Positions 1 through 64,000 of a DNA stretch of 64,000 nt are shown here, in pieces. Made by a program: the position numbers and the translations under genes. Each line of letters starts with the position of its first letter. Position 1 is the first letter of the stretch. The DNA lies in IMG/VR virus record IMGVR_UViG_3300022745_000020, positions 32,001-96,000 of that record; one strand, written 5' to 3'. The notes beneath the pieces are model-generated. The model saw only the letters and a list, made by a program, of their open reading frames with translations. It made no database searches and was not told where the DNA came from. The DNA is from a virus.

Positions 1-1627
1 ACTCATCGGCAACGGGTTGATCACCGCACACATCAAACAAGGGCTGGCTTACCTCGATAGTGTCTGGCGTGAAGTGGCTCAATCATTTCCACCAGGCTTG
101 AAGTACATGGGCTGTCGTGAGCTCACTCCTTTGGAGGAGTTTGCTTTGCGCACACGTCGCACGAGCTCTCGCCCACCTCAGATCGATCTGGCTCGCTGTG
201 ATTTGCGCATGGTGAGGTTTGATCTGACCTATAATGGTGCACCGCTCGATCCTGTGCATCTGCAAGTGCCTTTCTTTGGCGCCGGTGGGTCGTTTCATCT
301 GTCGGGATCTTTGTATCAGTACAGCCCTATCTTGGCTGACCGTGTCATCAGCGTCAACCGCAACGGCATCTTCGTCAAGTTGTTGCAAACGAAGATCATT
401 TTTCATCGAGTCATCTACTACTACAACACCAACAACCCAGGTAAATCTCAAGAGATCATGCCTGTGGTGTGGGGGCGTATATGGAACGGCAGTCTGGACA
501 AGCCCACTGGAGCCACCAAGGTCAACGGACACTCCACGATCGCCCATTACCTCTTTGCTCAGTTTGGAGTCAAGGAGACGTTCAAGCGCTTTGCCGATGC
601 TGATGTGGTCTACGGAGATGCCAATCAAATCAACGAGAGTAACTACCCCCGAGACAAGTGGATCATCTGCACCAGTGCGAATGTACAAATCGGTGGCAGA
701 CGCCGCAAGCACGTAGAGCCCAACGAACTGCATGTGGCAGTACTGCGCAGTCAATACACCCATCTGGTCAAGACCCTGATCGCTGGTATCTTCTACGTCA
801 CCGATCGATTCACCTATCGACGCGATTACATGCGCATCGAGAACAAAGATCGCTGGCGTGTCATGCTTGGGGTATTGCTCTTCGGGCGTGATAAGAATGA
901 AGGTGCGTTGCTGGCAGACATTGATGATCATTTGAAATCCATGGGACGCTACGTCGATGCGATCGCCACCCACAACCTGCGTAAGGTTGGCTACGAGATC
1001 ACAGACATCTACGAGCTGTTCATCCTGATCTTAAATCGCATCGATGCTTGGATCATTGAGGGCGATAGCTCCAGCAGTTCATTGTACAAGAAAGAGTTCT
1101 CGACTCTATACAACTTGTACTTCAATATCACATCGGCGATCTTCCACTTTCTGTTTGAGTTGGAAAAGCAGCAGCGTCGCACGGGACTGTCAGAAAGACA
1201 TATTAACGAGCAGCTGCGTGCGGTGATCAAACCTGGACTCATCTTTGCCCTCAAGAGCGGACATGGTGAGGTGTGGGTATCTGACTATGTGGGCTCTAAC
1301 ATGCTGCTCAAATGCACGAGCATCATCACCCCCCAGCACAAAGCCACTCAGGGCGGTAGATCCTCACCGACTACAGATCCAGCTCGCAGATTGGATAAAT
1401 CCCATCTGGAGGTCTACCCTGTAGCTGGTATGACCAAGGCAGAACCCATGGGTGGGACTCGCATCAATCCTTTTTTGAATATCTCCGAGGACGGCACCAT
1501 CAATCGCAATCGAGATCTGGCTGCTCTGGTGGATTATGCAGGAGAGATGTTCGCTCACAATCAAATTCAATCCTATCGTCCTCATGAGGACGATGACGAA
1601 GACGACCGCCTGGAGATCGATGATTAA
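1..1627 (+). CDS. Non-virion RNA polymerase beta subunit N-terminal fragment (phiKZ gp123-like), probably 5'-truncated by the window
   Basis: ORF of at least 536 aa, with the frame open back to position 2. It shows the beta-like 'LQVPFF..GGSFHLSGSLYQYSPILADRVISV' segment and C-terminal 'EPMGGTRINPFL'. Size and position upstream of the portal block fit phiKZ-like phages. Confidence 0.75.
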   Translation, partial: LIGNGLITAHIKQGLAYLDSVWREVAQSFPPGLKYMGCRELTPLEEFALRTRRTSSRPPQIDLARCDLRMVRFDLTYNGAPLDPVHLQVPFFGAGGSFHLSGSLYQYSPILADRVISVNRNGIFVKLLQTKIIFHRVIYYYNTNNPGKSQEIMPVVWGRIWNGSLDKPTGATKVNGHSTIAHYLFAQFGVKETFKRFADADVVYGDANQINESNYPRDKWIICTSANVQIGGRRRKHVEPNELHVAVLRSQYTHLVKTLIAGIFYVTDRFTYRRDYMRIENKDRWRVMLGVLLFGRDKNEGALLADIDDHLKSMGRYVDAIATHNLRKVGYEITDIYELFILILNRIDAWIIEGDSSSSSLYKKEFSTLYNLYFNITSAIFHFLFELEKQQRRTGLSERHINEQLRAVIKPGLIFALKSGHGEVWVSDYVGSNMLLKCTSIITPQHKATQGGRSSPTTDPARRLDKSHLEVYPVAGMTKAEPMGGTRINPFLNISEDGTINRNRDLAALVDYAGEMFAHNQIQSYRPHEDDDEDDRLEIDD

Positions 1628-1639
1628 TTCATCGACAGC

Positions 1640-1655
1640 ACAGTCATATATCATC
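1640..1655 (+). promoter_or_regulatory. Candidate phage (early-type) promoter motif ACAGTCaTATATCATC
   Basis: 15/16 identical to 52275-52290. Both copies are intergenic and precede + strand non-structural genes; they resemble TATAT(T/C)A-type early promoters of phiKZ-like phages. Confidence 0.5.
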
Positions 1656-1686
1656 AGGTAAGTCACAACTTAAAGAGGTATCTACC

Positions 1687-3096
1687 ATGCAGCAACAAGA
1701 CAGCATCACCTCCGTAGCAGCTTACCTGGTGAGTAAATACCAGAAGCTCTTACGTGATCATCCTCAACTGGCTGAGCAGATGTGCATATCTTTGCAGTCA
1801 GCTCACGACAGCCCCGTCATGGGACCGCCTGCCTATACATTCAAAGACGCATGTGTATGTGTCGATGAGGTAGGTATCCTCGCCTGGGTGAGCAGTCAGT
1901 GGCCCCGATTGAGCACAGTACAATCTGCCAGAGATCTGCTCATGGACAGGCCCCTGTCTCAACACGATCAACTACTCACAGCCCAACACCAGTTCGATAT
2001 GGCCACAGGCGAGACACTGTGCCGAGGCCCAGAGGTGGTCATCCCACTGACCCTCAGTGAGATGCAAGATCCCTTCACACGCGTACTGCAGAGCTGGTCT
2101 GATTTCTCCATACAGTTTCACAACGAGGCCCTATGGGCCCATCCCATCGTCATCTATGCGCACTATAGCCACAGTGCACCTCAGCTCAGTGTACTGGCGG
2201 CTTTGCCCCATCACCTGCGACAGCTCATCAGTGACATGATCGTCAACGTGATGACCACCAAGATCGCCATCGGGCAAATCGACGATGAGTACATCATGCA
2301 GCAGTATGATCGCTACAAGTACACCGATGTTAATTGCCCCTATCCCATCAATCGCATCATGAGATCCTGGCTCAAAAGTCAGCCCGGACATAACCATCGC
2401 CTTATCTGTGAGCTCAGTGCTCTGATGTGGATGTACTACATGAGTAACCCCCACACCTGGGGGAGCTATGTGAACAGTTGTGATGATTACAAGCGCTCTC
2501 AGGCGATAGCCTCCAGAGCCGTTTATACGGCCTATACGGCGTTTTCTCACGAGTACCTAAGGGTGTACCCTCAGCTGATGATTTTAATCTCCCATACGAA
2601 CACCCTAGAACAAATCCAAATGGAGCACGAGCTGTTCCATGAGGATTTTAATATGGCGTGGAGGTGGCTGTTACAAGCAGCCAAGGGAGATGTCAGCTCG
2701 GTCGTGGCAAACTACCAAGACAGATTCGTCTATGGCTACTCACCTGTAAATGGAGCACTCGTCAGTGTAGAGGATCTGGCTCAAGCCGGATGTGATATCG
2801 GATACTTGAAGAATTCGCAGCACCTTGCTCTGCTGATTAACACAGCGCGCACACCCAGAGTGGATGCGCTTCGAGCTGAAGAGCTACCGAGCTACACCAT
2901 CGAAGGGGTGAAGTACATCTGCTCGGCCCCACGCATGGTGAGCCATGAGGATCAACTGAGGTTTCAATCCGGCTCCCACCGCACACCCCCACATCTGATC
3001 CATCAGAGGGATCCAGATTCAGCTTATCCTCAAATTGACGATATCTATGCGAGATATCGTCAGATGTCATTGAACGGACAGATCTACCCGAATTGA
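1687..3096 (+). CDS. Hypothetical protein (469 aa)
   Basis: Long ORF with a GAGG Shine-Dalgarno upstream; no recognised motif. Confidence 0.75.
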   Translation: MQQQDSITSVAAYLVSKYQKLLRDHPQLAEQMCISLQSAHDSPVMGPPAYTFKDACVCVDEVGILAWVSSQWPRLSTVQSARDLLMDRPLSQHDQLLTAQHQFDMATGETLCRGPEVVIPLTLSEMQDPFTRVLQSWSDFSIQFHNEALWAHPIVIYAHYSHSAPQLSVLAALPHHLRQLISDMIVNVMTTKIAIGQIDDEYIMQQYDRYKYTDVNCPYPINRIMRSWLKSQPGHNHRLICELSALMWMYYMSNPHTWGSYVNSCDDYKRSQAIASRAVYTAYTAFSHEYLRVYPQLMILISHTNTLEQIQMEHELFHEDFNMAWRWLLQAAKGDVSSVVANYQDRFVYGYSPVNGALVSVEDLAQAGCDIGYLKNSQHLALLINTARTPRVDALRAEELPSYTIEGVKYICSAPRMVSHEDQLRFQSGSHRTPPHLIHQRDPDSAYPQIDDIYARYRQMSLNGQIYPN

Positions 3097-3124
3097 ATTG
3101 TTACGCGAAAAGGAGAATCTCAAC

Positions 3125-5962
3125 ATGAACCCGAACCAACACTTTCAAGGCACGCAATTTCCTACTACCAACGAGTGGGCTCGCAACACCTCCAACGCGC
3201 TGTTCGGTGGATCGCCCGCAGTCAATGCTCAGCGCCAAGCGCACCTGCGCTATCGCTACGCCAGCTTGGTGTTGTACAGTCATGATGGACAACCCATCCA
3301 GCTCAACATCTTGCCCCAATACATCGAACAGCTCAAGATGCAGCAGCGTCAGTTTGCTGCTCAAGGTGCTTACTTCAAGATCATCTTGAGTAACAGCTTC
3401 ATCGATGTACTGTTCAACGACATCTTCCTGAGCTCAGATGGCAGCCCAATGGCCAGTGTGATGATGGTATCACCTCAGATTGACGGTCATCCCTCACTGC
3501 AGCAATCCCTGATCGGCAACAATCGGGAAGAAGTGCCCGCTTTCTTGCTGCCTCAAATTCCCTTCAATGGCTACGCCACTGGTGCTCAGCCACCCATCCT
3601 ACCCGATCGCCAACCCGCTTTTGCCAGCGGATACAATAACGCCCCAACGGGTCTGCGCTCCACGCCTCAGACTCCTGCTTTCGGTGATCACCTGAATATG
3701 GCAGCTCAAGCACCCGCAGGCAAACCCACCCAGTGGCGATATGCATCGACGCGTACAGAGTTCTTGCAAAGCCCCAGTGGGACTTTGTTCGATGATGGCC
3801 TCGCGGTGTTTATGATCGACGACACCCACACGGAAGTCTGTATCGGATCCACTGGTACTCGCCCCTCCAAGGCGCTGGCAAAGAAGTATCTCCAACCCAC
3901 TCAAGTGGAGATCACTGAGGAGCCTCGCACACTCGCTTCCGAGAAGGTGGCGATGGTCGAAGAAGTGACCCCCACTGCTGCTGTGACCCAGCCCAAGGAG
4001 CATGAGTATCGCCACCCGCTACACTACCCTGATCCAGTCGAGCGAGGCTACTACCTCGAGCGCGAATGGGTGAGTGCGCATGGCGGTGCTGAGAACCCAG
4101 TGGTCGCCATCGATAACATCACTCAACGTGATATCACTCTCGATCAGCTCTGCGGCTATAAGAGCTACTTGAAAGATGGCTCCTCGTTTACTTGGAAGTT
4201 CAATGGGGCTACGCGCACTCAACAAGAGCGCTGGAAGACCCAGTATCGAGCCGCCAGGTATTGGTGCGATCGAGAAGTCCCCGATCTACCCACCCATGAA
4301 GTCAAGGAAGAAGTCACTGAGATCACCCCTGTGCAAGCGCCAGTGCAACGAGGTGGTGTCAAGGATGTCTCTACTCGACTCAATAATCTGCTCAATAATC
4401 GCAGTAACGCCAGCACTGTGAAGTTGAGTGATGTATCCCCCGATGAGGATCTGCCCGCTGTGGCTATCCCCATCAGCATCGAGCCTGTCAGCTCCGCTGC
4501 ACCGGTCGTTGATGACGAGGTCGATATCGCCGATGGTGAGACGTTCCTTGGTGAGGATATCGCTGAGAATGTCTCCATTGAAGGAGATGGCGACAGCGAG
4601 TTTCAGATCTGTGTGCACGATGTGTTCAAGCAGCACAGTGGCATCGGACTGCCAGCTCCGGCGATCCCCTGGTCTCAGCGTCTGCGACTGGTCAAGGCCC
4701 GCCGTGATGGCAACCGCATGTGGTTGGTGGTCGACCGTGAAGAAGGTGAAACCATCCCAGCTGCATCGTTCGCTAAAGATCTCAAGGTCAACACCGATGA
4801 GGTCATTGCTAATTTGAAGGCCAATCCAGAGGGGGCCAGTGTGATCGGTGCTCCTGATATCTCAGTGTCTCTGACCATCTTGGATATCGCTGGAGAGGTC
4901 GTCGATTCTGGCCCTGTGTTTGATGAGATATCTGCATTAGGTACCGACAACATCGATGCCATGCAGCAAGTCGCGCAGGAAAACGGACTCGATATCTCCT
5001 ACAGCTATCTATTCACGCCATCATCCGATCAATCCAGCGAGATCCCGGTGTGCGCCAGCATCGCTCAAGCTGTCTATGGTCTGCAAAGTGATGAAAATCT
5101 CACCTCCACTGTCAATCATTCAGATGCAGATCGCTACTATCATCCGCTGAGCGCGATGATGTGTGACATCTACAAAGTCGTGGGCGATGCAGATTTCGGC
5201 AAGTTCCTCACCTGGGTACGTAAAGAAGCTGATATCGCTACAGGCCCGATTGACCCCATCGAGTTCAGCCGGTGGATGAAGGGATGCTCCGATCGAGCAG
5301 CTGCAAATCAATCCGATAAGAAGTTTCGCCTCTTTGGCCAACTCTGTGACAGTGAGAAGCGCAATATCAAGAACCTGCGATACATCTCACTGCTCAACAC
5401 CATGGTCACTCAGCTCATCAACCGTGCTCTGCGCCAGCAGTACGGCCTGAGTCTGAGTGTCGTGAACTACGTTGAAGACATCGCGCAGCTGCGCAGTGAG
5501 ATCTTCGAAGCCAGTGAAGCGCTCACGGCTTCTTGGATTAAGACCGAGTCTGACATCATCGAGCAGCTCATGGCTGATCTGATCCCAGCTTCAGACTACG
5601 TTAAGCAAAATGAGGCGTTCACTGACATCCCTCACAATGAAGGTGATGTGCTGTACATGCGCTCCACACTCGTGCTGTCTCTGGCAGCTCGCTATCAAGA
5701 CCTGGATATCCAGCTCGACACAGCTGGACAAGCTCGTTCCATCCCACAACAGTGCAACGAACTCACCAGCGTGGTACTCGAGCAAATCGATGAAATCCTC
5801 AAGGCGTATGACATGGATTACATGTCTACGCCGCTGCAAAAACTCGACATCTACCTCGCACTCGTCGATGGTGTGTGCATCCGTTTGAACATCCATCCGT
5901 CCATGACCAACGTCGGACGCGATCAGACCCGCTGGATGGCCAGCTTGGTCGATATCATCTAA
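3125..5962 (+). CDS. Large hypothetical protein, possibly phiKZ gp122-like, with Q/P-rich N-terminus and acidic middle
   Basis: ATG 3125 is preceded by AAGGAG; 945-aa ORF in the syntenic slot between the nvRNAP subunit and portal. Confidence 0.65.
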   Translation: MNPNQHFQGTQFPTTNEWARNTSNALFGGSPAVNAQRQAHLRYRYASLVLYSHDGQPIQLNILPQYIEQLKMQQRQFAAQGAYFKIILSNSFIDVLFNDIFLSSDGSPMASVMMVSPQIDGHPSLQQSLIGNNREEVPAFLLPQIPFNGYATGAQPPILPDRQPAFASGYNNAPTGLRSTPQTPAFGDHLNMAAQAPAGKPTQWRYASTRTEFLQSPSGTLFDDGLAVFMIDDTHTEVCIGSTGTRPSKALAKKYLQPTQVEITEEPRTLASEKVAMVEEVTPTAAVTQPKEHEYRHPLHYPDPVERGYYLEREWVSAHGGAENPVVAIDNITQRDITLDQLCGYKSYLKDGSSFTWKFNGATRTQQERWKTQYRAARYWCDREVPDLPTHEVKEEVTEITPVQAPVQRGGVKDVSTRLNNLLNNRSNASTVKLSDVSPDEDLPAVAIPISIEPVSSAAPVVDDEVDIADGETFLGEDIAENVSIEGDGDSEFQICVHDVFKQHSGIGLPAPAIPWSQRLRLVKARRDGNRMWLVVDREEGETIPAASFAKDLKVNTDEVIANLKANPEGASVIGAPDISVSLTILDIAGEVVDSGPVFDEISALGTDNIDAMQQVAQENGLDISYSYLFTPSSDQSSEIPVCASIAQAVYGLQSDENLTSTVNHSDADRYYHPLSAMMCDIYKVVGDADFGKFLTWVRKEADIATGPIDPIEFSRWMKGCSDRAAANQSDKKFRLFGQLCDSEKRNIKNLRYISLLNTMVTQLINRALRQQYGLSLSVVNYVEDIAQLRSEIFEASEALTASWIKTESDIIEQLMADLIPASDYVKQNEAFTDIPHNEGDVLYMRSTLVLSLAARYQDLDIQLDTAGQARSIPQQCNELTSVVLEQIDEILKAYDMDYMSTPLQKLDIYLALVDGVCIRLNIHPSMTNVGRDQTRWMASLVDII

Positions 5963-6018
5963 GTCAGTATCCCCATACAACCCGCCTAAAGTACAGAATA
6001 GGAGTAAAGTATACAACC

Positions 6019-6045
6019 CCCTCAGACTACAAAAGAGTCTGAGGG
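6019..6045. terminator. Stem-loop, 10-bp stem
   Basis: ccctcagact-acaaaag-agtctgaggg. Confidence 0.5.
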
Positions 6046-6104
6046 ATCCACCTCAACATAACTAACCGGATATGGACGCATGAGCCTATCCACTGACATA
6101 CAGC

Positions 6105-6166
6105 ACAGCACCTACACCACCTGAGGATGATACCTCAGGTGGTGTAGGGCTGTACTCTTTTTTTTT
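6105..6166. terminator. Long stem-loop (16-bp core) with T-tract, between convergent genes
   Basis: cctacaccacctgagg-atgata-cctcaggtggtgtagg followed by a T run. Confidence 0.8.
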
Positions 6167-6173
6167 GATTTAT

Positions 6174-8894
6174 TTACAGATTAGGGGTAGTGGGAGGCTC
6201 TTCACCCTCTTGAGTCTGATCTCCAGTATCTGCTGTGCCAGACTCATCAGTGGAGGTGGCATCTTCCCCACCTCCCATATCATCGAAGTTATCATCACCT
6301 GTACCAAAGTCATCTCCAGATGAGCCATTATCATCACCGCCACTGTTGTCCTCAGGTGGTGTAGGTGCTCCCAGCTTATCCAAGTCAGCCTGAGCCGCAT
6401 TGTTCACAGGAGTGAGCTTAGCCACACCCTTGACGCAAGAGCGTGTCATGAGTTCGGAGAACTTAGCCGTCTCCATAAACAGAGATACCTGAGGCTCTCC
6501 ATCCTCAGTGCTGGCCACCAAAGCGCTGAGCTCAGTGCCGATTCCCTTCTCAGCCATAAACTTGCGCATAAAGTAAGCCTTGATCTGAGCGCGAATCGCA
6601 TCAGCGTTGGCACTCAGTGCATCTGTGACGATGTACTGACTGATGTACGCGCCTTCGAGTACGCTGTCCAAGAAGTCAGAGTAATCTTTGACCAATTCAG
6701 CCTGACTGCCCAGAGAAGTCTTAGGGGGTTTGGGCAAGCAGATGTTGAGTCTTTGGATGAATTCACTCAATGCGCGAGTGACCTTATACTTTTTAAATTC
6801 TTCTTCACCATACTGAGCGATGAGCTCTTGTTCATCATCTCCTACGGTGTACTTGATGGAGTCTTTGCTCTCATTGACTTTGTCGTACATCCGCTCGACG
6901 ATGTCTTGAGAAAAAGTCAAGATCTTGCGATAGTGACTGGTCAAGAGCGGATTGAGAGTTTCTTGATACTGCACGATGCGCTTGGTGGTCAGTAAGTTAT
7001 TTTGCTGAGCCACTGTGGCGAATTCACTGCCCTGGCTGTTGTCCACCGTCTCAGGAGACAGCCCCAGCCCCATGATAGAGAGTTTGCGCAAGCCCTCAGT
7101 GAGATCACTGTCGGACTTGGGGTAGTTGGTGTTAGCTGACTCAAAATTAAACTTCAAGTCAGGTAAGTCTCCACCTTCGATCCCCCACTCAAAACTGGCC
7201 GATTGCAAGAAGTCCATGATGTCACTGGCACTCCAGCCACCAGCGAATGGCAGATCCAGACTACGCGAGCGGATGATGACGTCTTTAGCCTCCTCCATCG
7301 TAGCTACTGGATCGGGATCTTCCTCAGGCAGAGTCACATTCACACGAGTGCGACCGATGGAGTTTTTCACAGCACCTAAGACGTCTGAGAACATCAGCAT
7401 GACTCGCAGCGTATTGATCACGCTGTTGCTGTCAATCAAGCTCTCTCCTATGCCATCGCTGTTGTAGGCCAGCGTGATATAGGTCAGATAGTCTGCAGGG
7501 ATATACAGCAGCTGAGTGTACTTGCCCTTCAAAGACCTGCTGAGCATGAGGCGATAGGCCTCTTCACTCTGGGAGATCTGCACTGTGCTGGAGTGTACGC
7601 CATTTTTAATACGTGCGATCAAATCGCGCTCGAGCATATCCGAGTAGGCCTTGGCCATGAACTCCAAATGCATGCGCTTTCCGGGATCGAACGCATTGGT
7701 GTCAAAGCCAAAGTTGGTACCTGCTCGCTGCAGTAAATTGGTGGCCATCGAGTTGCGATTATTCGCATTAAACGAAGCCGCAGCAGTGCGATAAAAATCA
7801 TCGTTATTTTCTGCACTGATGGGGTTTCCCTCCTCATCGAGCAGTACGAAGTATGCGATGTGCTTATGTACGTCACCTGGCACATATACGGGCAGCACCG
7901 ATTCACTGGGCAGCTTCATGATCAGAGGTCTGCCCACACTCTTGCGAGTGAGTTCATGAGGCCTCTTCAGAGCCACCATAGGCTCTGAGTTGTTATGACG
8001 AGGTGTGAAGAGCTGATTAGAAATACTGCGATCGGAGATCTGGCGGATGGACTTGACCGTATTGACCGATTCCAGGGAGAAGCCTCCAGTGGCTTGACTG
8101 ATGGCCTCATGCACCTTCGTGCGACGCAGCTTATCGTAGAGCTTAGGGAACTTCAAGACCATGACGTTATCGGTCACGCTGACAAAGTCATCCTTAAAAA
8201 TGATGCCGTTCTTATTATCGAGCACCACTTGCCGATTGATATTCGCATGAGTGGTATTGAATGCTTCAAGTGTCAATCGAGCTCGAGTCGAAGGTGTGGG
8301 TGCATCGATACCAGGGCCTAGCAGACCTACTGGTCGGGGGGTCACCCCGTCGTCCATCACCAGAGTCTTCAGAGATTCAGCAGAGATGCGATAGCGATCG
8401 GCGTTGATCAGCGCATCGATGGCGTTCTCAGGAATCACCGCTACGGGGTGGGAGCCTTTTTCTGCAACGATGTCTCTCAAGATGATAGGGATTTGTTTCT
8501 TGATCTCGCAATCTTGCTCCAAGTACTTGCGAATCAACTCCACCAAAGTAGCGGTCAAATCACTCGTGAAGATCTCACTGTCGGGCTCATAGTGCAGCTC
8601 CACCGTGAGCATATCTGCAGGAGACATGATCGAAGATGTCAAGATCTGTACACTCAGCTCCTGATCCGGTAGCATCTTTAAGATGTTTTTCGAATCGCGA
8701 TTCCTGCGCGCGCGCTCAGTCAGGAGGGAATAAAATGACGAGACATTAGGGGCAGCGATATCTCGCTCACCCCTTTTGTTAAAGTGGGGTTGCTGATTGA
8801 CCCCACCTGGATTGAGCTTCGATAGGATCGCCAGCAGTTTAGGATCTACAGCCTTGACTGCATCCACATTGGCCAGTACTTTTGAACTTTTCAT
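6174..8894 (-). CDS. Portal protein (phiKZ gp129-like)
   Basis: About 906 aa from ATG 8894 (MKSSK...). It contains 'LPSESVLPVYVPGDVHKHIAYFVLLDEEGNPI' and 'GLSPETVD', S/A-x-E maturation motifs and an acidic C-tail, and is divergent from a gp128-like gene. Confidence 0.8.
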   Translation of the reverse strand: MKSSKVLANVDAVKAVDPKLLAILSKLNPGGVNQQPHFNKRGERDIAAPNVSSFYSLLTERARRNRDSKNILKMLPDQELSVQILTSSIMSPADMLTVELHYEPDSEIFTSDLTATLVELIRKYLEQDCEIKKQIPIILRDIVAEKGSHPVAVIPENAIDALINADRYRISAESLKTLVMDDGVTPRPVGLLGPGIDAPTPSTRARLTLEAFNTTHANINRQVVLDNKNGIIFKDDFVSVTDNVMVLKFPKLYDKLRRTKVHEAISQATGGFSLESVNTVKSIRQISDRSISNQLFTPRHNNSEPMVALKRPHELTRKSVGRPLIMKLPSESVLPVYVPGDVHKHIAYFVLLDEEGNPISAENNDDFYRTAAASFNANNRNSMATNLLQRAGTNFGFDTNAFDPGKRMHLEFMAKAYSDMLERDLIARIKNGVHSSTVQISQSEEAYRLMLSRSLKGKYTQLLYIPADYLTYITLAYNSDGIGESLIDSNSVINTLRVMLMFSDVLGAVKNSIGRTRVNVTLPEEDPDPVATMEEAKDVIIRSRSLDLPFAGGWSASDIMDFLQSASFEWGIEGGDLPDLKFNFESANTNYPKSDSDLTEGLRKLSIMGLGLSPETVDNSQGSEFATVAQQNNLLTTKRIVQYQETLNPLLTSHYRKILTFSQDIVERMYDKVNESKDSIKYTVGDDEQELIAQYGEEEFKKYKVTRALSEFIQRLNICLPKPPKTSLGSQAELVKDYSDFLDSVLEGAYISQYIVTDALSANADAIRAQIKAYFMRKFMAEKGIGTELSALVASTEDGEPQVSLFMETAKFSELMTRSCVKGVAKLTPVNNAAQADLDKLGAPTPPEDNSGGDDNGSSGDDFGTGDDNFDDMGGGEDATSTDESGTADTGDQTQEGEEPPTTPNL

Positions 8895-8939
8895 CTTGAC
8901 CTTCTTTCCATTGTCCGAAGAACTTCTTTGAGGCCACAC

Positions 8940-11132
8940 ATGCGCAGCATCAACAACTATTACACTCTGTACATTGAATCTGTGTTGGCGTTAGCTAAGA
9001 CCATGGTTATTAAACTCTCCGATCTGGCACAAGCCATCAACATCGGAGTCATGACCAATTACCCAACTTATCCAATCGATCTCACAGATCCCACCAGTTG
9101 GAAATACTATCGCAACATCAGTGGGTTATATCACCCCACTGATACCGTGATGACTGTCGTATCACTGGATGATCTATCCACGATTACTTTTGATAAGTCC
9201 ACTCTGAGGTCTCACCCTCAGACTAAAAAGGCCTATGAGCACGGAAGCACCTACTACAACGATTTGATCAGTCGCTATCCACAAAACAAAGTATTGATCT
9301 TAGGCATACTCTATGCGCCCGATGATGCATCGTTTTTGCAGTATGCCTGCGATTGCGATACAGGCACCATCTTGTACTACCCAGCTAAGTATGTGGAAGA
9401 CACTGAGCCGTCTTTGATGCTCAAGCTACAAGAGCGAGTCAGCATCTACTGCAGAAAGTGGATCAACCAAGGCTACTCACTTATCGATGACCTCTACCCA
9501 GCTATGCAGTATGCTCAATTGAGTTTGCATCTGGTACCTGCCATTATCGTCACTCGGCGCAGTCTATGTAAGACCTCTCAGGTGCACAGCTACCACATCA
9601 AGCAGTACCTGGCCTCTAATGGTCAACTCGATATCTATCTGAACTACCTCACTCGAGCGCAAGCTCTATTTCTGTATAGAAACTTAGCCTATATCAGAAA
9701 CAATGTCGGGCGAGCAGAGGTCTTTGATTGGCTGGTGCAAAACATCATGACAGCCAGAGACTTGCCACTGTACTCGTACACCATCAAACACGATACCTAT
9801 GTACAGCTGCCCGATGCACAAAACCCCAATCGCCTCTCATTGACCCCAGGCATCACCTTAAAGAGATCGGCAATTAATTTTCAAGACAGTGACGTCTTGA
9901 AACTCGACATCGATCTACCTCGATTACAAGTCAAGCTCGATACAGCTGCGTCTGGCAACCAACTCATGCGAGTGTACCGAGATCGCAATCTGACGCAAAG
10001 ATTCGAGCAAGCCAAATCCAACGTCACACTGTCTAAGGTCGTGGAGTCTAACGCACTGGACTGGAGTGAAGATCACGTCTATAGACTAGAGGATCTGCTA
10101 TTTAGCCAGTGGATGAGCACTGCGCATGATGGGCGCTATATCACCACCATCTCCCCTACGATCAACGGGGTGCAACTGGCTTCTGCACTGAGTGCTCGCG
10201 ATACCGCTATTTTATTTAACTACTGTGTCAACCGCATCACTGGGTCCACAGACGATCGCATCACGCCAGTGGTAGTGTCTCACTGTCTAAGATACCCCTT
10301 ACCTACTGGGCAAGAAATTGATGCACAGTACTGGAGACGCTATCTCAGTGATACGGATATCTCCGACATTATCTCTAAGATCCCCACTCAAGTCAATGTC
10401 TACAATGTAGCGGACTTCTACAGCTTCACCCACAGGCTCTACAGTGCTGTGCTGGACCAATACAAGATCTACAGCTACTGGAAACAAATCGATCACAGTA
10501 CAGCTGGGAAGATGCTCAGTTTGTTGTGTTTCGAGGATCGTGTCTTGGATCTAGCGCCTGCAAAGACCTATACTCAATGGCTCAACGAGAAGAACTTGAA
10601 CCTCTCGGATATGAGCAAGTCCCAGTATCTGGAATTAGCTTCGAGTATATTTGATCAGATCACGGGCTACAGTCTCTACAAGAGTCTATCGATCAAAGAC
10701 GTCCAAAAAGCCATGTTGGGCGTACTGAGCAGACTCAGCGCATACAGTACTTTGTTTATCGATGATGTCTCCTACCTACCAGTGACCACCGCGGGTAACG
10801 AGTTGATCAAGAGTTTCCCTTACCCGGGATTAGATGTCAGCGAAGAAGTCACAGAGATCCCCGTCATGGATCTTACGACCGTTCGCTCTTATGGGGATGA
10901 TTTGGATACACTGACCCTGCAGCGCATCATCCCCAGTGGGTTTGCCACTCAAGCCAGTGATAAGAGTGCTTTATATGAACATTTGCTACAATACTCCACC
11001 GATGGAGTCAGCAGTGATGTATCGGATACTTATAATCGATCCATCGTGATACTCTCCAGTGATGAGGATATTCTGGCTCGATATAATGCATTGTCTAACA
11101 GCGAAAAATTAGTGCTCAGCGGCATCTATTGA
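8940..11132 (+). CDS. Virion structural protein (phiKZ gp128-like, baseplate)
   Basis: 730 aa from ATG 8940; contains 'DPTSWKYYRNISGLYHPTD' and 'HSYHIKQYLAS...LFLYRNL.YI..NVG'; back-to-back with the portal. Confidence 0.7.
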   Translation: MRSINNYYTLYIESVLALAKTMVIKLSDLAQAINIGVMTNYPTYPIDLTDPTSWKYYRNISGLYHPTDTVMTVVSLDDLSTITFDKSTLRSHPQTKKAYEHGSTYYNDLISRYPQNKVLILGILYAPDDASFLQYACDCDTGTILYYPAKYVEDTEPSLMLKLQERVSIYCRKWINQGYSLIDDLYPAMQYAQLSLHLVPAIIVTRRSLCKTSQVHSYHIKQYLASNGQLDIYLNYLTRAQALFLYRNLAYIRNNVGRAEVFDWLVQNIMTARDLPLYSYTIKHDTYVQLPDAQNPNRLSLTPGITLKRSAINFQDSDVLKLDIDLPRLQVKLDTAASGNQLMRVYRDRNLTQRFEQAKSNVTLSKVVESNALDWSEDHVYRLEDLLFSQWMSTAHDGRYITTISPTINGVQLASALSARDTAILFNYCVNRITGSTDDRITPVVVSHCLRYPLPTGQEIDAQYWRRYLSDTDISDIISKIPTQVNVYNVADFYSFTHRLYSAVLDQYKIYSYWKQIDHSTAGKMLSLLCFEDRVLDLAPAKTYTQWLNEKNLNLSDMSKSQYLELASSIFDQITGYSLYKSLSIKDVQKAMLGVLSRLSAYSTLFIDDVSYLPVTTAGNELIKSFPYPGLDVSEEVTEIPVMDLTTVRSYGDDLDTLTLQRIIPSGFATQASDKSALYEHLLQYSTDGVSSDVSDTYNRSIVILSSDEDILARYNALSNSEKLVLSGIY

Positions 11133-11186
11133 ATCACTTACTGGGCATAATCGCCTTTATCTACTCACCCTCTCACGGAGTCTTTT

Positions 11187-12020
11187 ATGGAAAATGTGGT
11201 CCCCACGATCTATGGCGCGCACTTGCAGACTGCGCAATTTCATCAACTGCCCTACGTGGTACTACCTTACACCACACTCAACGAAAAACTGGGTGTGCAG
11301 TCCGGTGTGGCTCAGCCCACAGGATCCTACCCCAGTGTGAAGTACTTTGCTGTAGGCAATGGGGGACACTCCTTCACCTCGGGAGCCGATGGGATCCCCA
11401 CGCCCAGCCTGTATCAGCACGCGAGCTCCGATGCATCGCTGTTTTCTCAACTGCCGTTTGTCATTCGCGCACAAGGCGATGACATCACGCCAGCAATGCG
11501 CGCGAACTACGCACTGCGAAAAGAAATCACCATCGCAGGTAGCGCCTACATCGCCTACTACCTGCGCCGCATCGATATGTCGGCTGTGGCCATCTCACTG
11601 CAAAATGTAGGTGCCAATAACGCCATCACTGCGTTTACACCCACAGCCGATAACCTCTCACCCACCCCTACGCTGCTGTCCACCACCAACGTCAACGTAC
11701 TGGCTGATGTGTATCTGCGCTGCACAGCTCCTCTGTCGGTGGGAATGACGGCAGGTGAGACCACTGAGTTTCTCAATGCCACTCGACTGCTCTATGGGGA
11801 CGATAGCAAGGCGATCATCTCTGAGATGGCCATGTGCAGTGGCTATGATAAGACCATCACGATCACCTCTGGTGCAGGCAGCTTTAACTTCAATGAGGCC
11901 ATCTGTGTCCAGCCCGTATCATTCATCTCAGACTTCCGTGCGATGTCATTTAACACACTGGGATTTACCAAGCAGATCAACAGCGCTGCGTCGACTCCGC
12001 TGTACATCACTAAAGCTTAA
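11187..12020 (+). CDS. Virion structural protein (phiKZ gp127-like)
   Basis: 277 aa; 'TTLNEKLG', 'YFAVGNGGH', 'LPFVIR' and 'YIAYYLRRID' motifs. Confidence 0.7.
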   Translation: MENVVPTIYGAHLQTAQFHQLPYVVLPYTTLNEKLGVQSGVAQPTGSYPSVKYFAVGNGGHSFTSGADGIPTPSLYQHASSDASLFSQLPFVIRAQGDDITPAMRANYALRKEITIAGSAYIAYYLRRIDMSAVAISLQNVGANNAITAFTPTADNLSPTPTLLSTTNVNVLADVYLRCTAPLSVGMTAGETTEFLNATRLLYGDDSKAIISEMAMCSGYDKTITITSGAGSFNFNEAICVQPVSFISDFRAMSFNTLGFTKQINSAASTPLYITKA

Positions 12021-12031
12021 CTCTTCCAAAT

Positions 12032-12607
12032 GTGATGCTATACGTACCACCGTCTGAGCGTACAGTGGTGATCTGTGGGATAGACCCTGGCACCAACACA
12101 CTGGGCTGCGCGCTGCTGGAGGTGGATATCGACACACTGGCGATACAGTCCATCTACACCCACACCTATGTGGGAGAGACGCTATCGCACAGCGACAGCC
12201 TAGTGACTCACTATGGGGATCGGATGGCCAGACTCGATGCACTCAGGCAGAGCCTGTGGCACATCTTTGAGTCATCCAGACCCCTATATGTGGGATGTGA
12301 AGCCCCCTTTATCAATGTCAGACGCCCACAGGCCTATGGGGCTCTGGTCGAAGCCGTCGGTGCAGTACAAGCTGCCGTGATCGCCTATGATGTCAGGACC
12401 GTCTTTAGACTCGTGGCGCCTATGCTGGTGAAGACTGCAGTCAAAGCCAAAAGCAGTGCAGATAAAGACGGAGTATGGACAGCCATGCAAGCCATACCTG
12501 AGATAGCCCAAGCCCTCAGGGGGTTTCGCCCCGATGAGCACAGTGTGGATGCCATCGCAGTGGCCTACTATGTACTCAATCAACTGCGCACGAATCCTCA
12601 ATATTGA
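12032..12607 (+). CDS. ruvC: RuvC-like Holliday junction resolvase
   Basis: GIDPG, CEAPF and HSVDAIAVA catalytic motifs. Confidence 0.88.
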   Translation: MMLYVPPSERTVVICGIDPGTNTLGCALLEVDIDTLAIQSIYTHTYVGETLSHSDSLVTHYGDRMARLDALRQSLWHIFESSRPLYVGCEAPFINVRRPQAYGALVEAVGAVQAAVIAYDVRTVFRLVAPMLVKTAVKAKSSADKDGVWTAMQAIPEIAQALRGFRPDEHSVDAIAVAYYVLNQLRTNPQY

Positions 12608-12627
12608 ACTATATGCGCAGCATAGAC

Positions 12628-12661
12628 CCCTCTACACTACAGGCACCTGTAGTGTAGAGGG
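12628..12661. terminator. Stem-loop, 16-bp perfect stem
   Basis: ccctctacactacagg-ca-cctgtagtgtagaggg; no U-tract. Confidence 0.65.
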
Positions 12662-12706
12662 AGGATGGTTATATAACCTCTAAAGATAAACACCTAGGAG
12701 CCCAGC

Positions 12707-13384
12707 ATGAAACCCTTTGACTATTCTTTCTTCTCGTTTCTCTCCACGCACGACAAGCACCACCGTCAGCAGCCAGAGGAGCCGAGCGTGAGCCCTGAGC
12801 AAAAACCCGTCCACCGTTATGGGGATATGACGATCAATCCCCATGAAGTCGACTTGGCCAATGGTGGCGGCGTGAGGGTCTTTCCCGATAGTGTACCTCG
12901 CTACTATAACCCAGACAGCGCCTACTATAAGGCCATAGCCGCCTGCGCTCAGAAAAAGATCGATGAGAACACACCTGAGCCCACCACACTGCAGCAAATC
13001 ACTCAGAAAGCAACTGTTATGGCTCAATGTGTTTTGTCATGGCTGGCTCAGTATGCCTACTTGATCATTTTCTTGCAAGTCATGCTGGCTGGGTCGATCT
13101 TTGCTGCTCAAGTCAACACCTTAATGACTCAGCGAAACACTCAGCTCAGTCAACAAGCCCAAGCAATCGGCATCAAGACCACAGCAGTGGCTACAGCTGC
13201 CATACAAGCTAAAGACACCCAAGATCTCTCAGACATCGTGGGGCTCAGAGTACAGACCAAAATCGCACACCTCAATGCAATCGGTCAAGAAAATCAACAG
13301 CTGATCAACCAAGCCACGCAACTGCAACAAAAGATCTCAGCACTACAAGCTAAGATGAATAAAGTCAAAGATAGCACCTCATGA
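12707..13384 (+). CDS. Membrane protein with one TM helix and a Gln-rich coiled coil
   Basis: Hydrophobic AYLIIFLQVMLAGSIFAA followed by a heptad-like C-terminus; AGGAG Shine-Dalgarno. Confidence 0.65.
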   Translation: MKPFDYSFFSFLSTHDKHHRQQPEEPSVSPEQKPVHRYGDMTINPHEVDLANGGGVRVFPDSVPRYYNPDSAYYKAIAACAQKKIDENTPEPTTLQQITQKATVMAQCVLSWLAQYAYLIIFLQVMLAGSIFAAQVNTLMTQRNTQLSQQAQAIGIKTTAVATAAIQAKDTQDLSDIVGLRVQTKIAHLNAIGQENQQLINQATQLQQKISALQAKMNKVKDSTS

Positions 13385-13701
13385 AAACCAAACTCTACTA
13401 CAGCTTAGCCATCTGGCTGACACTGGCACTGCTGCTGGGATTATCATCTCACCAGTATCGTCAATCCAATCGAGACAGTCAGCGTGAGTACACCGCAGCA
13501 GCACATGCGCTGGACGTGCAATATGCTCAACTCATCCAACAAAAGACCGCACTCGAAGCTCAGATCTCCACCGATCGACAAAAGATCATCGAGTATGGGG
13601 CACTGATCAATGACATCGACGCGTACAATCGTCAACTATCTGCTTCTATCTTCTCTAACAAACGACGACTCAACAGTCTCATGCATCGTCAGCAAATCTA
13701 G
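13381..13701 (+). CDS. Small membrane-anchored coiled-coil protein
   Basis: N-terminal TM (LAIWLTLALLLGL) plus coiled coil; ATGA overlap with the upstream gene. Confidence 0.65.
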   Translation: MKTKLYYSLAIWLTLALLLGLSSHQYRQSNRDSQREYTAAAHALDVQYAQLIQQKTALEAQISTDRQKIIEYGALINDIDAYNRQLSASIFSNKRRLNSLMHRQQI

Positions 13702-13785
13702 CTGAAAACGTAACAGGGTGACGCGAATCCAGTGAGTGGGTGGGTATGCCACCCTCTATAACTTAAAAACGTTCAAAGGTCGCCC

Positions 13786-14022
13786 ATGGTCTCGCGTCGA
13801 AAACCCGTCACCAGTACAGAGACAGCCCTGCAAAGACAACGTTACCGTTTTATCTTATCGGTACTATTCACCTCCACGATTTGCTTGTCTTTGTTTCTGT
13901 ATGTGATCGCTCACATTTACTTGATGGTCACCAGTGACCACCCGAGTAATACCGATATCAGTAAAGATATTTTTTCGAGTTTCCTCTCCACACTCAAACT
14001 GATCATAGGAGCTGGTGCATGA
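13786..14022 (+). CDS. Small membrane protein
   Basis: 78 aa with one TM segment and an amphipathic C-terminus; ATGA overlap with the next gene. Confidence 0.6.
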   Translation: MVSRRKPVTSTETALQRQRYRFILSVLFTSTICLSLFLYVIAHIYLMVTSDHPSNTDISKDIFSSFLSTLKLIIGAGA

Positions 14023-14633
14023 ATCTATTAGAATTATCCGGCTTGCGCTTAGCTAGTGAGGCTGAGCAGAGCACTGGGGTTTTCAATGTAGAGCGTGAGC
14101 GTGTATACTACGCTCGACTCAAAGATACATCTGTCCTCAAGCGTGCCTATAAAAGCGAGTACCATGAGCAGTTTCAAGTCAAGCTCGAAGGTGATACGAA
14201 TACCCGTTTGCGGGTGAGAAAGACCATCGAGCAAGGTGACTTCATCGACTACGTGATGACGGTGAAAGTCGATCAAGATACTCAAGATGGAATCACTGCA
14301 GCCAAACAAACGGCTGTACAGGTGTCGCCAGATATGTTCCATATGCTGCTGCTGGCCAGTGGCGGTATGGGCATGCGCAAGAAGCGCTATCTATTTAGAG
14401 TAGATGGATTGCCTCAAGCACTGGAAGTCGATGTCTTTGTCGACGCACAAGGCAGTCCCACCAGTGATTGGGTAAAGGTCGACTATGAGCCCAAAGCCGA
14501 TGAAGCTCCCAGCCAGACAGATCTACTGACTTTATTTAATAGAGTCATTGATGGAGCTAAGCAATCTGTAGATGAATGTAAGATCATCGATCAACTCTAC
14601 AAGGACGTCTTCATCACGGACTTGAGGCCGTAA
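14019..14633 (+). CDS. CYTH-fold (triphosphate tunnel metalloenzyme) protein
   Basis: ExE motif (VERERVYY), RLRVRK, MTVK, RKKRYLF and LEVDVF. Confidence 0.7.
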   Translation: MNLLELSGLRLASEAEQSTGVFNVERERVYYARLKDTSVLKRAYKSEYHEQFQVKLEGDTNTRLRVRKTIEQGDFIDYVMTVKVDQDTQDGITAAKQTAVQVSPDMFHMLLLASGGMGMRKKRYLFRVDGLPQALEVDVFVDAQGSPTSDWVKVDYEPKADEAPSQTDLLTLFNRVIDGAKQSVDECKIIDQLYKDVFITDLRP

Positions 14634-14652
14634 GTTCCCATACAGTCACCAT

Positions 14653-14704
14653 GAGCTTACACGACTGAAGATGGTCGTGTAAGCTCTCACTTTTTTCTTT
14701 TTTC
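14653..14704 (+). terminator. Intrinsic terminator-like hairpin with T-tract
   Basis: gagcttacacgac...gtcgtgtaagctc followed by ttttttctttttt. Confidence 0.75.
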
Positions 14705-14750
14705 TCCCACTCCTTTTAAATCGATTGACATAGACACTAGGAGCTCTACG

Positions 14751-16904
14751 ATGCACCGTTTTCAATCCAGAGATGGACAGCCTTATAACTTCACCGATGG
14801 CTTAGTAATCAAAGATATCGATCTGTCTGGAGATCAGGGCTTTAAAGCCATCTCCATGAAGATCAAGTCCAGTGATGTAGCGCCCACTACGTTGTATGAC
14901 TGGATGAATGCCTATACCAGTAAGCATGTAGACAGCATATCGCCCTACGACAAAGGTGCTAAGGGGGATGGCTCTGCCGATGATGTGGCTTTACAGGCCT
15001 GGCTCGATGCCATCGGCACCGACACCCCTGGTGCTGGTAAGGTGGGCATACTCCCAGATGGGATCTTTCGCCACTACACCAAGCTCATCTTTAATAAGCA
15101 GTATTATTACATCAGGGGTGCTGGGGCACTGAATTCCATCCTCAAGGGACCTGGCTTTGCGCTCAAAGCCAACAAGCTCTATCTGAGCATCAACGCACAG
15201 GACTTCACAGTCGATACGACCGATCACCAGACTCAGGTGTCGTTTACGGGCAGCATCTCCGGCAACATCTTAACGGTCACCAGCGCCCCCACAGGACCCT
15301 TGACGGTTAATGCACGGCTGTCCATCCCCGTGGAGAGTGACTATACAAACATCTACATCACTGAGTTTGTCACCGGCACGGGTGGAGTGGGTACCTATCG
15401 CACGAACAAAATGGCCACGTCCACAGACAGTTATCCGGGTGGTACGACCTTCTTAGCCACCAGTGGACCATCGCCGATCGATGTCTCGGGCACTGCCCAG
15501 TATATCTTGAACTCCTCGTTCACAAACCTGACACTCAATGGCGTAGAGCACGCCATCACGTGCCCTAACTTCACCAACTCCATCCTCAACAACTGCTCAC
15601 TCAGCAGCAAGACACTGGCTCCTGCTTTGCTGTATATGCAAGGTGGTAGTGAATTGAGGAGAGTCCAAGTCGGTGCCATCCCCTCATCTATGCCCGGCTT
15701 TAGACTGTATGGGCGAGGTGTACTCAATGCCTGTCAGGGTGATACCTCTGTCGATACGACCAAGACCAATACGTTTTTTGCCATCGTGGGCTCTAACCCT
15801 CTGAGTAAGAATTACTCACGTGACTTACTCTCTAATTTAAATGACAGTCCCGATTTCATCTTTAACGATTGTCTCATCAGTAACTTCGCTCATGCCGGTA
15901 TCGTAGTAGATGGGGTGTGGCGGCGCATCGATGTCATCGGTGGGGGGTTTGATCGCACCTTGCGCACGGACAGCTATGGTGCGGCGATGATCTTCACTTG
16001 TGGCCCTGTCTCTGCTGGTGTCACATCAACATTTAACCCCAGTACTTTCAATATGGGCACTGGGACTTTGGTTGTTAGTTCCCTGTTTGATATGCCCGGT
16101 GCTAAGAGTGCGTATATCAACAAAAAGAAGAACGTCGGCAACACCTTCGATACCCATGTCATCGATCGATCTGGTTATGTACCAGTGGTCACTAATGAGG
16201 GCACCTATCAGCAAAGTATCGAAGCCTTTGGTGCGACCATCAGCTCCGATATTGGATCGGCTTATCAGATCAGCAGGTTCACTTCTCGTGTGAACCACAT
16301 CCAGGTCAATTGCTACATCTCTAAGGCTGCGGCGATTTCAGGCACCGCCGCTACACTGGACGTGACGGGTTACAGTAAAATCCTCCTCAGTGGGGCTGCG
16401 GGATCTAAGCTCAGTAAAGCTTCGTTTATTGATGCATCTAATGCAGAGTATGATGCAGCGGGTAAACCCATCGTAGCGAAATTTACAGGCGATATCACCA
16501 ATGGTACTGTGGGTGTGGCCGGCACGACACTGAACGTGACCTCATTGACTTCAGGCACCATCATGATCGGCACCGCCGTCATAGGTGCGGGAGTTGCTGC
16601 TAACACTTATGTGAGTGGCTATCTCACTGGCACGGGTGGAGTGGGTACCTATACAGTATCGATCTCTCAGCTGGCTAGCAGTGGCGGCAATACCTGGACA
16701 TGCTATCACCCCAATGGCAACGATACAGCGCGCAACGGTGAGCTGGTCATCGAGTTTGCTGATACGAATTGCAAGATCGCTCACTCTACCACAGGGGTAT
16801 ACACCTTCAGACTCACTGCTGGGGTGGACTATACACCTGCATATGCAGGAGCAGTAATCGCCTTCAGATGGTCTGAGACACTGCGACAGTTCGTGCAGCA
16901 ATAA
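14751..16904 (+). CDS. Tailspike / depolymerase with pectate-lyase-3-like beta-helix
   Basis: 'PYDKGAKGDGSADDVALQAWLDA...LPDGIF' beta-helix start. The N-terminal anchor is shared with the 35221 gene, and there are two 'FTG.I...TL.VTS...TGTGGVGTY' inserts. Confidence 0.7.
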   Translation: MHRFQSRDGQPYNFTDGLVIKDIDLSGDQGFKAISMKIKSSDVAPTTLYDWMNAYTSKHVDSISPYDKGAKGDGSADDVALQAWLDAIGTDTPGAGKVGILPDGIFRHYTKLIFNKQYYYIRGAGALNSILKGPGFALKANKLYLSINAQDFTVDTTDHQTQVSFTGSISGNILTVTSAPTGPLTVNARLSIPVESDYTNIYITEFVTGTGGVGTYRTNKMATSTDSYPGGTTFLATSGPSPIDVSGTAQYILNSSFTNLTLNGVEHAITCPNFTNSILNNCSLSSKTLAPALLYMQGGSELRRVQVGAIPSSMPGFRLYGRGVLNACQGDTSVDTTKTNTFFAIVGSNPLSKNYSRDLLSNLNDSPDFIFNDCLISNFAHAGIVVDGVWRRIDVIGGGFDRTLRTDSYGAAMIFTCGPVSAGVTSTFNPSTFNMGTGTLVVSSLFDMPGAKSAYINKKKNVGNTFDTHVIDRSGYVPVVTNEGTYQQSIEAFGATISSDIGSAYQISRFTSRVNHIQVNCYISKAAAISGTAATLDVTGYSKILLSGAAGSKLSKASFIDASNAEYDAAGKPIVAKFTGDITNGTVGVAGTTLNVTSLTSGTIMIGTAVIGAGVAANTYVSGYLTGTGGVGTYTVSISQLASSGGNTWTCYHPNGNDTARNGELVIEFADTNCKIAHSTTGVYTFRLTAGVDYTPAYAGAVIAFRWSETLRQFVQQ

Positions 16905-16919
16905 CCCAAGCATATGCGC

Positions 16920-16957
16920 TCTACACCGATACAGGCAAGCCCCTGTATCGGTGTAGA
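16920..16957. terminator. Stem-loop, 16-bp stem, flanked by CATA and TATG
   Basis: tctacaccgatacagg-caagcc-cctgtatcggtgtaga. Confidence 0.7.
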
Positions 16958-17058
16958 CGTATGTATTTTTATAGCCGAATCATTTGAGCTATTGACCATT
17001 AGGGTGGATATGGAGCGTTTCCACATCCGTGATACCCATTTCTACAAAAGGAATCGCT

Positions 17059-18483
17059 ATGACTTATACACTGGACGTCACGGGTTCGTCCATCGAGAAT
17101 AAGATTCTCGGTGACAGCGTAAGCGTCACGCCGATCGCATCCGGGTATCAACGAGTGATCCCCCTGACAGGTCCGTTTTTTGAGCAAGATTGTGTGGTGA
17201 GATATACCCCAGTCAGTGGAGCTCGCCGTACACTGGTTAAGGATGTAGACTACTATCTGGGATACCCCTATATCGCTGCGAGTAATGCATGTAAGCTGGC
17301 TATATATGGAGCCATCGTACTCGTAGATCCATCTACAAATGGCACCATCACCTACAGCGTACAGACCCTCGGTGGTGACTATGAAATCACCAACACCAAG
17401 GTATCGCTCATCCTGACTGGAGAGACCAGAGACCCCACCATCACCAGCTGGGAGATGGTCAACACCGCCCGCAACTATGCGCTGGCTGTATTTCCGGTGG
17501 TGGATTATGCGTACACACGAGCCAGTAGTGTAGAGTTTCGAAAGATGGTGGATCTGCTCGATGAAGCAGGTTTGTCTATCCACCTGCGCCCGACATTTTT
17601 ACCTACACCTGGCGATACAGTCTATATCCCTACAGCTGCTGAGGTGGGCTTAGGTAACGTCAGCAACTACCGAACCGCCACCAGTGTCGAAGCTGCTGCT
17701 GGGCTGGCCGATAATTTGCTGGTGACTCCTGCGGGTGTACGGTCCTGTTTGGTGAATCAGCTGACCACCATGCTCAGTGCGATGGGGTATCAACTACCTA
17801 TCACTTATGCAGGCTCTCTGGTGGTGAGTAACAGCACTCAACTCTACACCTACGATGGTGACACGTACGCAGCACGCACAGGAACAACCCCGTTTACTAC
17901 GTCTGGATCGTTCGAGTATGACAAGTTCATGCTGGTCAACGCCACCAAGCGCGATAGCTGGGTGAGTCAGACTTACACCATCACGGGCACTGAGAGTAAA
18001 AACGCTCTGGGTGATACCATCATCCCCATCACTGCTGCAGTGATCAAGTGTGCTGTCAAGATCCGAGTGATCCTCAACAGCATCTGTGAGCTCGTGCGGG
18101 AAGTCGATGTCAAACTCGATGGAAATAACTTACTGGTCAACTACCCCCTATCGGTGGGTGACAGCATTTGCATCAAAATCAAGCAGCTCAAGAGTCGCGC
18201 CAGTGATGCCCGCAGTTACAGCAAGAGCTTTGCTGTGACTAATACAGCCACGTCCTATACACTGACCGATCTGCAGGGCATCAACCCCTCTGACTTGGAA
18301 GTCAGACTCAACGATGTATTCATCTTAGATGCCAACGTAGGGGATTATTCCATCAATGGTACTGCACTGTCGATCAATTTCCCCAAAGCCATCGGAGACA
18401 CGATTGAGGTGCAAGATATCGACTCCATCCCTCAGATAGGCATACAGTCTCTGCGCAGTATCACCTATAGTACTGTGGCGTAA
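17059..18483 (+). CDS. Baseplate / tail-fibre anchoring protein (phiKZ gp130/gp145-146 family)
   Basis: ATG 17059 follows AAAAGGA; N-terminal 'LDVTG...N.I..E/D...GPFF' domain and the fibre repeat 'TAAEVGLGNVSNY...LLVTPAGV'. Confidence 0.65.
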   Translation: MTYTLDVTGSSIENKILGDSVSVTPIASGYQRVIPLTGPFFEQDCVVRYTPVSGARRTLVKDVDYYLGYPYIAASNACKLAIYGAIVLVDPSTNGTITYSVQTLGGDYEITNTKVSLILTGETRDPTITSWEMVNTARNYALAVFPVVDYAYTRASSVEFRKMVDLLDEAGLSIHLRPTFLPTPGDTVYIPTAAEVGLGNVSNYRTATSVEAAAGLADNLLVTPAGVRSCLVNQLTTMLSAMGYQLPITYAGSLVVSNSTQLYTYDGDTYAARTGTTPFTTSGSFEYDKFMLVNATKRDSWVSQTYTITGTESKNALGDTIIPITAAVIKCAVKIRVILNSICELVREVDVKLDGNNLLVNYPLSVGDSICIKIKQLKSRASDARSYSKSFAVTNTATSYTLTDLQGINPSDLEVRLNDVFILDANVGDYSINGTALSINFPKAIGDTIEVQDIDSIPQIGIQSLRSITYSTVA

Positions 18484-18526
18484 ATAGATAAACATCCAAC
18501 CGTAAAAGCCCAAGAGGATAGACGTT

Positions 18527-21500
18527 ATGCTCTCACTCACCACTATCAAGAAACTCAATCCGGTCGTAGCAGGCACAGCTGTGCCTGCTGGCACGACCGT
18601 CCCATCGGCTCAAATCTCTGATGCCACCACCGTTGGTAAAGCTCTGATCGTCGCGGCTGATACTGCTACGGCACGTACTACGCTAGAACTGGGCAGCGCT
18701 GCCCAGTCTAGTACCACGTCTTTTGATCCGGCAGGCACCTCCACATCGGTGATGTTCAGCCACACGGCGGCTGCTGACCCCCACGGGCAGTATTTGACCC
18801 AAGCTCGTGCAAACTTGCTGTACAACCCGCTGGGCTCATCTGGCACTGTGACAGCCAGCAGCATCACCGATGCTTCGTCTTTTGGCCGAGATCTGCTGAC
18901 TGCCACTTCTGTGGCTATACAGCGCACCAAGCTGGGCCTGGGCAGTGCTGCGCTGGCTGCCACTACCGATTTCGTGCCGGTGGCCACGGGCACTACCTTG
19001 GCTAATGCCGATATCGCCTCAGGTGTGCTCACGGGTAACAACCTCGTGCTCACCAAGGTCGGTGGTGGCACCATCACCATCGATGTGACCGCAGCAGTAG
19101 CCGATCTGCGAGTGACCAGTGGGGTGTATAACGCTGCTACGAAGGCGCTGGATTTCACGCTGTCTGATTCATCCAAGATCAGTGTGCCAGTGTCGGCTTT
19201 GTTGCCAGTGACGGTGGGTAACTCCATCACTGGAGATGGTGCTACCACGCCTTTGTCGGTGGCTTACTCTGCCGATAGTGGCAATACCGCCAAAGCAGGT
19301 ACCGATGGGAAGATCTTTGCATCGCCCACCAACCTGAGTGCGACGCCCAGTGCCACCACACTGACGCTGACCAGCTCTACGGGCTCTTCTGCCACGTTGC
19401 CATTGGCCACGGGCACCAATTCTGGTCTACTGGCTCCTGCTGATTTTACTAAGATCTCCGGTCTGCCCGCCACGACATCCGCGGCTGGCGCTAACCTAAT
19501 CACTCAGGCTACGACTACCTTGCAGCGCACTGCTCTGGGCCTGGGTAGTGCAGCTACACTCAATGCCACCACCCTGGTGCAGACTGTCAACTCCCGCACC
19601 CCAGATGGATCGGGTGATGTCAACACCCGTACGTTTACTTCTGGATCGGTCGGTGCTACTGCAGTGGTGATTGATCTGTCGCTCTATCTGCTCGTAGGTG
19701 CACCTCACACACTCAGTGTGACACCCGATGCAGGATGCTCTATCCAAGTCGAATCCAGCACGAACGGTGGCACTACGTACACCACGTATGCCACAGCCAC
19801 GAGCATGGCCGCATACCAGTACATGCTCCAGCCTGGTGAGACTGCAGTCACCCATATCCGACTGACTCGCACAGTGGGTACGTCCACTGCGAGCGTCTAC
19901 TCGGTCAGTGCAGGTTTGGACTTTGCACAATACCCAGCCGGTACGGTGGCTAACACTGTATCGTCCAATAGCATCACCGATGCCTCTCAGCTGGGTAAGG
20001 ATCTGATCACTGCAGCTACTGAAGCAGTAGGTCGCACCAAGTTGGGCTTGGGTACTGCTTCTACGCTGAACGCCACCTCCATCGTCCAGACGGTGAATTC
20101 ACTCACCCCGGATGTCAATGGCAATGTCGTCACTCGCACCTGGGAGACCAACAAGGTCGGCGCCAGTGCAGTGCTGATCAACTTGAATAACATCTTGCTG
20201 TTGGGAGCTCCTCACACTCTGGTGGTGTCTCCCGATACGGGATGTACGATCTTGATCGAATCCAGTACCGACAATGGTACTACCTACAGCACGATCGATA
20301 CGATCACGATCGAAAATTCCTATCGATATTCTGTACAGCCTGGTGAGAACCCTGTCACCCATATCCGCATCACTCGCACGGTAGGCACCAGTGTCAATAG
20401 CCTATACTACATCAGTGGAGGTGTGGACTATGCCCAGTATCCGTCTGGCACCATCGTCTCCTCTGGCGGTACTGGTAACCTGTCTGCCAGTACCAACTTC
20501 ACTCAAACCACCATCAACAATGCCACTGCAGCGGGCACTGCACTGTTGACCGCTACTGACCTGGCTGCACAAAAGACACTGTTGGGTATCACAGGTGGTA
20601 CGGGTCTGTCCGCAGGCACTAATCTGACTCAGGCTGTCGTCACCGCCACGACTGCCATCGGTGCAGATATCCTCCAGAACGCGACAGCTGTCGGCCAAAC
20701 TCTGGTGAAGTCAGCCACCGCTCAGGCTGCACTTAACACCATCGCAGGAGCAGTCACAGCTGCCAGATTCCTGCGCGGTGATGGCACTAACGTCACTCTG
20801 TCGGCTATCCAAGCCTCTGATGTACCGACTTTGAACCAGAGTACGACAGGCTCGGCTGCGACGCTGACGACTGCTCGCACCATCTCCGCCACAGGCGATG
20901 CCACTGGCTCTACCACATTCGACGGCAGTGCCAACGTCTCCATGGCACTGACTCTGGCTAACACCGCTGTCACTGCTGGATCGTACACCGCAGCGACCAT
21001 CACTGTCGATGGTAAGGGTCGCGTCACCGCGGCCTCATCTGGCTCCTATGCCAGTGCTGCACAAGGTACGTTGGCGGGCACAGCGTTACAGCCGGGCACC
21101 AACCTCACTCAGGCCGTAGTGACTGGCACCAGCTCCATCGGTGCAGACATCCTGCAAAATGCGACAGCCGTTGGTCAGACCATCGTCAAGTCCGCTACCG
21201 CTCAAGCTGCACTTAACACCATCGCTGGTGCGGTGACTGCAGGTCAATATCCCCGTGGCAATGGCACCAACGTGGTGATGTCTGCCATCCAAGCCGCAGA
21301 TGTCCCTACGCTTAATCAGAATACGACTGGTTCTGCCGCGAGCCTCACCACTGCTCGTAATATCTCAGCGACTGGTGATGGTAGCTGGACAGTGTCTTTC
21401 AACGGTAGTGCTGACGCTACCGCAGCTCTGACTTTGGCTACGACTGGCATCACCGCTGGCACTTATGCCGCACCCACTCTCACCTTGGATACCAAGGGTC

Positions 21501-22900
21501 GAGTCACTGGGGTCACAGCTCAGACCTATGTAAAGACCATCAACTCCACTGCGCCTGATGGTGCCGGTAACGTCGCGCTGACACAAGCGGCCTCTGGTGC
21601 TATCGGAGCTTCCGCTGTAGTCATCGCAGTAGCTACTTATAATCTCTCAGGTCAACCCCACGTTCTGACGATCACGCCCGATACGGGATGTACGATCACT
21701 GTAGAGTACAGCACCAACAGTGGCACGACTTATACGACTTACTCCACCATCACCAGCTATGCACGGTATCAGTATACGGTGCAGCCTAATGAGACAGCGG
21801 TCACGCATATTCGACTGACTCGCACAGTGGGTAGCTCCACAGCTTCGACTTACTCGTTAGCAGGGGGGGCTGCCGTAGCTCAGTATCCGGCTAATGCCAA
21901 CGTCTATCTGAAGGCCAGTGCCACTGTGCCTCAAACTGTCATCGATAACACCACCTCCATCGGTGCGGCTGTGATGCAAGCCACCACCGCTGCAGCAGCT
22001 CAAAGTGCGATCGGGCTGGGCTCTACACTGAGCACGACCACCTATATATTGGGTCAAAATAGTTTTGGTACTGTTGGGATTACTACAACTGCATCACTGT
22101 CTCTACCTGCTTATATCACCACCAACGGAGGCTACATCTACGTGGATGGTTGTGGCGGAGGCGGTGCGGGTGGAGGTGGGTCTACCGATTCAGGTGGCGG
22201 TGGCGGCGGTGGGTCACGCGGTGTCAGCATGGTGCCTATTTATATACCTGCGGGAATTTCTACTGTAGCTATCCAAGTAGGTGCGGGTGGCGCAGGGGGT
22301 ACTGGTGGCAGTGCAGGAGCTGGTACAGCTGGTACAGCTGGAACAGAAACCTATATCAAACTCACCAATAGCTCAGGGCCCTATTGTGCCCGTTTTGGTG
22401 GGGGTATCGGTGGTAGTGGTGGGTCATCCACTGCAGGCACTGGCGGTGCAGGTGCCACCAGTGCATCTCAGTTATTCGTAGGGGGTTCTGCCGGTACAGG
22501 TGCAGGTAACGGCGGTGCCGGTAACCCGATTGCGGGAGCTTTTAGCAGTGGTGATAACGTCGTCTCTGGTCGCACGCTCACTGGAGGTGGTGGTGGGGGT
22601 GGAGCGGGTGCTACAGCCACTACAGGTGGAGGTATCGGGGGATACTCGGTATCTCAGAACGGTGCAGGTGGCGCCGGTGCCGGCGCAGGCGGCGGTGGCG
22701 GTGCGGGCCCTTGGGGGCGCAGCAGCAACCTTCCATTTATAGGTTATATGGGTACTGCCGGTGCAGGTGGTGCCGGTGGCGCTTCCCCCACAGTTGGCGC
22801 CTCAGCAACCACCGACACTTTCGGTGGCGGTGGTGGTGGGGGTGGTAAGACCATGGCCGGCGGTAATGGTGGTGACGGTTTCCTTCGCATCCTGTTTTAA
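18527..22900 (+). CDS. Long tail fibre with a C-terminal polyglycine adhesin-like domain
   Basis: 1457 aa, A/T/G-rich. It has three copies of a 'PH.L..TPD.GC.I..E.S...THIR.TRT.G' domain, a ~160-aa internal duplication and a Gly-rich tip from ~22030. Confidence 0.8.
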   Translation: MLSLTTIKKLNPVVAGTAVPAGTTVPSAQISDATTVGKALIVAADTATARTTLELGSAAQSSTTSFDPAGTSTSVMFSHTAAADPHGQYLTQARANLLYNPLGSSGTVTASSITDASSFGRDLLTATSVAIQRTKLGLGSAALAATTDFVPVATGTTLANADIASGVLTGNNLVLTKVGGGTITIDVTAAVADLRVTSGVYNAATKALDFTLSDSSKISVPVSALLPVTVGNSITGDGATTPLSVAYSADSGNTAKAGTDGKIFASPTNLSATPSATTLTLTSSTGSSATLPLATGTNSGLLAPADFTKISGLPATTSAAGANLITQATTTLQRTALGLGSAATLNATTLVQTVNSRTPDGSGDVNTRTFTSGSVGATAVVIDLSLYLLVGAPHTLSVTPDAGCSIQVESSTNGGTTYTTYATATSMAAYQYMLQPGETAVTHIRLTRTVGTSTASVYSVSAGLDFAQYPAGTVANTVSSNSITDASQLGKDLITAATEAVGRTKLGLGTASTLNATSIVQTVNSLTPDVNGNVVTRTWETNKVGASAVLINLNNILLLGAPHTLVVSPDTGCTILIESSTDNGTTYSTIDTITIENSYRYSVQPGENPVTHIRITRTVGTSVNSLYYISGGVDYAQYPSGTIVSSGGTGNLSASTNFTQTTINNATAAGTALLTATDLAAQKTLLGITGGTGLSAGTNLTQAVVTATTAIGADILQNATAVGQTLVKSATAQAALNTIAGAVTAARFLRGDGTNVTLSAIQASDVPTLNQSTTGSAATLTTARTISATGDATGSTTFDGSANVSMALTLANTAVTAGSYTAATITVDGKGRVTAASSGSYASAAQGTLAGTALQPGTNLTQAVVTGTSSIGADILQNATAVGQTIVKSATAQAALNTIAGAVTAGQYPRGNGTNVVMSAIQAADVPTLNQNTTGSAASLTTARNISATGDGSWTVSFNGSADATAALTLATTGITAGTYAAPTLTLDTKGRVTGVTAQTYVKTINSTAPDGAGNVALTQAASGAIGASAVVIAVATYNLSGQPHVLTITPDTGCTITVEYSTNSGTTYTTYSTITSYARYQYTVQPNETAVTHIRLTRTVGSSTASTYSLAGGAAVAQYPANANVYLKASATVPQTVIDNTTSIGAAVMQATTAAAAQSAIGLGSTLSTTTYILGQNSFGTVGITTTASLSLPAYITTNGGYIYVDGCGGGGAGGGGSTDSGGGGGGGSRGVSMVPIYIPAGISTVAIQVGAGGAGGTGGSAGAGTAGTAGTETYIKLTNSSGPYCARFGGGIGGSGGSSTAGTGGAGATSASQLFVGGSAGTGAGNGGAGNPIAGAFSSGDNVVSGRTLTGGGGGGGAGATATTGGGIGGYSVSQNGAGGAGAGAGGGGGAGPWGRSSNLPFIGYMGTAGAGGAGGASPTVGASATTDTFGGGGGGGGKTMAGGNGGDGFLRILF

Positions 22901-22903
22901 ATC

Positions 22904-23824
22904 ATGGACAGACTACCTATTTTATCAGGTATGGTCTCTACCCGCTACGTTCTTGGTGTGACCAGTGGAACTACAGCGGGTGCTACTTTGCAGACCCAAT
23001 TGATACTACCTAGCTACTTTAGTGTATCGGGTGGTTATGTGTTAGTCACTGCCTCGGCTGGAGGTGGTGGGGGCTCAGGGGGATCCACCGATACTGGTGG
23101 AGGAGGCGGAGGTGGGGGTGAGGGATGTAACTATATGAGCGTTTACGTCCCAGCAGGCACCGCCAGTTTATATATCCAAGTCGGTAAGGGTGGGGCCTCC
23201 AGCGCCGGTAACTCTGCTGGTAACAGCATCGATGCCTCTCCTGGGGATGATACTTTTATCAGACTCAGCGATTATACTACTGGACCTTATATACTAAAGT
23301 TACGCGGTGGTCGCCCTGGTGGGGCAGCCACTGCGGGCGCTTCAGGTGGGAAAGGTGGCGATGCGGGAGGGTTATACGTTGTCCCAGAGCAGGTTTATTC
23401 AGGGGGAGGCGCTGGTACTACTGACTCTGGTGGTGCTGCCGGCGGTAACCTGCGCGAATTCTATATGAAAGGGTTTTTGCCCGGTGGCGGCGGAGGTGGG
23501 GGTTGCGGTACCGCCGGTGCATCCGGAGGTAATGGTAACGGTGCTACTGGTAACGGTGGTGGTGGGGGATCCGGTGCGGGCGCGGGGGGGGGGGGGGGGG
23601 GTAGTTTCTATTACAACGCCCCATGTATATCCTGTACCGCCAGCGGAGGTAATGGTCCAACAGGTGGTGCTGGTGGAGTCTCCCCCACTGCAGGCACAAA
23701 AGATGCAAATGCTCTTGGTGGAGGTGGAGGTGGTGGAGGAAAAGGTATGTCTGGAGCCTATGGCAACGACGGCTTTCTCATCATCGCCTATCCCGCTGGT
23801 TATCCAATTCAACAACCAATTTAA
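22904..23824 (+). CDS. Stand-alone polyglycine adhesin-like protein (contains a G18 tract)
   Basis: Paralog of the fibre-tip domain: YVLG...GGYV...GGGGGG...YIQVG.GG...GGGGGGGK...DGFLII. Confidence 0.75.
   Translation: MDRLPILSGMVSTRYVLGVTSGTTAGATLQTQLILPSYFSVSGGYVLVTASAGGGGGSGGSTDTGGGGGGGGEGCNYMSVYVPAGTASLYIQVGKGGASSAGNSAGNSIDASPGDDTFIRLSDYTTGPYILKLRGGRPGGAATAGASGGKGGDAGGLYVVPEQVYSGGGAGTTDSGGAAGGNLREFYMKGFLPGGGGGGGCGTAGASGGNGNGATGNGGGGGSGAGAGGGGGGSFYYNAPCISCTASGGNGPTGGAGGVSPTAGTKDANALGGGGGGGGKGMSGAYGNDGFLIIAYPAGYPIQQPI
23584..23601 (+). repeat. G18 homopolymer (in frame)
   Basis: 18 consecutive G encoding part of AGGGGGG. Confidence 0.9.
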
Positions 23825-23827
23825 ACC

Positions 23828-24295
23828 ATGTACACTCCAGGCATTAAAAATATTCAGTTTGGCCCCTTTGCTACAGCTGCAGCACTCCAGGCTAAATATC
23901 CCGCCACTCTCTATCCAGGCGCTGTCGCATTAGTGGGGTCTACCACCCCCTATGCTACATATCGCAGTGATGGGATGGTATGGCAACCACCAGCATTGCA
24001 GACGGACTCGTCTAATCTCTTAACGACCAGTCAAGGTTTAGTGATTGCTCAACTGGGCAGTGTCATCACTACAGGCACCTGGTATCGGGTGCCATCGATG
24101 TTTCGATTAGCAGTCACTGGTACAGGTACATTGACCCTAGATGGTCGTGATGTAGCTGGTACTATATCCACCTCGGTATACACCACTACCCTGACCAGTG
24201 CTACCAATCAAATCCTTTACCCGTTCTTGGGTATGAGTAATGCAGACCTGCGCCTGAATGTGACGTCAGGATCCTTAACTGTACAAGTGTGGTGA
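23828..24295 (+). CDS. Small fibre-associated protein with the shared N-terminal module
   Basis: 'GPFATAAALQAKYPATLYPGAVALVGSTTPY..Y.SDG..W' N-terminus, shared with three other island genes. Confidence 0.7.
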   Translation: MYTPGIKNIQFGPFATAAALQAKYPATLYPGAVALVGSTTPYATYRSDGMVWQPPALQTDSSNLLTTSQGLVIAQLGSVITTGTWYRVPSMFRLAVTGTGTLTLDGRDVAGTISTSVYTTTLTSATNQILYPFLGMSNADLRLNVTSGSLTVQVW

Positions 24296-24298
24296 GAT

Positions 24299-24595
24299 AT
24301 GTCCCAAGGTTACCCAGTCATGCCGCAAGACGGCACTTACAATAGCTATGTCAAAGTGACAGCTTTATCAACAGCGGTAAATTTACCATCTATCCCAGTG
24401 AATGTCCAATATGCGCTGATTCAGTGTGAAAACGGTGACGTGCGTTGGCGTGCCGATGGCACTGCCCCTACGACCACAGATGGCATGCTGATGCCAGCAG
24501 GCACTGAGCGTACATTTGACAGCGGCTCCATTAGTCGTCTACAGTTTATCCAGACGTCTGCTGCAGCCACCCTCCATGTTTCTTATTACACCTAA
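24299..24595 (+). CDS. Small beta-sandwich phage tail-associated protein
   Basis: 'ALIQCENGDVRWRADGTAPTTTDGM' pattern; tightly packed in the operon. Confidence 0.65.
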   Translation: MSQGYPVMPQDGTYNSYVKVTALSTAVNLPSIPVNVQYALIQCENGDVRWRADGTAPTTTDGMLMPAGTERTFDSGSISRLQFIQTSAAATLHVSYYT

Positions 24596-24600
24596 AGCAT

Positions 24601-25464
24601 ATGCCAAATTCTACTTCAGTAATCGCATCTCGTAAACCCACTTCGCTGTTTCAGTTGGGTGGGGCTTCCGATGTATCTGGATCATTGGTGATACCTGCTA
24701 GCTGCAACCTAATTAAAGTCTGGGCTTGTGGCCCGGGTGGGGGTGGTGGAGGGGGGTACGCTGGAGCCACCGGTGGTGGGGGTGGTGGTGGCTCTGGTGG
24801 TCAAGCAGTCATCGGCCTGGAGATTCCAGTTGTACCTGGAGAGACACTCGCTTGGTCTGTAGGTGGGTGGGGTGCAGCTGGAGCTGCCGGCGCTGCTGGT
24901 GGATCTGGCTCAGCTAACACCTATCTATACAGATCAACTGGTGGATATTACCTCATGCGCTGTACGGCGGGGGCCGGTGGTGCAGTAGGGGCGGCTACGA
25001 AAGGTGGTAATGGAGGGACTGGGCCAGGGGATCTTTATATCTCCGGAGGTACTGGCAGCACTGACGCTAAAGGTGGTAGTGTGACCATAGGTTCATACAC
25101 CGCTCAAAACCTCATTGCATCGACAGCTATTCCATTTTTACTCGGTATGCCGGGCGCTGGTGGGACTTACTCATCTACTACTACAGCTTATACCGGAGGT
25201 GATAGTGGGGCATTGATCGGCTCTATGCCCTATGCCGCAGGTGGTAGCACGTCGGGTGTGGTGGGGGGTGGAGGAGGTGGTGCAGGTGGGTCTTGCTGGC
25301 CTAAAATCTATCCGTACTTTTCTGCAGCTGTGCTGGGTAATGGTGGAGCCGATGGTGTAGCCGGTGTATCTGCTACGAACTATGGCTTTGGGGGTGGTGG
25401 AGGTGGTCGTAATGCCGCCGGGGGCAGTGGCGGGCCCTCGTTTATCTACGTACTATACCTATGA
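24601..25464 (+). CDS. Stand-alone polyglycine adhesin-like protein
   Basis: 'ACGPGGGGGGG...GGGGGSGG...VVPGETL..SVG.G.AG...GFGGGGGG' glycine-rich domain pattern. Confidence 0.75.
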   Translation: MPNSTSVIASRKPTSLFQLGGASDVSGSLVIPASCNLIKVWACGPGGGGGGGYAGATGGGGGGGSGGQAVIGLEIPVVPGETLAWSVGGWGAAGAAGAAGGSGSANTYLYRSTGGYYLMRCTAGAGGAVGAATKGGNGGTGPGDLYISGGTGSTDAKGGSVTIGSYTAQNLIASTAIPFLLGMPGAGGTYSSTTTAYTGGDSGALIGSMPYAAGGSTSGVVGGGGGGAGGSCWPKIYPYFSAAVLGNGGADGVAGVSATNYGFGGGGGGRNAAGGSGGPSFIYVLYL

Positions 25465-26642
25465 CCCGCATATTTTCAACCGCGGGGGGTGCTGATTCCA
25501 GAGTATCGCGGCAGCTATTGTACTCGGGTGCTCCTGTATATAGAGATAAGTCTTTTCTTGGAATATCTGCATGGTACCTTCCATGGATGGCATCTACTTT
25601 TCCAGTAGAGATAGATAGGTCCCTTTACTCATATAACCGGTACTGTTTTGTGGCAACGGCTAGCCAACCCAGCGTGGGCTGTAGCTGGGGGTACATCAAT
25701 CGCACACAAGGGGCCTATGACTGGACCTACATGGATCAGTGGGTGAATTACCATGCCAGTAGAGGTGTTGATCTACTGTACTCCGTGGGGGCACCCTGTC
25801 CAATTTGGGGTAATCCTTCGTCTACCAATGTGATTAAATTTATTTATAGTGGTGCAAATATCAACATGTGTAAAGAGTTTCCTGCACCTCAGTACTTCTG
25901 CGATTGGGTGACTCAGGTAGGTACTCGCTACAAAGGTAAAATTAAATACTGGTTGGTTGCAAATGAACCTTTGTTTGCCGGAAACCCTGCATATGAGTAC
26001 GTGGGCACCGCCGCTGATCTGGCGGTATTAAATCGCCTAGCCTATCAAATACTCAAGAGTATAGATCCTAACAACAAGATTATGGGACCGGAATCTAGTA
26101 ATATTGACGACACTAAACTGAGTATATGTATCGGACCTTACATGACAGCCAGTGCTGCCGGATACGATGCTGGATTTGGAGATGGTGCAGGCACCTTCGG
26201 TAAAAACTGGTTGGATTATCTGGGGTTTCATCCTTATACCGCTGCCCCAGATAACAGAGATCAGCCGTATCTGAATGCCATTCCAGATGCCAATGGTAAG
26301 AACAACTATATAAAGCTCAAGGATTATCTAACGTCCATTGGAGTAGGCGGTCTTCCCCTATGGGCCGGTGAGATTATGTACATGCCGACTAACGGATCTG
26401 ATGAATATGCATTTATGATACGTCATGCCGTCATTGCTGCTATCTATGGTGTGGAGAAGATGACTTGGTTTGATACGGGCGGTAGTAATTCCGACTATTT
26501 CAAGAATACCACTGAAGGTGGTCAGGCCCGCACCGCTATAGCGCAGATGATGAAAATCCTTGCCTCTGGTATCACTCAGGTAGACATCATGACCGATAAC
26601 TCCTTGAGAGTCATTACTCTACAAGGCACTTATTACGTGTAA
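25461..26642 (+). CDS. Clan GH-A glycoside hydrolase (GH39/GH5-like)
   Basis: 'W..IN...G.YDW..MD', acid/base 'VANEP', 'FHPY' and nucleophile 'LWAGE'. Confidence 0.8.
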   Translation: MTRIFSTAGGADSRVSRQLLYSGAPVYRDKSFLGISAWYLPWMASTFPVEIDRSLYSYNRYCFVATASQPSVGCSWGYINRTQGAYDWTYMDQWVNYHASRGVDLLYSVGAPCPIWGNPSSTNVIKFIYSGANINMCKEFPAPQYFCDWVTQVGTRYKGKIKYWLVANEPLFAGNPAYEYVGTAADLAVLNRLAYQILKSIDPNNKIMGPESSNIDDTKLSICIGPYMTASAAGYDAGFGDGAGTFGKNWLDYLGFHPYTAAPDNRDQPYLNAIPDANGKNNYIKLKDYLTSIGVGGLPLWAGEIMYMPTNGSDEYAFMIRHAVIAAIYGVEKMTWFDTGGSNSDYFKNTTEGGQARTAIAQMMKILASGITQVDIMTDNSLRVITLQGTYYV

Positions 26643-26652
26643 CATAAGCAGC

Positions 26653-26685
26653 AGAGCTACTGGGGGCAAAGCCCCCAGTAGCTCT
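26653..26685. terminator. Stem-loop, 15-bp stem
   Basis: agagctactgggggc-aaa-gcccccagtagctct. Confidence 0.7.
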
Positions 26686-26749
26686 CGCATCTTTTGACGA
26701 CTATACTTTTTCATACCGTTTGACTCCCTATTTCTAGAAAGGTAGATAC

Positions 26750-28048
26750 ATGTACTCTCCTGCAAACACTCCCCTACTCTTGGGGGTCTTCCCCACCTCC
26801 AGTGCGATACAGTCTGCATTCCCAGCAGCAGCATTCCCTGGATCTTTGGCATTGGTGGGCGCATCAGCTCCATATTTGATCTATTGGAGTGATGGTAACA
26901 CCTGGAACAACTACGGCACTTCTGCACTGGCTACAGCCGCTCAAGGTGCACTGGCTGCTACTGCCTTGCAGCCAGGTGGTGCATTCACCCAAGCAAATAT
27001 CAATAACTCTACTACGGCAGGAGTGTCGCTGTTTTCTGCAGCGACTCAGGCTCAGCAAAAGACGTTGTTGGGATTGACCTCTTCTGATATCACCGACAGT
27101 GGAGCTTTTGGTAGGTCGTTAATGCAAGCTGCCAATGTCACCGCGGCATTGACTACACTTGGCTCGTCTTACGCACTGACGTTCACCACCTATGTCCTAG
27201 GTCAAGTCGTTAACGGTACTACTTTTGGCAGTGTAGGCGTGAGTACAAAAGCCACACTTGCACTACCTGCTTGGATCACCACCAACGGAGGCTACATCTA
27301 CGTGGATGGTTCAGGAGCTGGTGGTGGTGGATCTGGTGGATCCACCGATACCGGAGGTGGTGGAGGTGCTGCAGCGCGAGCTTGTTACATGTTGCCGATA
27401 TTCATTCCTGCTGGAAATGCAAACATCTACATCCAAGTCGGCGGTGGGGGTCTAGGTAGTGCAGGGAACTCTGCTGGTAACAGTGCTGCTGGTGGTAGTG
27501 GCGGGGACACTTATATCAAGATCGGTAGTGATTCAGGAGCCTATATACTCAGACTCTTGAATGGGATGGGTGGTACCATAGCCACTGCTGGCGGTAAGGC
27601 GGGTGACGGTGGCACCAACGCGAACTACATCTATACTGGTGGTGGTGGCGGTACTGGTGCAGGTAATGGTAGTGGTGGGGGTCCAACCCCAAACACTACT
27701 GCTGCGGCAGACAGCATACTTCCAGGACGTATGTATACTGGTGGTGCTGGCGGTGGCGGAGCTGGTGCTACCGGTACCATCGGGGGGGCATCCGGTTGGG
27801 GTATTGGCCCGTGGGGTACCCAGGCCTCTGGTGCGGGGGCTGGCGGTGCGGGAGGTGGCGCTCCATGGGGTATGACTAGTAACTCCCCGGTATTGGTAAT
27901 GTCAGGTACCGGTGGCACAGGTGGCGATGGTGGAGCCTCCCCCACTGCAGGTACTACCTGTACCGCCTACGGTGGCGGTGGTGGTGGAGGTGGTAAGACC
28001 ATGGCCGGCGGCAATGGTGGTGATGGCTTTCTTCGCATCGGTTGGTAA
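26750..28048 (+). CDS. Short tail fibre: shared N-terminal module, fibre repeat and polyglycine tip
   Basis: N-terminal 'GVFPT..AIQ.AFPA..FPG..ALVG.S.PY..Y.SDG..W', an 'ATAAQG.LA.TALQPG' repeat and a Gly-rich tip. Confidence 0.78.
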   Translation: MYSPANTPLLLGVFPTSSAIQSAFPAAAFPGSLALVGASAPYLIYWSDGNTWNNYGTSALATAAQGALAATALQPGGAFTQANINNSTTAGVSLFSAATQAQQKTLLGLTSSDITDSGAFGRSLMQAANVTAALTTLGSSYALTFTTYVLGQVVNGTTFGSVGVSTKATLALPAWITTNGGYIYVDGSGAGGGGSGGSTDTGGGGGAAARACYMLPIFIPAGNANIYIQVGGGGLGSAGNSAGNSAAGGSGGDTYIKIGSDSGAYILRLLNGMGGTIATAGGKAGDGGTNANYIYTGGGGGTGAGNGSGGGPTPNTTAAADSILPGRMYTGGAGGGGAGATGTIGGASGWGIGPWGTQASGAGAGGAGGGAPWGMTSNSPVLVMSGTGGTGGDGGASPTAGTTCTAYGGGGGGGGKTMAGGNGGDGFLRIGW

Positions 28049-28058
28049 AGGCTGACGT

Positions 28059-29339
28059 ATGTTTTCATTAACTTCTACCCCCCTACTGCTGGGTCCAGTA
28101 ATTGATGCTGCTACACTGCAGACTAACTACCCAGCAGCTACCTATCCTGGATCATTCGGTGTAGTGGGCTCTTCAGCCCCTTATACCCTCTACATCAGTA
28201 CGGGCTCAGCCTGGGTGAACTACTCACTGGGCCAATTCACCACAGGCGCTCAAGGTGCATTAGCAGACACCTCTTTACAGCCAGGTGGTGGGTATTCCAC
28301 ACAGACTGCAGCCAGTGGTATGTCAGCGGCTGGAGCTACACTGCTAGGCTCCATCACTCCAAAGACCACACTGGCGGTAGCTACTGCTGATCTAGGATTA
28401 GGGGCTACTGGAGCTCAGTTGTTTACAGCTGCTACTGCAGCATCTGTGCAATCTACTTTAAATGTAGGCTATACACTAACCGCATACACCTATGTCTTAG
28501 GTCAAAATGGATTTGGTAGTGTAAATACCACCACCACTGCACAGTTGAACTTACCGCCTTACATCCAAACCAATGGTGGCTATATCTACGTGGATGGGTG
28601 TTCTGGAGGAGGTGGTGGATCGGGTGGATCTAATGACTCCGGTGGTGGAGGTGGTGGGGGATCTGTAGCTACTTATATGTGGCCAGTGTATATCCCGCCA
28701 GGGCTTCCTTCGCTCTATATCCAAGTGGGTCGAGGTGGTGCTGGTAGCAGTGGTAGTAGCTCTACGTTTGCTGCTGCTGGCGTTAACGGCGTGGAGACTT
28801 ATATCAAACGGGATTCCTATACGGGTGTATATCTGTGGAGATCACCAGTGGGTCTAGGGGGCGCCGCTCAGAATACGCTGACCAAGGGGGGTAATGGTTC
28901 CGGAAGCTCATCCTACGAATTGACTACCGGTGCTGGTGGTACGGGTGCAGCTAATGGGGGTGTGGGTTATCCGTTATCGACTACTTATAATGGCATTGAT
29001 TGTTTCGGGGTGCCATTTCGTTATACTGGCGGAGCGGGTGGTGGCGGAGCAGGTGCTACTGCCACTACAGGTGGAGGATCAGGTGGTGTCAGTATAGGAC
29101 CTTCTGCCAGTGGAGGATCTGGTGCTGGAGCCGGAGGTGGAGGGGGTGCAGCGCCATGGGGGAACTCCTCAGGTGTGCCAGTGTCTATGAATCTAGGCAC
29201 ACCTGGCACAGGTGGCGATGGTGGAGCCTCCCCCACTGCAGGTACTACCTGTACCGCCTACGGTGGAGGCGGTGGAGGCGGTGGTAAGACCATGTCTGGA
29301 GGAATTGGTGGTGACGGCTTTTTGAGGATTTGGATGTAA
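28059..29339 (+). CDS. Short tail fibre, paralog of 26750
   Basis: Same architecture; shares a 63-bp identical patch with 26750..28048. Confidence 0.78.
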   Translation: MFSLTSTPLLLGPVIDAATLQTNYPAATYPGSFGVVGSSAPYTLYISTGSAWVNYSLGQFTTGAQGALADTSLQPGGGYSTQTAASGMSAAGATLLGSITPKTTLAVATADLGLGATGAQLFTAATAASVQSTLNVGYTLTAYTYVLGQNGFGSVNTTTTAQLNLPPYIQTNGGYIYVDGCSGGGGGSGGSNDSGGGGGGGSVATYMWPVYIPPGLPSLYIQVGRGGAGSSGSSSTFAAAGVNGVETYIKRDSYTGVYLWRSPVGLGGAAQNTLTKGGNGSGSSSYELTTGAGGTGAANGGVGYPLSTTYNGIDCFGVPFRYTGGAGGGGAGATATTGGGSGGVSIGPSASGGSGAGAGGGGGAAPWGNSSGVPVSMNLGTPGTGGDGGASPTAGTTCTAYGGGGGGGGKTMSGGIGGDGFLRIWM

Positions 29340-29340
29340 T

Positions 29341-30273
29341 ATGAGACTACCTCCTAATTTAGGTATGGCGACCCTGACTTACGTGTTGGGGGCTACTACA
29401 AACCCTACATCAACACAGGGTACTGCTCTTCAAACCACTATCGACTCTACCACTACTGGACTCACCTCTATCTTTCCCAGAATCACCTCCGGTGGTGGAT
29501 ATATCTGGGTAGAGGGATGTGGAGGTGGAGGTGGAGGTGGAGGTGGTAGTAACATAGGTTCTAACGACACGGGAGGCGGAGGAGGCGGAGGATCTATCGG
29601 TTGTCTACTGATGCCCCTTTACATACCGCCTAATACCACTGCACTTTACATCCAAGTAGGCCGCGGTGGACCTGGGGGTGTGGCTGGGGCCAACGGCACT
29701 TCTGGGGATGAAACCTATATCCGCACTGGCAGTCATACAGGACCTTACCTACTTCGACTAAGGGAAGGTTATAACGGCACTGCTGGTACGTCTAACGGGG
29801 CCGGAGGTACTGGTGGCGGCAATGCGACTTGGGGTACTGGTGGCACTGGTGGCACCGGAGCCGGTAATGGTTCAGCTGGTGCTGCCAACATCTATGGCAT
29901 CGCCATGGGTCGTGGGTATATAGCCGGTGGTAACGGCGGCGGCGGAGCGGGTGCTACCGCCACTGCTGGTGGAGGTGGAGGTAGAAGTCTGGGTACGCAT
30001 GCCAGTGGAGGATCTGGTGCTGGTGCAGGTGGTACTGGTGGCGATGGTATTTTTACTAAGACAGGAACGTACAATGGCTTTGTAGTCATTCAAAGTAGCA
30101 ACGGTCCAGTAGGTGGTGCGGGTGGTGCTTCACCGGCTGCTGCCGTCTATGACTCAGTGCTGCTTGGAAGCGGTGGCGGTGGTGGGGGAAAAGGCTTTGC
30201 GGGGGCCGCTGGTGGTGATGGATGTTTACGTATTTCTTTTCCAATGAACCTTTTAGCGGGATCACCTTTTTAA
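29341..30273 (+). CDS. Stand-alone polyglycine adhesin-like protein
   Basis: 'MRLP..GM....YVLG' start like 22904; same conserved Gly blocks. Confidence 0.75.
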   Translation: MRLPPNLGMATLTYVLGATTNPTSTQGTALQTTIDSTTTGLTSIFPRITSGGGYIWVEGCGGGGGGGGGSNIGSNDTGGGGGGGSIGCLLMPLYIPPNTTALYIQVGRGGPGGVAGANGTSGDETYIRTGSHTGPYLLRLREGYNGTAGTSNGAGGTGGGNATWGTGGTGGTGAGNGSAGAANIYGIAMGRGYIAGGNGGGGAGATATAGGGGGRSLGTHASGGSGAGAGGTGGDGIFTKTGTYNGFVVIQSSNGPVGGAGGASPAAAVYDSVLLGSGGGGGGKGFAGAAGGDGCLRISFPMNLLAGSPF

Positions 30274-30383
30274 TGCGAGTACTTTACACTAAAATGCCCT
30301 TTATTACTTGTGTAGAGGTGCGTATGAGCCTGAAATGATCAGATCTGCCGACCAATTTAGCGTATTTTTAATTAAAGGTATCT

Positions 30384-32798
30384 ATGAGCTACTCTCCATC
30401 ACTCAAGGGCGTGTATATCGGTACTTTTGCCACCGAAAAAGCCTTGACAGACTCCGTCAATCCCACCAAAGTGCCAGGATCTTTTGCTCTGGTAGGTACT
30501 GGCCCCTATCGGATCTTATATGCAGAGGGGTCTAATTGGATCGATCATCACCTGCGCACACAAGGCGATGACCTACTCGACGCCAATGGCATATCTGTAC
30601 GAAATAGAATGGATGTCGCCAGGAGGAATTATATCCTCTCTTCACTAGAGGCACCTGTCATCATCCCTCCACGTCTGCAAGTGGGTGCTAACGGCGCTAT
30701 TCAATTTGGCACTTTGGTCTCTGGCACTACCATTACTTTCTCTGCCACCTCTGGCACGGGTGTGACATGTACAGCCAGTGCAGCATTCTTCACCAGTGCC
30801 GCGGTGGATGTGAATAAGTACATTTCACTGCCCACAGGTGAGTGGGCTCAAGTGACAGCTTTCACCAGTACTACTGTGGTAACAGTCAGTATCTTGACAG
30901 CAGGACCTGCCCTGAAGGGTACAGTAGGACCATATTCTAATTGGTATTATGGCCATGGCACAGCTGCAGTGTATGGCCATCCGGGTTACTCAAATGTCGC
31001 TCGTGCAGCTCTGGGTTGCTGGATGTACTTCAAAGCAGGTGCTCTCTATGCGGGCTCAGCTGCAGACACCTATTGGGTGGTGATGCGCAGCCCAATGACA
31101 GGCACTGCTTTCAACACCACGCCAGACAACGGATTCGGTCGCCTCCCATTGGCTACACCACAACGTATCATATCACCGGCTATGGGTGAGCAAGCCCATG
31201 CTGCAGGGGACGTATTCTTTGGAGGGGCTACAGCTATCCCTTTTGGAGCAGTGGGGCCAAATGGAAACGTAATCTGCACCCTAGCGGGCACCGCCTCTAC
31301 ATCAGCTCTAACTAAATATGTTATTCCGTACTATGGAAATAGCAGTTCTGGGCGACCGTCGTCCACTACAGCTGGGGGTTTTGTTCTGAGAACCCGATGG
31401 AGTGCTAGAGGCAGTCACTCTATACTCAGCCCTGCCCAGGGGTGGAGTGGTGAAACCGATGTCACTGGTCATGGTAATGCATCCAACGACATTGCTGGCG
31501 GTAAACCGACATTCCGCATGAAAGGAAATAGCGGTGGTCCAGATGACTATATCACCATTGAGAATCTGCGATTAGAGATCGATCCAGGTCCTTCTGGAGG
31601 TCGAGCTCTGCGCTCACCAGCGACTCTACCTATCACGGTACCTGCCGATTTCATGGGGATGAATCTCATGCAGCCGGGGTATAGCGGTAATGCCCTATCC
31701 CTGGTCAGTAAGGTCGGGGTAAATCGACTGAATCAGTCTCGTGTGAGTATGTGGGCTGCTATAGAGACAGCTGCAGGGGTATATAACCCTACTATACTGT
31801 CTAGTCTCGGGGCTATAATCACCGCCATCAAGGCCAAAGGGGGAAAGATAGCTCTGGGGTTATACGCCACACCTACTTTTTATGCGGGTACTACCCCGCA
31901 TCCTACTTATACAGATGCACAGACCCTGGGGCCATGGGGATATCTTGGAGAGTGCTCCAATCCCACCAGCACCACTGCAGTGGTGAACTTCGTTACATAC
32001 ATGATCAATTATTTCAATAAACCCGGAGGTGCTTGGTATGAAGCCAATGGGGGAAAGAAAGGTATTGATTATTGGGAGACTTGGAATGAGCCGGAGAATT
32101 ATACCGATTCAAACCAAAACTCCACAGGTGTAGGAGCTAAGGGAAAACAGTTTTGGTGGGGTAGCAGTACCCAATTGGTAGACCTGTGCAAACTACAGTA
32201 CGATTTGATTAAGTCATTAGACTCCTCCATTGTTATATGGTCACCTGGCTTTGCATCAACTAACGCCAATGCTCAAACATTTTTAGCGTGTCAGGGCACT
32301 ACTTACAGTTCCACCACAGGTGCTGATACGTTTGATCAGTTTTCTTTTCATACCTATTCAGCAGCCCCACCGGGGGAGACTACCGGTGTGGGAAATGGAG
32401 ATATCTTAACCAACTTAACTGGGCTGTATGAGCAGGTAACTGCACTGAGAACTCAAGGGTATAACTTTCCTCTGACCATCGGAGAGATAGGGTTTGACCC
32501 AGATGCACTCAATTCGGCAGCATGGTATGCAAAATCTGCAGCCGATCGATACACCTACTGGTGTAGAGTGGCCATGGTCTGCGCCGCCTGGGGCATCAAA
32601 TCCATATTGCCGTGGCACTGGACCTCAGGTAACACCACAGGAACAGCTGGTAATTGGGGAGGCGATGTGGATGGTTGTACTAAAGCCTACAATGATATCC
32701 AGACTAAATTGTGTGGAAAGACCATTGTCTCCTACAGCTATGAAAATAACTCCCCAGTGAGGCTGGACTTCAGCGACGGCACCTACTGGGTGGTATGA
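30384..32798 (+). CDS. Tail-associated depolymerase: shared N-terminal module, beta domain and C-terminal clan GH-A hydrolase
   Basis: 'WAAIET..GVY', 'ETWNEPE', 'FSFHTY' and 'LTIGEIG' motifs; the N-terminus matches the island module. Confidence 0.8.
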   Translation: MSYSPSLKGVYIGTFATEKALTDSVNPTKVPGSFALVGTGPYRILYAEGSNWIDHHLRTQGDDLLDANGISVRNRMDVARRNYILSSLEAPVIIPPRLQVGANGAIQFGTLVSGTTITFSATSGTGVTCTASAAFFTSAAVDVNKYISLPTGEWAQVTAFTSTTVVTVSILTAGPALKGTVGPYSNWYYGHGTAAVYGHPGYSNVARAALGCWMYFKAGALYAGSAADTYWVVMRSPMTGTAFNTTPDNGFGRLPLATPQRIISPAMGEQAHAAGDVFFGGATAIPFGAVGPNGNVICTLAGTASTSALTKYVIPYYGNSSSGRPSSTTAGGFVLRTRWSARGSHSILSPAQGWSGETDVTGHGNASNDIAGGKPTFRMKGNSGGPDDYITIENLRLEIDPGPSGGRALRSPATLPITVPADFMGMNLMQPGYSGNALSLVSKVGVNRLNQSRVSMWAAIETAAGVYNPTILSSLGAIITAIKAKGGKIALGLYATPTFYAGTTPHPTYTDAQTLGPWGYLGECSNPTSTTAVVNFVTYMINYFNKPGGAWYEANGGKKGIDYWETWNEPENYTDSNQNSTGVGAKGKQFWWGSSTQLVDLCKLQYDLIKSLDSSIVIWSPGFASTNANAQTFLACQGTTYSSTTGADTFDQFSFHTYSAAPPGETTGVGNGDILTNLTGLYEQVTALRTQGYNFPLTIGEIGFDPDALNSAAWYAKSAADRYTYWCRVAMVCAAWGIKSILPWHWTSGNTTGTAGNWGGDVDGCTKAYNDIQTKLCGKTIVSYSYENNSPVRLDFSDGTYWVV

Positions 32799-32816
32799 AG
32801 TAAAATAAGTGTATAC

Positions 32817-32868
32817 AGACACACCCTACCTATACGGCCCATGTAAGCCGTATAGGTAGGGTGTGTCT
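32817..32868. terminator. Stem-loop, 22-bp perfect stem
   Basis: agacacaccctacctatacggc-ccatgtaa-gccgtataggtagggtgtgtct. Confidence 0.7.
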
Positions 32869-32929
32869 AAATCTAATGAATGCGTATCCACATGGGTAAA
32901 ATCCCTTTCTCTATTGGTAAGGAAACGTT

Positions 32930-34318
32930 ATGTATTTTGATCAACTACTCCCCTCTACTGCAGGTTTGGCTCTCATAAAGGCCGCTTCTGCATCAGCACA
33001 AAGATCCCAACTCGGCCTGGGAAGCGCATCGACGCTGAACGCCACAAACATCGTTCAATCGGTCAATGGCCTGGCACCTGATGTCTCGGGTAATGTCCTG
33101 ACTCGCAATTTTACCTCAGGTACAGTAGGTGCTACAGCAGTAGTTATCCCCCTGGCTACGTACCTGTTGGTGGGTGCACCACACACACTTAACGTCACAC
33201 CTGATACGGGATGTACTCTACAAATAGAATACAGTCTGAACAACGGGGCTAACTATGTGGTGTATGATACAACCACAGTCAGCAACATTTACCAGTATAC
33301 GATGCTGCCTGGTGAGAGCGCGATTACTCATCTGCGCATTACTCGCACTGCAGGCACCAGCAACAACAGCACCTATTATCTCAGTGGGGGTGTGGACTAT
33401 GCTCAGTACCCCGCAGGCTCTCCAGCTATATCGATCACTGCGGCTAACATCTCAGACTCTTCTGCAGCAGGTCGAGCCTTACTGACAGCTGCAGATGTCA
33501 CCACTCAAAATGCACTATTGGGCACCAGTGGGGCGATCACCTCTTTGGCTGGGATGCAAGCTACTTTTAATAGTGGCTCTGCTGCAGAAAAAGCCGCGTT
33601 TCAATCGTCAGTAGCGGGGGTGTTCAATGAGATGGTCTCGCTGCACCCCAGTGCTATTCCTTTGATTATCCCAGGCAGTGGCACAGTGAGCACCAACGGG
33701 GCATTGGTGCTGGGTACAGCCAACTCTGTTATCTACAGTGACAGTTATGTATATCTTCCAGCAGGAGCTGCATTTGCAAGCTCTATCGCTGGATTTTACT
33801 ATGTAAAATTCACCACTCTAACTACAGGCACCATCTACAATAACGTCTATTCCCCAGGTGCAAACTTCCCCTCTATCGTAGCTGTGCCAACTGCGATTTC
33901 TGCAGCCGGCCCCGGTGCATTTACAGGCCCCACCACTGAAATTGATGCAGTGGTCGTCACTGTGACTGGTGGTGCTATGGGTGTAAATGGACGCATCCAC
34001 ATCCAGTACTACGCTGGAGGCACCAACAGTGCAGGCAACAAGACCGTCAAAATTTACTACGGTGACACTAACTTAAACTCCTCTACCATGACCACTCAGC
34101 TGCAGCTGTGTATGCCGCTGTATGTGATCCAAAACCGGGGTAAATTAACCAGCCAGTATACCCCAGGATCTGCTTTCTCTGGCACCAGCACCAGCGCACC
34201 TGTAGCTACTTCGATTGACTCGTCTGTAGATCAGATCGTCAAGATCTCTCTGACACACTCCAGTGCTGCTACCGATAACATCGTACTAGAGTCGTGTAAC
34301 ATCGACGTGTGGGGTTGA
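32930..34318 (+). CDS. Tail fibre / adaptor protein, chimera of domains seen in 18527 and 30384
   Basis: The N-half has the 'APHTL.VTPDTGC...THLRITRT.G' domain of 18527; the C-half 'IIP....V..NGA...GT...AGA..A.S.A..Y.V....TGT..N' is shared with 30384. Confidence 0.72.
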   Translation: MYFDQLLPSTAGLALIKAASASAQRSQLGLGSASTLNATNIVQSVNGLAPDVSGNVLTRNFTSGTVGATAVVIPLATYLLVGAPHTLNVTPDTGCTLQIEYSLNNGANYVVYDTTTVSNIYQYTMLPGESAITHLRITRTAGTSNNSTYYLSGGVDYAQYPAGSPAISITAANISDSSAAGRALLTAADVTTQNALLGTSGAITSLAGMQATFNSGSAAEKAAFQSSVAGVFNEMVSLHPSAIPLIIPGSGTVSTNGALVLGTANSVIYSDSYVYLPAGAAFASSIAGFYYVKFTTLTTGTIYNNVYSPGANFPSIVAVPTAISAAGPGAFTGPTTEIDAVVVTVTGGAMGVNGRIHIQYYAGGTNSAGNKTVKIYYGDTNLNSSTMTTQLQLCMPLYVIQNRGKLTSQYTPGSAFSGTSTSAPVATSIDSSVDQIVKISLTHSSAATDNIVLESCNIDVWG

Positions 34319-34319
34319 T

Positions 34320-35081
34320 ATGTCGGTTTATTACACCAAACCCACTAAGCGATTTACTACGACTGAGCCGTTTACTGGAGCAGTGGGCACTTATGATCTA
34401 CAAGCGCTTTCCTCTTCAAGATTGGTGATATCCTCCGATGCATCTGGTCAGCTCGCCACATTCACTTGTCAGCCAGGCGATCAATATCAAACATCCTCCG
34501 GCGAGCGCACAGAGATCATTTTAGGAGGGGGTTCGAATTCAGCAGCATTCAAGGTCACTGGGCTGGAAAACGATGTAGAGTATTGGACGTTTTCCGTCAA
34601 GCTAAGTTCCCCCTGGAGTCAGCCCGGGCTGTACAATGGCGTCTCACGTTGGCTAGTTCCCATTCAGTTTCACGGACCTGACTCGTACATAGCCCCTCCC
34701 AGCTTGGCTCTACAAACGGAGACAGGGGTATATGTCATGAGTATGTGTGTGGGTAATATGTCCAGTAAAAATACAGTCATGTACCCGCTGACTGACAACA
34801 ATTTACTGCTCGATAATTGGGTGGACTTTTGCTTCGAGATTCGCTGGTCTACAGGTACAGATGGCTATGTGAAACTGTATCGCCGCAATCCAGGAAGTGT
34901 ATATACCCGGGTATGTAAGGTGGCTAGTACCCCCACCATGCAGTATGCTACCGCAGGAGCCGCACAGATGCACTATGCTAAGGCGGGTATTTATCGCTCA
35001 CCATCATCGACCACCCACGTGGCATCTCATCGTCAGATCACCCGTACCACCGCCAGACCTGCAGGTCTGCCAGTGGCGTAA
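34320..35081 (+). CDS. Polysaccharide lyase (heparin lyase I-like beta-jelly roll, PF14099-type)
   Basis: 'GERTEI', 'QFHG', 'WVDF...WS...DGYVKLYR' and 'YAKAGIYR' motifs. Confidence 0.72.
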   Translation: MSVYYTKPTKRFTTTEPFTGAVGTYDLQALSSSRLVISSDASGQLATFTCQPGDQYQTSSGERTEIILGGGSNSAAFKVTGLENDVEYWTFSVKLSSPWSQPGLYNGVSRWLVPIQFHGPDSYIAPPSLALQTETGVYVMSMCVGNMSSKNTVMYPLTDNNLLLDNWVDFCFEIRWSTGTDGYVKLYRRNPGSVYTRVCKVASTPTMQYATAGAAQMHYAKAGIYRSPSSTTHVASHRQITRTTARPAGLPVA

Positions 35082-35119
35082 GGGTGTCTAAAATAATCAA
35101 CATTTGATGAACACTACAC

Positions 35120-35155
35120 CCACTGTACATGGACGATGTCGTCCATGTACAGTGG
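35120..35155. terminator. Stem-loop, 17-bp stem
   Basis: ccactgtacatggacga-tg-tcgtccatgtacagtgg. Confidence 0.65.
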
Positions 35156-35220
35156 TCTATGTTGCACATACACTCTACCTAATCTAGTGATTTGACCGCA
35201 TATCCACATGGAGCCTCACT

Positions 35221-38154
35221 ATGCAAAATGATTTTCCGTCCAGGAACGGAGCGCCTATTAACTTCACCACTGGCTTGATGATCAAGGGAGTGAACATCTC
35301 CGGTGATGAGGGGGCTAAGGTAATGGCCCTCAAAGTTAAAGCCTCGGATACCTCTGCCACCTCCGTATATGACTGGATCCGGTCGATGGACACGACCGTG
35401 GCCTCCATCTTACAAAACGGTGTAGCCTCTACCGGCTCCGTCACTGTCAGTCAGATCAGCGATGCCTCCTCACTCGGGGTGAGTCTGCTCAAAGCCACCT
35501 CCACCACACAAGCTCAGACTCTGCTGGGAGTGGGTGCAGCGACTTCTTTTACCATCAGTCAAATCTCTGATGCGTCCACCATCGGTAAAGCCCTGATGAG
35601 TAGCGCATCAGCTACTGCAGCTCGTGGCTATATCGGCCTAGGTACGGCAGCGACTCAAAACACCACAGCATTCGCTACGGCCATCCAGGGCACCAAAGCC
35701 GATACCGCTCTACAGCCTGGAGTACTGCCAGCAGGCACGACCATAGTCACCAGTCAGATCAGTGACGCCAGCGCGTTCACTAAAGACTTCCTGACTGCCA
35801 CCAGTGCAGCCACAGCTCAGACTAAACTGGGCTTGGGCAGCGCCGCCATTCAAGCATCGACTGCTTTTGCTACATCTACTCAAGGTGGCAAAGCCGATAC
35901 CGCCTTACAGCCTGGAGTGCTGCCAGCAGGCACGACCATAGTCACCAGTCAGATCAGTGACAGCTCCTCATTGGGGCGCAGTCTGCTGACGGTGAATACA
36001 CAGGCCGATCTGAAGACCCTGGTGGGGGTAGCTGCCAACACCAATGTCACCATTTCTCAGATTAGTGATGCCGGAGCTACCGGTGCTGCCATCTTAGCTG
36101 CAGGATCCACCACAGCAGCTCAAGCTGCAATCGGTCTACCTAACGCATCGACTGCATTACAACCCGGTGCATTGCCACTGAATACGACAGTCACCATCAA
36201 TCAGATCAGTGATGCTAATGCGTGGTCTCGTACGTTTCTAACAGCATCTAATACTGCAACTGCATGGGCACAGTTGGGGCTCGGTAGCGCAGCGGGTACC
36301 GCAGCCAGTGCGTTCGCTACTGCTGCTCAGGGCTCATTGGCTAGCACTGCTTTGCAGCCCGGTGCATTGCCAGCGGGCACCACCATCGCATCGACTCAAA
36401 TCTCTAATGCCTCTGCCCTGGGCAGGCAAGTCCTCACAGCAGCCACCGCTGCACTGGCCCAATCCTATCTGGGTCTGGGCACAGCTGCGACTCAAAACTC
36501 TACCGCATTCGCTACAGCTGCTCAGGGTGCACTGGCTGACACCTCCTTGCAGCCATCTTCTATCGGTGTCACCGTAGCGGGTCTGTCAGGTGGTAAGCTC
36601 AGTAGCTCAGTCATCCCAGATATCGCCATCGTTCAATATCTGGGATCAGTAGCCAGCCAGACCGCCATGCTGGCACTGACTGGTCAGCAAGGTGACTGGT
36701 GTATCCGCAGTGACTTAGGCACCACCTGGGTGATCACGGGTGCTACGCCCACGGTGATCGGCAGCTGGACTCAGCTGTCCTATCCTACTGCCCCAGTGAC
36801 CTCTGTAGCCGGTAAGACAGGCGCTGTCACACTGGCAGCTGCTGATATCAGTGATGCCTCCACCATCGGTAAAGGTGTGTTGACGGCTACGACTGCAGCC
36901 ATCGCTCAGACTGCTCTGGGTCTGGGCAGTGCTGCCGGATATGCAGCCAGTGCATTCGCTACAGCTGCACAAGGTACACTGGCTGGGACTGCATTGCAGC
37001 CCGGTGCATTGCCACTATCGACTACAGTCACCATCAATCAGATCAGTGATGCTAATGCGTGGTCTCGTACGTTTCTGACTGCCAATAGTGCATCTTCGGG
37101 ACGTACTCAATTGGGCCTGGGTACTGCAGCGGTATCGGCCACTACCGATTTTGCTACTGCGCTGCAGGGCTCTAAAGCCAACACGGCATTGCAGCCCGGT
37201 ACGAACCTCACTCAGACAGTGGTGTCAGCGACTTCTCTGGCAGGCTCCCAACTCATCACTGCAGCCGATACCGCCTCTATGCGCAGTGTACTGGGTCTAG
37301 GTACTGCGGCCTTGAACAATGTTGGAGATTTCGCCACAGCCGCTCAGGGCACCAAAGCCAACACGGCTCTGCAGCCCAGTCAGGCAGGTGGTATCATGGA
37401 CCAATATCTGGTCAATGGCGTGACGCTCACAGGAGCTGCGCTGATGACATCGACCTCAGTGGCTGTAGCCAGAGCCAACCTGGCTCTAGGTCCCGGTTAC
37501 TCCTCCGATGTCATTGCGTATCAGGGTACCTGGGCTGGCCGCCCCGGCACCAACATACCACTGCCGGGTAACCGCATAGTCATCACTGATGTGGGTGTGA
37601 AGGGAAGGGCCGCCCACAATTACATTCACATGGTGCTCACTTATTCCTCACTCGGTTCCTATTATTACTCCTTGCTTAATGGCAGTGCAGTGATTTATGA
37701 CTATATCGGCTCGCAAGATACCCCCACGACTGGTTATAGCTTCCTCGCAATGAAGATAAACTCAAATTTGACACTAACCGTCCCAGGGGATTTTCTATCA
37801 CCCGTAACAAATACAGTTAGGTATGACCTGGAGTTCACTATCGATCAAAATTCGGTGGATGCCAGTAACCGTTCAATTATTTATATCCGATTTGGCTCTA
37901 CAGGCACCGATAGTGACCGACTCATCGGGACTTATCCCATCTCCGGAAACTCGATAACTACAGTCATCCGAGCCAGCTTTACCCTAGAGGGGTATAACTG
38001 CTGGACATATAACCCTCCTCTATATCAAGTCCTACCCTTTAGTAATTACAATATAGCCTTTGGCACCAGCAACTACTTCACGGTCTGGGTCGCTGGAGGT
38101 GCATCTGGTGAAAGTAGTATGATGCGTCAGCAGCGCGTCGTTGCCAGTTTCTAA
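35221..38154 (+). CDS. Long tail fibre with tandem ~65-aa repeats
   Basis: Repeated 'QISDA...LGLG.AA...FATA.QG..A.TALQPG' units; N-terminal anchor shared with 14751; unique C-terminal tip. Confidence 0.8.
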   Translation: MQNDFPSRNGAPINFTTGLMIKGVNISGDEGAKVMALKVKASDTSATSVYDWIRSMDTTVASILQNGVASTGSVTVSQISDASSLGVSLLKATSTTQAQTLLGVGAATSFTISQISDASTIGKALMSSASATAARGYIGLGTAATQNTTAFATAIQGTKADTALQPGVLPAGTTIVTSQISDASAFTKDFLTATSAATAQTKLGLGSAAIQASTAFATSTQGGKADTALQPGVLPAGTTIVTSQISDSSSLGRSLLTVNTQADLKTLVGVAANTNVTISQISDAGATGAAILAAGSTTAAQAAIGLPNASTALQPGALPLNTTVTINQISDANAWSRTFLTASNTATAWAQLGLGSAAGTAASAFATAAQGSLASTALQPGALPAGTTIASTQISNASALGRQVLTAATAALAQSYLGLGTAATQNSTAFATAAQGALADTSLQPSSIGVTVAGLSGGKLSSSVIPDIAIVQYLGSVASQTAMLALTGQQGDWCIRSDLGTTWVITGATPTVIGSWTQLSYPTAPVTSVAGKTGAVTLAAADISDASTIGKGVLTATTAAIAQTALGLGSAAGYAASAFATAAQGTLAGTALQPGALPLSTTVTINQISDANAWSRTFLTANSASSGRTQLGLGTAAVSATTDFATALQGSKANTALQPGTNLTQTVVSATSLAGSQLITAADTASMRSVLGLGTAALNNVGDFATAAQGTKANTALQPSQAGGIMDQYLVNGVTLTGAALMTSTSVAVARANLALGPGYSSDVIAYQGTWAGRPGTNIPLPGNRIVITDVGVKGRAAHNYIHMVLTYSSLGSYYYSLLNGSAVIYDYIGSQDTPTTGYSFLAMKINSNLTLTVPGDFLSPVTNTVRYDLEFTIDQNSVDASNRSIIYIRFGSTGTDSDRLIGTYPISGNSITTVIRASFTLEGYNCWTYNPPLYQVLPFSNYNIAFGTSNYFTVWVAGGASGESSMMRQQRVVASF

Positions 38155-38171
38155 TACAGACATCATAATCA

Positions 38172-38211
38172 CTCATGTAGGGTGAGGGGGTACCCCCTCA
38201 CCCTACATGAG
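38172..38211. terminator. Perfect 40-bp palindrome between convergent genes
   Basis: ctcatgtagggtgagggggt|accccctcaccctacatgag. Confidence 0.75.
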
Positions 38212-38214
38212 ACT

Positions 38215-39810
38215 TTATGTCACATTCACCGCCACACAAGTGGGCCGATTGCCGCGCGGGTTAGCCTGCGCCACAGTCTCGATCAGTGCATTGTTTTGAA
38301 TGACTGCGTTGGTGATATCGCCCACATGGGAAAAGTTCACACAGATCTGCCTTTGCACATCCCCTACAGATACAGCGGCCAGGCGCATACTCATCACCAC
38401 CTCAGTACCCACAGGAATGTTAAGCAAGATGGCTGAGCGATTATCCACTTGTCCATATCCCTTAACATTATAGTCCGCTCGTGCGTCGAGTAGATACTTT
38501 CTGATATCTTCAGCCACACTGGCCTTATTCTGAGTCGATACAATTGTATCGGTTGCAGAGGGGTAGACCCGATAGCTCAATACACTCACAGTCGGGTCGA
38601 TGCGGGTATTGTTGATATTGATATCACTGTACCAAGCATTGACCGAGCCGAGTGTGCCGTCATCGCGGATAAACTGAAATGGCTGCACCTTCACAGTCAT
38701 ACTCTTACAGTACACCCCTGTCAAATTAGCTAAGCGGGTATCGAGTACATTCAAACTCAGTACCAGTTTTAAATACCCAGTGCCCTCTTCTTTATAAGCT
38801 TGTAATTTGACTTTGAATGCCGCATTGCTATAATAGTCCGATGAGACATTACCCACCTTCATATACGTCTGCCCTGTATTACTTAAGACATAATAATCAT
38901 CATCGAGCATCACGGTTTGAAACATACCGCCGTATTGGATGGGGGTGGTGGCTGCTTGAGGCAGCTGATTGGTCAGCACAGGAGACGCAGCATTTCCATA
39001 GGTGATCGGATAGGTCCCCAGATAGTAGCTCAGCTCACTATGGGCCAGAGCACTGCGATCTTCCACGGACTGTACACGTTTTAACAACTCCCTGAGTGTG
39101 GCACTCAATTGAGTCAACTCCTGCTGCCTCAATGTGACATCACCCTGTACAGCATCGGCTGCGTTTTTAGCCGCCTGAGCCGTGAGCATAGCGCTATAGC
39201 TCAAGTCTCGACTGCCCGAGCTGATCATATTCGTCAGCTCGACCATGCGCTCATCGATGTATCTCAGAATCGCATCACTCTGGATCTGATCGCCTCCCAA
39301 GATGGCCTGCCTGATCATCTCCATAGCACTGATCACGTACTCGAAGCCTGTGACATCGCCCAGGCTATGCAAGTGCATGGTCGGATCGAACGTCTGAGGC
39401 TTACCCACGACGTTAGGCCAGCCCAGAGGGCGAGTATCAGCGAGTAAGTTATTCACCAGCGCTTGGATACCCGTATAGTCCTGGACATACTCACCGCCGA
39501 TGGTCTGATAATCGACTAAGATGTCATTGCTCACCGCGGTGTTAAGCACCACGACTGAGCGATAGACATCTCTGCCGCTATTGACCGTGGCTGTCTGGGC
39601 CAGATCTTGACACTGGTATTCGATGTCCTTGACCAAGACGCGTTGAGTGTGTGCATCTCTGACTACAATCGAGTCATAGAAGTAAGGTGCGTACTTCGGC
39701 GCAAAGCTGCGGTAGGTGCGAGATCCACTCAGCGATACTGCTTCTGCAGAGATTTGGTTATAGGGGCTTTGCCCAGATAGATCCAGATCGAAAGTTAACG
39801 TATTGGGCAT
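38215..39810 (-). CDS. Virion structural / fibre-anchoring protein (phiKZ gp145/146/164-like family)
   Basis: 'DLDLSGQSPYNQI..E...APKYAPYF', 'YQTIGGEY' and 'W.NV.GKP..F.P..HLH.LGD..GFEY' motifs, plus a coiled coil. Confidence 0.65.
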   Translation of the reverse strand: MPNTLTFDLDLSGQSPYNQISAEAVSLSGSRTYRSFAPKYAPYFYDSIVVRDAHTQRVLVKDIEYQCQDLAQTATVNSGRDVYRSVVVLNTAVSNDILVDYQTIGGEYVQDYTGIQALVNNLLADTRPLGWPNVVGKPQTFDPTMHLHSLGDVTGFEYVISAMEMIRQAILGGDQIQSDAILRYIDERMVELTNMISSGSRDLSYSAMLTAQAAKNAADAVQGDVTLRQQELTQLSATLRELLKRVQSVEDRSALAHSELSYYLGTYPITYGNAASPVLTNQLPQAATTPIQYGGMFQTVMLDDDYYVLSNTGQTYMKVGNVSSDYYSNAAFKVKLQAYKEEGTGYLKLVLSLNVLDTRLANLTGVYCKSMTVKVQPFQFIRDDGTLGSVNAWYSDININNTRIDPTVSVLSYRVYPSATDTIVSTQNKASVAEDIRKYLLDARADYNVKGYGQVDNRSAILLNIPVGTEVVMSMRLAAVSVGDVQRQICVNFSHVGDITNAVIQNNALIETVAQANPRGNRPTCVAVNVT

Positions 39811-39852
39811 GTTGGTTCCTGTTTGCGTGTGAGAGAATGGTAAGTCGTCTAC

Positions 39853-41901
39853 TCAATCACCCAGATAGCGAGTCAGTGTGATGCTATCGAGTGCGAAAGC
39901 ATTAGGGCTCTGAGCGATATTGAGATTGTACAACTCCAAAGTTGTGGCTTCTGTGGGGCTGCTCACATCAAAGACGATGTCTTCACTGCGGGTATACAGC
40001 CCGCTCAGTGGCAGTGTGTGCTCAGTGGGCACTCCATTGATCTTGAGTTGCAGATGAGGGGGTTTTTCCTGGTTGTACAGCACACTGAGCTTGAGCTTAT
40101 ATTTTCCACCAGGCACCAGTCTGACACTGCTCCTCCAGAATGCTTTACTGACATCACTGCTGGTGTTTACTGCCAAGAATCGGTTGTTATCGGCCATCAC
40201 CCTCAAGATGTAGCTGAAGTTAGGCAACAAATAAAAATCATTGTCATTGGCCAGCGTCTGCGTACCCAAAGCGATCTTGTAGATCACAGCGATCTCACCG
40301 GGATTGGCAGCCCCTAGGGACTGCGTGTAGTCACTTGTAAATCCACTCATCCCGCTACAGAAGTTACCATTGGCCAGATGGTTAAACTCCAAGCCGTACT
40401 TGTATTTATAATACAGGCCCAGCGCATCCAACTCGCTGCGAGATAAGTTGTGGTCAAAGACCAAAAACTCCTGCAGGTATCCTACGCTACCAGCCCCACC
40501 GATCTTGGTCATCAGTGACGCTCCCCCACTGACATTGACCTCTCTTAAGTAAGTGCTTCTGGTGGGGTAGTGCTCACTGGGCTGACTCGAGTATTTCAAA
40601 CACTGAGCCAATCTGGGGTGGATAGAGCTCGCGCATAGATGAGAGTCCTCATCATCGTAGATCATCCCAGTGACCTGATACGATCCCCCATAGGAGCTCG
40701 TATAGCCCAACTGAATCAGGTTTTCATTGTCCACATACAGCCGATCTGTACCTGAAACATTACTCAGTAAGGTAAAGACCTCAGCAGTAGTTGGAGCACT
40801 CTGACAGTATACTGCCACCACAGTGTGACTCGCACCGATGGAGATTTCGGGACCTGACGATAGATTGAGCCCAGCGGGTTGTTTGGATAAGTCACATCCC
40901 CGGGTATTGGCCAGTCTATTGACAGTGACCAGTGAACCACCCACTCCGGTGAACTTGCGCGATGTATTGGCCTTGTCAATGACGGTGAGCACATTGCCCG
41001 TCTGAGTGACTTTGACCATGTCGTTAAAATCTACCCAAGCGCTCAAGCCTGCGATGTACTTAGGGATATCCATCAGTGTACCATCTTGCCTCAACTGTGA
41101 GATAAACATCGCAGCCATAGCCAAGGCACTGATATCCCCATTGCTGTTTCTCACCTGGGTGTCAATGAGTCCATCCACAGTATCCACACTCTGAGTCAGT
41201 GACTGGATCGATTGGTGTATCCACTCTAGCGTAGAGTCCTCAGCGATGAGGTTTTTCTCAGCCAGATCCGATAGAAAGTACACTGTATCGGATTTATCCT
41301 GGGGATGGCTCTCCAGCACCCCATACAAAGGCACAGTGCTGTTAGGTAGATACTCGGAGATGATCTCCATGTGTAGAAAAGATTGCGCCGTCTGCACAGC
41401 ATCCCTGATGCGGTTCAATCCTGCAGTGAGGTACTCCAGCCCATATAGGTCACGGATGTCTTGCTTATGCCCTTTAGGGGGGAGTTCTTGGGGATGATCG
41501 ATCACAGACCAAGAGGTGTGTTGCCCCTGGACGATGCTCGCTACGTTGCTATTTAGAGCAGCGTAGTCGATGTTACTCTCACCGCCCAGAGCTTGATAGT
41601 TTAACTCCACACTACCTTGTAGATCAGCAGTGACGATCATCAATGCGTGATGGATCTCATGGCCGCATTTAAGTGTGACTTTTGTATCCATCTCCAGAGC
41701 GAACCAGTCCACCCCACGAGTCAAAGTGGTGCGGGTGTTGTTGTACACATGCACGATCATCATGGAGTCGGTGTGGTACGCCCCTAGGTTGGGCATATAC
41801 ATGCGAATCGCAGCAGGGTATAGTGCATGGACTTCTCCAGAGACACGACTACCCGCGTCTCGTCCAGTCAAGTCCAGTGGTTTGATCAGCTGTACAGTCA
41901 T
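39853..41901 (-). CDS. Virion structural protein with anchor domain, LamG/ConA-like domain and CBM-like domain
   Basis: 'PLDLTG...V.GE.H', 'YQALGG' and 'H..DIRDLYGLEY'; then 'GYLQEFLVFDHNLS..E...LGLYY..KYG' (LamG-type); then 'NHLANGNF..G..GFTSDY...FALDSI'. Confidence 0.62.
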   Translation of the reverse strand: MTVQLIKPLDLTGRDAGSRVSGEVHALYPAAIRMYMPNLGAYHTDSMMIVHVYNNTRTTLTRGVDWFALEMDTKVTLKCGHEIHHALMIVTADLQGSVELNYQALGGESNIDYAALNSNVASIVQGQHTSWSVIDHPQELPPKGHKQDIRDLYGLEYLTAGLNRIRDAVQTAQSFLHMEIISEYLPNSTVPLYGVLESHPQDKSDTVYFLSDLAEKNLIAEDSTLEWIHQSIQSLTQSVDTVDGLIDTQVRNSNGDISALAMAAMFISQLRQDGTLMDIPKYIAGLSAWVDFNDMVKVTQTGNVLTVIDKANTSRKFTGVGGSLVTVNRLANTRGCDLSKQPAGLNLSSGPEISIGASHTVVAVYCQSAPTTAEVFTLLSNVSGTDRLYVDNENLIQLGYTSSYGGSYQVTGMIYDDEDSHLCASSIHPRLAQCLKYSSQPSEHYPTRSTYLREVNVSGGASLMTKIGGAGSVGYLQEFLVFDHNLSRSELDALGLYYKYKYGLEFNHLANGNFCSGMSGFTSDYTQSLGAANPGEIAVIYKIALGTQTLANDNDFYLLPNFSYILRVMADNNRFLAVNTSSDVSKAFWRSSVRLVPGGKYKLKLSVLYNQEKPPHLQLKINGVPTEHTLPLSGLYTRSEDIVFDVSSPTEATTLELYNLNIAQSPNAFALDSITLTRYLGD

Positions 41902-41958
41902 AGTGGGTGTATCTTTCTTTAAGTTTGGTGTGGCGCATGTGCAGTCTCAGTCATATAA

Positions 41959-42001
41959 ACCGCTGTGTAGTAAGGGTGATGCCACCCTTACTACACACGG
42001 T
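41959..42001. terminator. Stem-loop, 15-bp core stem
   Basis: tgtgtagtaagggtg-atgc-cacccttactacaca. Confidence 0.65.
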
Positions 42002-42014
42002 GGTGAGATTGCGC

Positions 42015-42626
42015 TTAGAGCTTACTGGTGATATAGGCTTGTAGCTCAGAGATGGTCTGGGCTTGATTGGTGCACAGCAGCTGCAACTCATTGAGCCTGA
42101 CGAGATTGTTCTTGGGCTGCGCAGCGACCGTAGAGCGATGTGTGCTCAAAGCACGATGCTGATCTACGGTGAGTGTGATGTCTGCACCATAGCTCACTTC
42201 CTGTATGGTGCACTCGATGCCTAATCGAGATACTATCAGATCTGAGATATCTTGCTTCAGTGCTTGTAAATCGATGTCAGCCGGTAGTGCGTTGAGCACT
42301 ACGCTGAGAGCGCGCATCAAGTAGACGACCCCACCTGGATCGGGCAATCCCCTCACATAGCTGGAGGGGACTTTGACGACTTGCCCTGCATAGGACTGCA
42401 AAGCGATGATGCGCACATCACTGCTGTAATCGATCTCATAGATCTCTTTAGACACGCCATAGGGCTTGTAGTACAGCTCGTAGGGGTCCTCCCCACTGGC
42501 GACCAATCCGCGCAGCGTAGACACCTGTAGGCACTCGTAGATCACCCCAGCCAATATCACCGTGTCATACGGGGGCAGTGCCTCAAAGGTACCCCTCATG
42601 CCAGCTTCAGCAAACAAGTTACTCAT
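42015..42626 (-). CDS. Conserved jumbo-phage protein (phiKZ gp161-like)
   Basis: 203 aa; 'DPYELYYKPYG' and 'VPSSYV..LPD' motifs; C-terminal coiled coil; synteny. Confidence 0.55.
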   Translation of the reverse strand: MSNLFAEAGMRGTFEALPPYDTVILAGVIYECLQVSTLRGLVASGEDPYELYYKPYGVSKEIYEIDYSSDVRIIALQSYAGQVVKVPSSYVRGLPDPGGVVYLMRALSVVLNALPADIDLQALKQDISDLIVSRLGIECTIQEVSYGADITLTVDQHRALSTHRSTVAAQPKNNLVRLNELQLLCTNQAQTISELQAYITSKL

Positions 42627-42640
42627 GATTCACCCGTGTC

Positions 42641-43951
42641 TTAGCTCTGTGGTACAGAGGCCTTACTGGCTACGAGGTAGACCACATCCTCATAGGTCAA
42701 AGTGAGATAGAGTACACCGTCTCTCACACTCTTCTTATACGTATTAGGTATGTCGGTGGTGGAGGTCATGTCTTGGGCGATGGTCAACATCGCACTCAAG
42801 TGCCTCAGTAGCGTCTGAGTGCTCACACTCATGCGACCGAAGTCAGTACTCATACTGCCTACGGACAAGATATCTGAATGAAAATCCGTCATCAGGTACT
42901 TACTGGATCGGTTTTGAGCATTGCCGATACAAGCGAGCAAGATGTTGTAAAACGGATGAGGCAGTGTCTGAGCGTATGCATCGATGTGGGATGATGGATA
43001 GCCCTTGATGACTTTCTTCAAATAGGCGAGCATACTCGATACTGTGCAAGCTTGGCTGTAGATGCCAGGCGTGATCGTGCGAGGGGCTACCGCATAATTG
43101 TACCATAGAGGCACGATCATGAACTCAGTGACACTGAAGATATCGGGGAAGATCGCTTTCCAAGTCGACAGTGCACTGGTGCTGTTAGAGGATAGATACC
43201 CCACCACAGCGGCTCGGATCAAATCCTCGCTGTTGCCAGCTGGGCCATAGACCAGCACTGTCCAGTATGTGCGAGTGGAGATGGTGGGATTGGCCTTATT
43301 GACCAAGCTGTACATCTGAGAGACCATGAGCGACTCTGGATAGTCACCTCGCGCTGCCTGGATCTGAGCGTATGTCTGAGAGGGATTGACCTGACTCAGT
43401 GCAGTCACTGCACCCGTGTAGTCTGTCTGTAGCGTATCGATGTTTGCCACAGGTGGCACCACCACGAGCTCATACTCGTCGTACTCTTGAATGAACGCTG
43501 TGTTATTGAACCACAGCTTGACTGAGTTGGTCTCCGTGGTATAGCTCGAACACGTAAACGAGATGGAAGTCGGATAGGTATGTCCCGTCACACTCACTGA
43601 CATAGTGGGCACGATGATGTCAGTGATCTGAGAGGAGTATTGAGCAGTCAGTGCCAGTTTAAACTCGTTAACTGACTCAGCTGCACCCAAAGCACCTTGC
43701 CTCTGATGCACCCAAGCAGCCACAGACTTGACCACATCGACCACAGCCCCCGGTGGGGGGATGCGAGCATCGGCCACAGTCGAGCGTGAGCTAAAGCACA
43801 GCACACTCGCAGACGATCCAGCTGTGCTGTAGGTCTTGATCTCACGGGAGAAGGTATGTCCATAGGGACTAAGTTCCCCCACATCGGCCGTGACACCGTC
43901 GGTGTTACTGACCAATGTGGGGATGTCGACAAAGCCTTTAAACGTATACAT
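42641..43951 (-). CDS. Virion structural protein (phiKZ gp157-like)
   Basis: 436 aa; 'MYTFKGF...SN..G..A.VGELS', 'QEYDEYELVVVPP' and 'IFPDIF..TEF.IVP.W' motifs. Confidence 0.65.
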   Translation of the reverse strand: MYTFKGFVDIPTLVSNTDGVTADVGELSPYGHTFSREIKTYSTAGSSASVLCFSSRSTVADARIPPPGAVVDVVKSVAAWVHQRQGALGAAESVNEFKLALTAQYSSQITDIIVPTMSVSVTGHTYPTSISFTCSSYTTETNSVKLWFNNTAFIQEYDEYELVVVPPVANIDTLQTDYTGAVTALSQVNPSQTYAQIQAARGDYPESLMVSQMYSLVNKANPTISTRTYWTVLVYGPAGNSEDLIRAAVVGYLSSNSTSALSTWKAIFPDIFSVTEFMIVPLWYNYAVAPRTITPGIYSQACTVSSMLAYLKKVIKGYPSSHIDAYAQTLPHPFYNILLACIGNAQNRSSKYLMTDFHSDILSVGSMSTDFGRMSVSTQTLLRHLSAMLTIAQDMTSTTDIPNTYKKSVRDGVLYLTLTYEDVVYLVASKASVPQS

Positions 43952-44061
43952 GTGTAGTCCTATCTATCGAAAATACCGTTAGATTATTGATGAGAAATCC
44001 AGTGATCACTCATCTCAACCGATGGGTCTACAATGCAACTATTAGTAAAGAGCTGGGAAAT

Positions 44062-44469
44062 ATGCTAGAAATTTTATTAAAAACCATCGTATCGCTGTTG
44101 CCATTTGTCAAGGAGTGGTTATTCGGGGGTCCTAAAAAGAGCAGTCGAGTCGATATTGAATCTAAACTACTGACGCTCAAAAAGATTCTGATCTTGGTAG
44201 TCTGCGCCTCACTGGTGAGCGTGGTCTACTTGGTAGAAAGACTGTGGACCATCACCAGAAAGTACGAGCAAGTGCTCACCAAGGATAAGGTCGACAAAGC
44301 CACTGCTGCTAAACCCAGTTCATCATCACCTGCGGTCACCACGACCATGGACGATAGAGTGGTGGCTACGTGTACGACCACACCACCGACTCCAGCTACC
44401 TCCACCACACGCAGACAGCGACTGGATGATTACTCCTCCGTCGTCAAAGAACTCAAGGATTCGCAATAA
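44062..44469 (+). CDS. Membrane protein, candidate i-spanin or holin
   Basis: Amphipathic N-terminal helix, one TM (ILILVVCASLVSVVYLV) and a T/P/S-rich linker; TAATG coupling to a lipoprotein gene. Confidence 0.5.
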   Translation: MLEILLKTIVSLLPFVKEWLFGGPKKSSRVDIESKLLTLKKILILVVCASLVSVVYLVERLWTITRKYEQVLTKDKVDKATAAKPSSSSPAVTTTMDDRVVATCTTTPPTPATSTTRRQRLDDYSSVVKELKDSQ

Positions 44470-44801
44470 TGTTCACGTATATCCGACAGATGGTCATCTT
44501 GAGCAGCGCTTGCCTAATTGTCTTGCCTCTATTGGGCAGCTGCGCTGTGCGCATCCACATCCAGACTCCTGCTGCAGATGACTCAGTCAAGCTCCTCAAG
44601 CACTGTGAACTCACCAAGTGGCCCTCACCTATAGAGTTACCTAAGCTCGATATCCCCGCCTATGAGGCCATGGTGCGTGTCAACCCAGTAGCAGCCACCT
44701 CTATGCTCACCGCCCATATCAAAGAGCTTAGAAACTTAATTAAGGATCACGCTCGCTCTATGGAAGACCTCAGACAAGAGTATGAGAGTGTATGCAGATA
44801 A
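44469..44801 (+). CDS. Lipoprotein, candidate o-spanin
   Basis: Signal peptide ending in the lipobox LLGS-C, then a Pro-rich region and a helical region. Confidence 0.55.
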   Translation: MFTYIRQMVILSSACLIVLPLLGSCAVRIHIQTPAADDSVKLLKHCELTKWPSPIELPKLDIPAYEAMVRVNPVAATSMLTAHIKELRNLIKDHARSMEDLRQEYESVCR

Positions 44802-44877
44802 TAAAAACTGAGTATGGGCATAGAGTGTAGAAAACGACTCGCCCATCCTCCATACCAACTCTCCCCCCTACCCCATC

Positions 44878-46338
44878 ATGAGTGAACCCGCCACCGTCCC
44901 CACTGCAGCTGTAATCTACACCGACGGGGGCGCGCGCCCCACCAATCCGGGCTATGCAGGATATGGCTTCCATGGCTACGTCTATACGAATGAGCCCACC
45001 ACCAAGGGCAGTGGCAACACCAAGTGGATACTCACCGATCAAGGCTACTCACTCAAGACTCAGAAACCCGGGCAAAACAGTGAGGCTCCCGATAAAGCCT
45101 CATCGGTCAACGTACAGTCCTACGTGAATGGCTTCGGCACCGTCGATGGCATCACCACCAACAACGTGGCTGAAGTCGTAGGACTGACCAGAGCCATCGA
45201 CTGGGTGGCCTCTCAGGACATCCACGATGTGAAGTTCTACACGGACAATAAAGGTGTGGTAGAAGCTGCGACCTCCTGGATCCAGAAGTGGGAGAACAAT
45301 GGCTGGGTAAAGTCTAATGGGGAGCCTGTAGCTAATAAGCAGTATCTGATCAATTTGAGTGAGTCGATGAAGCGACTCCAGCAAAAAGTACCCTCCATCG
45401 AATACCGCTGGATCAAGGGGCACAACGGAGATCTGGGCAATGAGTCCAGTGATCGACTCGCCACTCTGGGCACACTCATGGCCATGACTGGCCAGCAGCA
45501 GCATGAGGTCGATCTCACCCCTGCTCAAGGTTACTGGTCTAAGAAGGTGGAGCGCCCAGTGCTCATGGACATGAAAGCTCTGTACTTCTTGTCCGACTCC
45601 AAGACCAATCAAGAAGGGGAGTACTATATAGGCACACACACTGACGATGAGATGCTCGGTGTCAAAGGAGCCGATGCACGCTTTGGATATGTGCGCTTGG
45701 CTACGCCCGATCCAGCCATCGAGTCTGTGCGCACACACGTCTACTCCCACCAGAGCGATCACATCAGTCTGTGCCAGATCTTACTCAATAAACTCTTCAA
45801 GCGAGAGGAGTATGTCATGCTCACTGAGCGAGGCTATCGGGCACTATACCGATCCAAACCCACTCAGCTGAACTTCAACTACCTCGATAAAGAGCCAGTG
45901 GTCACTGAGTTTCATCCCCCCTACTTAGCCCATCGGGCAGTAGAGCAACTCAATGAGCTCAAAGGCATCTACTTGAGTCTCAAAGATGGCTCTAAAGATC
46001 TCTACATCAAAGACATCACCGATGAGATCTACTCGACTCACCCTAAGAAAGGAGCCATGCTCAAGCCCATGATTGGCTCAGGCCTGGTGGAGTTGACGAT
46101 CAAAATCGACATCTCCAAAGAGCAGTCAGTGAGTGTGAAGATCCAACTCGGACACGATTGCCTGAGTAGAAATGCACTCAAGCACATCGAAGATAAACAC
46201 CCCAAGATCCAAGTGTTGTGCTGGAGACTCACCGATCAGCATTTTCGCTACGCCACCTACGTACACACCGATGATGGAGATGGCGTCTATGCAGCGCATG
46301 TATCTAATTCAGTGTGGATAAAACCAATCATCTCTTGA
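44878..46338 (+). CDS. rnhA: Ribonuclease HI (phiKZ gp155-like, with long C-terminal extension)
   Basis: YTDGG, TNNVAE, YTDN and WIKGHNG..GNE..DRLA motifs. Confidence 0.92.
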   Translation: MSEPATVPTAAVIYTDGGARPTNPGYAGYGFHGYVYTNEPTTKGSGNTKWILTDQGYSLKTQKPGQNSEAPDKASSVNVQSYVNGFGTVDGITTNNVAEVVGLTRAIDWVASQDIHDVKFYTDNKGVVEAATSWIQKWENNGWVKSNGEPVANKQYLINLSESMKRLQQKVPSIEYRWIKGHNGDLGNESSDRLATLGTLMAMTGQQQHEVDLTPAQGYWSKKVERPVLMDMKALYFLSDSKTNQEGEYYIGTHTDDEMLGVKGADARFGYVRLATPDPAIESVRTHVYSHQSDHISLCQILLNKLFKREEYVMLTERGYRALYRSKPTQLNFNYLDKEPVVTEFHPPYLAHRAVEQLNELKGIYLSLKDGSKDLYIKDITDEIYSTHPKKGAMLKPMIGSGLVELTIKIDISKEQSVSVKIQLGHDCLSRNALKHIEDKHPKIQVLCWRLTDQHFRYATYVHTDDGDGVYAAHVSNSVWIKPIIS

Positions 46339-46423
46339 TGAGACTTAGCGCTCACTGCACTGAGCACGACCGTGTCTTCTTTTTGGTCTAAGTTTTCTTT
46401 TTTGTCTCGCGTAGTAACTGATC

Positions 46424-46846
46424 ATGAACCCCACCACAGCACTGACTCCTGAACCATCATTCCTGATGCGATTATTCTTCATGTGTATGCCCAAGTGGCT
46501 ACAAAGAGCTGTGGTGCTGTGCTCATTCGCTACGCGCTATGCTCATGTCAGCAGCGATGACAAGGAAGTACTACATCGCTTAAACAACATCTTTGATTTA
46601 GTCAGCAGTGAAGACGCATTGAAGTTACCGATGAACGTCAGTCATCTGGTATGGGTCGATGATACCATCATGCAACCCATCATTGAGAGTGTGCGAAGTA
46701 ATCGCGATGAGAGTACCTTGGCCACATATGCGGCATATGTGGTCGATCGACTGCCTAAGTGTCTGCGCTACACCGAGCGGGATGATATGGTCAATGACTT
46801 TACACAGCTGTTTACTGAATTTCCTTGCCTGAGCGCTGCTCACTGA
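46424..46846 (+). CDS. Hypothetical protein (phiKZ gp154-like position)
   Basis: 140-aa ORF between RNase H and a head protein gene. Confidence 0.6.
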   Translation: MNPTTALTPEPSFLMRLFFMCMPKWLQRAVVLCSFATRYAHVSSDDKEVLHRLNNIFDLVSSEDALKLPMNVSHLVWVDDTIMQPIIESVRSNRDESTLATYAAYVVDRLPKCLRYTERDDMVNDFTQLFTEFPCLSAAH

Positions 46847-46861
46847 GATGCATGTATGCAT

Positions 46862-46913
46862 ACACACTCCCCTCCACAGCCTACTATGACAGTGGCTGTG
46901 GAGGGGAGTGTGT
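46862..46913. terminator. Stem-loop, 20-bp stem, between convergent genes
   Basis: acacactcccctccacagcc...ggctgtggaggggagtgtgt. Confidence 0.72.
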
Positions 46914-46925
46914 GTCTATCTGTAC

Positions 46926-47753
46926 TTAGCTGTAGATCTCGCTGATGCTTTGCATGGTGTTTTGCACTGCGCCTTGCAGAGCCAGAATGCGAAAATGTAC
47001 ATCACTGTACATTTGCAGCTCTTGAGCTACATAGAAAGTGTAGTCTCCGAGCTTGTGAGCTGTTTGCTTGCTCAGGTGCTTGGAGTCCTCACGTCCGTAT
47101 TGACTGGCGATTACGTTAGCCAGATCTACACCTTGAGAGATTTTACTCTTCAAGTTAGCTCGGTTCACACTTTGCACATCGCAGATGAGCTGGTGTATAG
47201 TCTTAAACACCGCAGGCCAGTCTCCATGGCGAGAAATCACTTCTCCGATGGTGGATTCAGACTTGGTGCAACCCTTAGCAAAATAGTGAGAGATCTCTTT
47301 GTAGAGTGCTTCTCGCTCATGCGTGTGGCGTGTAAACATCGAAGCATCATCTCGTGCACTCTCAGCGACCTTGGGGTCACTGACGACTTGACTCATGAAG
47401 AAGATATAAGGATCGATGACAGTCTTCTCCACCATCTTCACATGTGCACTCATCTTCAGCAGCGCATGGGCGTAAGGTAGATACATCCCCACCAGACCTT
47501 GGGGTGTGTAAGCGCGCACACGAGTCATCGATGCATATGGGACGCCATCGAGCACTTTGATGAAGTTGCGTTGATCTTGAGGCAGCTCTTTGATATCGGG
47601 TAAGTCAGCTGCTGAGCCTGCGAATTTAAATGTGTCAGTGATATGACTCATGAAGCTCTTGAAAGCTGCAGAGCCCTGTACGAAGAATTCACTGACGACG
47701 TTCTCCAAGGCGAGTTGATGCTGCTCATAGGCAGCGACATCGATGTGTTGCAT
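46926..47753 (-). CDS. Internal head protein (phiKZ gp153-like)
   Basis: 275 aa; N-terminal A-L-E prohead-protease motif (QLALE|N); synteny next to UvsX. Confidence 0.6.
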   Translation of the reverse strand: MQHIDVAAYEQHQLALENVVSEFFVQGSAAFKSFMSHITDTFKFAGSAADLPDIKELPQDQRNFIKVLDGVPYASMTRVRAYTPQGLVGMYLPYAHALLKMSAHVKMVEKTVIDPYIFFMSQVVSDPKVAESARDDASMFTRHTHEREALYKEISHYFAKGCTKSESTIGEVISRHGDWPAVFKTIHQLICDVQSVNRANLKSKISQGVDLANVIASQYGREDSKHLSKQTAHKLGDYTFYVAQELQMYSDVHFRILALQGAVQNTMQSISEIYS

Positions 47754-47928
47754 GAGTCCAGTCCTCTATCGGTGTAGGTGTATAGGAAGTAAGAGAGAAA
47801 AAGAGAAAACTTACAGCGCTTGGTTATCTGATGTGTGCCAGGCAGGCAAAGTAGTGACTAGAGCAAGCATTGGCTCGATACATTCACTGGATTATCTCTC
47901 TTAGGCAAAGCGAAGGAAAACATAAACC

Positions 47929-49392
47929 ATGGCTAAGATCTCTTTGAGTTTCATGCCCGACATCGAAGTTATCCCTGAGGTCAGACATCTGTACAACGTA
48001 GGTGCTCTGCTCGATATCCCCACAGGCATCTATCTGCCTGGACGTATGGGAGAATCCATCCTCAATGGTGGAGTGGGCATGCTCACAGGTGTCGTAGGTC
48101 GCCCCAACACGTACAAGTCCGCTGAGATGGACTACATGGCCATGTCTGCCATGTCTGCATTCCCCGGTACGTTCTACGGCATCTATGACACTGAAATCAA
48201 CAAGACTGCTCAGCGACTGGCTCAACTATCCAAGCACATCGATGCACTCAAACATGTCGATCTGATCGCTGAGAAGATGGTGCGCATCACCGACAAGACC
48301 CAACTCTCAGCCACTGAGTGGTATGAGAAGGTCAAGGAGCAGATGGCCGCTAAGATAAAGCATCGCAAGGACATCTTGATAGATCTACCCTTTGCCACCA
48401 AATCAGGTATTCCCCTGCAGATCCCATTGCCCACCTATCAAGGCGTGGACTCACTCAGTGAATTCGTCACCGATGATGTGGAGCAAATGCAAGATGAGAA
48501 CGAGCTCGGTGACAGCGGAGCCAACACCATGCACATGCGACAAGGTGCCGCTAAGACACGGTTCTTGTCCGATGTGATTCGCAGAGCCAGTGAGAGTAAC
48601 ACAGCGTTTCTCATGTCCGCTCACGTCGGACAAATCATCGGCATGGATCCGAGACAGCCTCCCCCTAAGCAACTCCAATACCTGAAAAACGGCGATGTCA
48701 TCAAAGGTGTGTCGTCTAAGTTCTTGTACCTGACCACCGTGTGCTGGCAGACAGTATCCAGTACAGTCTTGCTCAATGACAGCACCAAGGCTGCAGAGTA
48801 TCCCAAGGAGCAAGGCAGTGGCTTCAAAGGTGAGACTGATTTGAACCTAGTGACACTATCTACGTTGCGCAATAAGAATGGCCCCAGTGGAGGGGCCATG
48901 ATCCAGCATGTGGTCTCTCAGCAAGAAGGTGTGTTGCCCTCGCTCAGTGAATTTCACTACATCAAGAGTGCTGACCGCTATGGCTTGGAAGGCTCCTTGC
49001 AAAACTACAGCCTGACACTGCTGCCCTCAGTGGCACTGTCGCGCACCAAAGTGCGCGAGAAGATCGACTCCGATGCCAAGCTGCGTCGAGCCATCCGCAT
49101 CACCTCAGAGCTGCTGCAAATCAACTTGCTGTACAACTACCTCGACGAAGACTTGTACTGCGACCCCAAGCAGCTCTATGAGGGCATCAAAGCCCGAGGC
49201 TACGACTGGGACATCCTCCTCAACAGCCGAGGTAATTGGTGCGCCGATCACTATGATCAACCCATCCCCTACCTCAGCACGATGGATCTTATGAAAATGC
49301 GCGTCGGGCGCTACCATCCATTTTGGTTGGCTGCTGACAACAAAACCGTCCTCAAACCCAGCGAGTATGTGAAGTATACCGCATCAGCTTAA
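47929..49392 (+). CDS. uvsX: UvsX/RecA-like recombinase (phiKZ gp152-like)
   Basis: 'NVGALLDIPTG', variant Walker A GRPNTYKS, YDTE, Walker B 'GVDSLSE' and 'RNKNGPSG'. Confidence 0.85.
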   Translation: MAKISLSFMPDIEVIPEVRHLYNVGALLDIPTGIYLPGRMGESILNGGVGMLTGVVGRPNTYKSAEMDYMAMSAMSAFPGTFYGIYDTEINKTAQRLAQLSKHIDALKHVDLIAEKMVRITDKTQLSATEWYEKVKEQMAAKIKHRKDILIDLPFATKSGIPLQIPLPTYQGVDSLSEFVTDDVEQMQDENELGDSGANTMHMRQGAAKTRFLSDVIRRASESNTAFLMSAHVGQIIGMDPRQPPPKQLQYLKNGDVIKGVSSKFLYLTTVCWQTVSSTVLLNDSTKAAEYPKEQGSGFKGETDLNLVTLSTLRNKNGPSGGAMIQHVVSQQEGVLPSLSEFHYIKSADRYGLEGSLQNYSLTLLPSVALSRTKVREKIDSDAKLRRAIRITSELLQINLLYNYLDEDLYCDPKQLYEGIKARGYDWDILLNSRGNWCADHYDQPIPYLSTMDLMKMRVGRYHPFWLAADNKTVLKPSEYVKYTASA

Positions 49393-49406
49393 AAAAGGAG
49401 TGCGAT

Positions 49407-49739
49407 ATGCACCACCACCAGGGGGAGACCTCCATCCCCACTCAAGAAGATTTGGTCAGTCTGATCACCTCATCCCTGCGTGATGCAGGTCATCCCCAGC
49501 CTCAATTCTGGATCAGTGAGCATGCCGCTCAGACTCTGGCTGAGAGAGATCCCTCCTCTCAAGTCGATGCGGTGCGAGACATCTGGTTGATCTTGCTGTG
49601 CAAGTGCTCTGAGGACACCAGTGCAGCCAGATTTACTCTGAGCTGGGGAGGCGATGACATCGCAGTCTACGCATCGGCTTTTCAGAAGTACGTCTTACCC
49701 GTGGTGATGCAGCACCACGTGGGCTTTGACCCAGCGTAA
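49407..49739 (+). CDS. Hypothetical protein
   Basis: 110 aa with AAGGAG Shine-Dalgarno, inside a conserved operon. Confidence 0.65.
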   Translation: MHHHQGETSIPTQEDLVSLITSSLRDAGHPQPQFWISEHAAQTLAERDPSSQVDAVRDIWLILLCKCSEDTSAARFTLSWGGDDIAVYASAFQKYVLPVVMQHHVGFDPA

Positions 49740-49765
49740 TAGAGATAGAGAAAAGGACTTCAATC

Positions 49766-50434
49766 ATGAGTAAACGTCAAGCAGTGACCAAACTCTGTCT
49801 GGAGACCATCGCCAAGATGCTCCCCAACGGAGATAACCTCAAACTCTATCAGAAGAAGTTTGAGGACATGGACGATAAGCAATTCGATGCATTCATGGCT
49901 GACTTGAAAGCCAAGAATACCCGACTCGTGGTGGTCATGCCCAATGGCTCCAAAGAGAAAGTCGATGTCGGACGCAATTTCGAGATCGCTCGCTCTCTCG
50001 GACGAGAGCCCTTCGAGCAAGTCTGGGTACCTGCTACCCAAGGCGCTCGCAAGTACCTCACCCCCATCCCTTACTTGGTCATGCCCATGCCAGTGCGCCG
50101 TCAAGCTCAGATGGTCTCCAAGAAGATCAGCCTGCCCGAGGATGTGAACTCAGTCGATCACGTCACCGGTCAGCCCACTGGTAAATCCAAAGGTGCTAAG
50201 GTATCGGCTCCTGAGGTCAAGGTGCTCGCCAGTATGGGGCTGGATAAGACACTCAATGAGCTCATGAGTATCCGAGCAGGAGACGCTGGTGGATACCGGG
50301 CGCTGTCTACGTTTATTGAGCGCACGGGCTATGCCAGCATCGAGCAAATCGAACCCTATCGCACGGGTGTGAAAGCCACACAGGCGATGAGTCACTACCT
50401 CAAAGCAGCTCACCTGAGCAACAATCTCGTATGA
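49766..50434 (+). CDS. Virion RNA polymerase beta subunit C-terminal fragment (phiKZ gp149-like)
   Basis: 'PVRRQAQMVSKKIS...TGQPTGKSKGAKVSAPE' corresponds to the RpoB TQQP..K..GG.RFGEME segment; 222 aa. Confidence 0.8.
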   Translation: MSKRQAVTKLCLETIAKMLPNGDNLKLYQKKFEDMDDKQFDAFMADLKAKNTRLVVVMPNGSKEKVDVGRNFEIARSLGREPFEQVWVPATQGARKYLTPIPYLVMPMPVRRQAQMVSKKISLPEDVNSVDHVTGQPTGKSKGAKVSAPEVKVLASMGLDKTLNELMSIRAGDAGGYRALSTFIERTGYASIEQIEPYRTGVKATQAMSHYLKAAHLSNNLV

Positions 50435-51195
50435 CAGCCCAAGCCGACTCCATCCTCGTGGACATCGCCATGCTGCTGGATATGCGCATGGCCTGTGCCC
50501 ACTGGATCAATGAGACCTACAGTGAGCGCCTGGGTAAGATGGGGAGCTACTATGTGCGAGAAAGCGATGAGCTAGACTTGGCTGAGTTCGGTCGTCTATC
50601 GGCCGCTTCAATCAAGCGTATTTTATCGGCTGCAGGTGATGAGGTCATCTGTTTGAGTGTGATGACCGCGTTCACTCGCTTCTTGCAAGAGCTGCTGAAG
50701 GTGCAAACAGAGCTGGCCATGGCTTCTCCCATCGCACCGATTCGCATCATCGATATCAATATCCACCCCTACACGCTCGATGACAAGTCCTGTGAGGAGC
50801 TGTGTGCTGCAGTGCAGTACAACCTCCTACCTTACAGCGTAGAGGTCAAGGTGGTTAACTTGCCCCCAGAGCGCATCACAGCCGGCTATATCAAAGATCG
50901 CTACATGGCCCTGGCCATCTACAACCCAGCCGATTGGATCGAGGTTAATAAGGATGAGTTCCTCAAAGGACAATACCGCTCATTGACTCTGTACACACCT
51001 CGCATCAACCACATCCGAGACCTCACCAGCGCAGAGCGGGAAGAGCTCGATAAACTCTGCGTGGTGGACCTATTTGATCTATTTCGTGACAGTGTAAAAG
51101 CCTACATCCGCATGGAGTACATCCCCATCGCAGCAGTCAGTGCTAATACTCCAGTCAACCCCAATCACACATTCCGTAAACACCTCTGGGCGTGA
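50431..51195 (+). CDS. Conserved hypothetical protein (phiKZ gp147-like)
   Basis: 'ILVDI..LLD.R' N-terminus and 'INIHPYTL'; ATGA overlap with the RNAP gene. Confidence 0.6.
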   Translation: MTAQADSILVDIAMLLDMRMACAHWINETYSERLGKMGSYYVRESDELDLAEFGRLSAASIKRILSAAGDEVICLSVMTAFTRFLQELLKVQTELAMASPIAPIRIIDINIHPYTLDDKSCEELCAAVQYNLLPYSVEVKVVNLPPERITAGYIKDRYMALAIYNPADWIEVNKDEFLKGQYRSLTLYTPRINHIRDLTSAEREELDKLCVVDLFDLFRDSVKAYIRMEYIPIAAVSANTPVNPNHTFRKHLWA

Positions 51196-51662
51196 TGATG
51201 TCCATCTTGAAATGGTTTACTAGAAAGACCCACACACCCAGTGCCAAGGAGATACTGCACTCCCAGCACGACTGGGTAAAGGGATACCTCGATGGCTATT
51301 TGAATAAACCAATCATCGCTGTGACTGGAGAGCATACTCCTTTGGTGATTGGGTTTTTACTAGGTACTCGTGTGATCGGCGATGGCCTCATGCCTTGTCC
51401 CATCGTGAGTGACTATGTGAGCCTCAATACCCAATTGGCTATAGGGCGCATCTGGCCCTATAGTGACTATATCTTACAAACTCTGTGCAAACTCACACCT
51501 GAGCAGAGGTGGCTATTGATCAACACAGTGGATTCATTTCCCCGTATGCAAATCCCGGTGGTGGGTGATGAGCCTCAAGAGGCAGAGCCCACCTATGAAG
51601 GATACATCGATATCTTGAATCGCAATCATTACTTCGAGCATGTGCTCAAGCAAAAGGCATAA
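51192..51662 (+). CDS. Hypothetical protein
   Basis: 156-aa ORF overlapping the upstream stop. Confidence 0.6.
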   Translation: MMMSILKWFTRKTHTPSAKEILHSQHDWVKGYLDGYLNKPIIAVTGEHTPLVIGFLLGTRVIGDGLMPCPIVSDYVSLNTQLAIGRIWPYSDYILQTLCKLTPEQRWLLINTVDSFPRMQIPVVGDEPQEAEPTYEGYIDILNRNHYFEHVLKQKA

Positions 51663-51672
51663 AGATCCACTA

Positions 51673-51708
51673 GACTACCAGACAGGTGCATGCACCTGTC
51701 TGGTAGTC
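51673..51708. terminator. Perfect 36-bp palindrome between convergent genes
   Basis: gactaccagacaggtgca|tgcacctgtctggtagtc. Confidence 0.75.
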
Positions 51709-51712
51709 GGAT

Positions 51713-52138
51713 TCATTTGGCTTTGTTGCTCTCTTGCATGCGTTTCATGAAGGTATCACAGTCCTCGGTGACCACACCTTGATCCATCTCCCCGGGGATG
51801 TAGGATACCTCCACCACGCCATCGGGCAGGCACGGTAGGGCTCGATCGACTGGAGTATCACTGATTCCGATGTTTTTGATCTCAGGTCTCGTGACCAGGT
51901 TAGCCAGCAGACGAGCCGTCTGAGCGTTGATGTCATTGGCCTTCTCATCGACTTTCATTCGCATACGACCTAAGCTCACCTTATCGTTGTCTGCGATGAA
52001 TTTCTGTAAAACCCCCAGCATCTTGACATCTTCGATCAGCTTGTCTTTGTCCTTGAGTAGCAAATCGATCAGATCGTCTCGGATCGTGCGCGAGCGCTGT
52101 AGCTCCATGAGCAGTGGATCTTTATTTGCATCATCCAT
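51713..52138 (-). CDS. Conserved hypothetical protein (phiKZ gp143-like)
   Basis: 141 aa, helical, with 'D.DK.SLGRMRMKVDE'; GGAG Shine-Dalgarno. Confidence 0.6.
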   Translation of the reverse strand: MDDANKDPLLMELQRSRTIRDDLIDLLLKDKDKLIEDVKMLGVLQKFIADNDKVSLGRMRMKVDEKANDINAQTARLLANLVTRPEIKNIGISDTPVDRALPCLPDGVVEVSYIPGEMDQGVVTEDCDTFMKRMQESNKAK

Positions 52139-52274
52139 GATTCATTCTCCGTATATGACGTGTATCATTTAAGCGTTAAGTGGCTACTGGAGTGTACTCT
52201 CACAAATAAGATTTGTGAGATGTATCCGTTCACTACATGCGCATACACGAGTATCGGGTACATTGGAAAAAATT

Positions 52275-52290
52275 ACAGTCCTATATCATC
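52275..52290 (+). promoter_or_regulatory. Candidate phage (early-type) promoter motif ACAGTCcTATATCATC
   Basis: Second copy of the 1640-1655 motif, preceded by AAAAAATT. Confidence 0.5.
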
Positions 52291-52353
52291 TACTTGAGTC
52301 AAACCACTTAAAAGGAGTGATCTCTACTATCTTTTACCACTTACGAGGTAAGC

Positions 52354-52833
52354 ATGAATCGTGACAATGACAGTGAACACCATCGAAGGATGGGCAGCGA
52401 TCGCAGGGGCTTCACAGAGTACTGTGGCCCTGGCGGTGCGCTCAAACTGCTTTGGGTGCGTGTGCTTTTCGCCGTCGGGCTGGACCTCACCAGCTTCAAG
52501 TCCTTGCTCAACGAGTACGTCCACAAGACGTATGGTGCTGCTGCTTCACAACCTGGCAGTGCCAAAGTCTCCAACGGCAGGATCGATCAGATCCATACGC
52601 TGCGAGCGAACTTGAGGAGATCCTTGACTCAGCATCAGGAGTTGACTTTTAAGAAGTTGATTCAAGGGCTGAAGATCTTGGGCATGGTGAAGTTAACGAT
52701 CACGTTGGATGGGGAGTTCAAGCCCAGAGATGGTCATCCCCCCAGAAAGATCAGCGTGAGCATCCCGATGAATCTGGGTAAGGTCAGCATCGAGCCCAGC
52801 GATGAATCAACAGGAGAATCTGAAGATGCATGA
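52354..52833 (+). CDS. Hypothetical protein
   Basis: GAGG Shine-Dalgarno; contains 'RANLRRSL...LTFKKLIQGLKIL'. Confidence 0.65.
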   Translation: MNRDNDSEHHRRMGSDRRGFTEYCGPGGALKLLWVRVLFAVGLDLTSFKSLLNEYVHKTYGAAASQPGSAKVSNGRIDQIHTLRANLRRSLTQHQELTFKKLIQGLKILGMVKLTITLDGEFKPRDGHPPRKISVSIPMNLGKVSIEPSDESTGESEDA

Positions 52834-53374
52834 AGGTCAACCAGTGAAATCCCTCCTAGAGGTATTTCGTGACAACGTGAGCTACTGCCTGACAGAGCTC
52901 GAAGGCCCGGAGATCCGAGCAATCATTGACACCTGCTTGCGATGGGTGAAGATCCATCCGCAGCTCATGCTCAGTGATCCGGTCATCGAGCAGTTTCGCA
53001 GCGATTGCAACTTCACGCAGTTTGCACGTTTCGCATCGCGGGTATGCATGCTCAGTGAGGTGCAGCTGGACAAGAGCGTCTACGACGAACAGCTCATCGC
53101 CATCGTCAGGGCACTGAACTGCCACGACGAGCACTACACCTTACCCGTGGGTGATGAGCCGGTGCTGGGTCTGCACTCCATGATCGATCGAGTGCTGGGT
53201 GAGCGACTACCTCTCCAAGTCGAGACGAAGTTGAGTGATGAACAAATCACCAGCGTGCTGATCACCATTGTCTTGGCCAACCGCTTCTTGCAATTCGCCT
53301 TGTTGCTGTCGTTTAGCCCATCGGTGATCGTTCTCAAGGAGATCAAGACTCTGATGGACAGGACCCCTGCGTGA
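52826..53374 (+). CDS. Hypothetical protein
   Basis: ORF 52802..53374; probable start ATG 52826 after AGGAG. Confidence 0.6.
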   Translation: MHEGQPVKSLLEVFRDNVSYCLTELEGPEIRAIIDTCLRWVKIHPQLMLSDPVIEQFRSDCNFTQFARFASRVCMLSEVQLDKSVYDEQLIAIVRALNCHDEHYTLPVGDEPVLGLHSMIDRVLGERLPLQVETKLSDEQITSVLITIVLANRFLQFALLLSFSPSVIVLKEIKTLMDRTPA

Positions 53375-53457
53375 GCCAACGCACCAATCGCTCGTTACTC
53401 CCCCACAACGCGTTTTTTCTCCCTCAATCTCTTTTCTTCCCCCACAAAGGAATCATC

Positions 53458-54573
53458 ATGTCTGACAACGAACTCCACACCAGCGCCCAAATCGAAGCCC
53501 AAGCTGAAGCGGCTATCCAAGTCGAGACCATCGTCTATGAATCGGCTGAACTGACCACGCTGGAGCTGCCCGTGAACTTCCAGCCCATCGGCTCTGAAGG
53601 CTTCGACTTCTCCGACATCACTCTTCCCGATCCGATGAACACTGTCGCTGGCGACGCACTGAGCCAGACGCAACAGCAAGAGCCCCCGAGCGTGCCCGAG
53701 GTCACGTTCGACTACGAGTCCAGCGAAGACGATGTCCAAGAGCCCAAGCACACCAAGAAGGGCAAGAACAAGAACAAGAATCGCAAGGCTCACCGGGTGG
53801 ATGAGCCGCATGTGCTCAATGGTGAAGAAGCCGTCCACGCAGCAGGTGAACTTAAGCGCCACTTCCAAGAAGCCCCTCCGAAGAAGGTGGCTGCGCTGTT
53901 TCGCTCAGCAGATCTGCTGGGTGACATGATGAAGCAGCGCGGCATGGATGTCTGGCAACCCCCGAAGGAAGGAGTGGACTTCATCAACTTCTCCTCCCGA
54001 TCCGCCACCCCCATGGGTAGGGTGTTCGACATCTACTCCCCCTTCAAGGCGTTCAACCCGAGCACCGACAAGGTCGAAATCACCCCAGTGACCATCCCCA
54101 ACTTGGGGAACTTCGTCACAGTGGCCGGCATCTTGTATGCCATCGCGGGTGTCTATCGCAGCGATGATACCGCTGCCTTGAGTGACGAGACTCAGCACGA
54201 GCTGCACACGTCCTACGCCGGACCGCTTAACGGCGTCACGTACGGGCTGCGACTGGTGGAGATGCCCGGGCTCAAGCGAGTGATGTGTGATGTGCTCTGG
54301 CTGGTGCTGAAAAGCAATCCGGTCATGGCCAACATGCTCAAGGAGTCGGGTGGCATCCAACTGCGCTCATTCTACGTCAATGACCAAGGTGTGGAGAAGA
54401 GCTCCATACATGAGGCCTGGCTGGTCGAGCTCTACTCGATCTGCCGCGTTTACTTGCAAAACGACGTGGAGGATCCGGAGTTCACCATCGGGGTCGACGA
54501 GCCGCTCCTGCCCGCACCGCGGCAGAGCTATAGCAAGCGCCAAGGCTATCGGGGTAATCGCAGCCGCGACTGA
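53458..54573 (+). CDS. Hypothetical protein with acidic disordered N-terminus and a conserved jumbo-phage C-domain
   Basis: ATG 53458 follows AAAGGA; 'EGVDFINFSSRSATPMGR...PNLGNF.TVAG..Y' pattern recalled from phiKZ-like phages. Confidence 0.6.
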   Translation: MSDNELHTSAQIEAQAEAAIQVETIVYESAELTTLELPVNFQPIGSEGFDFSDITLPDPMNTVAGDALSQTQQQEPPSVPEVTFDYESSEDDVQEPKHTKKGKNKNKNRKAHRVDEPHVLNGEEAVHAAGELKRHFQEAPPKKVAALFRSADLLGDMMKQRGMDVWQPPKEGVDFINFSSRSATPMGRVFDIYSPFKAFNPSTDKVEITPVTIPNLGNFVTVAGILYAIAGVYRSDDTAALSDETQHELHTSYAGPLNGVTYGLRLVEMPGLKRVMCDVLWLVLKSNPVMANMLKESGGIQLRSFYVNDQGVEKSSIHEAWLVELYSICRVYLQNDVEDPEFTIGVDEPLLPAPRQSYSKRQGYRGNRSRD

Positions 54574-54602
54574 TCAATGCAACGCTGATCGATGAAGAGT
54601 CT

Positions 54603-54661
54603 GAGTGTGCTAGAGGGAGTCACATCCTTCTGGTCCACTCGGGCTCTTTTATTTTTTTTTT
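54603..54661 (+). terminator. Imperfect hairpin with long T-tract
   Basis: gagtg.gctagaggga...tccttctggt.cactc followed by tttttattttttttt. Confidence 0.55.
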
Positions 54662-54727
54662 CATATATCGACTTTTTTCAATCCAATGATTTACTCATAT
54701 AAAAACCCCCTCTCATAGGTGCGTGGC

Positions 54728-55849
54728 ATGACTCTGGCTCAATCTACATTTCAAACCGGTGCGAGCGATGCACTGCAAGCCGTAGACGTCTACAATCAAA
54801 CGGGTGCGGCTGTCATCAACACCATCCGCGATACGGCAGGTTATATCAAGAGTCTGGATAGGACGTTCAAATCCGCCACTGACTTGAGCATCAATGGCAT
54901 CTCTGTAGACTCTATACTCAAGATCAATCAAGGCCAACTCATGGTCAATCCAGATGCGATGCTCAAAGCTGCATTGAGAGACGTGCCTGGGTTGATGTCG
55001 GCTTATCAGACACTGTCGGATGCTCGTAAAGTGACCTTCACGGCCATTGAAGATGCCATCAGCCTAGTCAAGGTCACCAAAGGTGCTGCTCAGTCGTTTT
55101 TAAAGTCAGCTCCAATCAACGATGTGCGAGCCATCATGGGCATGGTCATGGCCATGGCCGAGGGCTGCCCACTGTTTCCCAATATCGTCGTAGAAGATAT
55201 CGGAGCACTTCGATTTTTATTGAAGAAACTCCTGCATGAGGCCACCACACTGGGGCTGACTGGACTATATGGGGCTTTCGTAGGCTGCCCTAAATTCACT
55301 GAGGATACTCATCGGGCTGTTACGCAGTCCATGTGCTCGACGCTGTATGGTACATGTAACAACGACTTGCTGCTGGAGATCGCTGAGAATGGTGGAGGCA
55401 GATTCCTCCTAGAGGGCGATCCTAATTTCTTTAGGAACTACGTCTGTAAGTATCAGCTGGGATACAGCTCTGCATCCGAACTCTGGAGAGCTAAGCAATC
55501 CACATTCGCAGATGACTTGAAGAAGATCATCCGAGCCTTCGGTCTGATCGATCCGATGTGGTTTGTCTCTAAACTCAACAAAGACATCCATGCCATCCAT
55601 GCGTATGTATTTGATAAAGCCAGTGATGATATGTTTGAGCTGATGCGTCACGCTCAGATGCTCAACTGTCCCAGCTCTCGAGCTATGATTCGCCACTGTG
55701 AGTCCACTCACGACTGGAGCACATTCGATACCCGCCAGTACGTCATGCTCACCTATCACGCGAGCATGCTGCGGCGTCAAAAAGACGCCAAGAAAGGCTA
55801 CGCCCTACTGCGAGCTGAGATGGCCAAGAGCTTTCATTTTCTTAAATAA
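54728..55849 (+). CDS. Virion / baseplate structural protein (phiKZ gp139-like)
   Basis: N-terminal 'FQTGASDALQAVDVY' and 'IDPMWF' motifs. Confidence 0.6.
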   Translation: MTLAQSTFQTGASDALQAVDVYNQTGAAVINTIRDTAGYIKSLDRTFKSATDLSINGISVDSILKINQGQLMVNPDAMLKAALRDVPGLMSAYQTLSDARKVTFTAIEDAISLVKVTKGAAQSFLKSAPINDVRAIMGMVMAMAEGCPLFPNIVVEDIGALRFLLKKLLHEATTLGLTGLYGAFVGCPKFTEDTHRAVTQSMCSTLYGTCNNDLLLEIAENGGGRFLLEGDPNFFRNYVCKYQLGYSSASELWRAKQSTFADDLKKIIRAFGLIDPMWFVSKLNKDIHAIHAYVFDKASDDMFELMRHAQMLNCPSSRAMIRHCESTHDWSTFDTRQYVMLTYHASMLRRQKDAKKGYALLRAEMAKSFHFLK

Positions 55850-55865
55850 AACATACATACACCCC

Positions 55866-55907
55866 CCACAGTAGTGCAGGTCAATCCAATGACCTGCACT
55901 ACTGTGG
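55866..55907. terminator. Stem-loop, 18-bp stem
   Basis: ccacagtagtgcaggtca-atccaa-tgacctgcactactgtgg. Confidence 0.68.
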
Positions 55908-55989
55908 TGTATAACTGTCTCTATTTTTACTCTATGCACTTCAGTAGTGCGCCAGCATCAGACACCCTGCGAAGAGGAATAAAACACCT

Positions 55990-58092
55990 ATGGCCACCAC
56001 CTCCCCCATCGAGCAAGCCGCTCAGATTCGATTGGCTCAACGCAGCCTGATCAGCCCCAACGGAATGATCACTGATCGCTTATGGATACGTCAGGCGTTT
56101 TTGGTGCCTCCCACCCTAGGCTCCACAGGTGGACCCGCTTCTAGTCTAGACCCAGTGGATCAGGAAAACAGAGGCTACTCCAGTGCATCGTTTAAGTACA
56201 CCGACTCTACTGTGGGTGGGAACTTCTGCATCAATCCACCTCCTCAGTTCACACCCTATGCGGATATCCCTGTTAAGGGGCTGAGTCGTCAAGCAGTGGA
56301 TCAAGGCATCGCCTATTCAGCGGGCTTTACAGGCATGGGCAGGTACTACAGTGAAGCCATCGATGACAACAATCGCATCGTGCACTTGAGTTTTGGGTTT
56401 GTATCGTACAACTCACTGACTCAGTTCTTCACAGGGTTTTACACGCCCTCACTGGCTACGCTGGCTCGCACGGGTAGATCGACCACTGGCTTCATTGATA
56501 TGTTCTTGAAGACAGCTTTTGGTGTGATTAATCTAGCGGTACTGCCTCTGACGATCATCCCTATCTTGTTCATGACCATCGGTAATGCGATTCGGTTTAT
56601 GTTCAAAATACCCGCTAGTAAGTTTTGCTATTTCAAAGAAGGTATGACCTCATACTGGAAGGTGGTGAACAACTTAGTCAACCAGCTAGCGGTCAATCGT
56701 CAGTTGATCACTTATACACAGTCCAGCGTGTTTGAATCGTTCATTGGTGAGAAACCTAAACTCGATAACGCTACAAAGACCATCTTTCATCAAATCTTTC
56801 CAGAGATGGCTGAAGATGGTATCATCGACGTCTATGCCATTGCTAACCGTGCTAAGCGCCTAGAGCAGCGTCACCGCAAGGAGATGTTCAAGCAACTGAG
56901 TGCCTTAGGAGATGAGGGTTGGTACGGTAAGGTCAGGAAAGTCTATAAGGAAAATGCAGGTCTGGAGCAAATCGATGCTCATGAGACCATGCCGTTTTCT
57001 CAAAAGACATTCTGGGAAAAGTTCTTCGCTGGAGCTGAGCTCAGTAAAGGCGATACTGAGGGCATCATCGAGCAGGATCTGCGCACTCGAAAAGACACTG
57101 CCAACGCAGCGACTGCCAGTGGAGGTAAGACACTCGAAGATCTAAAGACTCAGCCCTATGAGCCTAATGTCTCCGACGGATTTTTCGAATACTTCTTGGC
57201 ATCTGCTGCCGACGGCAGTTCTTGGGCATCGTTTCGGGTCGACGACACGGGATCCACCACTGAGACGTTCTCTAACTCTACTTCCCCGTCTTCTCTAGCG
57301 GATAAACTCAACTCCGCTTCTAAGTCTGCACGAGAGACTCACATCAGCTTTGCTGAAGGTAATGTAGACAGTGCGGGGTTTGTCAAAGGTGTACTCGATG
57401 GGGCTGTGAGCATCCTCACCAACACGGCCGATTTGCTACATATCGGGGGGTTGGTGCAGTTTGCTGGTCGTGCATTTGTAGATATCCCTGAGCACTGGAC
57501 AGATCACGCCGCTAGTGTGGGGGAGACTTCTACGTACACCACCACACTCATCAGCCCCTATGGAAACGTAGTTTCGCAGATGATGCACATCTACATCCCG
57601 CTGTGTATGCTCCTAGCTGGAGCACTACCTTTAGCCACCGGTAAGCAGTCGTACACCAGTCCATTCGTGTGTCAGCTCTATGACAGAGGGCGAAGTATCA
57701 CTCGCTTAGGTATGATCACATCACTCACCATCACTCGGGGTACGTCGAATATGGCCTGGGATAGAAACGGCAACGCCATGGCCATCGATGTGTCGTTTAC
57801 GGTGAAGGATCTCTCCTCAGTGGTGAGTCTGCCTATCCATGAAGGCATGAGCATCATGCCCCTAGAAGGCGTCTTCGATAGTGAGAATAAATTCACAGAT
57901 TACATGATGGCGCTATCGGCCACGAGTCTGCCAGACGCTCATGATCGTCTACCCATCCTCAAGAGGCAGATGGATACCAAGATCGCTCAGATCAAACAGA
58001 TCGCATCTCCTGCTATGTGGGGTATGCAGTTTGCGAATATGCTCCCAGGTCAGCTCATGAATATCTTTATGAGTCCGACTGATAAGCGTTGA
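55990..58092 (+). CDS. Baseplate hub protein (phiKZ gp182-like)
   Basis: 'KYTDSTVGGNFCINPPPQFT.YAD', 'GMGRYYSEAIDDN' and 'SPYGN...LAGALP..TG.QSYTSPF' motifs; convergent with the gp181-like gene. Confidence 0.75.
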   Translation: MATTSPIEQAAQIRLAQRSLISPNGMITDRLWIRQAFLVPPTLGSTGGPASSLDPVDQENRGYSSASFKYTDSTVGGNFCINPPPQFTPYADIPVKGLSRQAVDQGIAYSAGFTGMGRYYSEAIDDNNRIVHLSFGFVSYNSLTQFFTGFYTPSLATLARTGRSTTGFIDMFLKTAFGVINLAVLPLTIIPILFMTIGNAIRFMFKIPASKFCYFKEGMTSYWKVVNNLVNQLAVNRQLITYTQSSVFESFIGEKPKLDNATKTIFHQIFPEMAEDGIIDVYAIANRAKRLEQRHRKEMFKQLSALGDEGWYGKVRKVYKENAGLEQIDAHETMPFSQKTFWEKFFAGAELSKGDTEGIIEQDLRTRKDTANAATASGGKTLEDLKTQPYEPNVSDGFFEYFLASAADGSSWASFRVDDTGSTTETFSNSTSPSSLADKLNSASKSARETHISFAEGNVDSAGFVKGVLDGAVSILTNTADLLHIGGLVQFAGRAFVDIPEHWTDHAASVGETSTYTTTLISPYGNVVSQMMHIYIPLCMLLAGALPLATGKQSYTSPFVCQLYDRGRSITRLGMITSLTITRGTSNMAWDRNGNAMAIDVSFTVKDLSSVVSLPIHEGMSIMPLEGVFDSENKFTDYMMALSATSLPDAHDRLPILKRQMDTKIAQIKQIASPAMWGMQFANMLPGQLMNIFMSPTDKR

Positions 58093-58106
58093 TACAGCAT
58101 AGAGCC

Positions 58107-58143
58107 CACTCACCACCCTAGCGCATTGCCAGGGTGGTGAGTG
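58107..58143. terminator. Stem-loop, 13-bp stem, flanked by CATA and TATG, between convergent genes
   Basis: cactcaccaccct...agggtggtgagtg. Confidence 0.68.
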
Positions 58144-58152
58144 AGTATGCTT

Positions 58153-61100
58153 TTATGCTCTGCGTCTCATGGACACAGGAAGATCGGGGATATCATATCG
58201 AGCACTCATTGGCTTGGAGTTACTCCTCACAGCTGGAGTATCATTAGTCAATTCAGTCTCGGGTTTAGCTGAGGGGTCCTTAGCCTGCATAGACTCCACA
58301 GCAGCAGGGATATTGGGTTTATTAGCGATGATGGCCAGTAGTTGCTCCATGCGCTTTTGTACAACCAGACTCTCGCTCAAGATCCCTTCGGTCTTAAACA
58401 TCAGGTTGGCACCTGGGCTGTTATCGACTGCGGGTTCGATGCGAGTGGGCTGGAGATTGCTCATGTCTAAGCCCAGACTAGCGCGAGCAAAGTCTGACTT
58501 TATAGCCGCTCTGGAGGGCTTGGGAGTAGCTGTGGCTACCTCTGTATCCCCCGAGGGGGTTTGAGGCCTTGTAGAGGCCTTTAAAGCCCTCCAAGAGCTA
58601 TCCTGAGATGCATTTTGTACAGCAGAGACTCGCGTGCGCTCGACAGGGACAGTATCACTGCCTAAATCGATCCCAAACGCAGCTGCAGTCTTCCTGAGCT
58701 TAGCATCGATGTAGTCCACCAGAGCCTGTACAGATCTGGGAGATCCATTGTCGTAGAAGATACTTTCATTAGCAGCAGCTGCCTTAGGCAGGATCTGAGC
58801 AGCTGGAGTCTGAGGGGCATTTTGGTACACCTCATACAGGCGCTTGGCTCCAGCCTTACCCAGGAAGTGAGCCATGTAGGCTTTGGTCACATCCTGAGTC
58901 TGACCGTCGCTGTTGGCCTTGATGAGGTGTGCTCCCATGAGAGCGTTAGCACGAGCATCGTAGACTGAAGTGCTCTCGGGCATATAGCCGTATCTAGAGC
59001 CATACTTAGAAACAGTTTCCTCCCAAGTGGCTTGAGTGAAACCGTTGAGTCCGGCAGCACTGCCGAGCTTAGCTCTGGCGTCTGGGTTAAAGCCAGACTC
59101 CATAGCTGCAGTAGCCAGTGCCACCTTAGGGTCCACACCCACCGCCTGAGCAGCTGCGGTGATGGTGTCTTTGACCGATTGCTTATCTCGGCTCTTGGGC
59201 TCAGGGACTTTAGTCAGAGCACCTATGGTGGGTTTTTCTGGCAGAGCACCGAATTGAGCCTTGTTAGGTGCATCGGTAGACGCCACTGCGGGCTTACTCT
59301 CCGCATCAGGCAGAGGAGCAAACTTGGGCTGATTGCTCGCTTGCAGTGGGGCTTTACCTGGCTGAGATACAGGCCCCACGATACCCGTTTGCAGTGTAGG
59401 CTTCTTAGATTGAGTCCCCAGTGGATCGATCTTCTCCAGAGGACCAGAGGCTTTAGCATCGGCATTGATGCCAGATAGTTTCACATTGGGCTGGATGCTG
59501 GCAGCAAGGATCTGGCGAGCAAGCTCTGGATTGCGAGAGCCATCGGTGGCACCCTTTTGAGTGCCTAAGCCCCCACCTCCTCGACCGATGCCTTCTTCTA
59601 TGGCTTTCATCGCCAGCTCAGGCTGCTGCTTATAGCGATCGATATCGAGCTGCACGCCCACTGGCTCGATGTGCCAGGGCTCACCTCCCACAGGTCGAAT
59701 CAGTCCATACTTGCGCAGCAGCCCCAGATCATCCATCTCATCGAGGGCTTTAGAGTCAGCATCCAGCGCTAAGCCGTAGCCATGTAGACTCTGACCAGGA
59801 ACAGCAGCTTTAGTGCCAAACTTCTGCCGCATAGCGACTTGGTCTTCATAGCTGCGATAGGCATCGGTGACGGTGATGCGCTTACCAGTGAGTTGGTAGT
59901 ATTCCTCCACAGCGCCGAAGAAGCTCTTCATGAGTGCTGGGTTGACCTGATCCATCTTGAGCTTGCCATCCTGGCGGATAAGGCTATAGCCATTGCGACC
60001 ATCCAAGAGTGGCCCATCGGCAAACTTCAAGCCACTGGGATTGACCTTGGAGTCAATTACACTCACACTGCTGGTGGCAGTGGGGGGCTTTTCCACATCC
60101 AAGGAGAAGTTGGTCTTAGGCAGCTCAGGTGCTGCCTTGGTCAACGTATCTTGCTGCTGCTTTTGAGCATCGGCTACGAGCTGTATACCACGCTGCTCAC
60201 GAGTGGGCTTGGTGGTATCTGCAGCAGCCTTATTAGGCTTAGACTTGATCTCATCGAGCTTATACTTGAGTCGGATGTCTTGGATGACAGCCTTCACATC
60301 TGTCGATGAGCAGGCCTTATACGCTGCGTCATGCAGCGGTAATACCCCGTAGCCGTAAGGGCCATCCATGTAGGAGGCTAAGCTCATATACGACTGCAGA
60401 TCTGCACCCTCCAGAGAGCTGATCGAATCGATATCGAATTTCCCAGTGACTTGCTTGACAGCCAGAGCGTGTGTCAAAAACACAGGCTTGAACCTGGCAC
60501 GATACCACATGGTGAAGCGATTGACATCTTCTTTGCTCTGACTGTCGAGATCGAAGATGGACATGATGTCCTTGAGATTGACCTTACTCTCAATGATATC
60601 AGGGCCTTGATTGGTAAACTGCACCCGATCTTGTAAGATGCGCTCGAACTTCACCACCTTGACATAATTGACTTCATCATCGGGATGAAAACCATACTGC
60701 ACCAGGCGCAGCTTGTCGATATCGCCGAGCTTGTCTTTGTAGTGACGATAGACTTTCCATGCCCCATAGCCCACAGCAGCAGCCACAGCCGCACCGATGA
60801 CCACAGGAGAGCCCAGGAAGGCCCCTAGCGCAGTACCCAGTGTAGCCAGACCAGTGCCAGCTGCAGCCATCAAACCGCCTCCAGTGGCTGCTGCAGTAGC
60901 AGCACCACCAGCCGCAGCTGTGGTGGCACTGGCAGCGCCTACAGCAGTGGCAGTACCTGCTGCTGCAGTCGCACCAGTCGTCGCTGCTGCAGCAGTAGCA
61001 GCAGCTCCCCCTAGACCCAGAGCACCGGCTCCCCAGCCCATGAGTTTACCGATACTGCCTTTGCCCAGAGACAGCAGATTCTTGATACCATCGATGAGAT

Positions 61101-64000
61101 CGCTGAGCTTACCCAGCAATCCACCAGAGTCTTTATCTGTAGAGTCTTTCTTCTGGAGTTTACTCTGTACAGACTCTTTGGCTTTCTCGATCTCCTTAGC
61201 ATCTTCTTGATGCTGCGCAGCCGATTGCTTTTGATTGCGCTTGAAGATAGACTTCAGACTCTTCAATGGAGAGACTCCTGAGGACTTAGAGCCATCTGTA
61301 GATTTATCAGCAGTGGGCGTCTCCCCACTCGATCCATCTGTAGCAGGCAGTCGATCATCCAAGATATCACGGATCTCCTCGAGTACGGACAGAGACTTTT
61401 TAGAGGTGATGGCATCGCTGCCACCGAAGAGTCCGCCGATACCCCCAGTGAGTAGATTACCCACTGCGCCCAGTCCCTTCATGCCGGCTGTGGCGATTTT
61501 CTTAGTGGCCTCCCAGCCCAGCTTCATGCCCTTGTATGCGAGTTTGCCAGCACCCATGACCAGGGACTTAGCTGCATTAAAGACCTTACCCAGGCGAGTG
61601 CGCACGGGCCGGCCCTTGTTATCGTACAGCCCTTTTTGGAGCATCTCGAGCGTGACGACTTCATTACCATCCCCATCGAGCACAGGTCCATCGATATCGG
61701 AGTAGGAGCGAATAGCCTTGCCCGTACTCTTAGATGTATAATAGCCCTTGACCATGAGGTTGGCCAGCAGTACAGGATCTTTTACACCTGGGCTGTATAG
61801 ATCCACAGGCCTGCCTAGGAAGTTGTATCCTGCTTTGAGTGCACTGCCTATGAACGATCGAGCAGACTTGAGGATGGTCATCTCCAGATTCCACATGGCA
61901 GACACGCCACCTGTGGCTAGCCAGCCCAGGCCCTTGACGATCTTCTTGGGGACGTAAGCCAAACCCCTGCCCACCAGTGAGGTGAGCCTGACCATGATCC
62001 CACGAGGATCTGGACACACCAGTTGATCGAGCTCCTCATCCTTGATGAGGATATTCCCACTCTCATCGGTGATGGCTTGATTGATGTCTTTATGGGACTT
62101 CAGCACATCCTTGCTGTGTAGACGACGATACTTACCCGCATCGATTTGTACTCCATACAGGCGAGGTTTATTCTCCCCCTTGACATACACATCACGAGTT
62201 TGTTCTTTAAACTTACCCGGGATACTTGCAGCGGCTTTGGCTACATCCCACATCCCACTGGCGATCTTCCCACTGAGCTTGGCACTACCCATGAAGAGTC
62301 TACCTGTACCACTGATCAGTCCGGATACCCCACCGATGGCTTTATCCTTAGCCCAAATGAGAGAGCGGTTAGTCATACTCAGCTTGGGTTTACCACCCAA
62401 GCCAGCGATAGCCACGTGCTCGACTCGATCGAGGATCTTATTCAAAGTCTCATTGATTCGATCGAGTTGCTGAGGGACACCTTCTCCAGGCAGAGCAGTC
62501 TGAGCCGATACTGTAGCACCTGCCTTATCTGAAGCGGAGAATTTAGATTTCAATGTATCCCAGCTGGGGATATTGACTTGCCTGATGCGCTCAGCTGCAG
62601 CGGTGAAAGCCGCAGTGGCTTTCTCCACCATGGTCTCTACAGACTGAGGATCGATCTTGAGCTTGTCTTTGAGTGTGGACAGTGATGGCCGATCGATGTG
62701 CTCAGGGGGTGGCTCGACTGTCTTAGCCTCGATGTCTTGCGCTTGAGAGTTGTCATACTTAGATGTATACCCCGAGCGCTGACCCCGATCCATGATGACA
62801 CTAAGCCTATCGTCAGGGGCTCTGACCACAGGCAATAGGGATCTGCGAGATCCATCTGGATTGAGCAGCTGCACACCGCCGTCTCCGATGGGCATGATGG
62901 CTTCTTTGCCATCTTCCCCAGCTACTGCTTCTTGCACACCTTTCTTGCCAAAGAGCTTGAACTTGGTGGCCTTACTCAAGATTTTGTTGATGAACACGCC
63001 ACCTTTGGCGAACTTCTTAGTGGCTGGATCGTCTTGCTGGCCTAAGCCCGATGCAGGCTGCTCACTGCCCTTGTCGACATTGGGCACAGATTGCTCTTGC
63101 TTGATGTCTTCGGCTTGCGATGCGGCAGTCGGAGGCGTTTTGGTTTGACTGTCCTCATCCTTTTTCTCACCAGCCTCTTTGATCTCTTTCCAAGATTCAA
63201 GAAGTCCTTCCTTGATTTTGATCATGCGCTGCATGACTGCGACTCGGATCTTCTCTGGCAGTGCAGCGAGCTCCTTGAGTAAGAGCTCATAGTCGATCTC
63301 GCCGTCGACCGTGCAGCGCTCGAGCATAGACTCAGCTTGAGCATTGACATTCTTGATCTTAGAAGTTACTGTCTCAGTGGCTTGTTTGCCAGCATCGACT
63401 AATGCACTCAGATGGACATTGCCAGAGACTTCCTTGCTGATGGCTTTGGAGACCTCGTCGAGTTTGGCTTTAGCAGCCTGACCTGATTTACTCTTAGAGG
63501 CATCTTCCATAGCAGCTTTGAGGATATCGGAGGGCTTACCTTCCGAGCCCTCATCCAGGGTCTTTTCCAGACCGGTAGCTCCCATGGACTTGGCCATCTT
63601 GCGAGCTTGAGCAAAAGCTCCCTTCTTGGCTTTCTTGCCACGAGCTCTGAGATTTTCTTTAGTCTGCTCGTATTTGGCTTTGGCCTTCTGGACGGTCTCA
63701 GACTCACTCATGGCTTTCTTGAGCTCTTCGGCCATGGTGGGCCGCTTGGGCTCAGCCTTCTGAGCCGATGGAGTCATCTTCAGATAGTGCTCGAGCATGG
63801 CTTTGGTGTCGACTCGTCGACTCAATCCCCCCTCGTAGCCATCTTCTTGCGAAGATACGATCCCATGCTCTCTGAGCAAATCGCTGTGACCTTGATCTGC
63901 CAGTCGTTGGATATTGGTGGTGGTATCCCCCAAGTCACTGGTTAGGTTTCTGTGGATATTTCGCAGATTCATCTGCTTTTGTATAGGGACTTTTTCGAAG
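58153..64000 (-). CDS. Tape-measure / tail-tip protein with peptidoglycan hydrolases (phiKZ gp181-like), 5'-truncated by the window
   Basis: At least 1939 aa, with the frame open to the window end. It has an Ala-rich TM stretch, an M15 peptidase (AYRSYEDQ, PGQSLHGYGLALD, EPWHIE) and an SLT transglycosylase (AAMESGFNP, AAGLNGF...TW, YMAHFLG..GA). Confidence 0.85.
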   Translation of the reverse strand, partial: FEKVPIQKQMNLRNIHRNLTSDLGDTTTNIQRLADQGHSDLLREHGIVSSQEDGYEGGLSRRVDTKAMLEHYLKMTPSAQKAEPKRPTMAEELKKAMSESETVQKAKAKYEQTKENLRARGKKAKKGAFAQARKMAKSMGATGLEKTLDEGSEGKPSDILKAAMEDASKSKSGQAAKAKLDEVSKAISKEVSGNVHLSALVDAGKQATETVTSKIKNVNAQAESMLERCTVDGEIDYELLLKELAALPEKIRVAVMQRMIKIKEGLLESWKEIKEAGEKKDEDSQTKTPPTAASQAEDIKQEQSVPNVDKGSEQPASGLGQQDDPATKKFAKGGVFINKILSKATKFKLFGKKGVQEAVAGEDGKEAIMPIGDGGVQLLNPDGSRRSLLPVVRAPDDRLSVIMDRGQRSGYTSKYDNSQAQDIEAKTVEPPPEHIDRPSLSTLKDKLKIDPQSVETMVEKATAAFTAAAERIRQVNIPSWDTLKSKFSASDKAGATVSAQTALPGEGVPQQLDRINETLNKILDRVEHVAIAGLGGKPKLSMTNRSLIWAKDKAIGGVSGLISGTGRLFMGSAKLSGKIASGMWDVAKAAASIPGKFKEQTRDVYVKGENKPRLYGVQIDAGKYRRLHSKDVLKSHKDINQAITDESGNILIKDEELDQLVCPDPRGIMVRLTSLVGRGLAYVPKKIVKGLGWLATGGVSAMWNLEMTILKSARSFIGSALKAGYNFLGRPVDLYSPGVKDPVLLANLMVKGYYTSKSTGKAIRSYSDIDGPVLDGDGNEVVTLEMLQKGLYDNKGRPVRTRLGKVFNAAKSLVMGAGKLAYKGMKLGWEATKKIATAGMKGLGAVGNLLTGGIGGLFGGSDAITSKKSLSVLEEIRDILDDRLPATDGSSGETPTADKSTDGSKSSGVSPLKSLKSIFKRNQKQSAAQHQEDAKEIEKAKESVQSKLQKKDSTDKDSGGLLGKLSDLIDGIKNLLSLGKGSIGKLMGWGAGALGLGGAAATAAAATTGATAAAGTATAVGAASATTAAAGGAATAAATGGGLMAAAGTGLATLGTALGAFLGSPVVIGAAVAAAVGYGAWKVYRHYKDKLGDIDKLRLVQYGFHPDDEVNYVKVVKFERILQDRVQFTNQGPDIIESKVNLKDIMSIFDLDSQSKEDVNRFTMWYRARFKPVFLTHALAVKQVTGKFDIDSISSLEGADLQSYMSLASYMDGPYGYGVLPLHDAAYKACSSTDVKAVIQDIRLKYKLDEIKSKPNKAAADTTKPTREQRGIQLVADAQKQQQDTLTKAAPELPKTNFSLDVEKPPTATSSVSVIDSKVNPSGLKFADGPLLDGRNGYSLIRQDGKLKMDQVNPALMKSFFGAVEEYYQLTGKRITVTDAYRSYEDQVAMRQKFGTKAAVPGQSLHGYGLALDADSKALDEMDDLGLLRKYGLIRPVGGEPWHIEPVGVQLDIDRYKQQPELAMKAIEEGIGRGGGGLGTQKGATDGSRNPELARQILAASIQPNVKLSGINADAKASGPLEKIDPLGTQSKKPTLQTGIVGPVSQPGKAPLQASNQPKFAPLPDAESKPAVASTDAPNKAQFGALPEKPTIGALTKVPEPKSRDKQSVKDTITAAAQAVGVDPKVALATAAMESGFNPDARAKLGSAAGLNGFTQATWEETVSKYGSRYGYMPESTSVYDARANALMGAHLIKANSDGQTQDVTKAYMAHFLGKAGAKRLYEVYQNAPQTPAAQILPKAAAANESIFYDNGSPRSVQALVDYIDAKLRKTAAAFGIDLGSDTVPVERTRVSAVQNASQDSSWRALKASTRPQTPSGDTEVATATPKPSRAAIKSDFARASLGLDMSNLQPTRIEPAVDNSPGANLMFKTEGILSESLVVQKRMEQLLAIIANKPNIPAAVESMQAKDPSAKPETELTNDTPAVRSNSKPMSARYDIPDLPVSMRRRA

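Follow-up and report, generated by a model that had tools for sequence, protein, structure and literature searches.

Tip domains rich in polyglycine are coming into view as a widespread class of putative host-recognition module in phages; examples are known from Pam3, from mycobacteriophages including Bxb1, and from the gp38 adhesin of S16. The polyglycine-rich domain (PGD) considered here is of a type described in cyanophage and mycobacteriophage fibres and widespread in viral proteomes (PMC9608196, PMC13243192). In Pam3 gp24 (PDB 7YPX/7YFW), β-sandwich strands are interleaved with glycine-rich motifs that build a lattice with variable distal loops, at the C-terminal tip of a fibre whose N-terminal domain is helical and which has its own dedicated chaperone, gp25. 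The 'tail wing brush' of Bxb1, gp33 (267 residues; PDB 9D93 chains Qa/Qb), stands alone as a protein and is a resolved component of the virion, carried on an accessory wing (gp30-gp31-gp33) of a siphophage with a mycolic-acid host. This wing is apparently dispensable, since gene 30 has been deleted and the relative Hami1 is without the region (PMC12646305). The gp38 adhesin of S16 and the T-even phages (PDB 6F45) also alternates glycine-rich motifs with hypervariable segments in a PPII-type lattice, but has no TNF-like sandwich; it comprises an attachment domain, a β-helix and a three-layer sandwich of ten strands, and as a monomer it caps the tip of the trimeric fibre and sets host range. For S16 gp38, Pam3 gp24 and the mycobacteriophage spikes, the loops have been put forward as the face that binds the receptor (PMC9608196; bioRxiv 10.64898/2026.07.24.740622), a role that for the Pam3/Bxb1-type domain is put forward without direct experimental demonstration (Jabs preprint). 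More distant is the TG (TNF-like plus glycine-rich) supradomain of the animal receptor tyrosine kinases ALK and LTK, which has 12-18% identity to the PGD and binds cytokine ligands on a different face; the likeness to it is one of fold.

The fibres of phiKZ, in comparison, are built from gp131/133-135-type paralogs (PMC13250141), which share an N-terminal baseplate-docking domain, differ in their C-terminal payloads and have β-propellers as distal domains (gp131). The locus described here resembles the phiKZ gp131-gp135 locus in this division between shared N-termini and varied payloads, whereas its own distal domains are PGDs. It also resembles both that locus and the hyperbranched fibres of the jumbo phage PhiKp24 in bringing several receptor-binding proteins and enzymes together in one place, although PhiKp24 is unrelated and, in the work cited in PMC13250141, is credited with tailspike depolymerases instead of PGD tips.

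The window that we analysed is a 64,000-nucleotide stretch (positions 32,001 to 96,000) of IMG/VR record IMGVR_UViG_3300022745_000020, from a phage known from metagenomes only. The preliminary description spoke of a jumbo phage, and the record, at 148 kb and an estimated 53% completeness and with phiKZ-type core genes, bears this out. Fifteen co-oriented genes do occupy positions 14751-38154, all on the plus strand (starting at 14751, 17029, 18527, 22904, 23828, 24299, 24601, 25461, 26750, 28059, 29341, 30384, 32930, 34320 and 35221), and most are tightly packed, with overlaps or gaps of 1-10 nt. We believe with some confidence that in this island an uncultured phiKZ-like jumbo phage carries its tail-fibre and receptor-binding module in enlarged form, with six glycine-rich domains homologous to the distal domain of Pam3 gp24 and to Bxb1 gp33. 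It is new in copy number and setting, but represents neither a new fold nor a new system; the earlier suggestion of an undescribed system fails because the domain type has already been described in phage fibres.

Alignment of the six paralogs (A1) confirms that each of six genes carries a glycine-rich domain of ~280 residues (25-32% Gly), with 48 invariant columns, mainly Gly, that include the previously quoted blocks YIQVG.GG, GGASP, GGGGGGGK and DGFLRI. The domain forms the C-terminus of three proteins: the 1457-residue long fibre g18527 (aa ~1164-1457; 22016..22900, own-genome profile match E 3.9e-47), g26750 (27164..28048; 432 residues, comprising an N-terminal module B, helical linker repeats and the PGD) and g28059 (28467..29339; 426 residues, with module B, a linker and the PGD, aligned with the others and with a weak PF21722 match). 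It makes up the whole of three others, namely g22904 (22904..23824, 306 residues), in which a G18 homopolymer lies at 23584-23601, g24601 (24601..25464, 287 residues) and g29341 (29341..30273, 310 residues, identified by alignment and genome profile match, with a 58% identical ortholog in the related metagenomic phage L006). A profile search of the 148-kb record found exactly these six and no further copies. Variability clusters in four aromatic-rich loops (in g22904, aa 151-165, 181-190, 211-220 and 241-250), where the entropy is 1.8-2.3, compared with 0.5-0.9 in the Gly blocks.

With sequences of this composition, the likeness might be an artefact of low complexity, the Gly-rich open reading frames of G-rich DNA being either not true genes or not truly homologous domains. 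BLAST with the low-complexity filter on returned nothing, and GGGGS linkers contaminated the searches of PDB sequences, both of which speak for such an artefact. The paralog g24601, however, which is indeed the most divergent, as the preliminary description had it, reaches 57.9 bits with an HMM made from the five others, whereas 500 shuffled versions of it average -43 and rise no higher than -17.5, so that the likeness exceeds shared composition. The non-Gly strands are also conserved among the six paralogs, and intact orthologs exist in three other metagenomic phage lineages. The shuffle test, together with the fold and its structural relatives described below, refutes the artefact, which we regard as scarcely credible. 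Glycine words do affect sensitivity: a word-indexed search with g22904 gave only 4 matches because these words flood the candidate list, compared with 162 representatives from an exhaustive HMM search. A second alignment (A2) comprises 50 members, the six paralogs and 44 database homologs.

Two AlphaFold models provide the fold. That of g22904 has pLDDT 85 and pTM 0.86, and that of g26750 has pLDDT 85.9, rising to 92-98 in the PGD. Both models show the domain as a TNF-like β-sandwich with loops that build up a Gly-rich PPII lattice of several layers, and the polyglycine-II architecture that had been anticipated, with Gly blocks alternating with hypervariable loops, is thus reproduced as a prediction. 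Their structural matches are phage fibres, PPII-bundle antifreeze proteins and Obg. Against PDB sequences the six-sequence profile recovered GGGGS-linker artefacts only, whereas the 50-sequence profile has Pam3 gp24 as its best match (E 7.5e-7), with the non-Gly strands aligning at both ends, and also reaches the Bxb1 'Tail wing brush, gp33' (E 0.029). The corresponding Pfam family is Gly_rich_2 (PF21722), to whose curated cut-off (24.3 bits) the six score equal or below as proteins: hmmscan finds g28059 only, at 17.3 bits, although g28059 reaches the cut-off in a six-frame search of the genome, in which two of the six PGDs exceed it (25.9 and 26.2 bits). The family also matches 37 of the 50 members of A2 at E <= 0.01, and the ortholog P0001 has a precomputed match. 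On this modelled fold, we place the six in the TNF-like plus polyglycine-rich class of domain (variously 'PGD', 'brush' or 'TG'), as a distant branch of Gly_rich_2.

The earlier comparison was with T-even gp38, and here the closest relatives prove to be Pam3 gp24, Bxb1 gp33 and Gly_rich_2 instead. A Pfam-A scan of the six proteins gave no GP38 match at E <= 0.01, and the S16 gp38 structure 6F45 is absent from the PDB sequence matches of profiles A1 and A2 (E <= 1-10). The gp38-like trait of conserved Gly-rich motifs alternating with hypervariable segments is nevertheless present, and the stand-alone genes of ~300 codons behind a fibre gene recall the gp37-then-gp38 order; gp38 is best seen as a different family that has a structural principle in common with these domains. 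The tips of g18527, g26750 and g28059 are placed as in Pam3 gp24, but the island domains are longer (~280 residues, compared with ~200) with more Gly blocks, and there are six of them, three without a shaft, where Pam3 has one such fibre gene; no gp25-like chaperone was identified. Bxb1 gp33 is similar in size to the stand-alone proteins, its loops and those of other mycobacteriophage PGDs expose hydrophobic or aromatic residues, and Bxb1 too has more than one copy per genome (PF21722 matches twice). The setting of the island PGDs, in contrast, is not an accessory wing but the gp131-type locus of a phiKZ-like myophage.

That setting follows from genes in and beside the island. The gp131/133-135-type N-terminal domain is common to g17029 (17029..18483, phrog_2163 E 2.4e-29), within the island, and to two convergent genes on the minus strand beyond it (38215..41901; 38215-39810 and 39853-41901), whose N-terminal ~190 residues belong to the phiKZ gp131/133/134/135 fibre-base family (phrog_2163 E 3e-52 and 6e-27). 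As in phiKZ, there are several paralogs with a shared N-terminal domain, beside the portal/gp130 region, and a homolog of a gene annotated as phiKZ gp129-like lies at 6174-8939. By tblastn the ~190-residue domain is found at 444 places in 264 jumbo-phage records, and at four places in PhiPA3, in gp150 and gp152-154, whose annotation likens them to gp131 and gp133-135. These matches assign the island, which has three proteins with gp131-like N-termini in and around it, to the tail-fibre locus of phiKZ.

The remaining genes draw on a small set of reused modules, and in this respect blastp among the island proteins agrees with the preliminary description. Module A, of ~55 N-terminal residues, is common to g14751 (aa 2-55) and g35221 (aa 3-56), and module B, of ~50, to g23828, g26750, g28059 and g30384. 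The shaft of g18527 (18527..22015; tail-fibre phrog_7389, DNA repeat families D4 and D6) combines 'ISDA...LGLG' repeats with three copies of a repeat domain of ~130-180 residues, found by blastp, and a single copy recurs in the 462-residue fibre-like g32930 (32930..34318; 57% identity over 185 residues to g18527 aa 313-497). 'QISDAS...LGLG' repeats are shared by g18527, g26750 and g35221; the last, a fibre protein of 977 residues (35221..38154; phrog_5711 E 7e-37, repeat families D5 and D9-D17), has module A, many repeats of the form 'QISDAS...LGLG...ALQPG' and a C-terminal domain. The smallest products are g23828 (23828..24295), in which module B (aa 1-55 of 155; blastp against g26750, g28059 and g30384, alignment A5) precedes a small C-terminal domain, and g24299 (24299..24595), whose 98 residues place it in a widespread unnamed phage family of ~92 residues (clusters with as many as 1325 members match it at Atlas cosine 0.96-0.97 and TM 0.89). 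The latter gene adjoins a g24601-type PGD in L006 as well, where its ortholog is 69% identical; a 69-residue ORF upstream of a PGD in another contig (L009) is unrelated to it.

Adhesin-like genes do stand beside genes for glycan-degrading enzymes in this tail-fibre locus, as had been supposed, the enzymes being predictions. The best defined is g34320 (34320..35081), a predicted polysaccharide lyase of 253 residues (PF14099 E 6.9e-13, 49.4 bits, cut-off 29.9), and a PGD and a PF14099 lyase also occur together on an unrelated contig (L023). The other assignments are weak. A TIM-barrel region is common to g25461 (25461..26642; 393 residues), possibly a glycosidase in view of a faint GH10 or clan GH-A signal (PF00331 24.3 bits, cut-off 22.1) and faint xylanase matches in PDB sequences, and to the C-terminal part of g30384 (30384..32798), whose 804 residues begin with module B and a central domain and whose L006 ortholog is 60% identical. 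In g14751 (14751..16904; 717 residues, PHROG tail-fibre match), module A, identified by blastp, precedes a probable β-helix, tailspike-like body, for which the ortholog in a further relative, L007, has a faint PF13229 Beta_helix match. PDB sequence searches with g30384, g34320 and g14751 gave no matches.

Why should one phage carry six such domains? PF21722-type copies number two each in Bxb1 and P-SSM2, and five of the nearest jumbo-phage relatives in culture proved to have none, so that the copy number is as unusual as first thought. The answer, in our reading, lies in a multivalent, probably branched receptor-binding apparatus. By analogy with phiKZ, the proteins with gp131-like N-termini (g17029, g38215 and g39853) would anchor it to the baseplate, and the long fibre and the proteins bearing the two shared N-terminal modules would attach to this base. 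Each modelled PGD, in which the loops of the TNF-like β-sandwich run out into a polyglycine-II/PPII lattice, would present its hypervariable aromatic-rich joining loops as a putative binding face on a rigid stem of conserved Gly strands. The virion would then show several different PGD tips, able to bind different receptors or host variants, together with the β-helix protein, the two glycosidase-like proteins and the lyase, which may cut surface polysaccharide. That these proteins enter the virion, form branches, bind receptors and act as enzymes is in each case our inference.

Some of the PGD proteins, especially the three stand-alone ones, might instead serve as assembly factors or transient caps for fibre tips encoded alongside, acting as T4 gp38 or the Pam3 chaperone gp25 do during assembly. 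Each stand-alone gene adjoins a fibre or module-B gene, resembling the fibre-then-helper pairs of other phages, their products have no long N-terminal attachment or trimerisation region, and the PGD fibres of Pam3 require a dedicated partner, whose gene lies immediately downstream (PMC9608196). Yet the stand-alone proteins have the full domain and the same hypervariable aromatic loops as the fibre-borne tips, whereas known fibre chaperones differ in fold, gp25 being a β-sandwich plus helices (PMC9608196). We consider such a role unlikely. The PGDs could also have a second task beside receptor binding, as nodes of assembly onto which module B docks, and the fibre would then assemble itself into a daisy chain or a branched structure. 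A module-B gene comes directly after a stand-alone PGD gene twice here (22904 then 23828, 29341 then 30384), twice in L006 and also in an unrelated small phage (L017), and module B heads proteins with payloads as varied as a PGD, a glycosidase-like domain and a small domain. Other phage proteins, however, carry it internally and in four tandem copies, so that its role as a simple N-terminal docking plug is uncertain. Such docking is something of a long shot, but if true it would make the pairing of PGDs with module B a code for fibre composition. Phage receptor-binding organelles would thereby have a new principle of assembly, and phiKZ-like jumbo phages their first host-recognition apparatus based on PGDs.

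A further possibility is that the phage keeps the array as a repertoire and does not display it all at once, the tips being renewed by recombination or gene conversion and switched on and off, for example by slippage in the G18 tract of g22904, with individual particles or lineages showing different subsets. The tract is unique in the window and contains five GGG codons, where the ortholog has mixed codons, and paralogs that are otherwise ~60% identical share near-identical DNA patches (a 60-nt window 96% identical between g26750 and g28059, another 92% identical between g18527 and g26750, repeat family D11). Blocks have also moved, in that a block of four genes occupies a different position in L006 and a 164-residue piece resembling g35221 is inserted into the L007 fibre; from these comparisons gene blocks have been rearranged between relatives. 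The conversion patches, however, lie in the conserved C-terminal scaffold block, outside the variable loops, and L006 has an ortholog of every paralog at 58-78% identity, a divergence that saturates synonymous sites, that of g24601 being partial. In a tree that leaves out this partial sequence, the five PGDs for which L006 has a full-length counterpart each group with their own ortholog (SH-aLRT 99-100); homogenisation has thus been limited, and the PGD lineages are old and retained. All the island genes are co-oriented, and the only inverted repeats, a hairpin of terminator type and a single weak pair of 26 nt, are not of invertase type. A search for reverse transcriptase (RVT_1) found none in the 148-kb record, ~53% of the genome, although positive controls matched. 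To the extent of that record, a diversity-generating retroelement (DGR) or invertible-cassette host-range switch is ruled out, and the same observations weaken the exchangeable repertoire that the preliminary description had offered, which we judge rather improbable.

Rapid change at the tips is in keeping with the multivalent display that we favour. Compared with the island, L007 is 77-87% identical in flanking genes and 59-64% in the fibre shaft, and ~41-61% identical over short pieces of the PGDs, indicating that the tips diverge faster than the genes around them. The possibility had been raised that close relatives carry an invariant, already characterised copy of the island; a close relative does have the island, but rearranged and uncharacterised. 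Among 50,697 phage records neither megablast nor tblastn matched the island, g22904, g14751 or the N-terminus of g26750, because low-complexity sequence was filtered and no close relative is in culture, and an IMG/VR search for related loci with alignment A1, g30384 and g17029 returned only the window's own record.

The locus stands out for its six deeply diverged PGD copies, also retained in a relative, for their combination with three kinds of predicted glycan-degrading enzyme, and for their place in a phiKZ-like fibre locus, where among the relatives examined only the distal domain of phiKZ gp131, a β-propeller, has been described. Six scaffolds in what would be one particle context form a natural set for comparing what the hypervariable loops may bind, and the locus is relevant to the construction of multivalent fibres by jumbo phages and to the question whether assembly specificity resides in the small N-terminal modules that their proteins share. 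For an uncultured phage its value lies in comparison and in the generation of hypotheses.

Finally, a strong hairpin of 15 pairs follows g25461 (26653..26685, plus strand), and similar hairpins are found at 35120-35155 and 38172-38211. To judge from their positions, the three are likely to split the island into three transcription units.

Six products of the island at 14751-38154 contain 25-32% glycine over a domain of about 280 residues, here termed the PGD. In the 1457-residue fibre protein 18527 (genes are named by their start coordinates) this domain forms the C-terminal ∼294 residues, in 26750 and 28059 it forms the C-terminal ∼290, and in 22904, 24601 and 29341 it constitutes the entire protein. 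Alignment of the six gives 48 invariant columns and bears out the preliminary description, which had recognised six copies, quoted their glycine blocks and singled out 24601 as the most divergent. When the complete 148-kb record is searched with a profile of the domain, these six places and no others come up. That this similarity is a low-complexity artefact is hardly conceivable: it is refuted both by structural comparison of the PGD models and by a test in which 24601 scores 57.9 bits against an HMM of the other five, while 500 shuffles of 24601 average -43 and reach at most -17.5, implying that the similarity goes beyond composition. In an alignment of 14 PGDs, drawn from this phage and related ones, column entropy stays at 0.5-1.1 across the conserved glycine blocks and strands, and four hypervariable, indel-prone segments (entropy 1.8-2.3; residues 151-165, 181-190, 211-220 and 241-250 in 22904) coincide with the lowest-confidence regions of the 22904 model. 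Aromatic and hydrophobic residues abound in these loops in all six paralogs, as has likewise been noted for mycobacteriophage PGDs.

What is this domain? A Pfam scan gives only a sub-threshold match of 28059 to PF21722 (Gly_rich_2). Searching 1.8 billion representatives exhaustively with an HMM (E <= 1e-3) returned 162 proteins, many of them stand-alone, 270-320 residues long and matching end to end, and in an alignment of the six paralogs with 44 database homologs 37 of the 50 members match PF21722. The AlphaFold2 model of 22904 built on this alignment (pLDDT 85, pTM 0.86) has eight β-strands, and its glycine blocks are neither helix nor strand, with pLDDT above 90; the model was compared with known structures using Foldseek and VIA-align. 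Searched against the whole PDB, the alignment profile matches Pam3 gp24 best (E 7.5e-7), with non-glycine strands aligning at both ends, and also matches the Bxb1 'Tail wing brush, gp33' (E 0.029). We conclude with high confidence that the PGD is a TNF-like plus polyglycine-rich domain as in these two proteins. Such a domain has already been described for Pam3 gp24 (PMC9608196), the polyglycine-rich domain of the Bxb1 gp33 brush is also known (PMC13243192, PMC12646305), and the same type is predicted for other mycobacteriophage spikes (bioRxiv 10.64898/2026.07.24.740622; PMC13252515). The comparison with T-even gp38 made earlier thus holds for a common structural principle but not for family membership, which we reject; the relatives identified by profile are Pam3 gp24 and the Bxb1 brush. 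Domains of the PGD type are widespread in viruses, with at least 192 viral models in BFVD matching at E <= 1e-3; among them are 'Glycine-rich domain-containing proteins' of uncultured phages, minor tail proteins of mycobacteriophages, proteins of cyanophages and collagen-like proteins of giant viruses.

The genomic setting is of phiKZ type. The IMG/VR record is 148 kb long with an estimated completeness of 53%, and the window proteins are recorded also on a 206.5-kb contig. Around the island lie a polymerase (17-1627, phrog_2943), a 921-residue homolog of the product annotated as phiKZ gp129-like (6174-8939), an RNase H-like nuclease (44878-46338) and a UvsX-like recombinase (47929-49392). Homologs of the gp129-like protein occur in 289 jumbo-phage records and share at most 34% identity with it; those of Burkholderia phage FLC9, Ralstonia phages RP12/RP31 and Xanthomonas phage Xoo-sp14 come closest. 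Since all the flanking phiKZ-type core genes are at most 34% identical to those of cultured phages, the lineage is a deeply branching one among jumbo phages. The N-terminal ∼190 residues of 17029, within the island, and of 38215 and 39853, convergent and just past it, belong to phrog_2163 and match PhiPA3 gp150 and gp152-154 (annotated as gp131- and gp133-135-like). In phiKZ, paralogs of the gp131 type make up the part of the tail fibres that is anchored to the baseplate, their base (PMC13250141), and the island is thus an enlarged phiKZ fibre locus.

Its 15 ORFs are all on the + strand, mostly with gaps of 1-10 nt or overlaps, and the ORF map together with all-against-all blastp upholds the earlier view of co-oriented genes that reuse modules. 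An N-terminal module A (∼55 residues) is common to 14751 and 35221, and an N-terminal module B (∼50 residues) to 23828, 26750, 28059 and 30384; a repeat of ∼130-180 residues is present in three copies in 18527 and as a single copy in 32930, short 'ISDA...LGLG...ALQPG' repeats occur in 18527, 26750 and 35221, and a TIM-barrel region is shared by 25461 and the C-terminus of 30384. Perfect or near-perfect intergenic hairpins of 15-18 pairs follow 25461 (26653-26685), 34320 (35120-35155) and 35221 (38172-38211); with only weak T-runs downstream, they are probably terminators or RNA-processing sites, suggesting that the island is split into three transcription units.

Module B (23828-23992, 26750-26914, 28059-28223 and 30384-30551; consensus LxGxFxTxxALQxxxPAAxxPGSxAxVGSxAPYxxYxSxGxxW) gives no sequence match in Pfam or the PDB. 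In the 26750 model it is a confident small α/β domain (residues 5-55), after which come a disordered linker and helical repeats. It recurs in 22 database proteins with diverse payloads, is found in the interior of a protein whose N-terminus is an Mtd_N domain, and forms four tandem copies in the protein P0153 (residues 58-259), so that its positions in phage fibre-like proteins are N-terminal, internal and tandem. Two stand-alone PGD genes of the window and two of the related contig L006 are directly followed by a module-B gene, as is one in L017 (2435-5243), a small phage that is unrelated.

Putative enzymes are part of the same locus. The product of 34320 matches the polysaccharide lyase family PF14099 (E 6.9e-13), 25461 weakly passes the gathering score for GH10, with only weak xylanase matches in the PDB, and 14751 has a tail-fibre PHROG match, with a faint β-helix signal in its ortholog. 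The contig L018 encodes a module-B-plus-PGD protein and then a GH5 cellulase-family protein. On an unrelated contig (L023, 578-4616; JGI 3300080921) a 301-residue PGD protein lies three genes upstream of a PF14099 lyase, a combination of domain types that the island also has.

Comparison between related genomes, proposed in the preliminary description, reveals related loci, rearranged or diverged, in three metagenomic lineages (L006, L007/L008 and L018). The 15.5-kb L006 carries an ortholog of every PGD paralog at 58-78% identity, except that of 24601, which is partial (49% over 167 residues) and runs off the contig end. In a maximum-likelihood tree the five PGDs with full-length counterparts each pair with their own ortholog (SH-aLRT 99-100), implying that these lineages are older than the L006 split and have been retained since; the deeper nodes lack resolution. 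The block 23828-24299-24601 (23828-25464) behaves like a transposed cassette, its L006 equivalent (10277-11951) following a 30384-like gene rather than 22904. This L006 block also holds a 165-residue ORF that matches the PGD profile, where 23828 has a non-glycine C-terminus. L007/L008 are syntenic from 8928 to 22904, with flanking genes 77-87% identical, the fibre shaft 59-64%, and the PGDs alignable only over short pieces at about 41-61%. The L007 long-fibre ortholog (10001-14893) has a 164-residue insert (residues 814-977) that 18527 lacks; the middle of 35221 (35221-38154; residues 384-544) matches it at 68% identity. Judged from these sequences, the insert represents domain shuffling between different fibre genes of related phages. 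Evolution is thus faster in the tips than elsewhere, and modules shift from one fibre gene to another, a pattern typical of receptor-binding loci. Between paralogs ∼60% identical overall, DNA patches of 89-96% identity (27904-28030 versus 29195-29321, and 22756-22882) fall, in the three fibre-borne PGDs, within the C-terminal block, which is conserved; single 60-nt windows reach 96% between 26750 and 28059 and 92% between 18527 and 26750. This suggests that gene conversion acts locally, on the scaffold and not on the loops.

Within 22904, an in-frame run of 18 G (23584-23601) is made up of five GGG codons in succession and the adjoining G's; no other G or C run in the 64-kb window reaches 8 nt. 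In L006 the ortholog specifies this glycine run with mixed GGT, GGA and GGG codons, with no homopolymer of 7 or longer at that place; just ∼13% of the glycine codons in the PGDs are GGG. The tract may act as an on/off switch, prone to slippage, for this single paralog, or else mark a weak spot of the sequencing.

Taken overall, we consider it likely that the island encodes a multivalent, probably branched fibre apparatus. In the functional model towards which we lean, somewhat more cautiously, gp131-like base proteins would anchor this apparatus, the long fibre, together with the proteins bearing module A or B, would add PGD tips and glycan-degrading enzymes, the putative enzymes would clear polysaccharide, and different sets of hypervariable loops would bind different surface structures. 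The stand-alone PGDs could instead be assembly caps and not adhesins, but Bxb1 gp33 is stand-alone and yet resides in the virion, and we regard this as unlikely. Conversion patches between paralogs and the G18 tract would fit a switching or recombining repertoire; the retention of orthologs in a relative, the co-orientation of the genes, and the finding of no invertible repeats and of no reverse transcriptase in the 148-kb record, itself an estimated 53% complete, make that quite improbable.

The proposed fibre apparatus is not the undescribed system for which it was earlier a candidate, since the fold, the domain family and multi-RBP loci with depolymerases are already known. What is new is the copy number, six compared with two each in Bxb1 and cyanophage P-SSM2 (PF21722 query), the division into three fibre-borne and three stand-alone copies, and the presence of PGDs in a phiKZ-type fibre locus, a profile that detects all six finding none in five of the nearest cultured jumbo phages.

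Finally, the 98-residue protein at 24299-24595, which adjoins a 24601-type PGD in L006 also, belongs to a widespread phage family of ∼92 residues (Atlas clusters of up to 1325 members; cosine 0.96-0.97, TM 0.89) that has no Pfam model, and might help to assemble fibres or serve as an adaptor. On the repeated ∼130-residue fibre domain of 18527, residues 1051-1084 (21677-21778) match Pfam Tli3 (27.1 bits, at the cut-off) and Reelin subrepeat B, most likely reflecting a shared β-sandwich motif rather than function.
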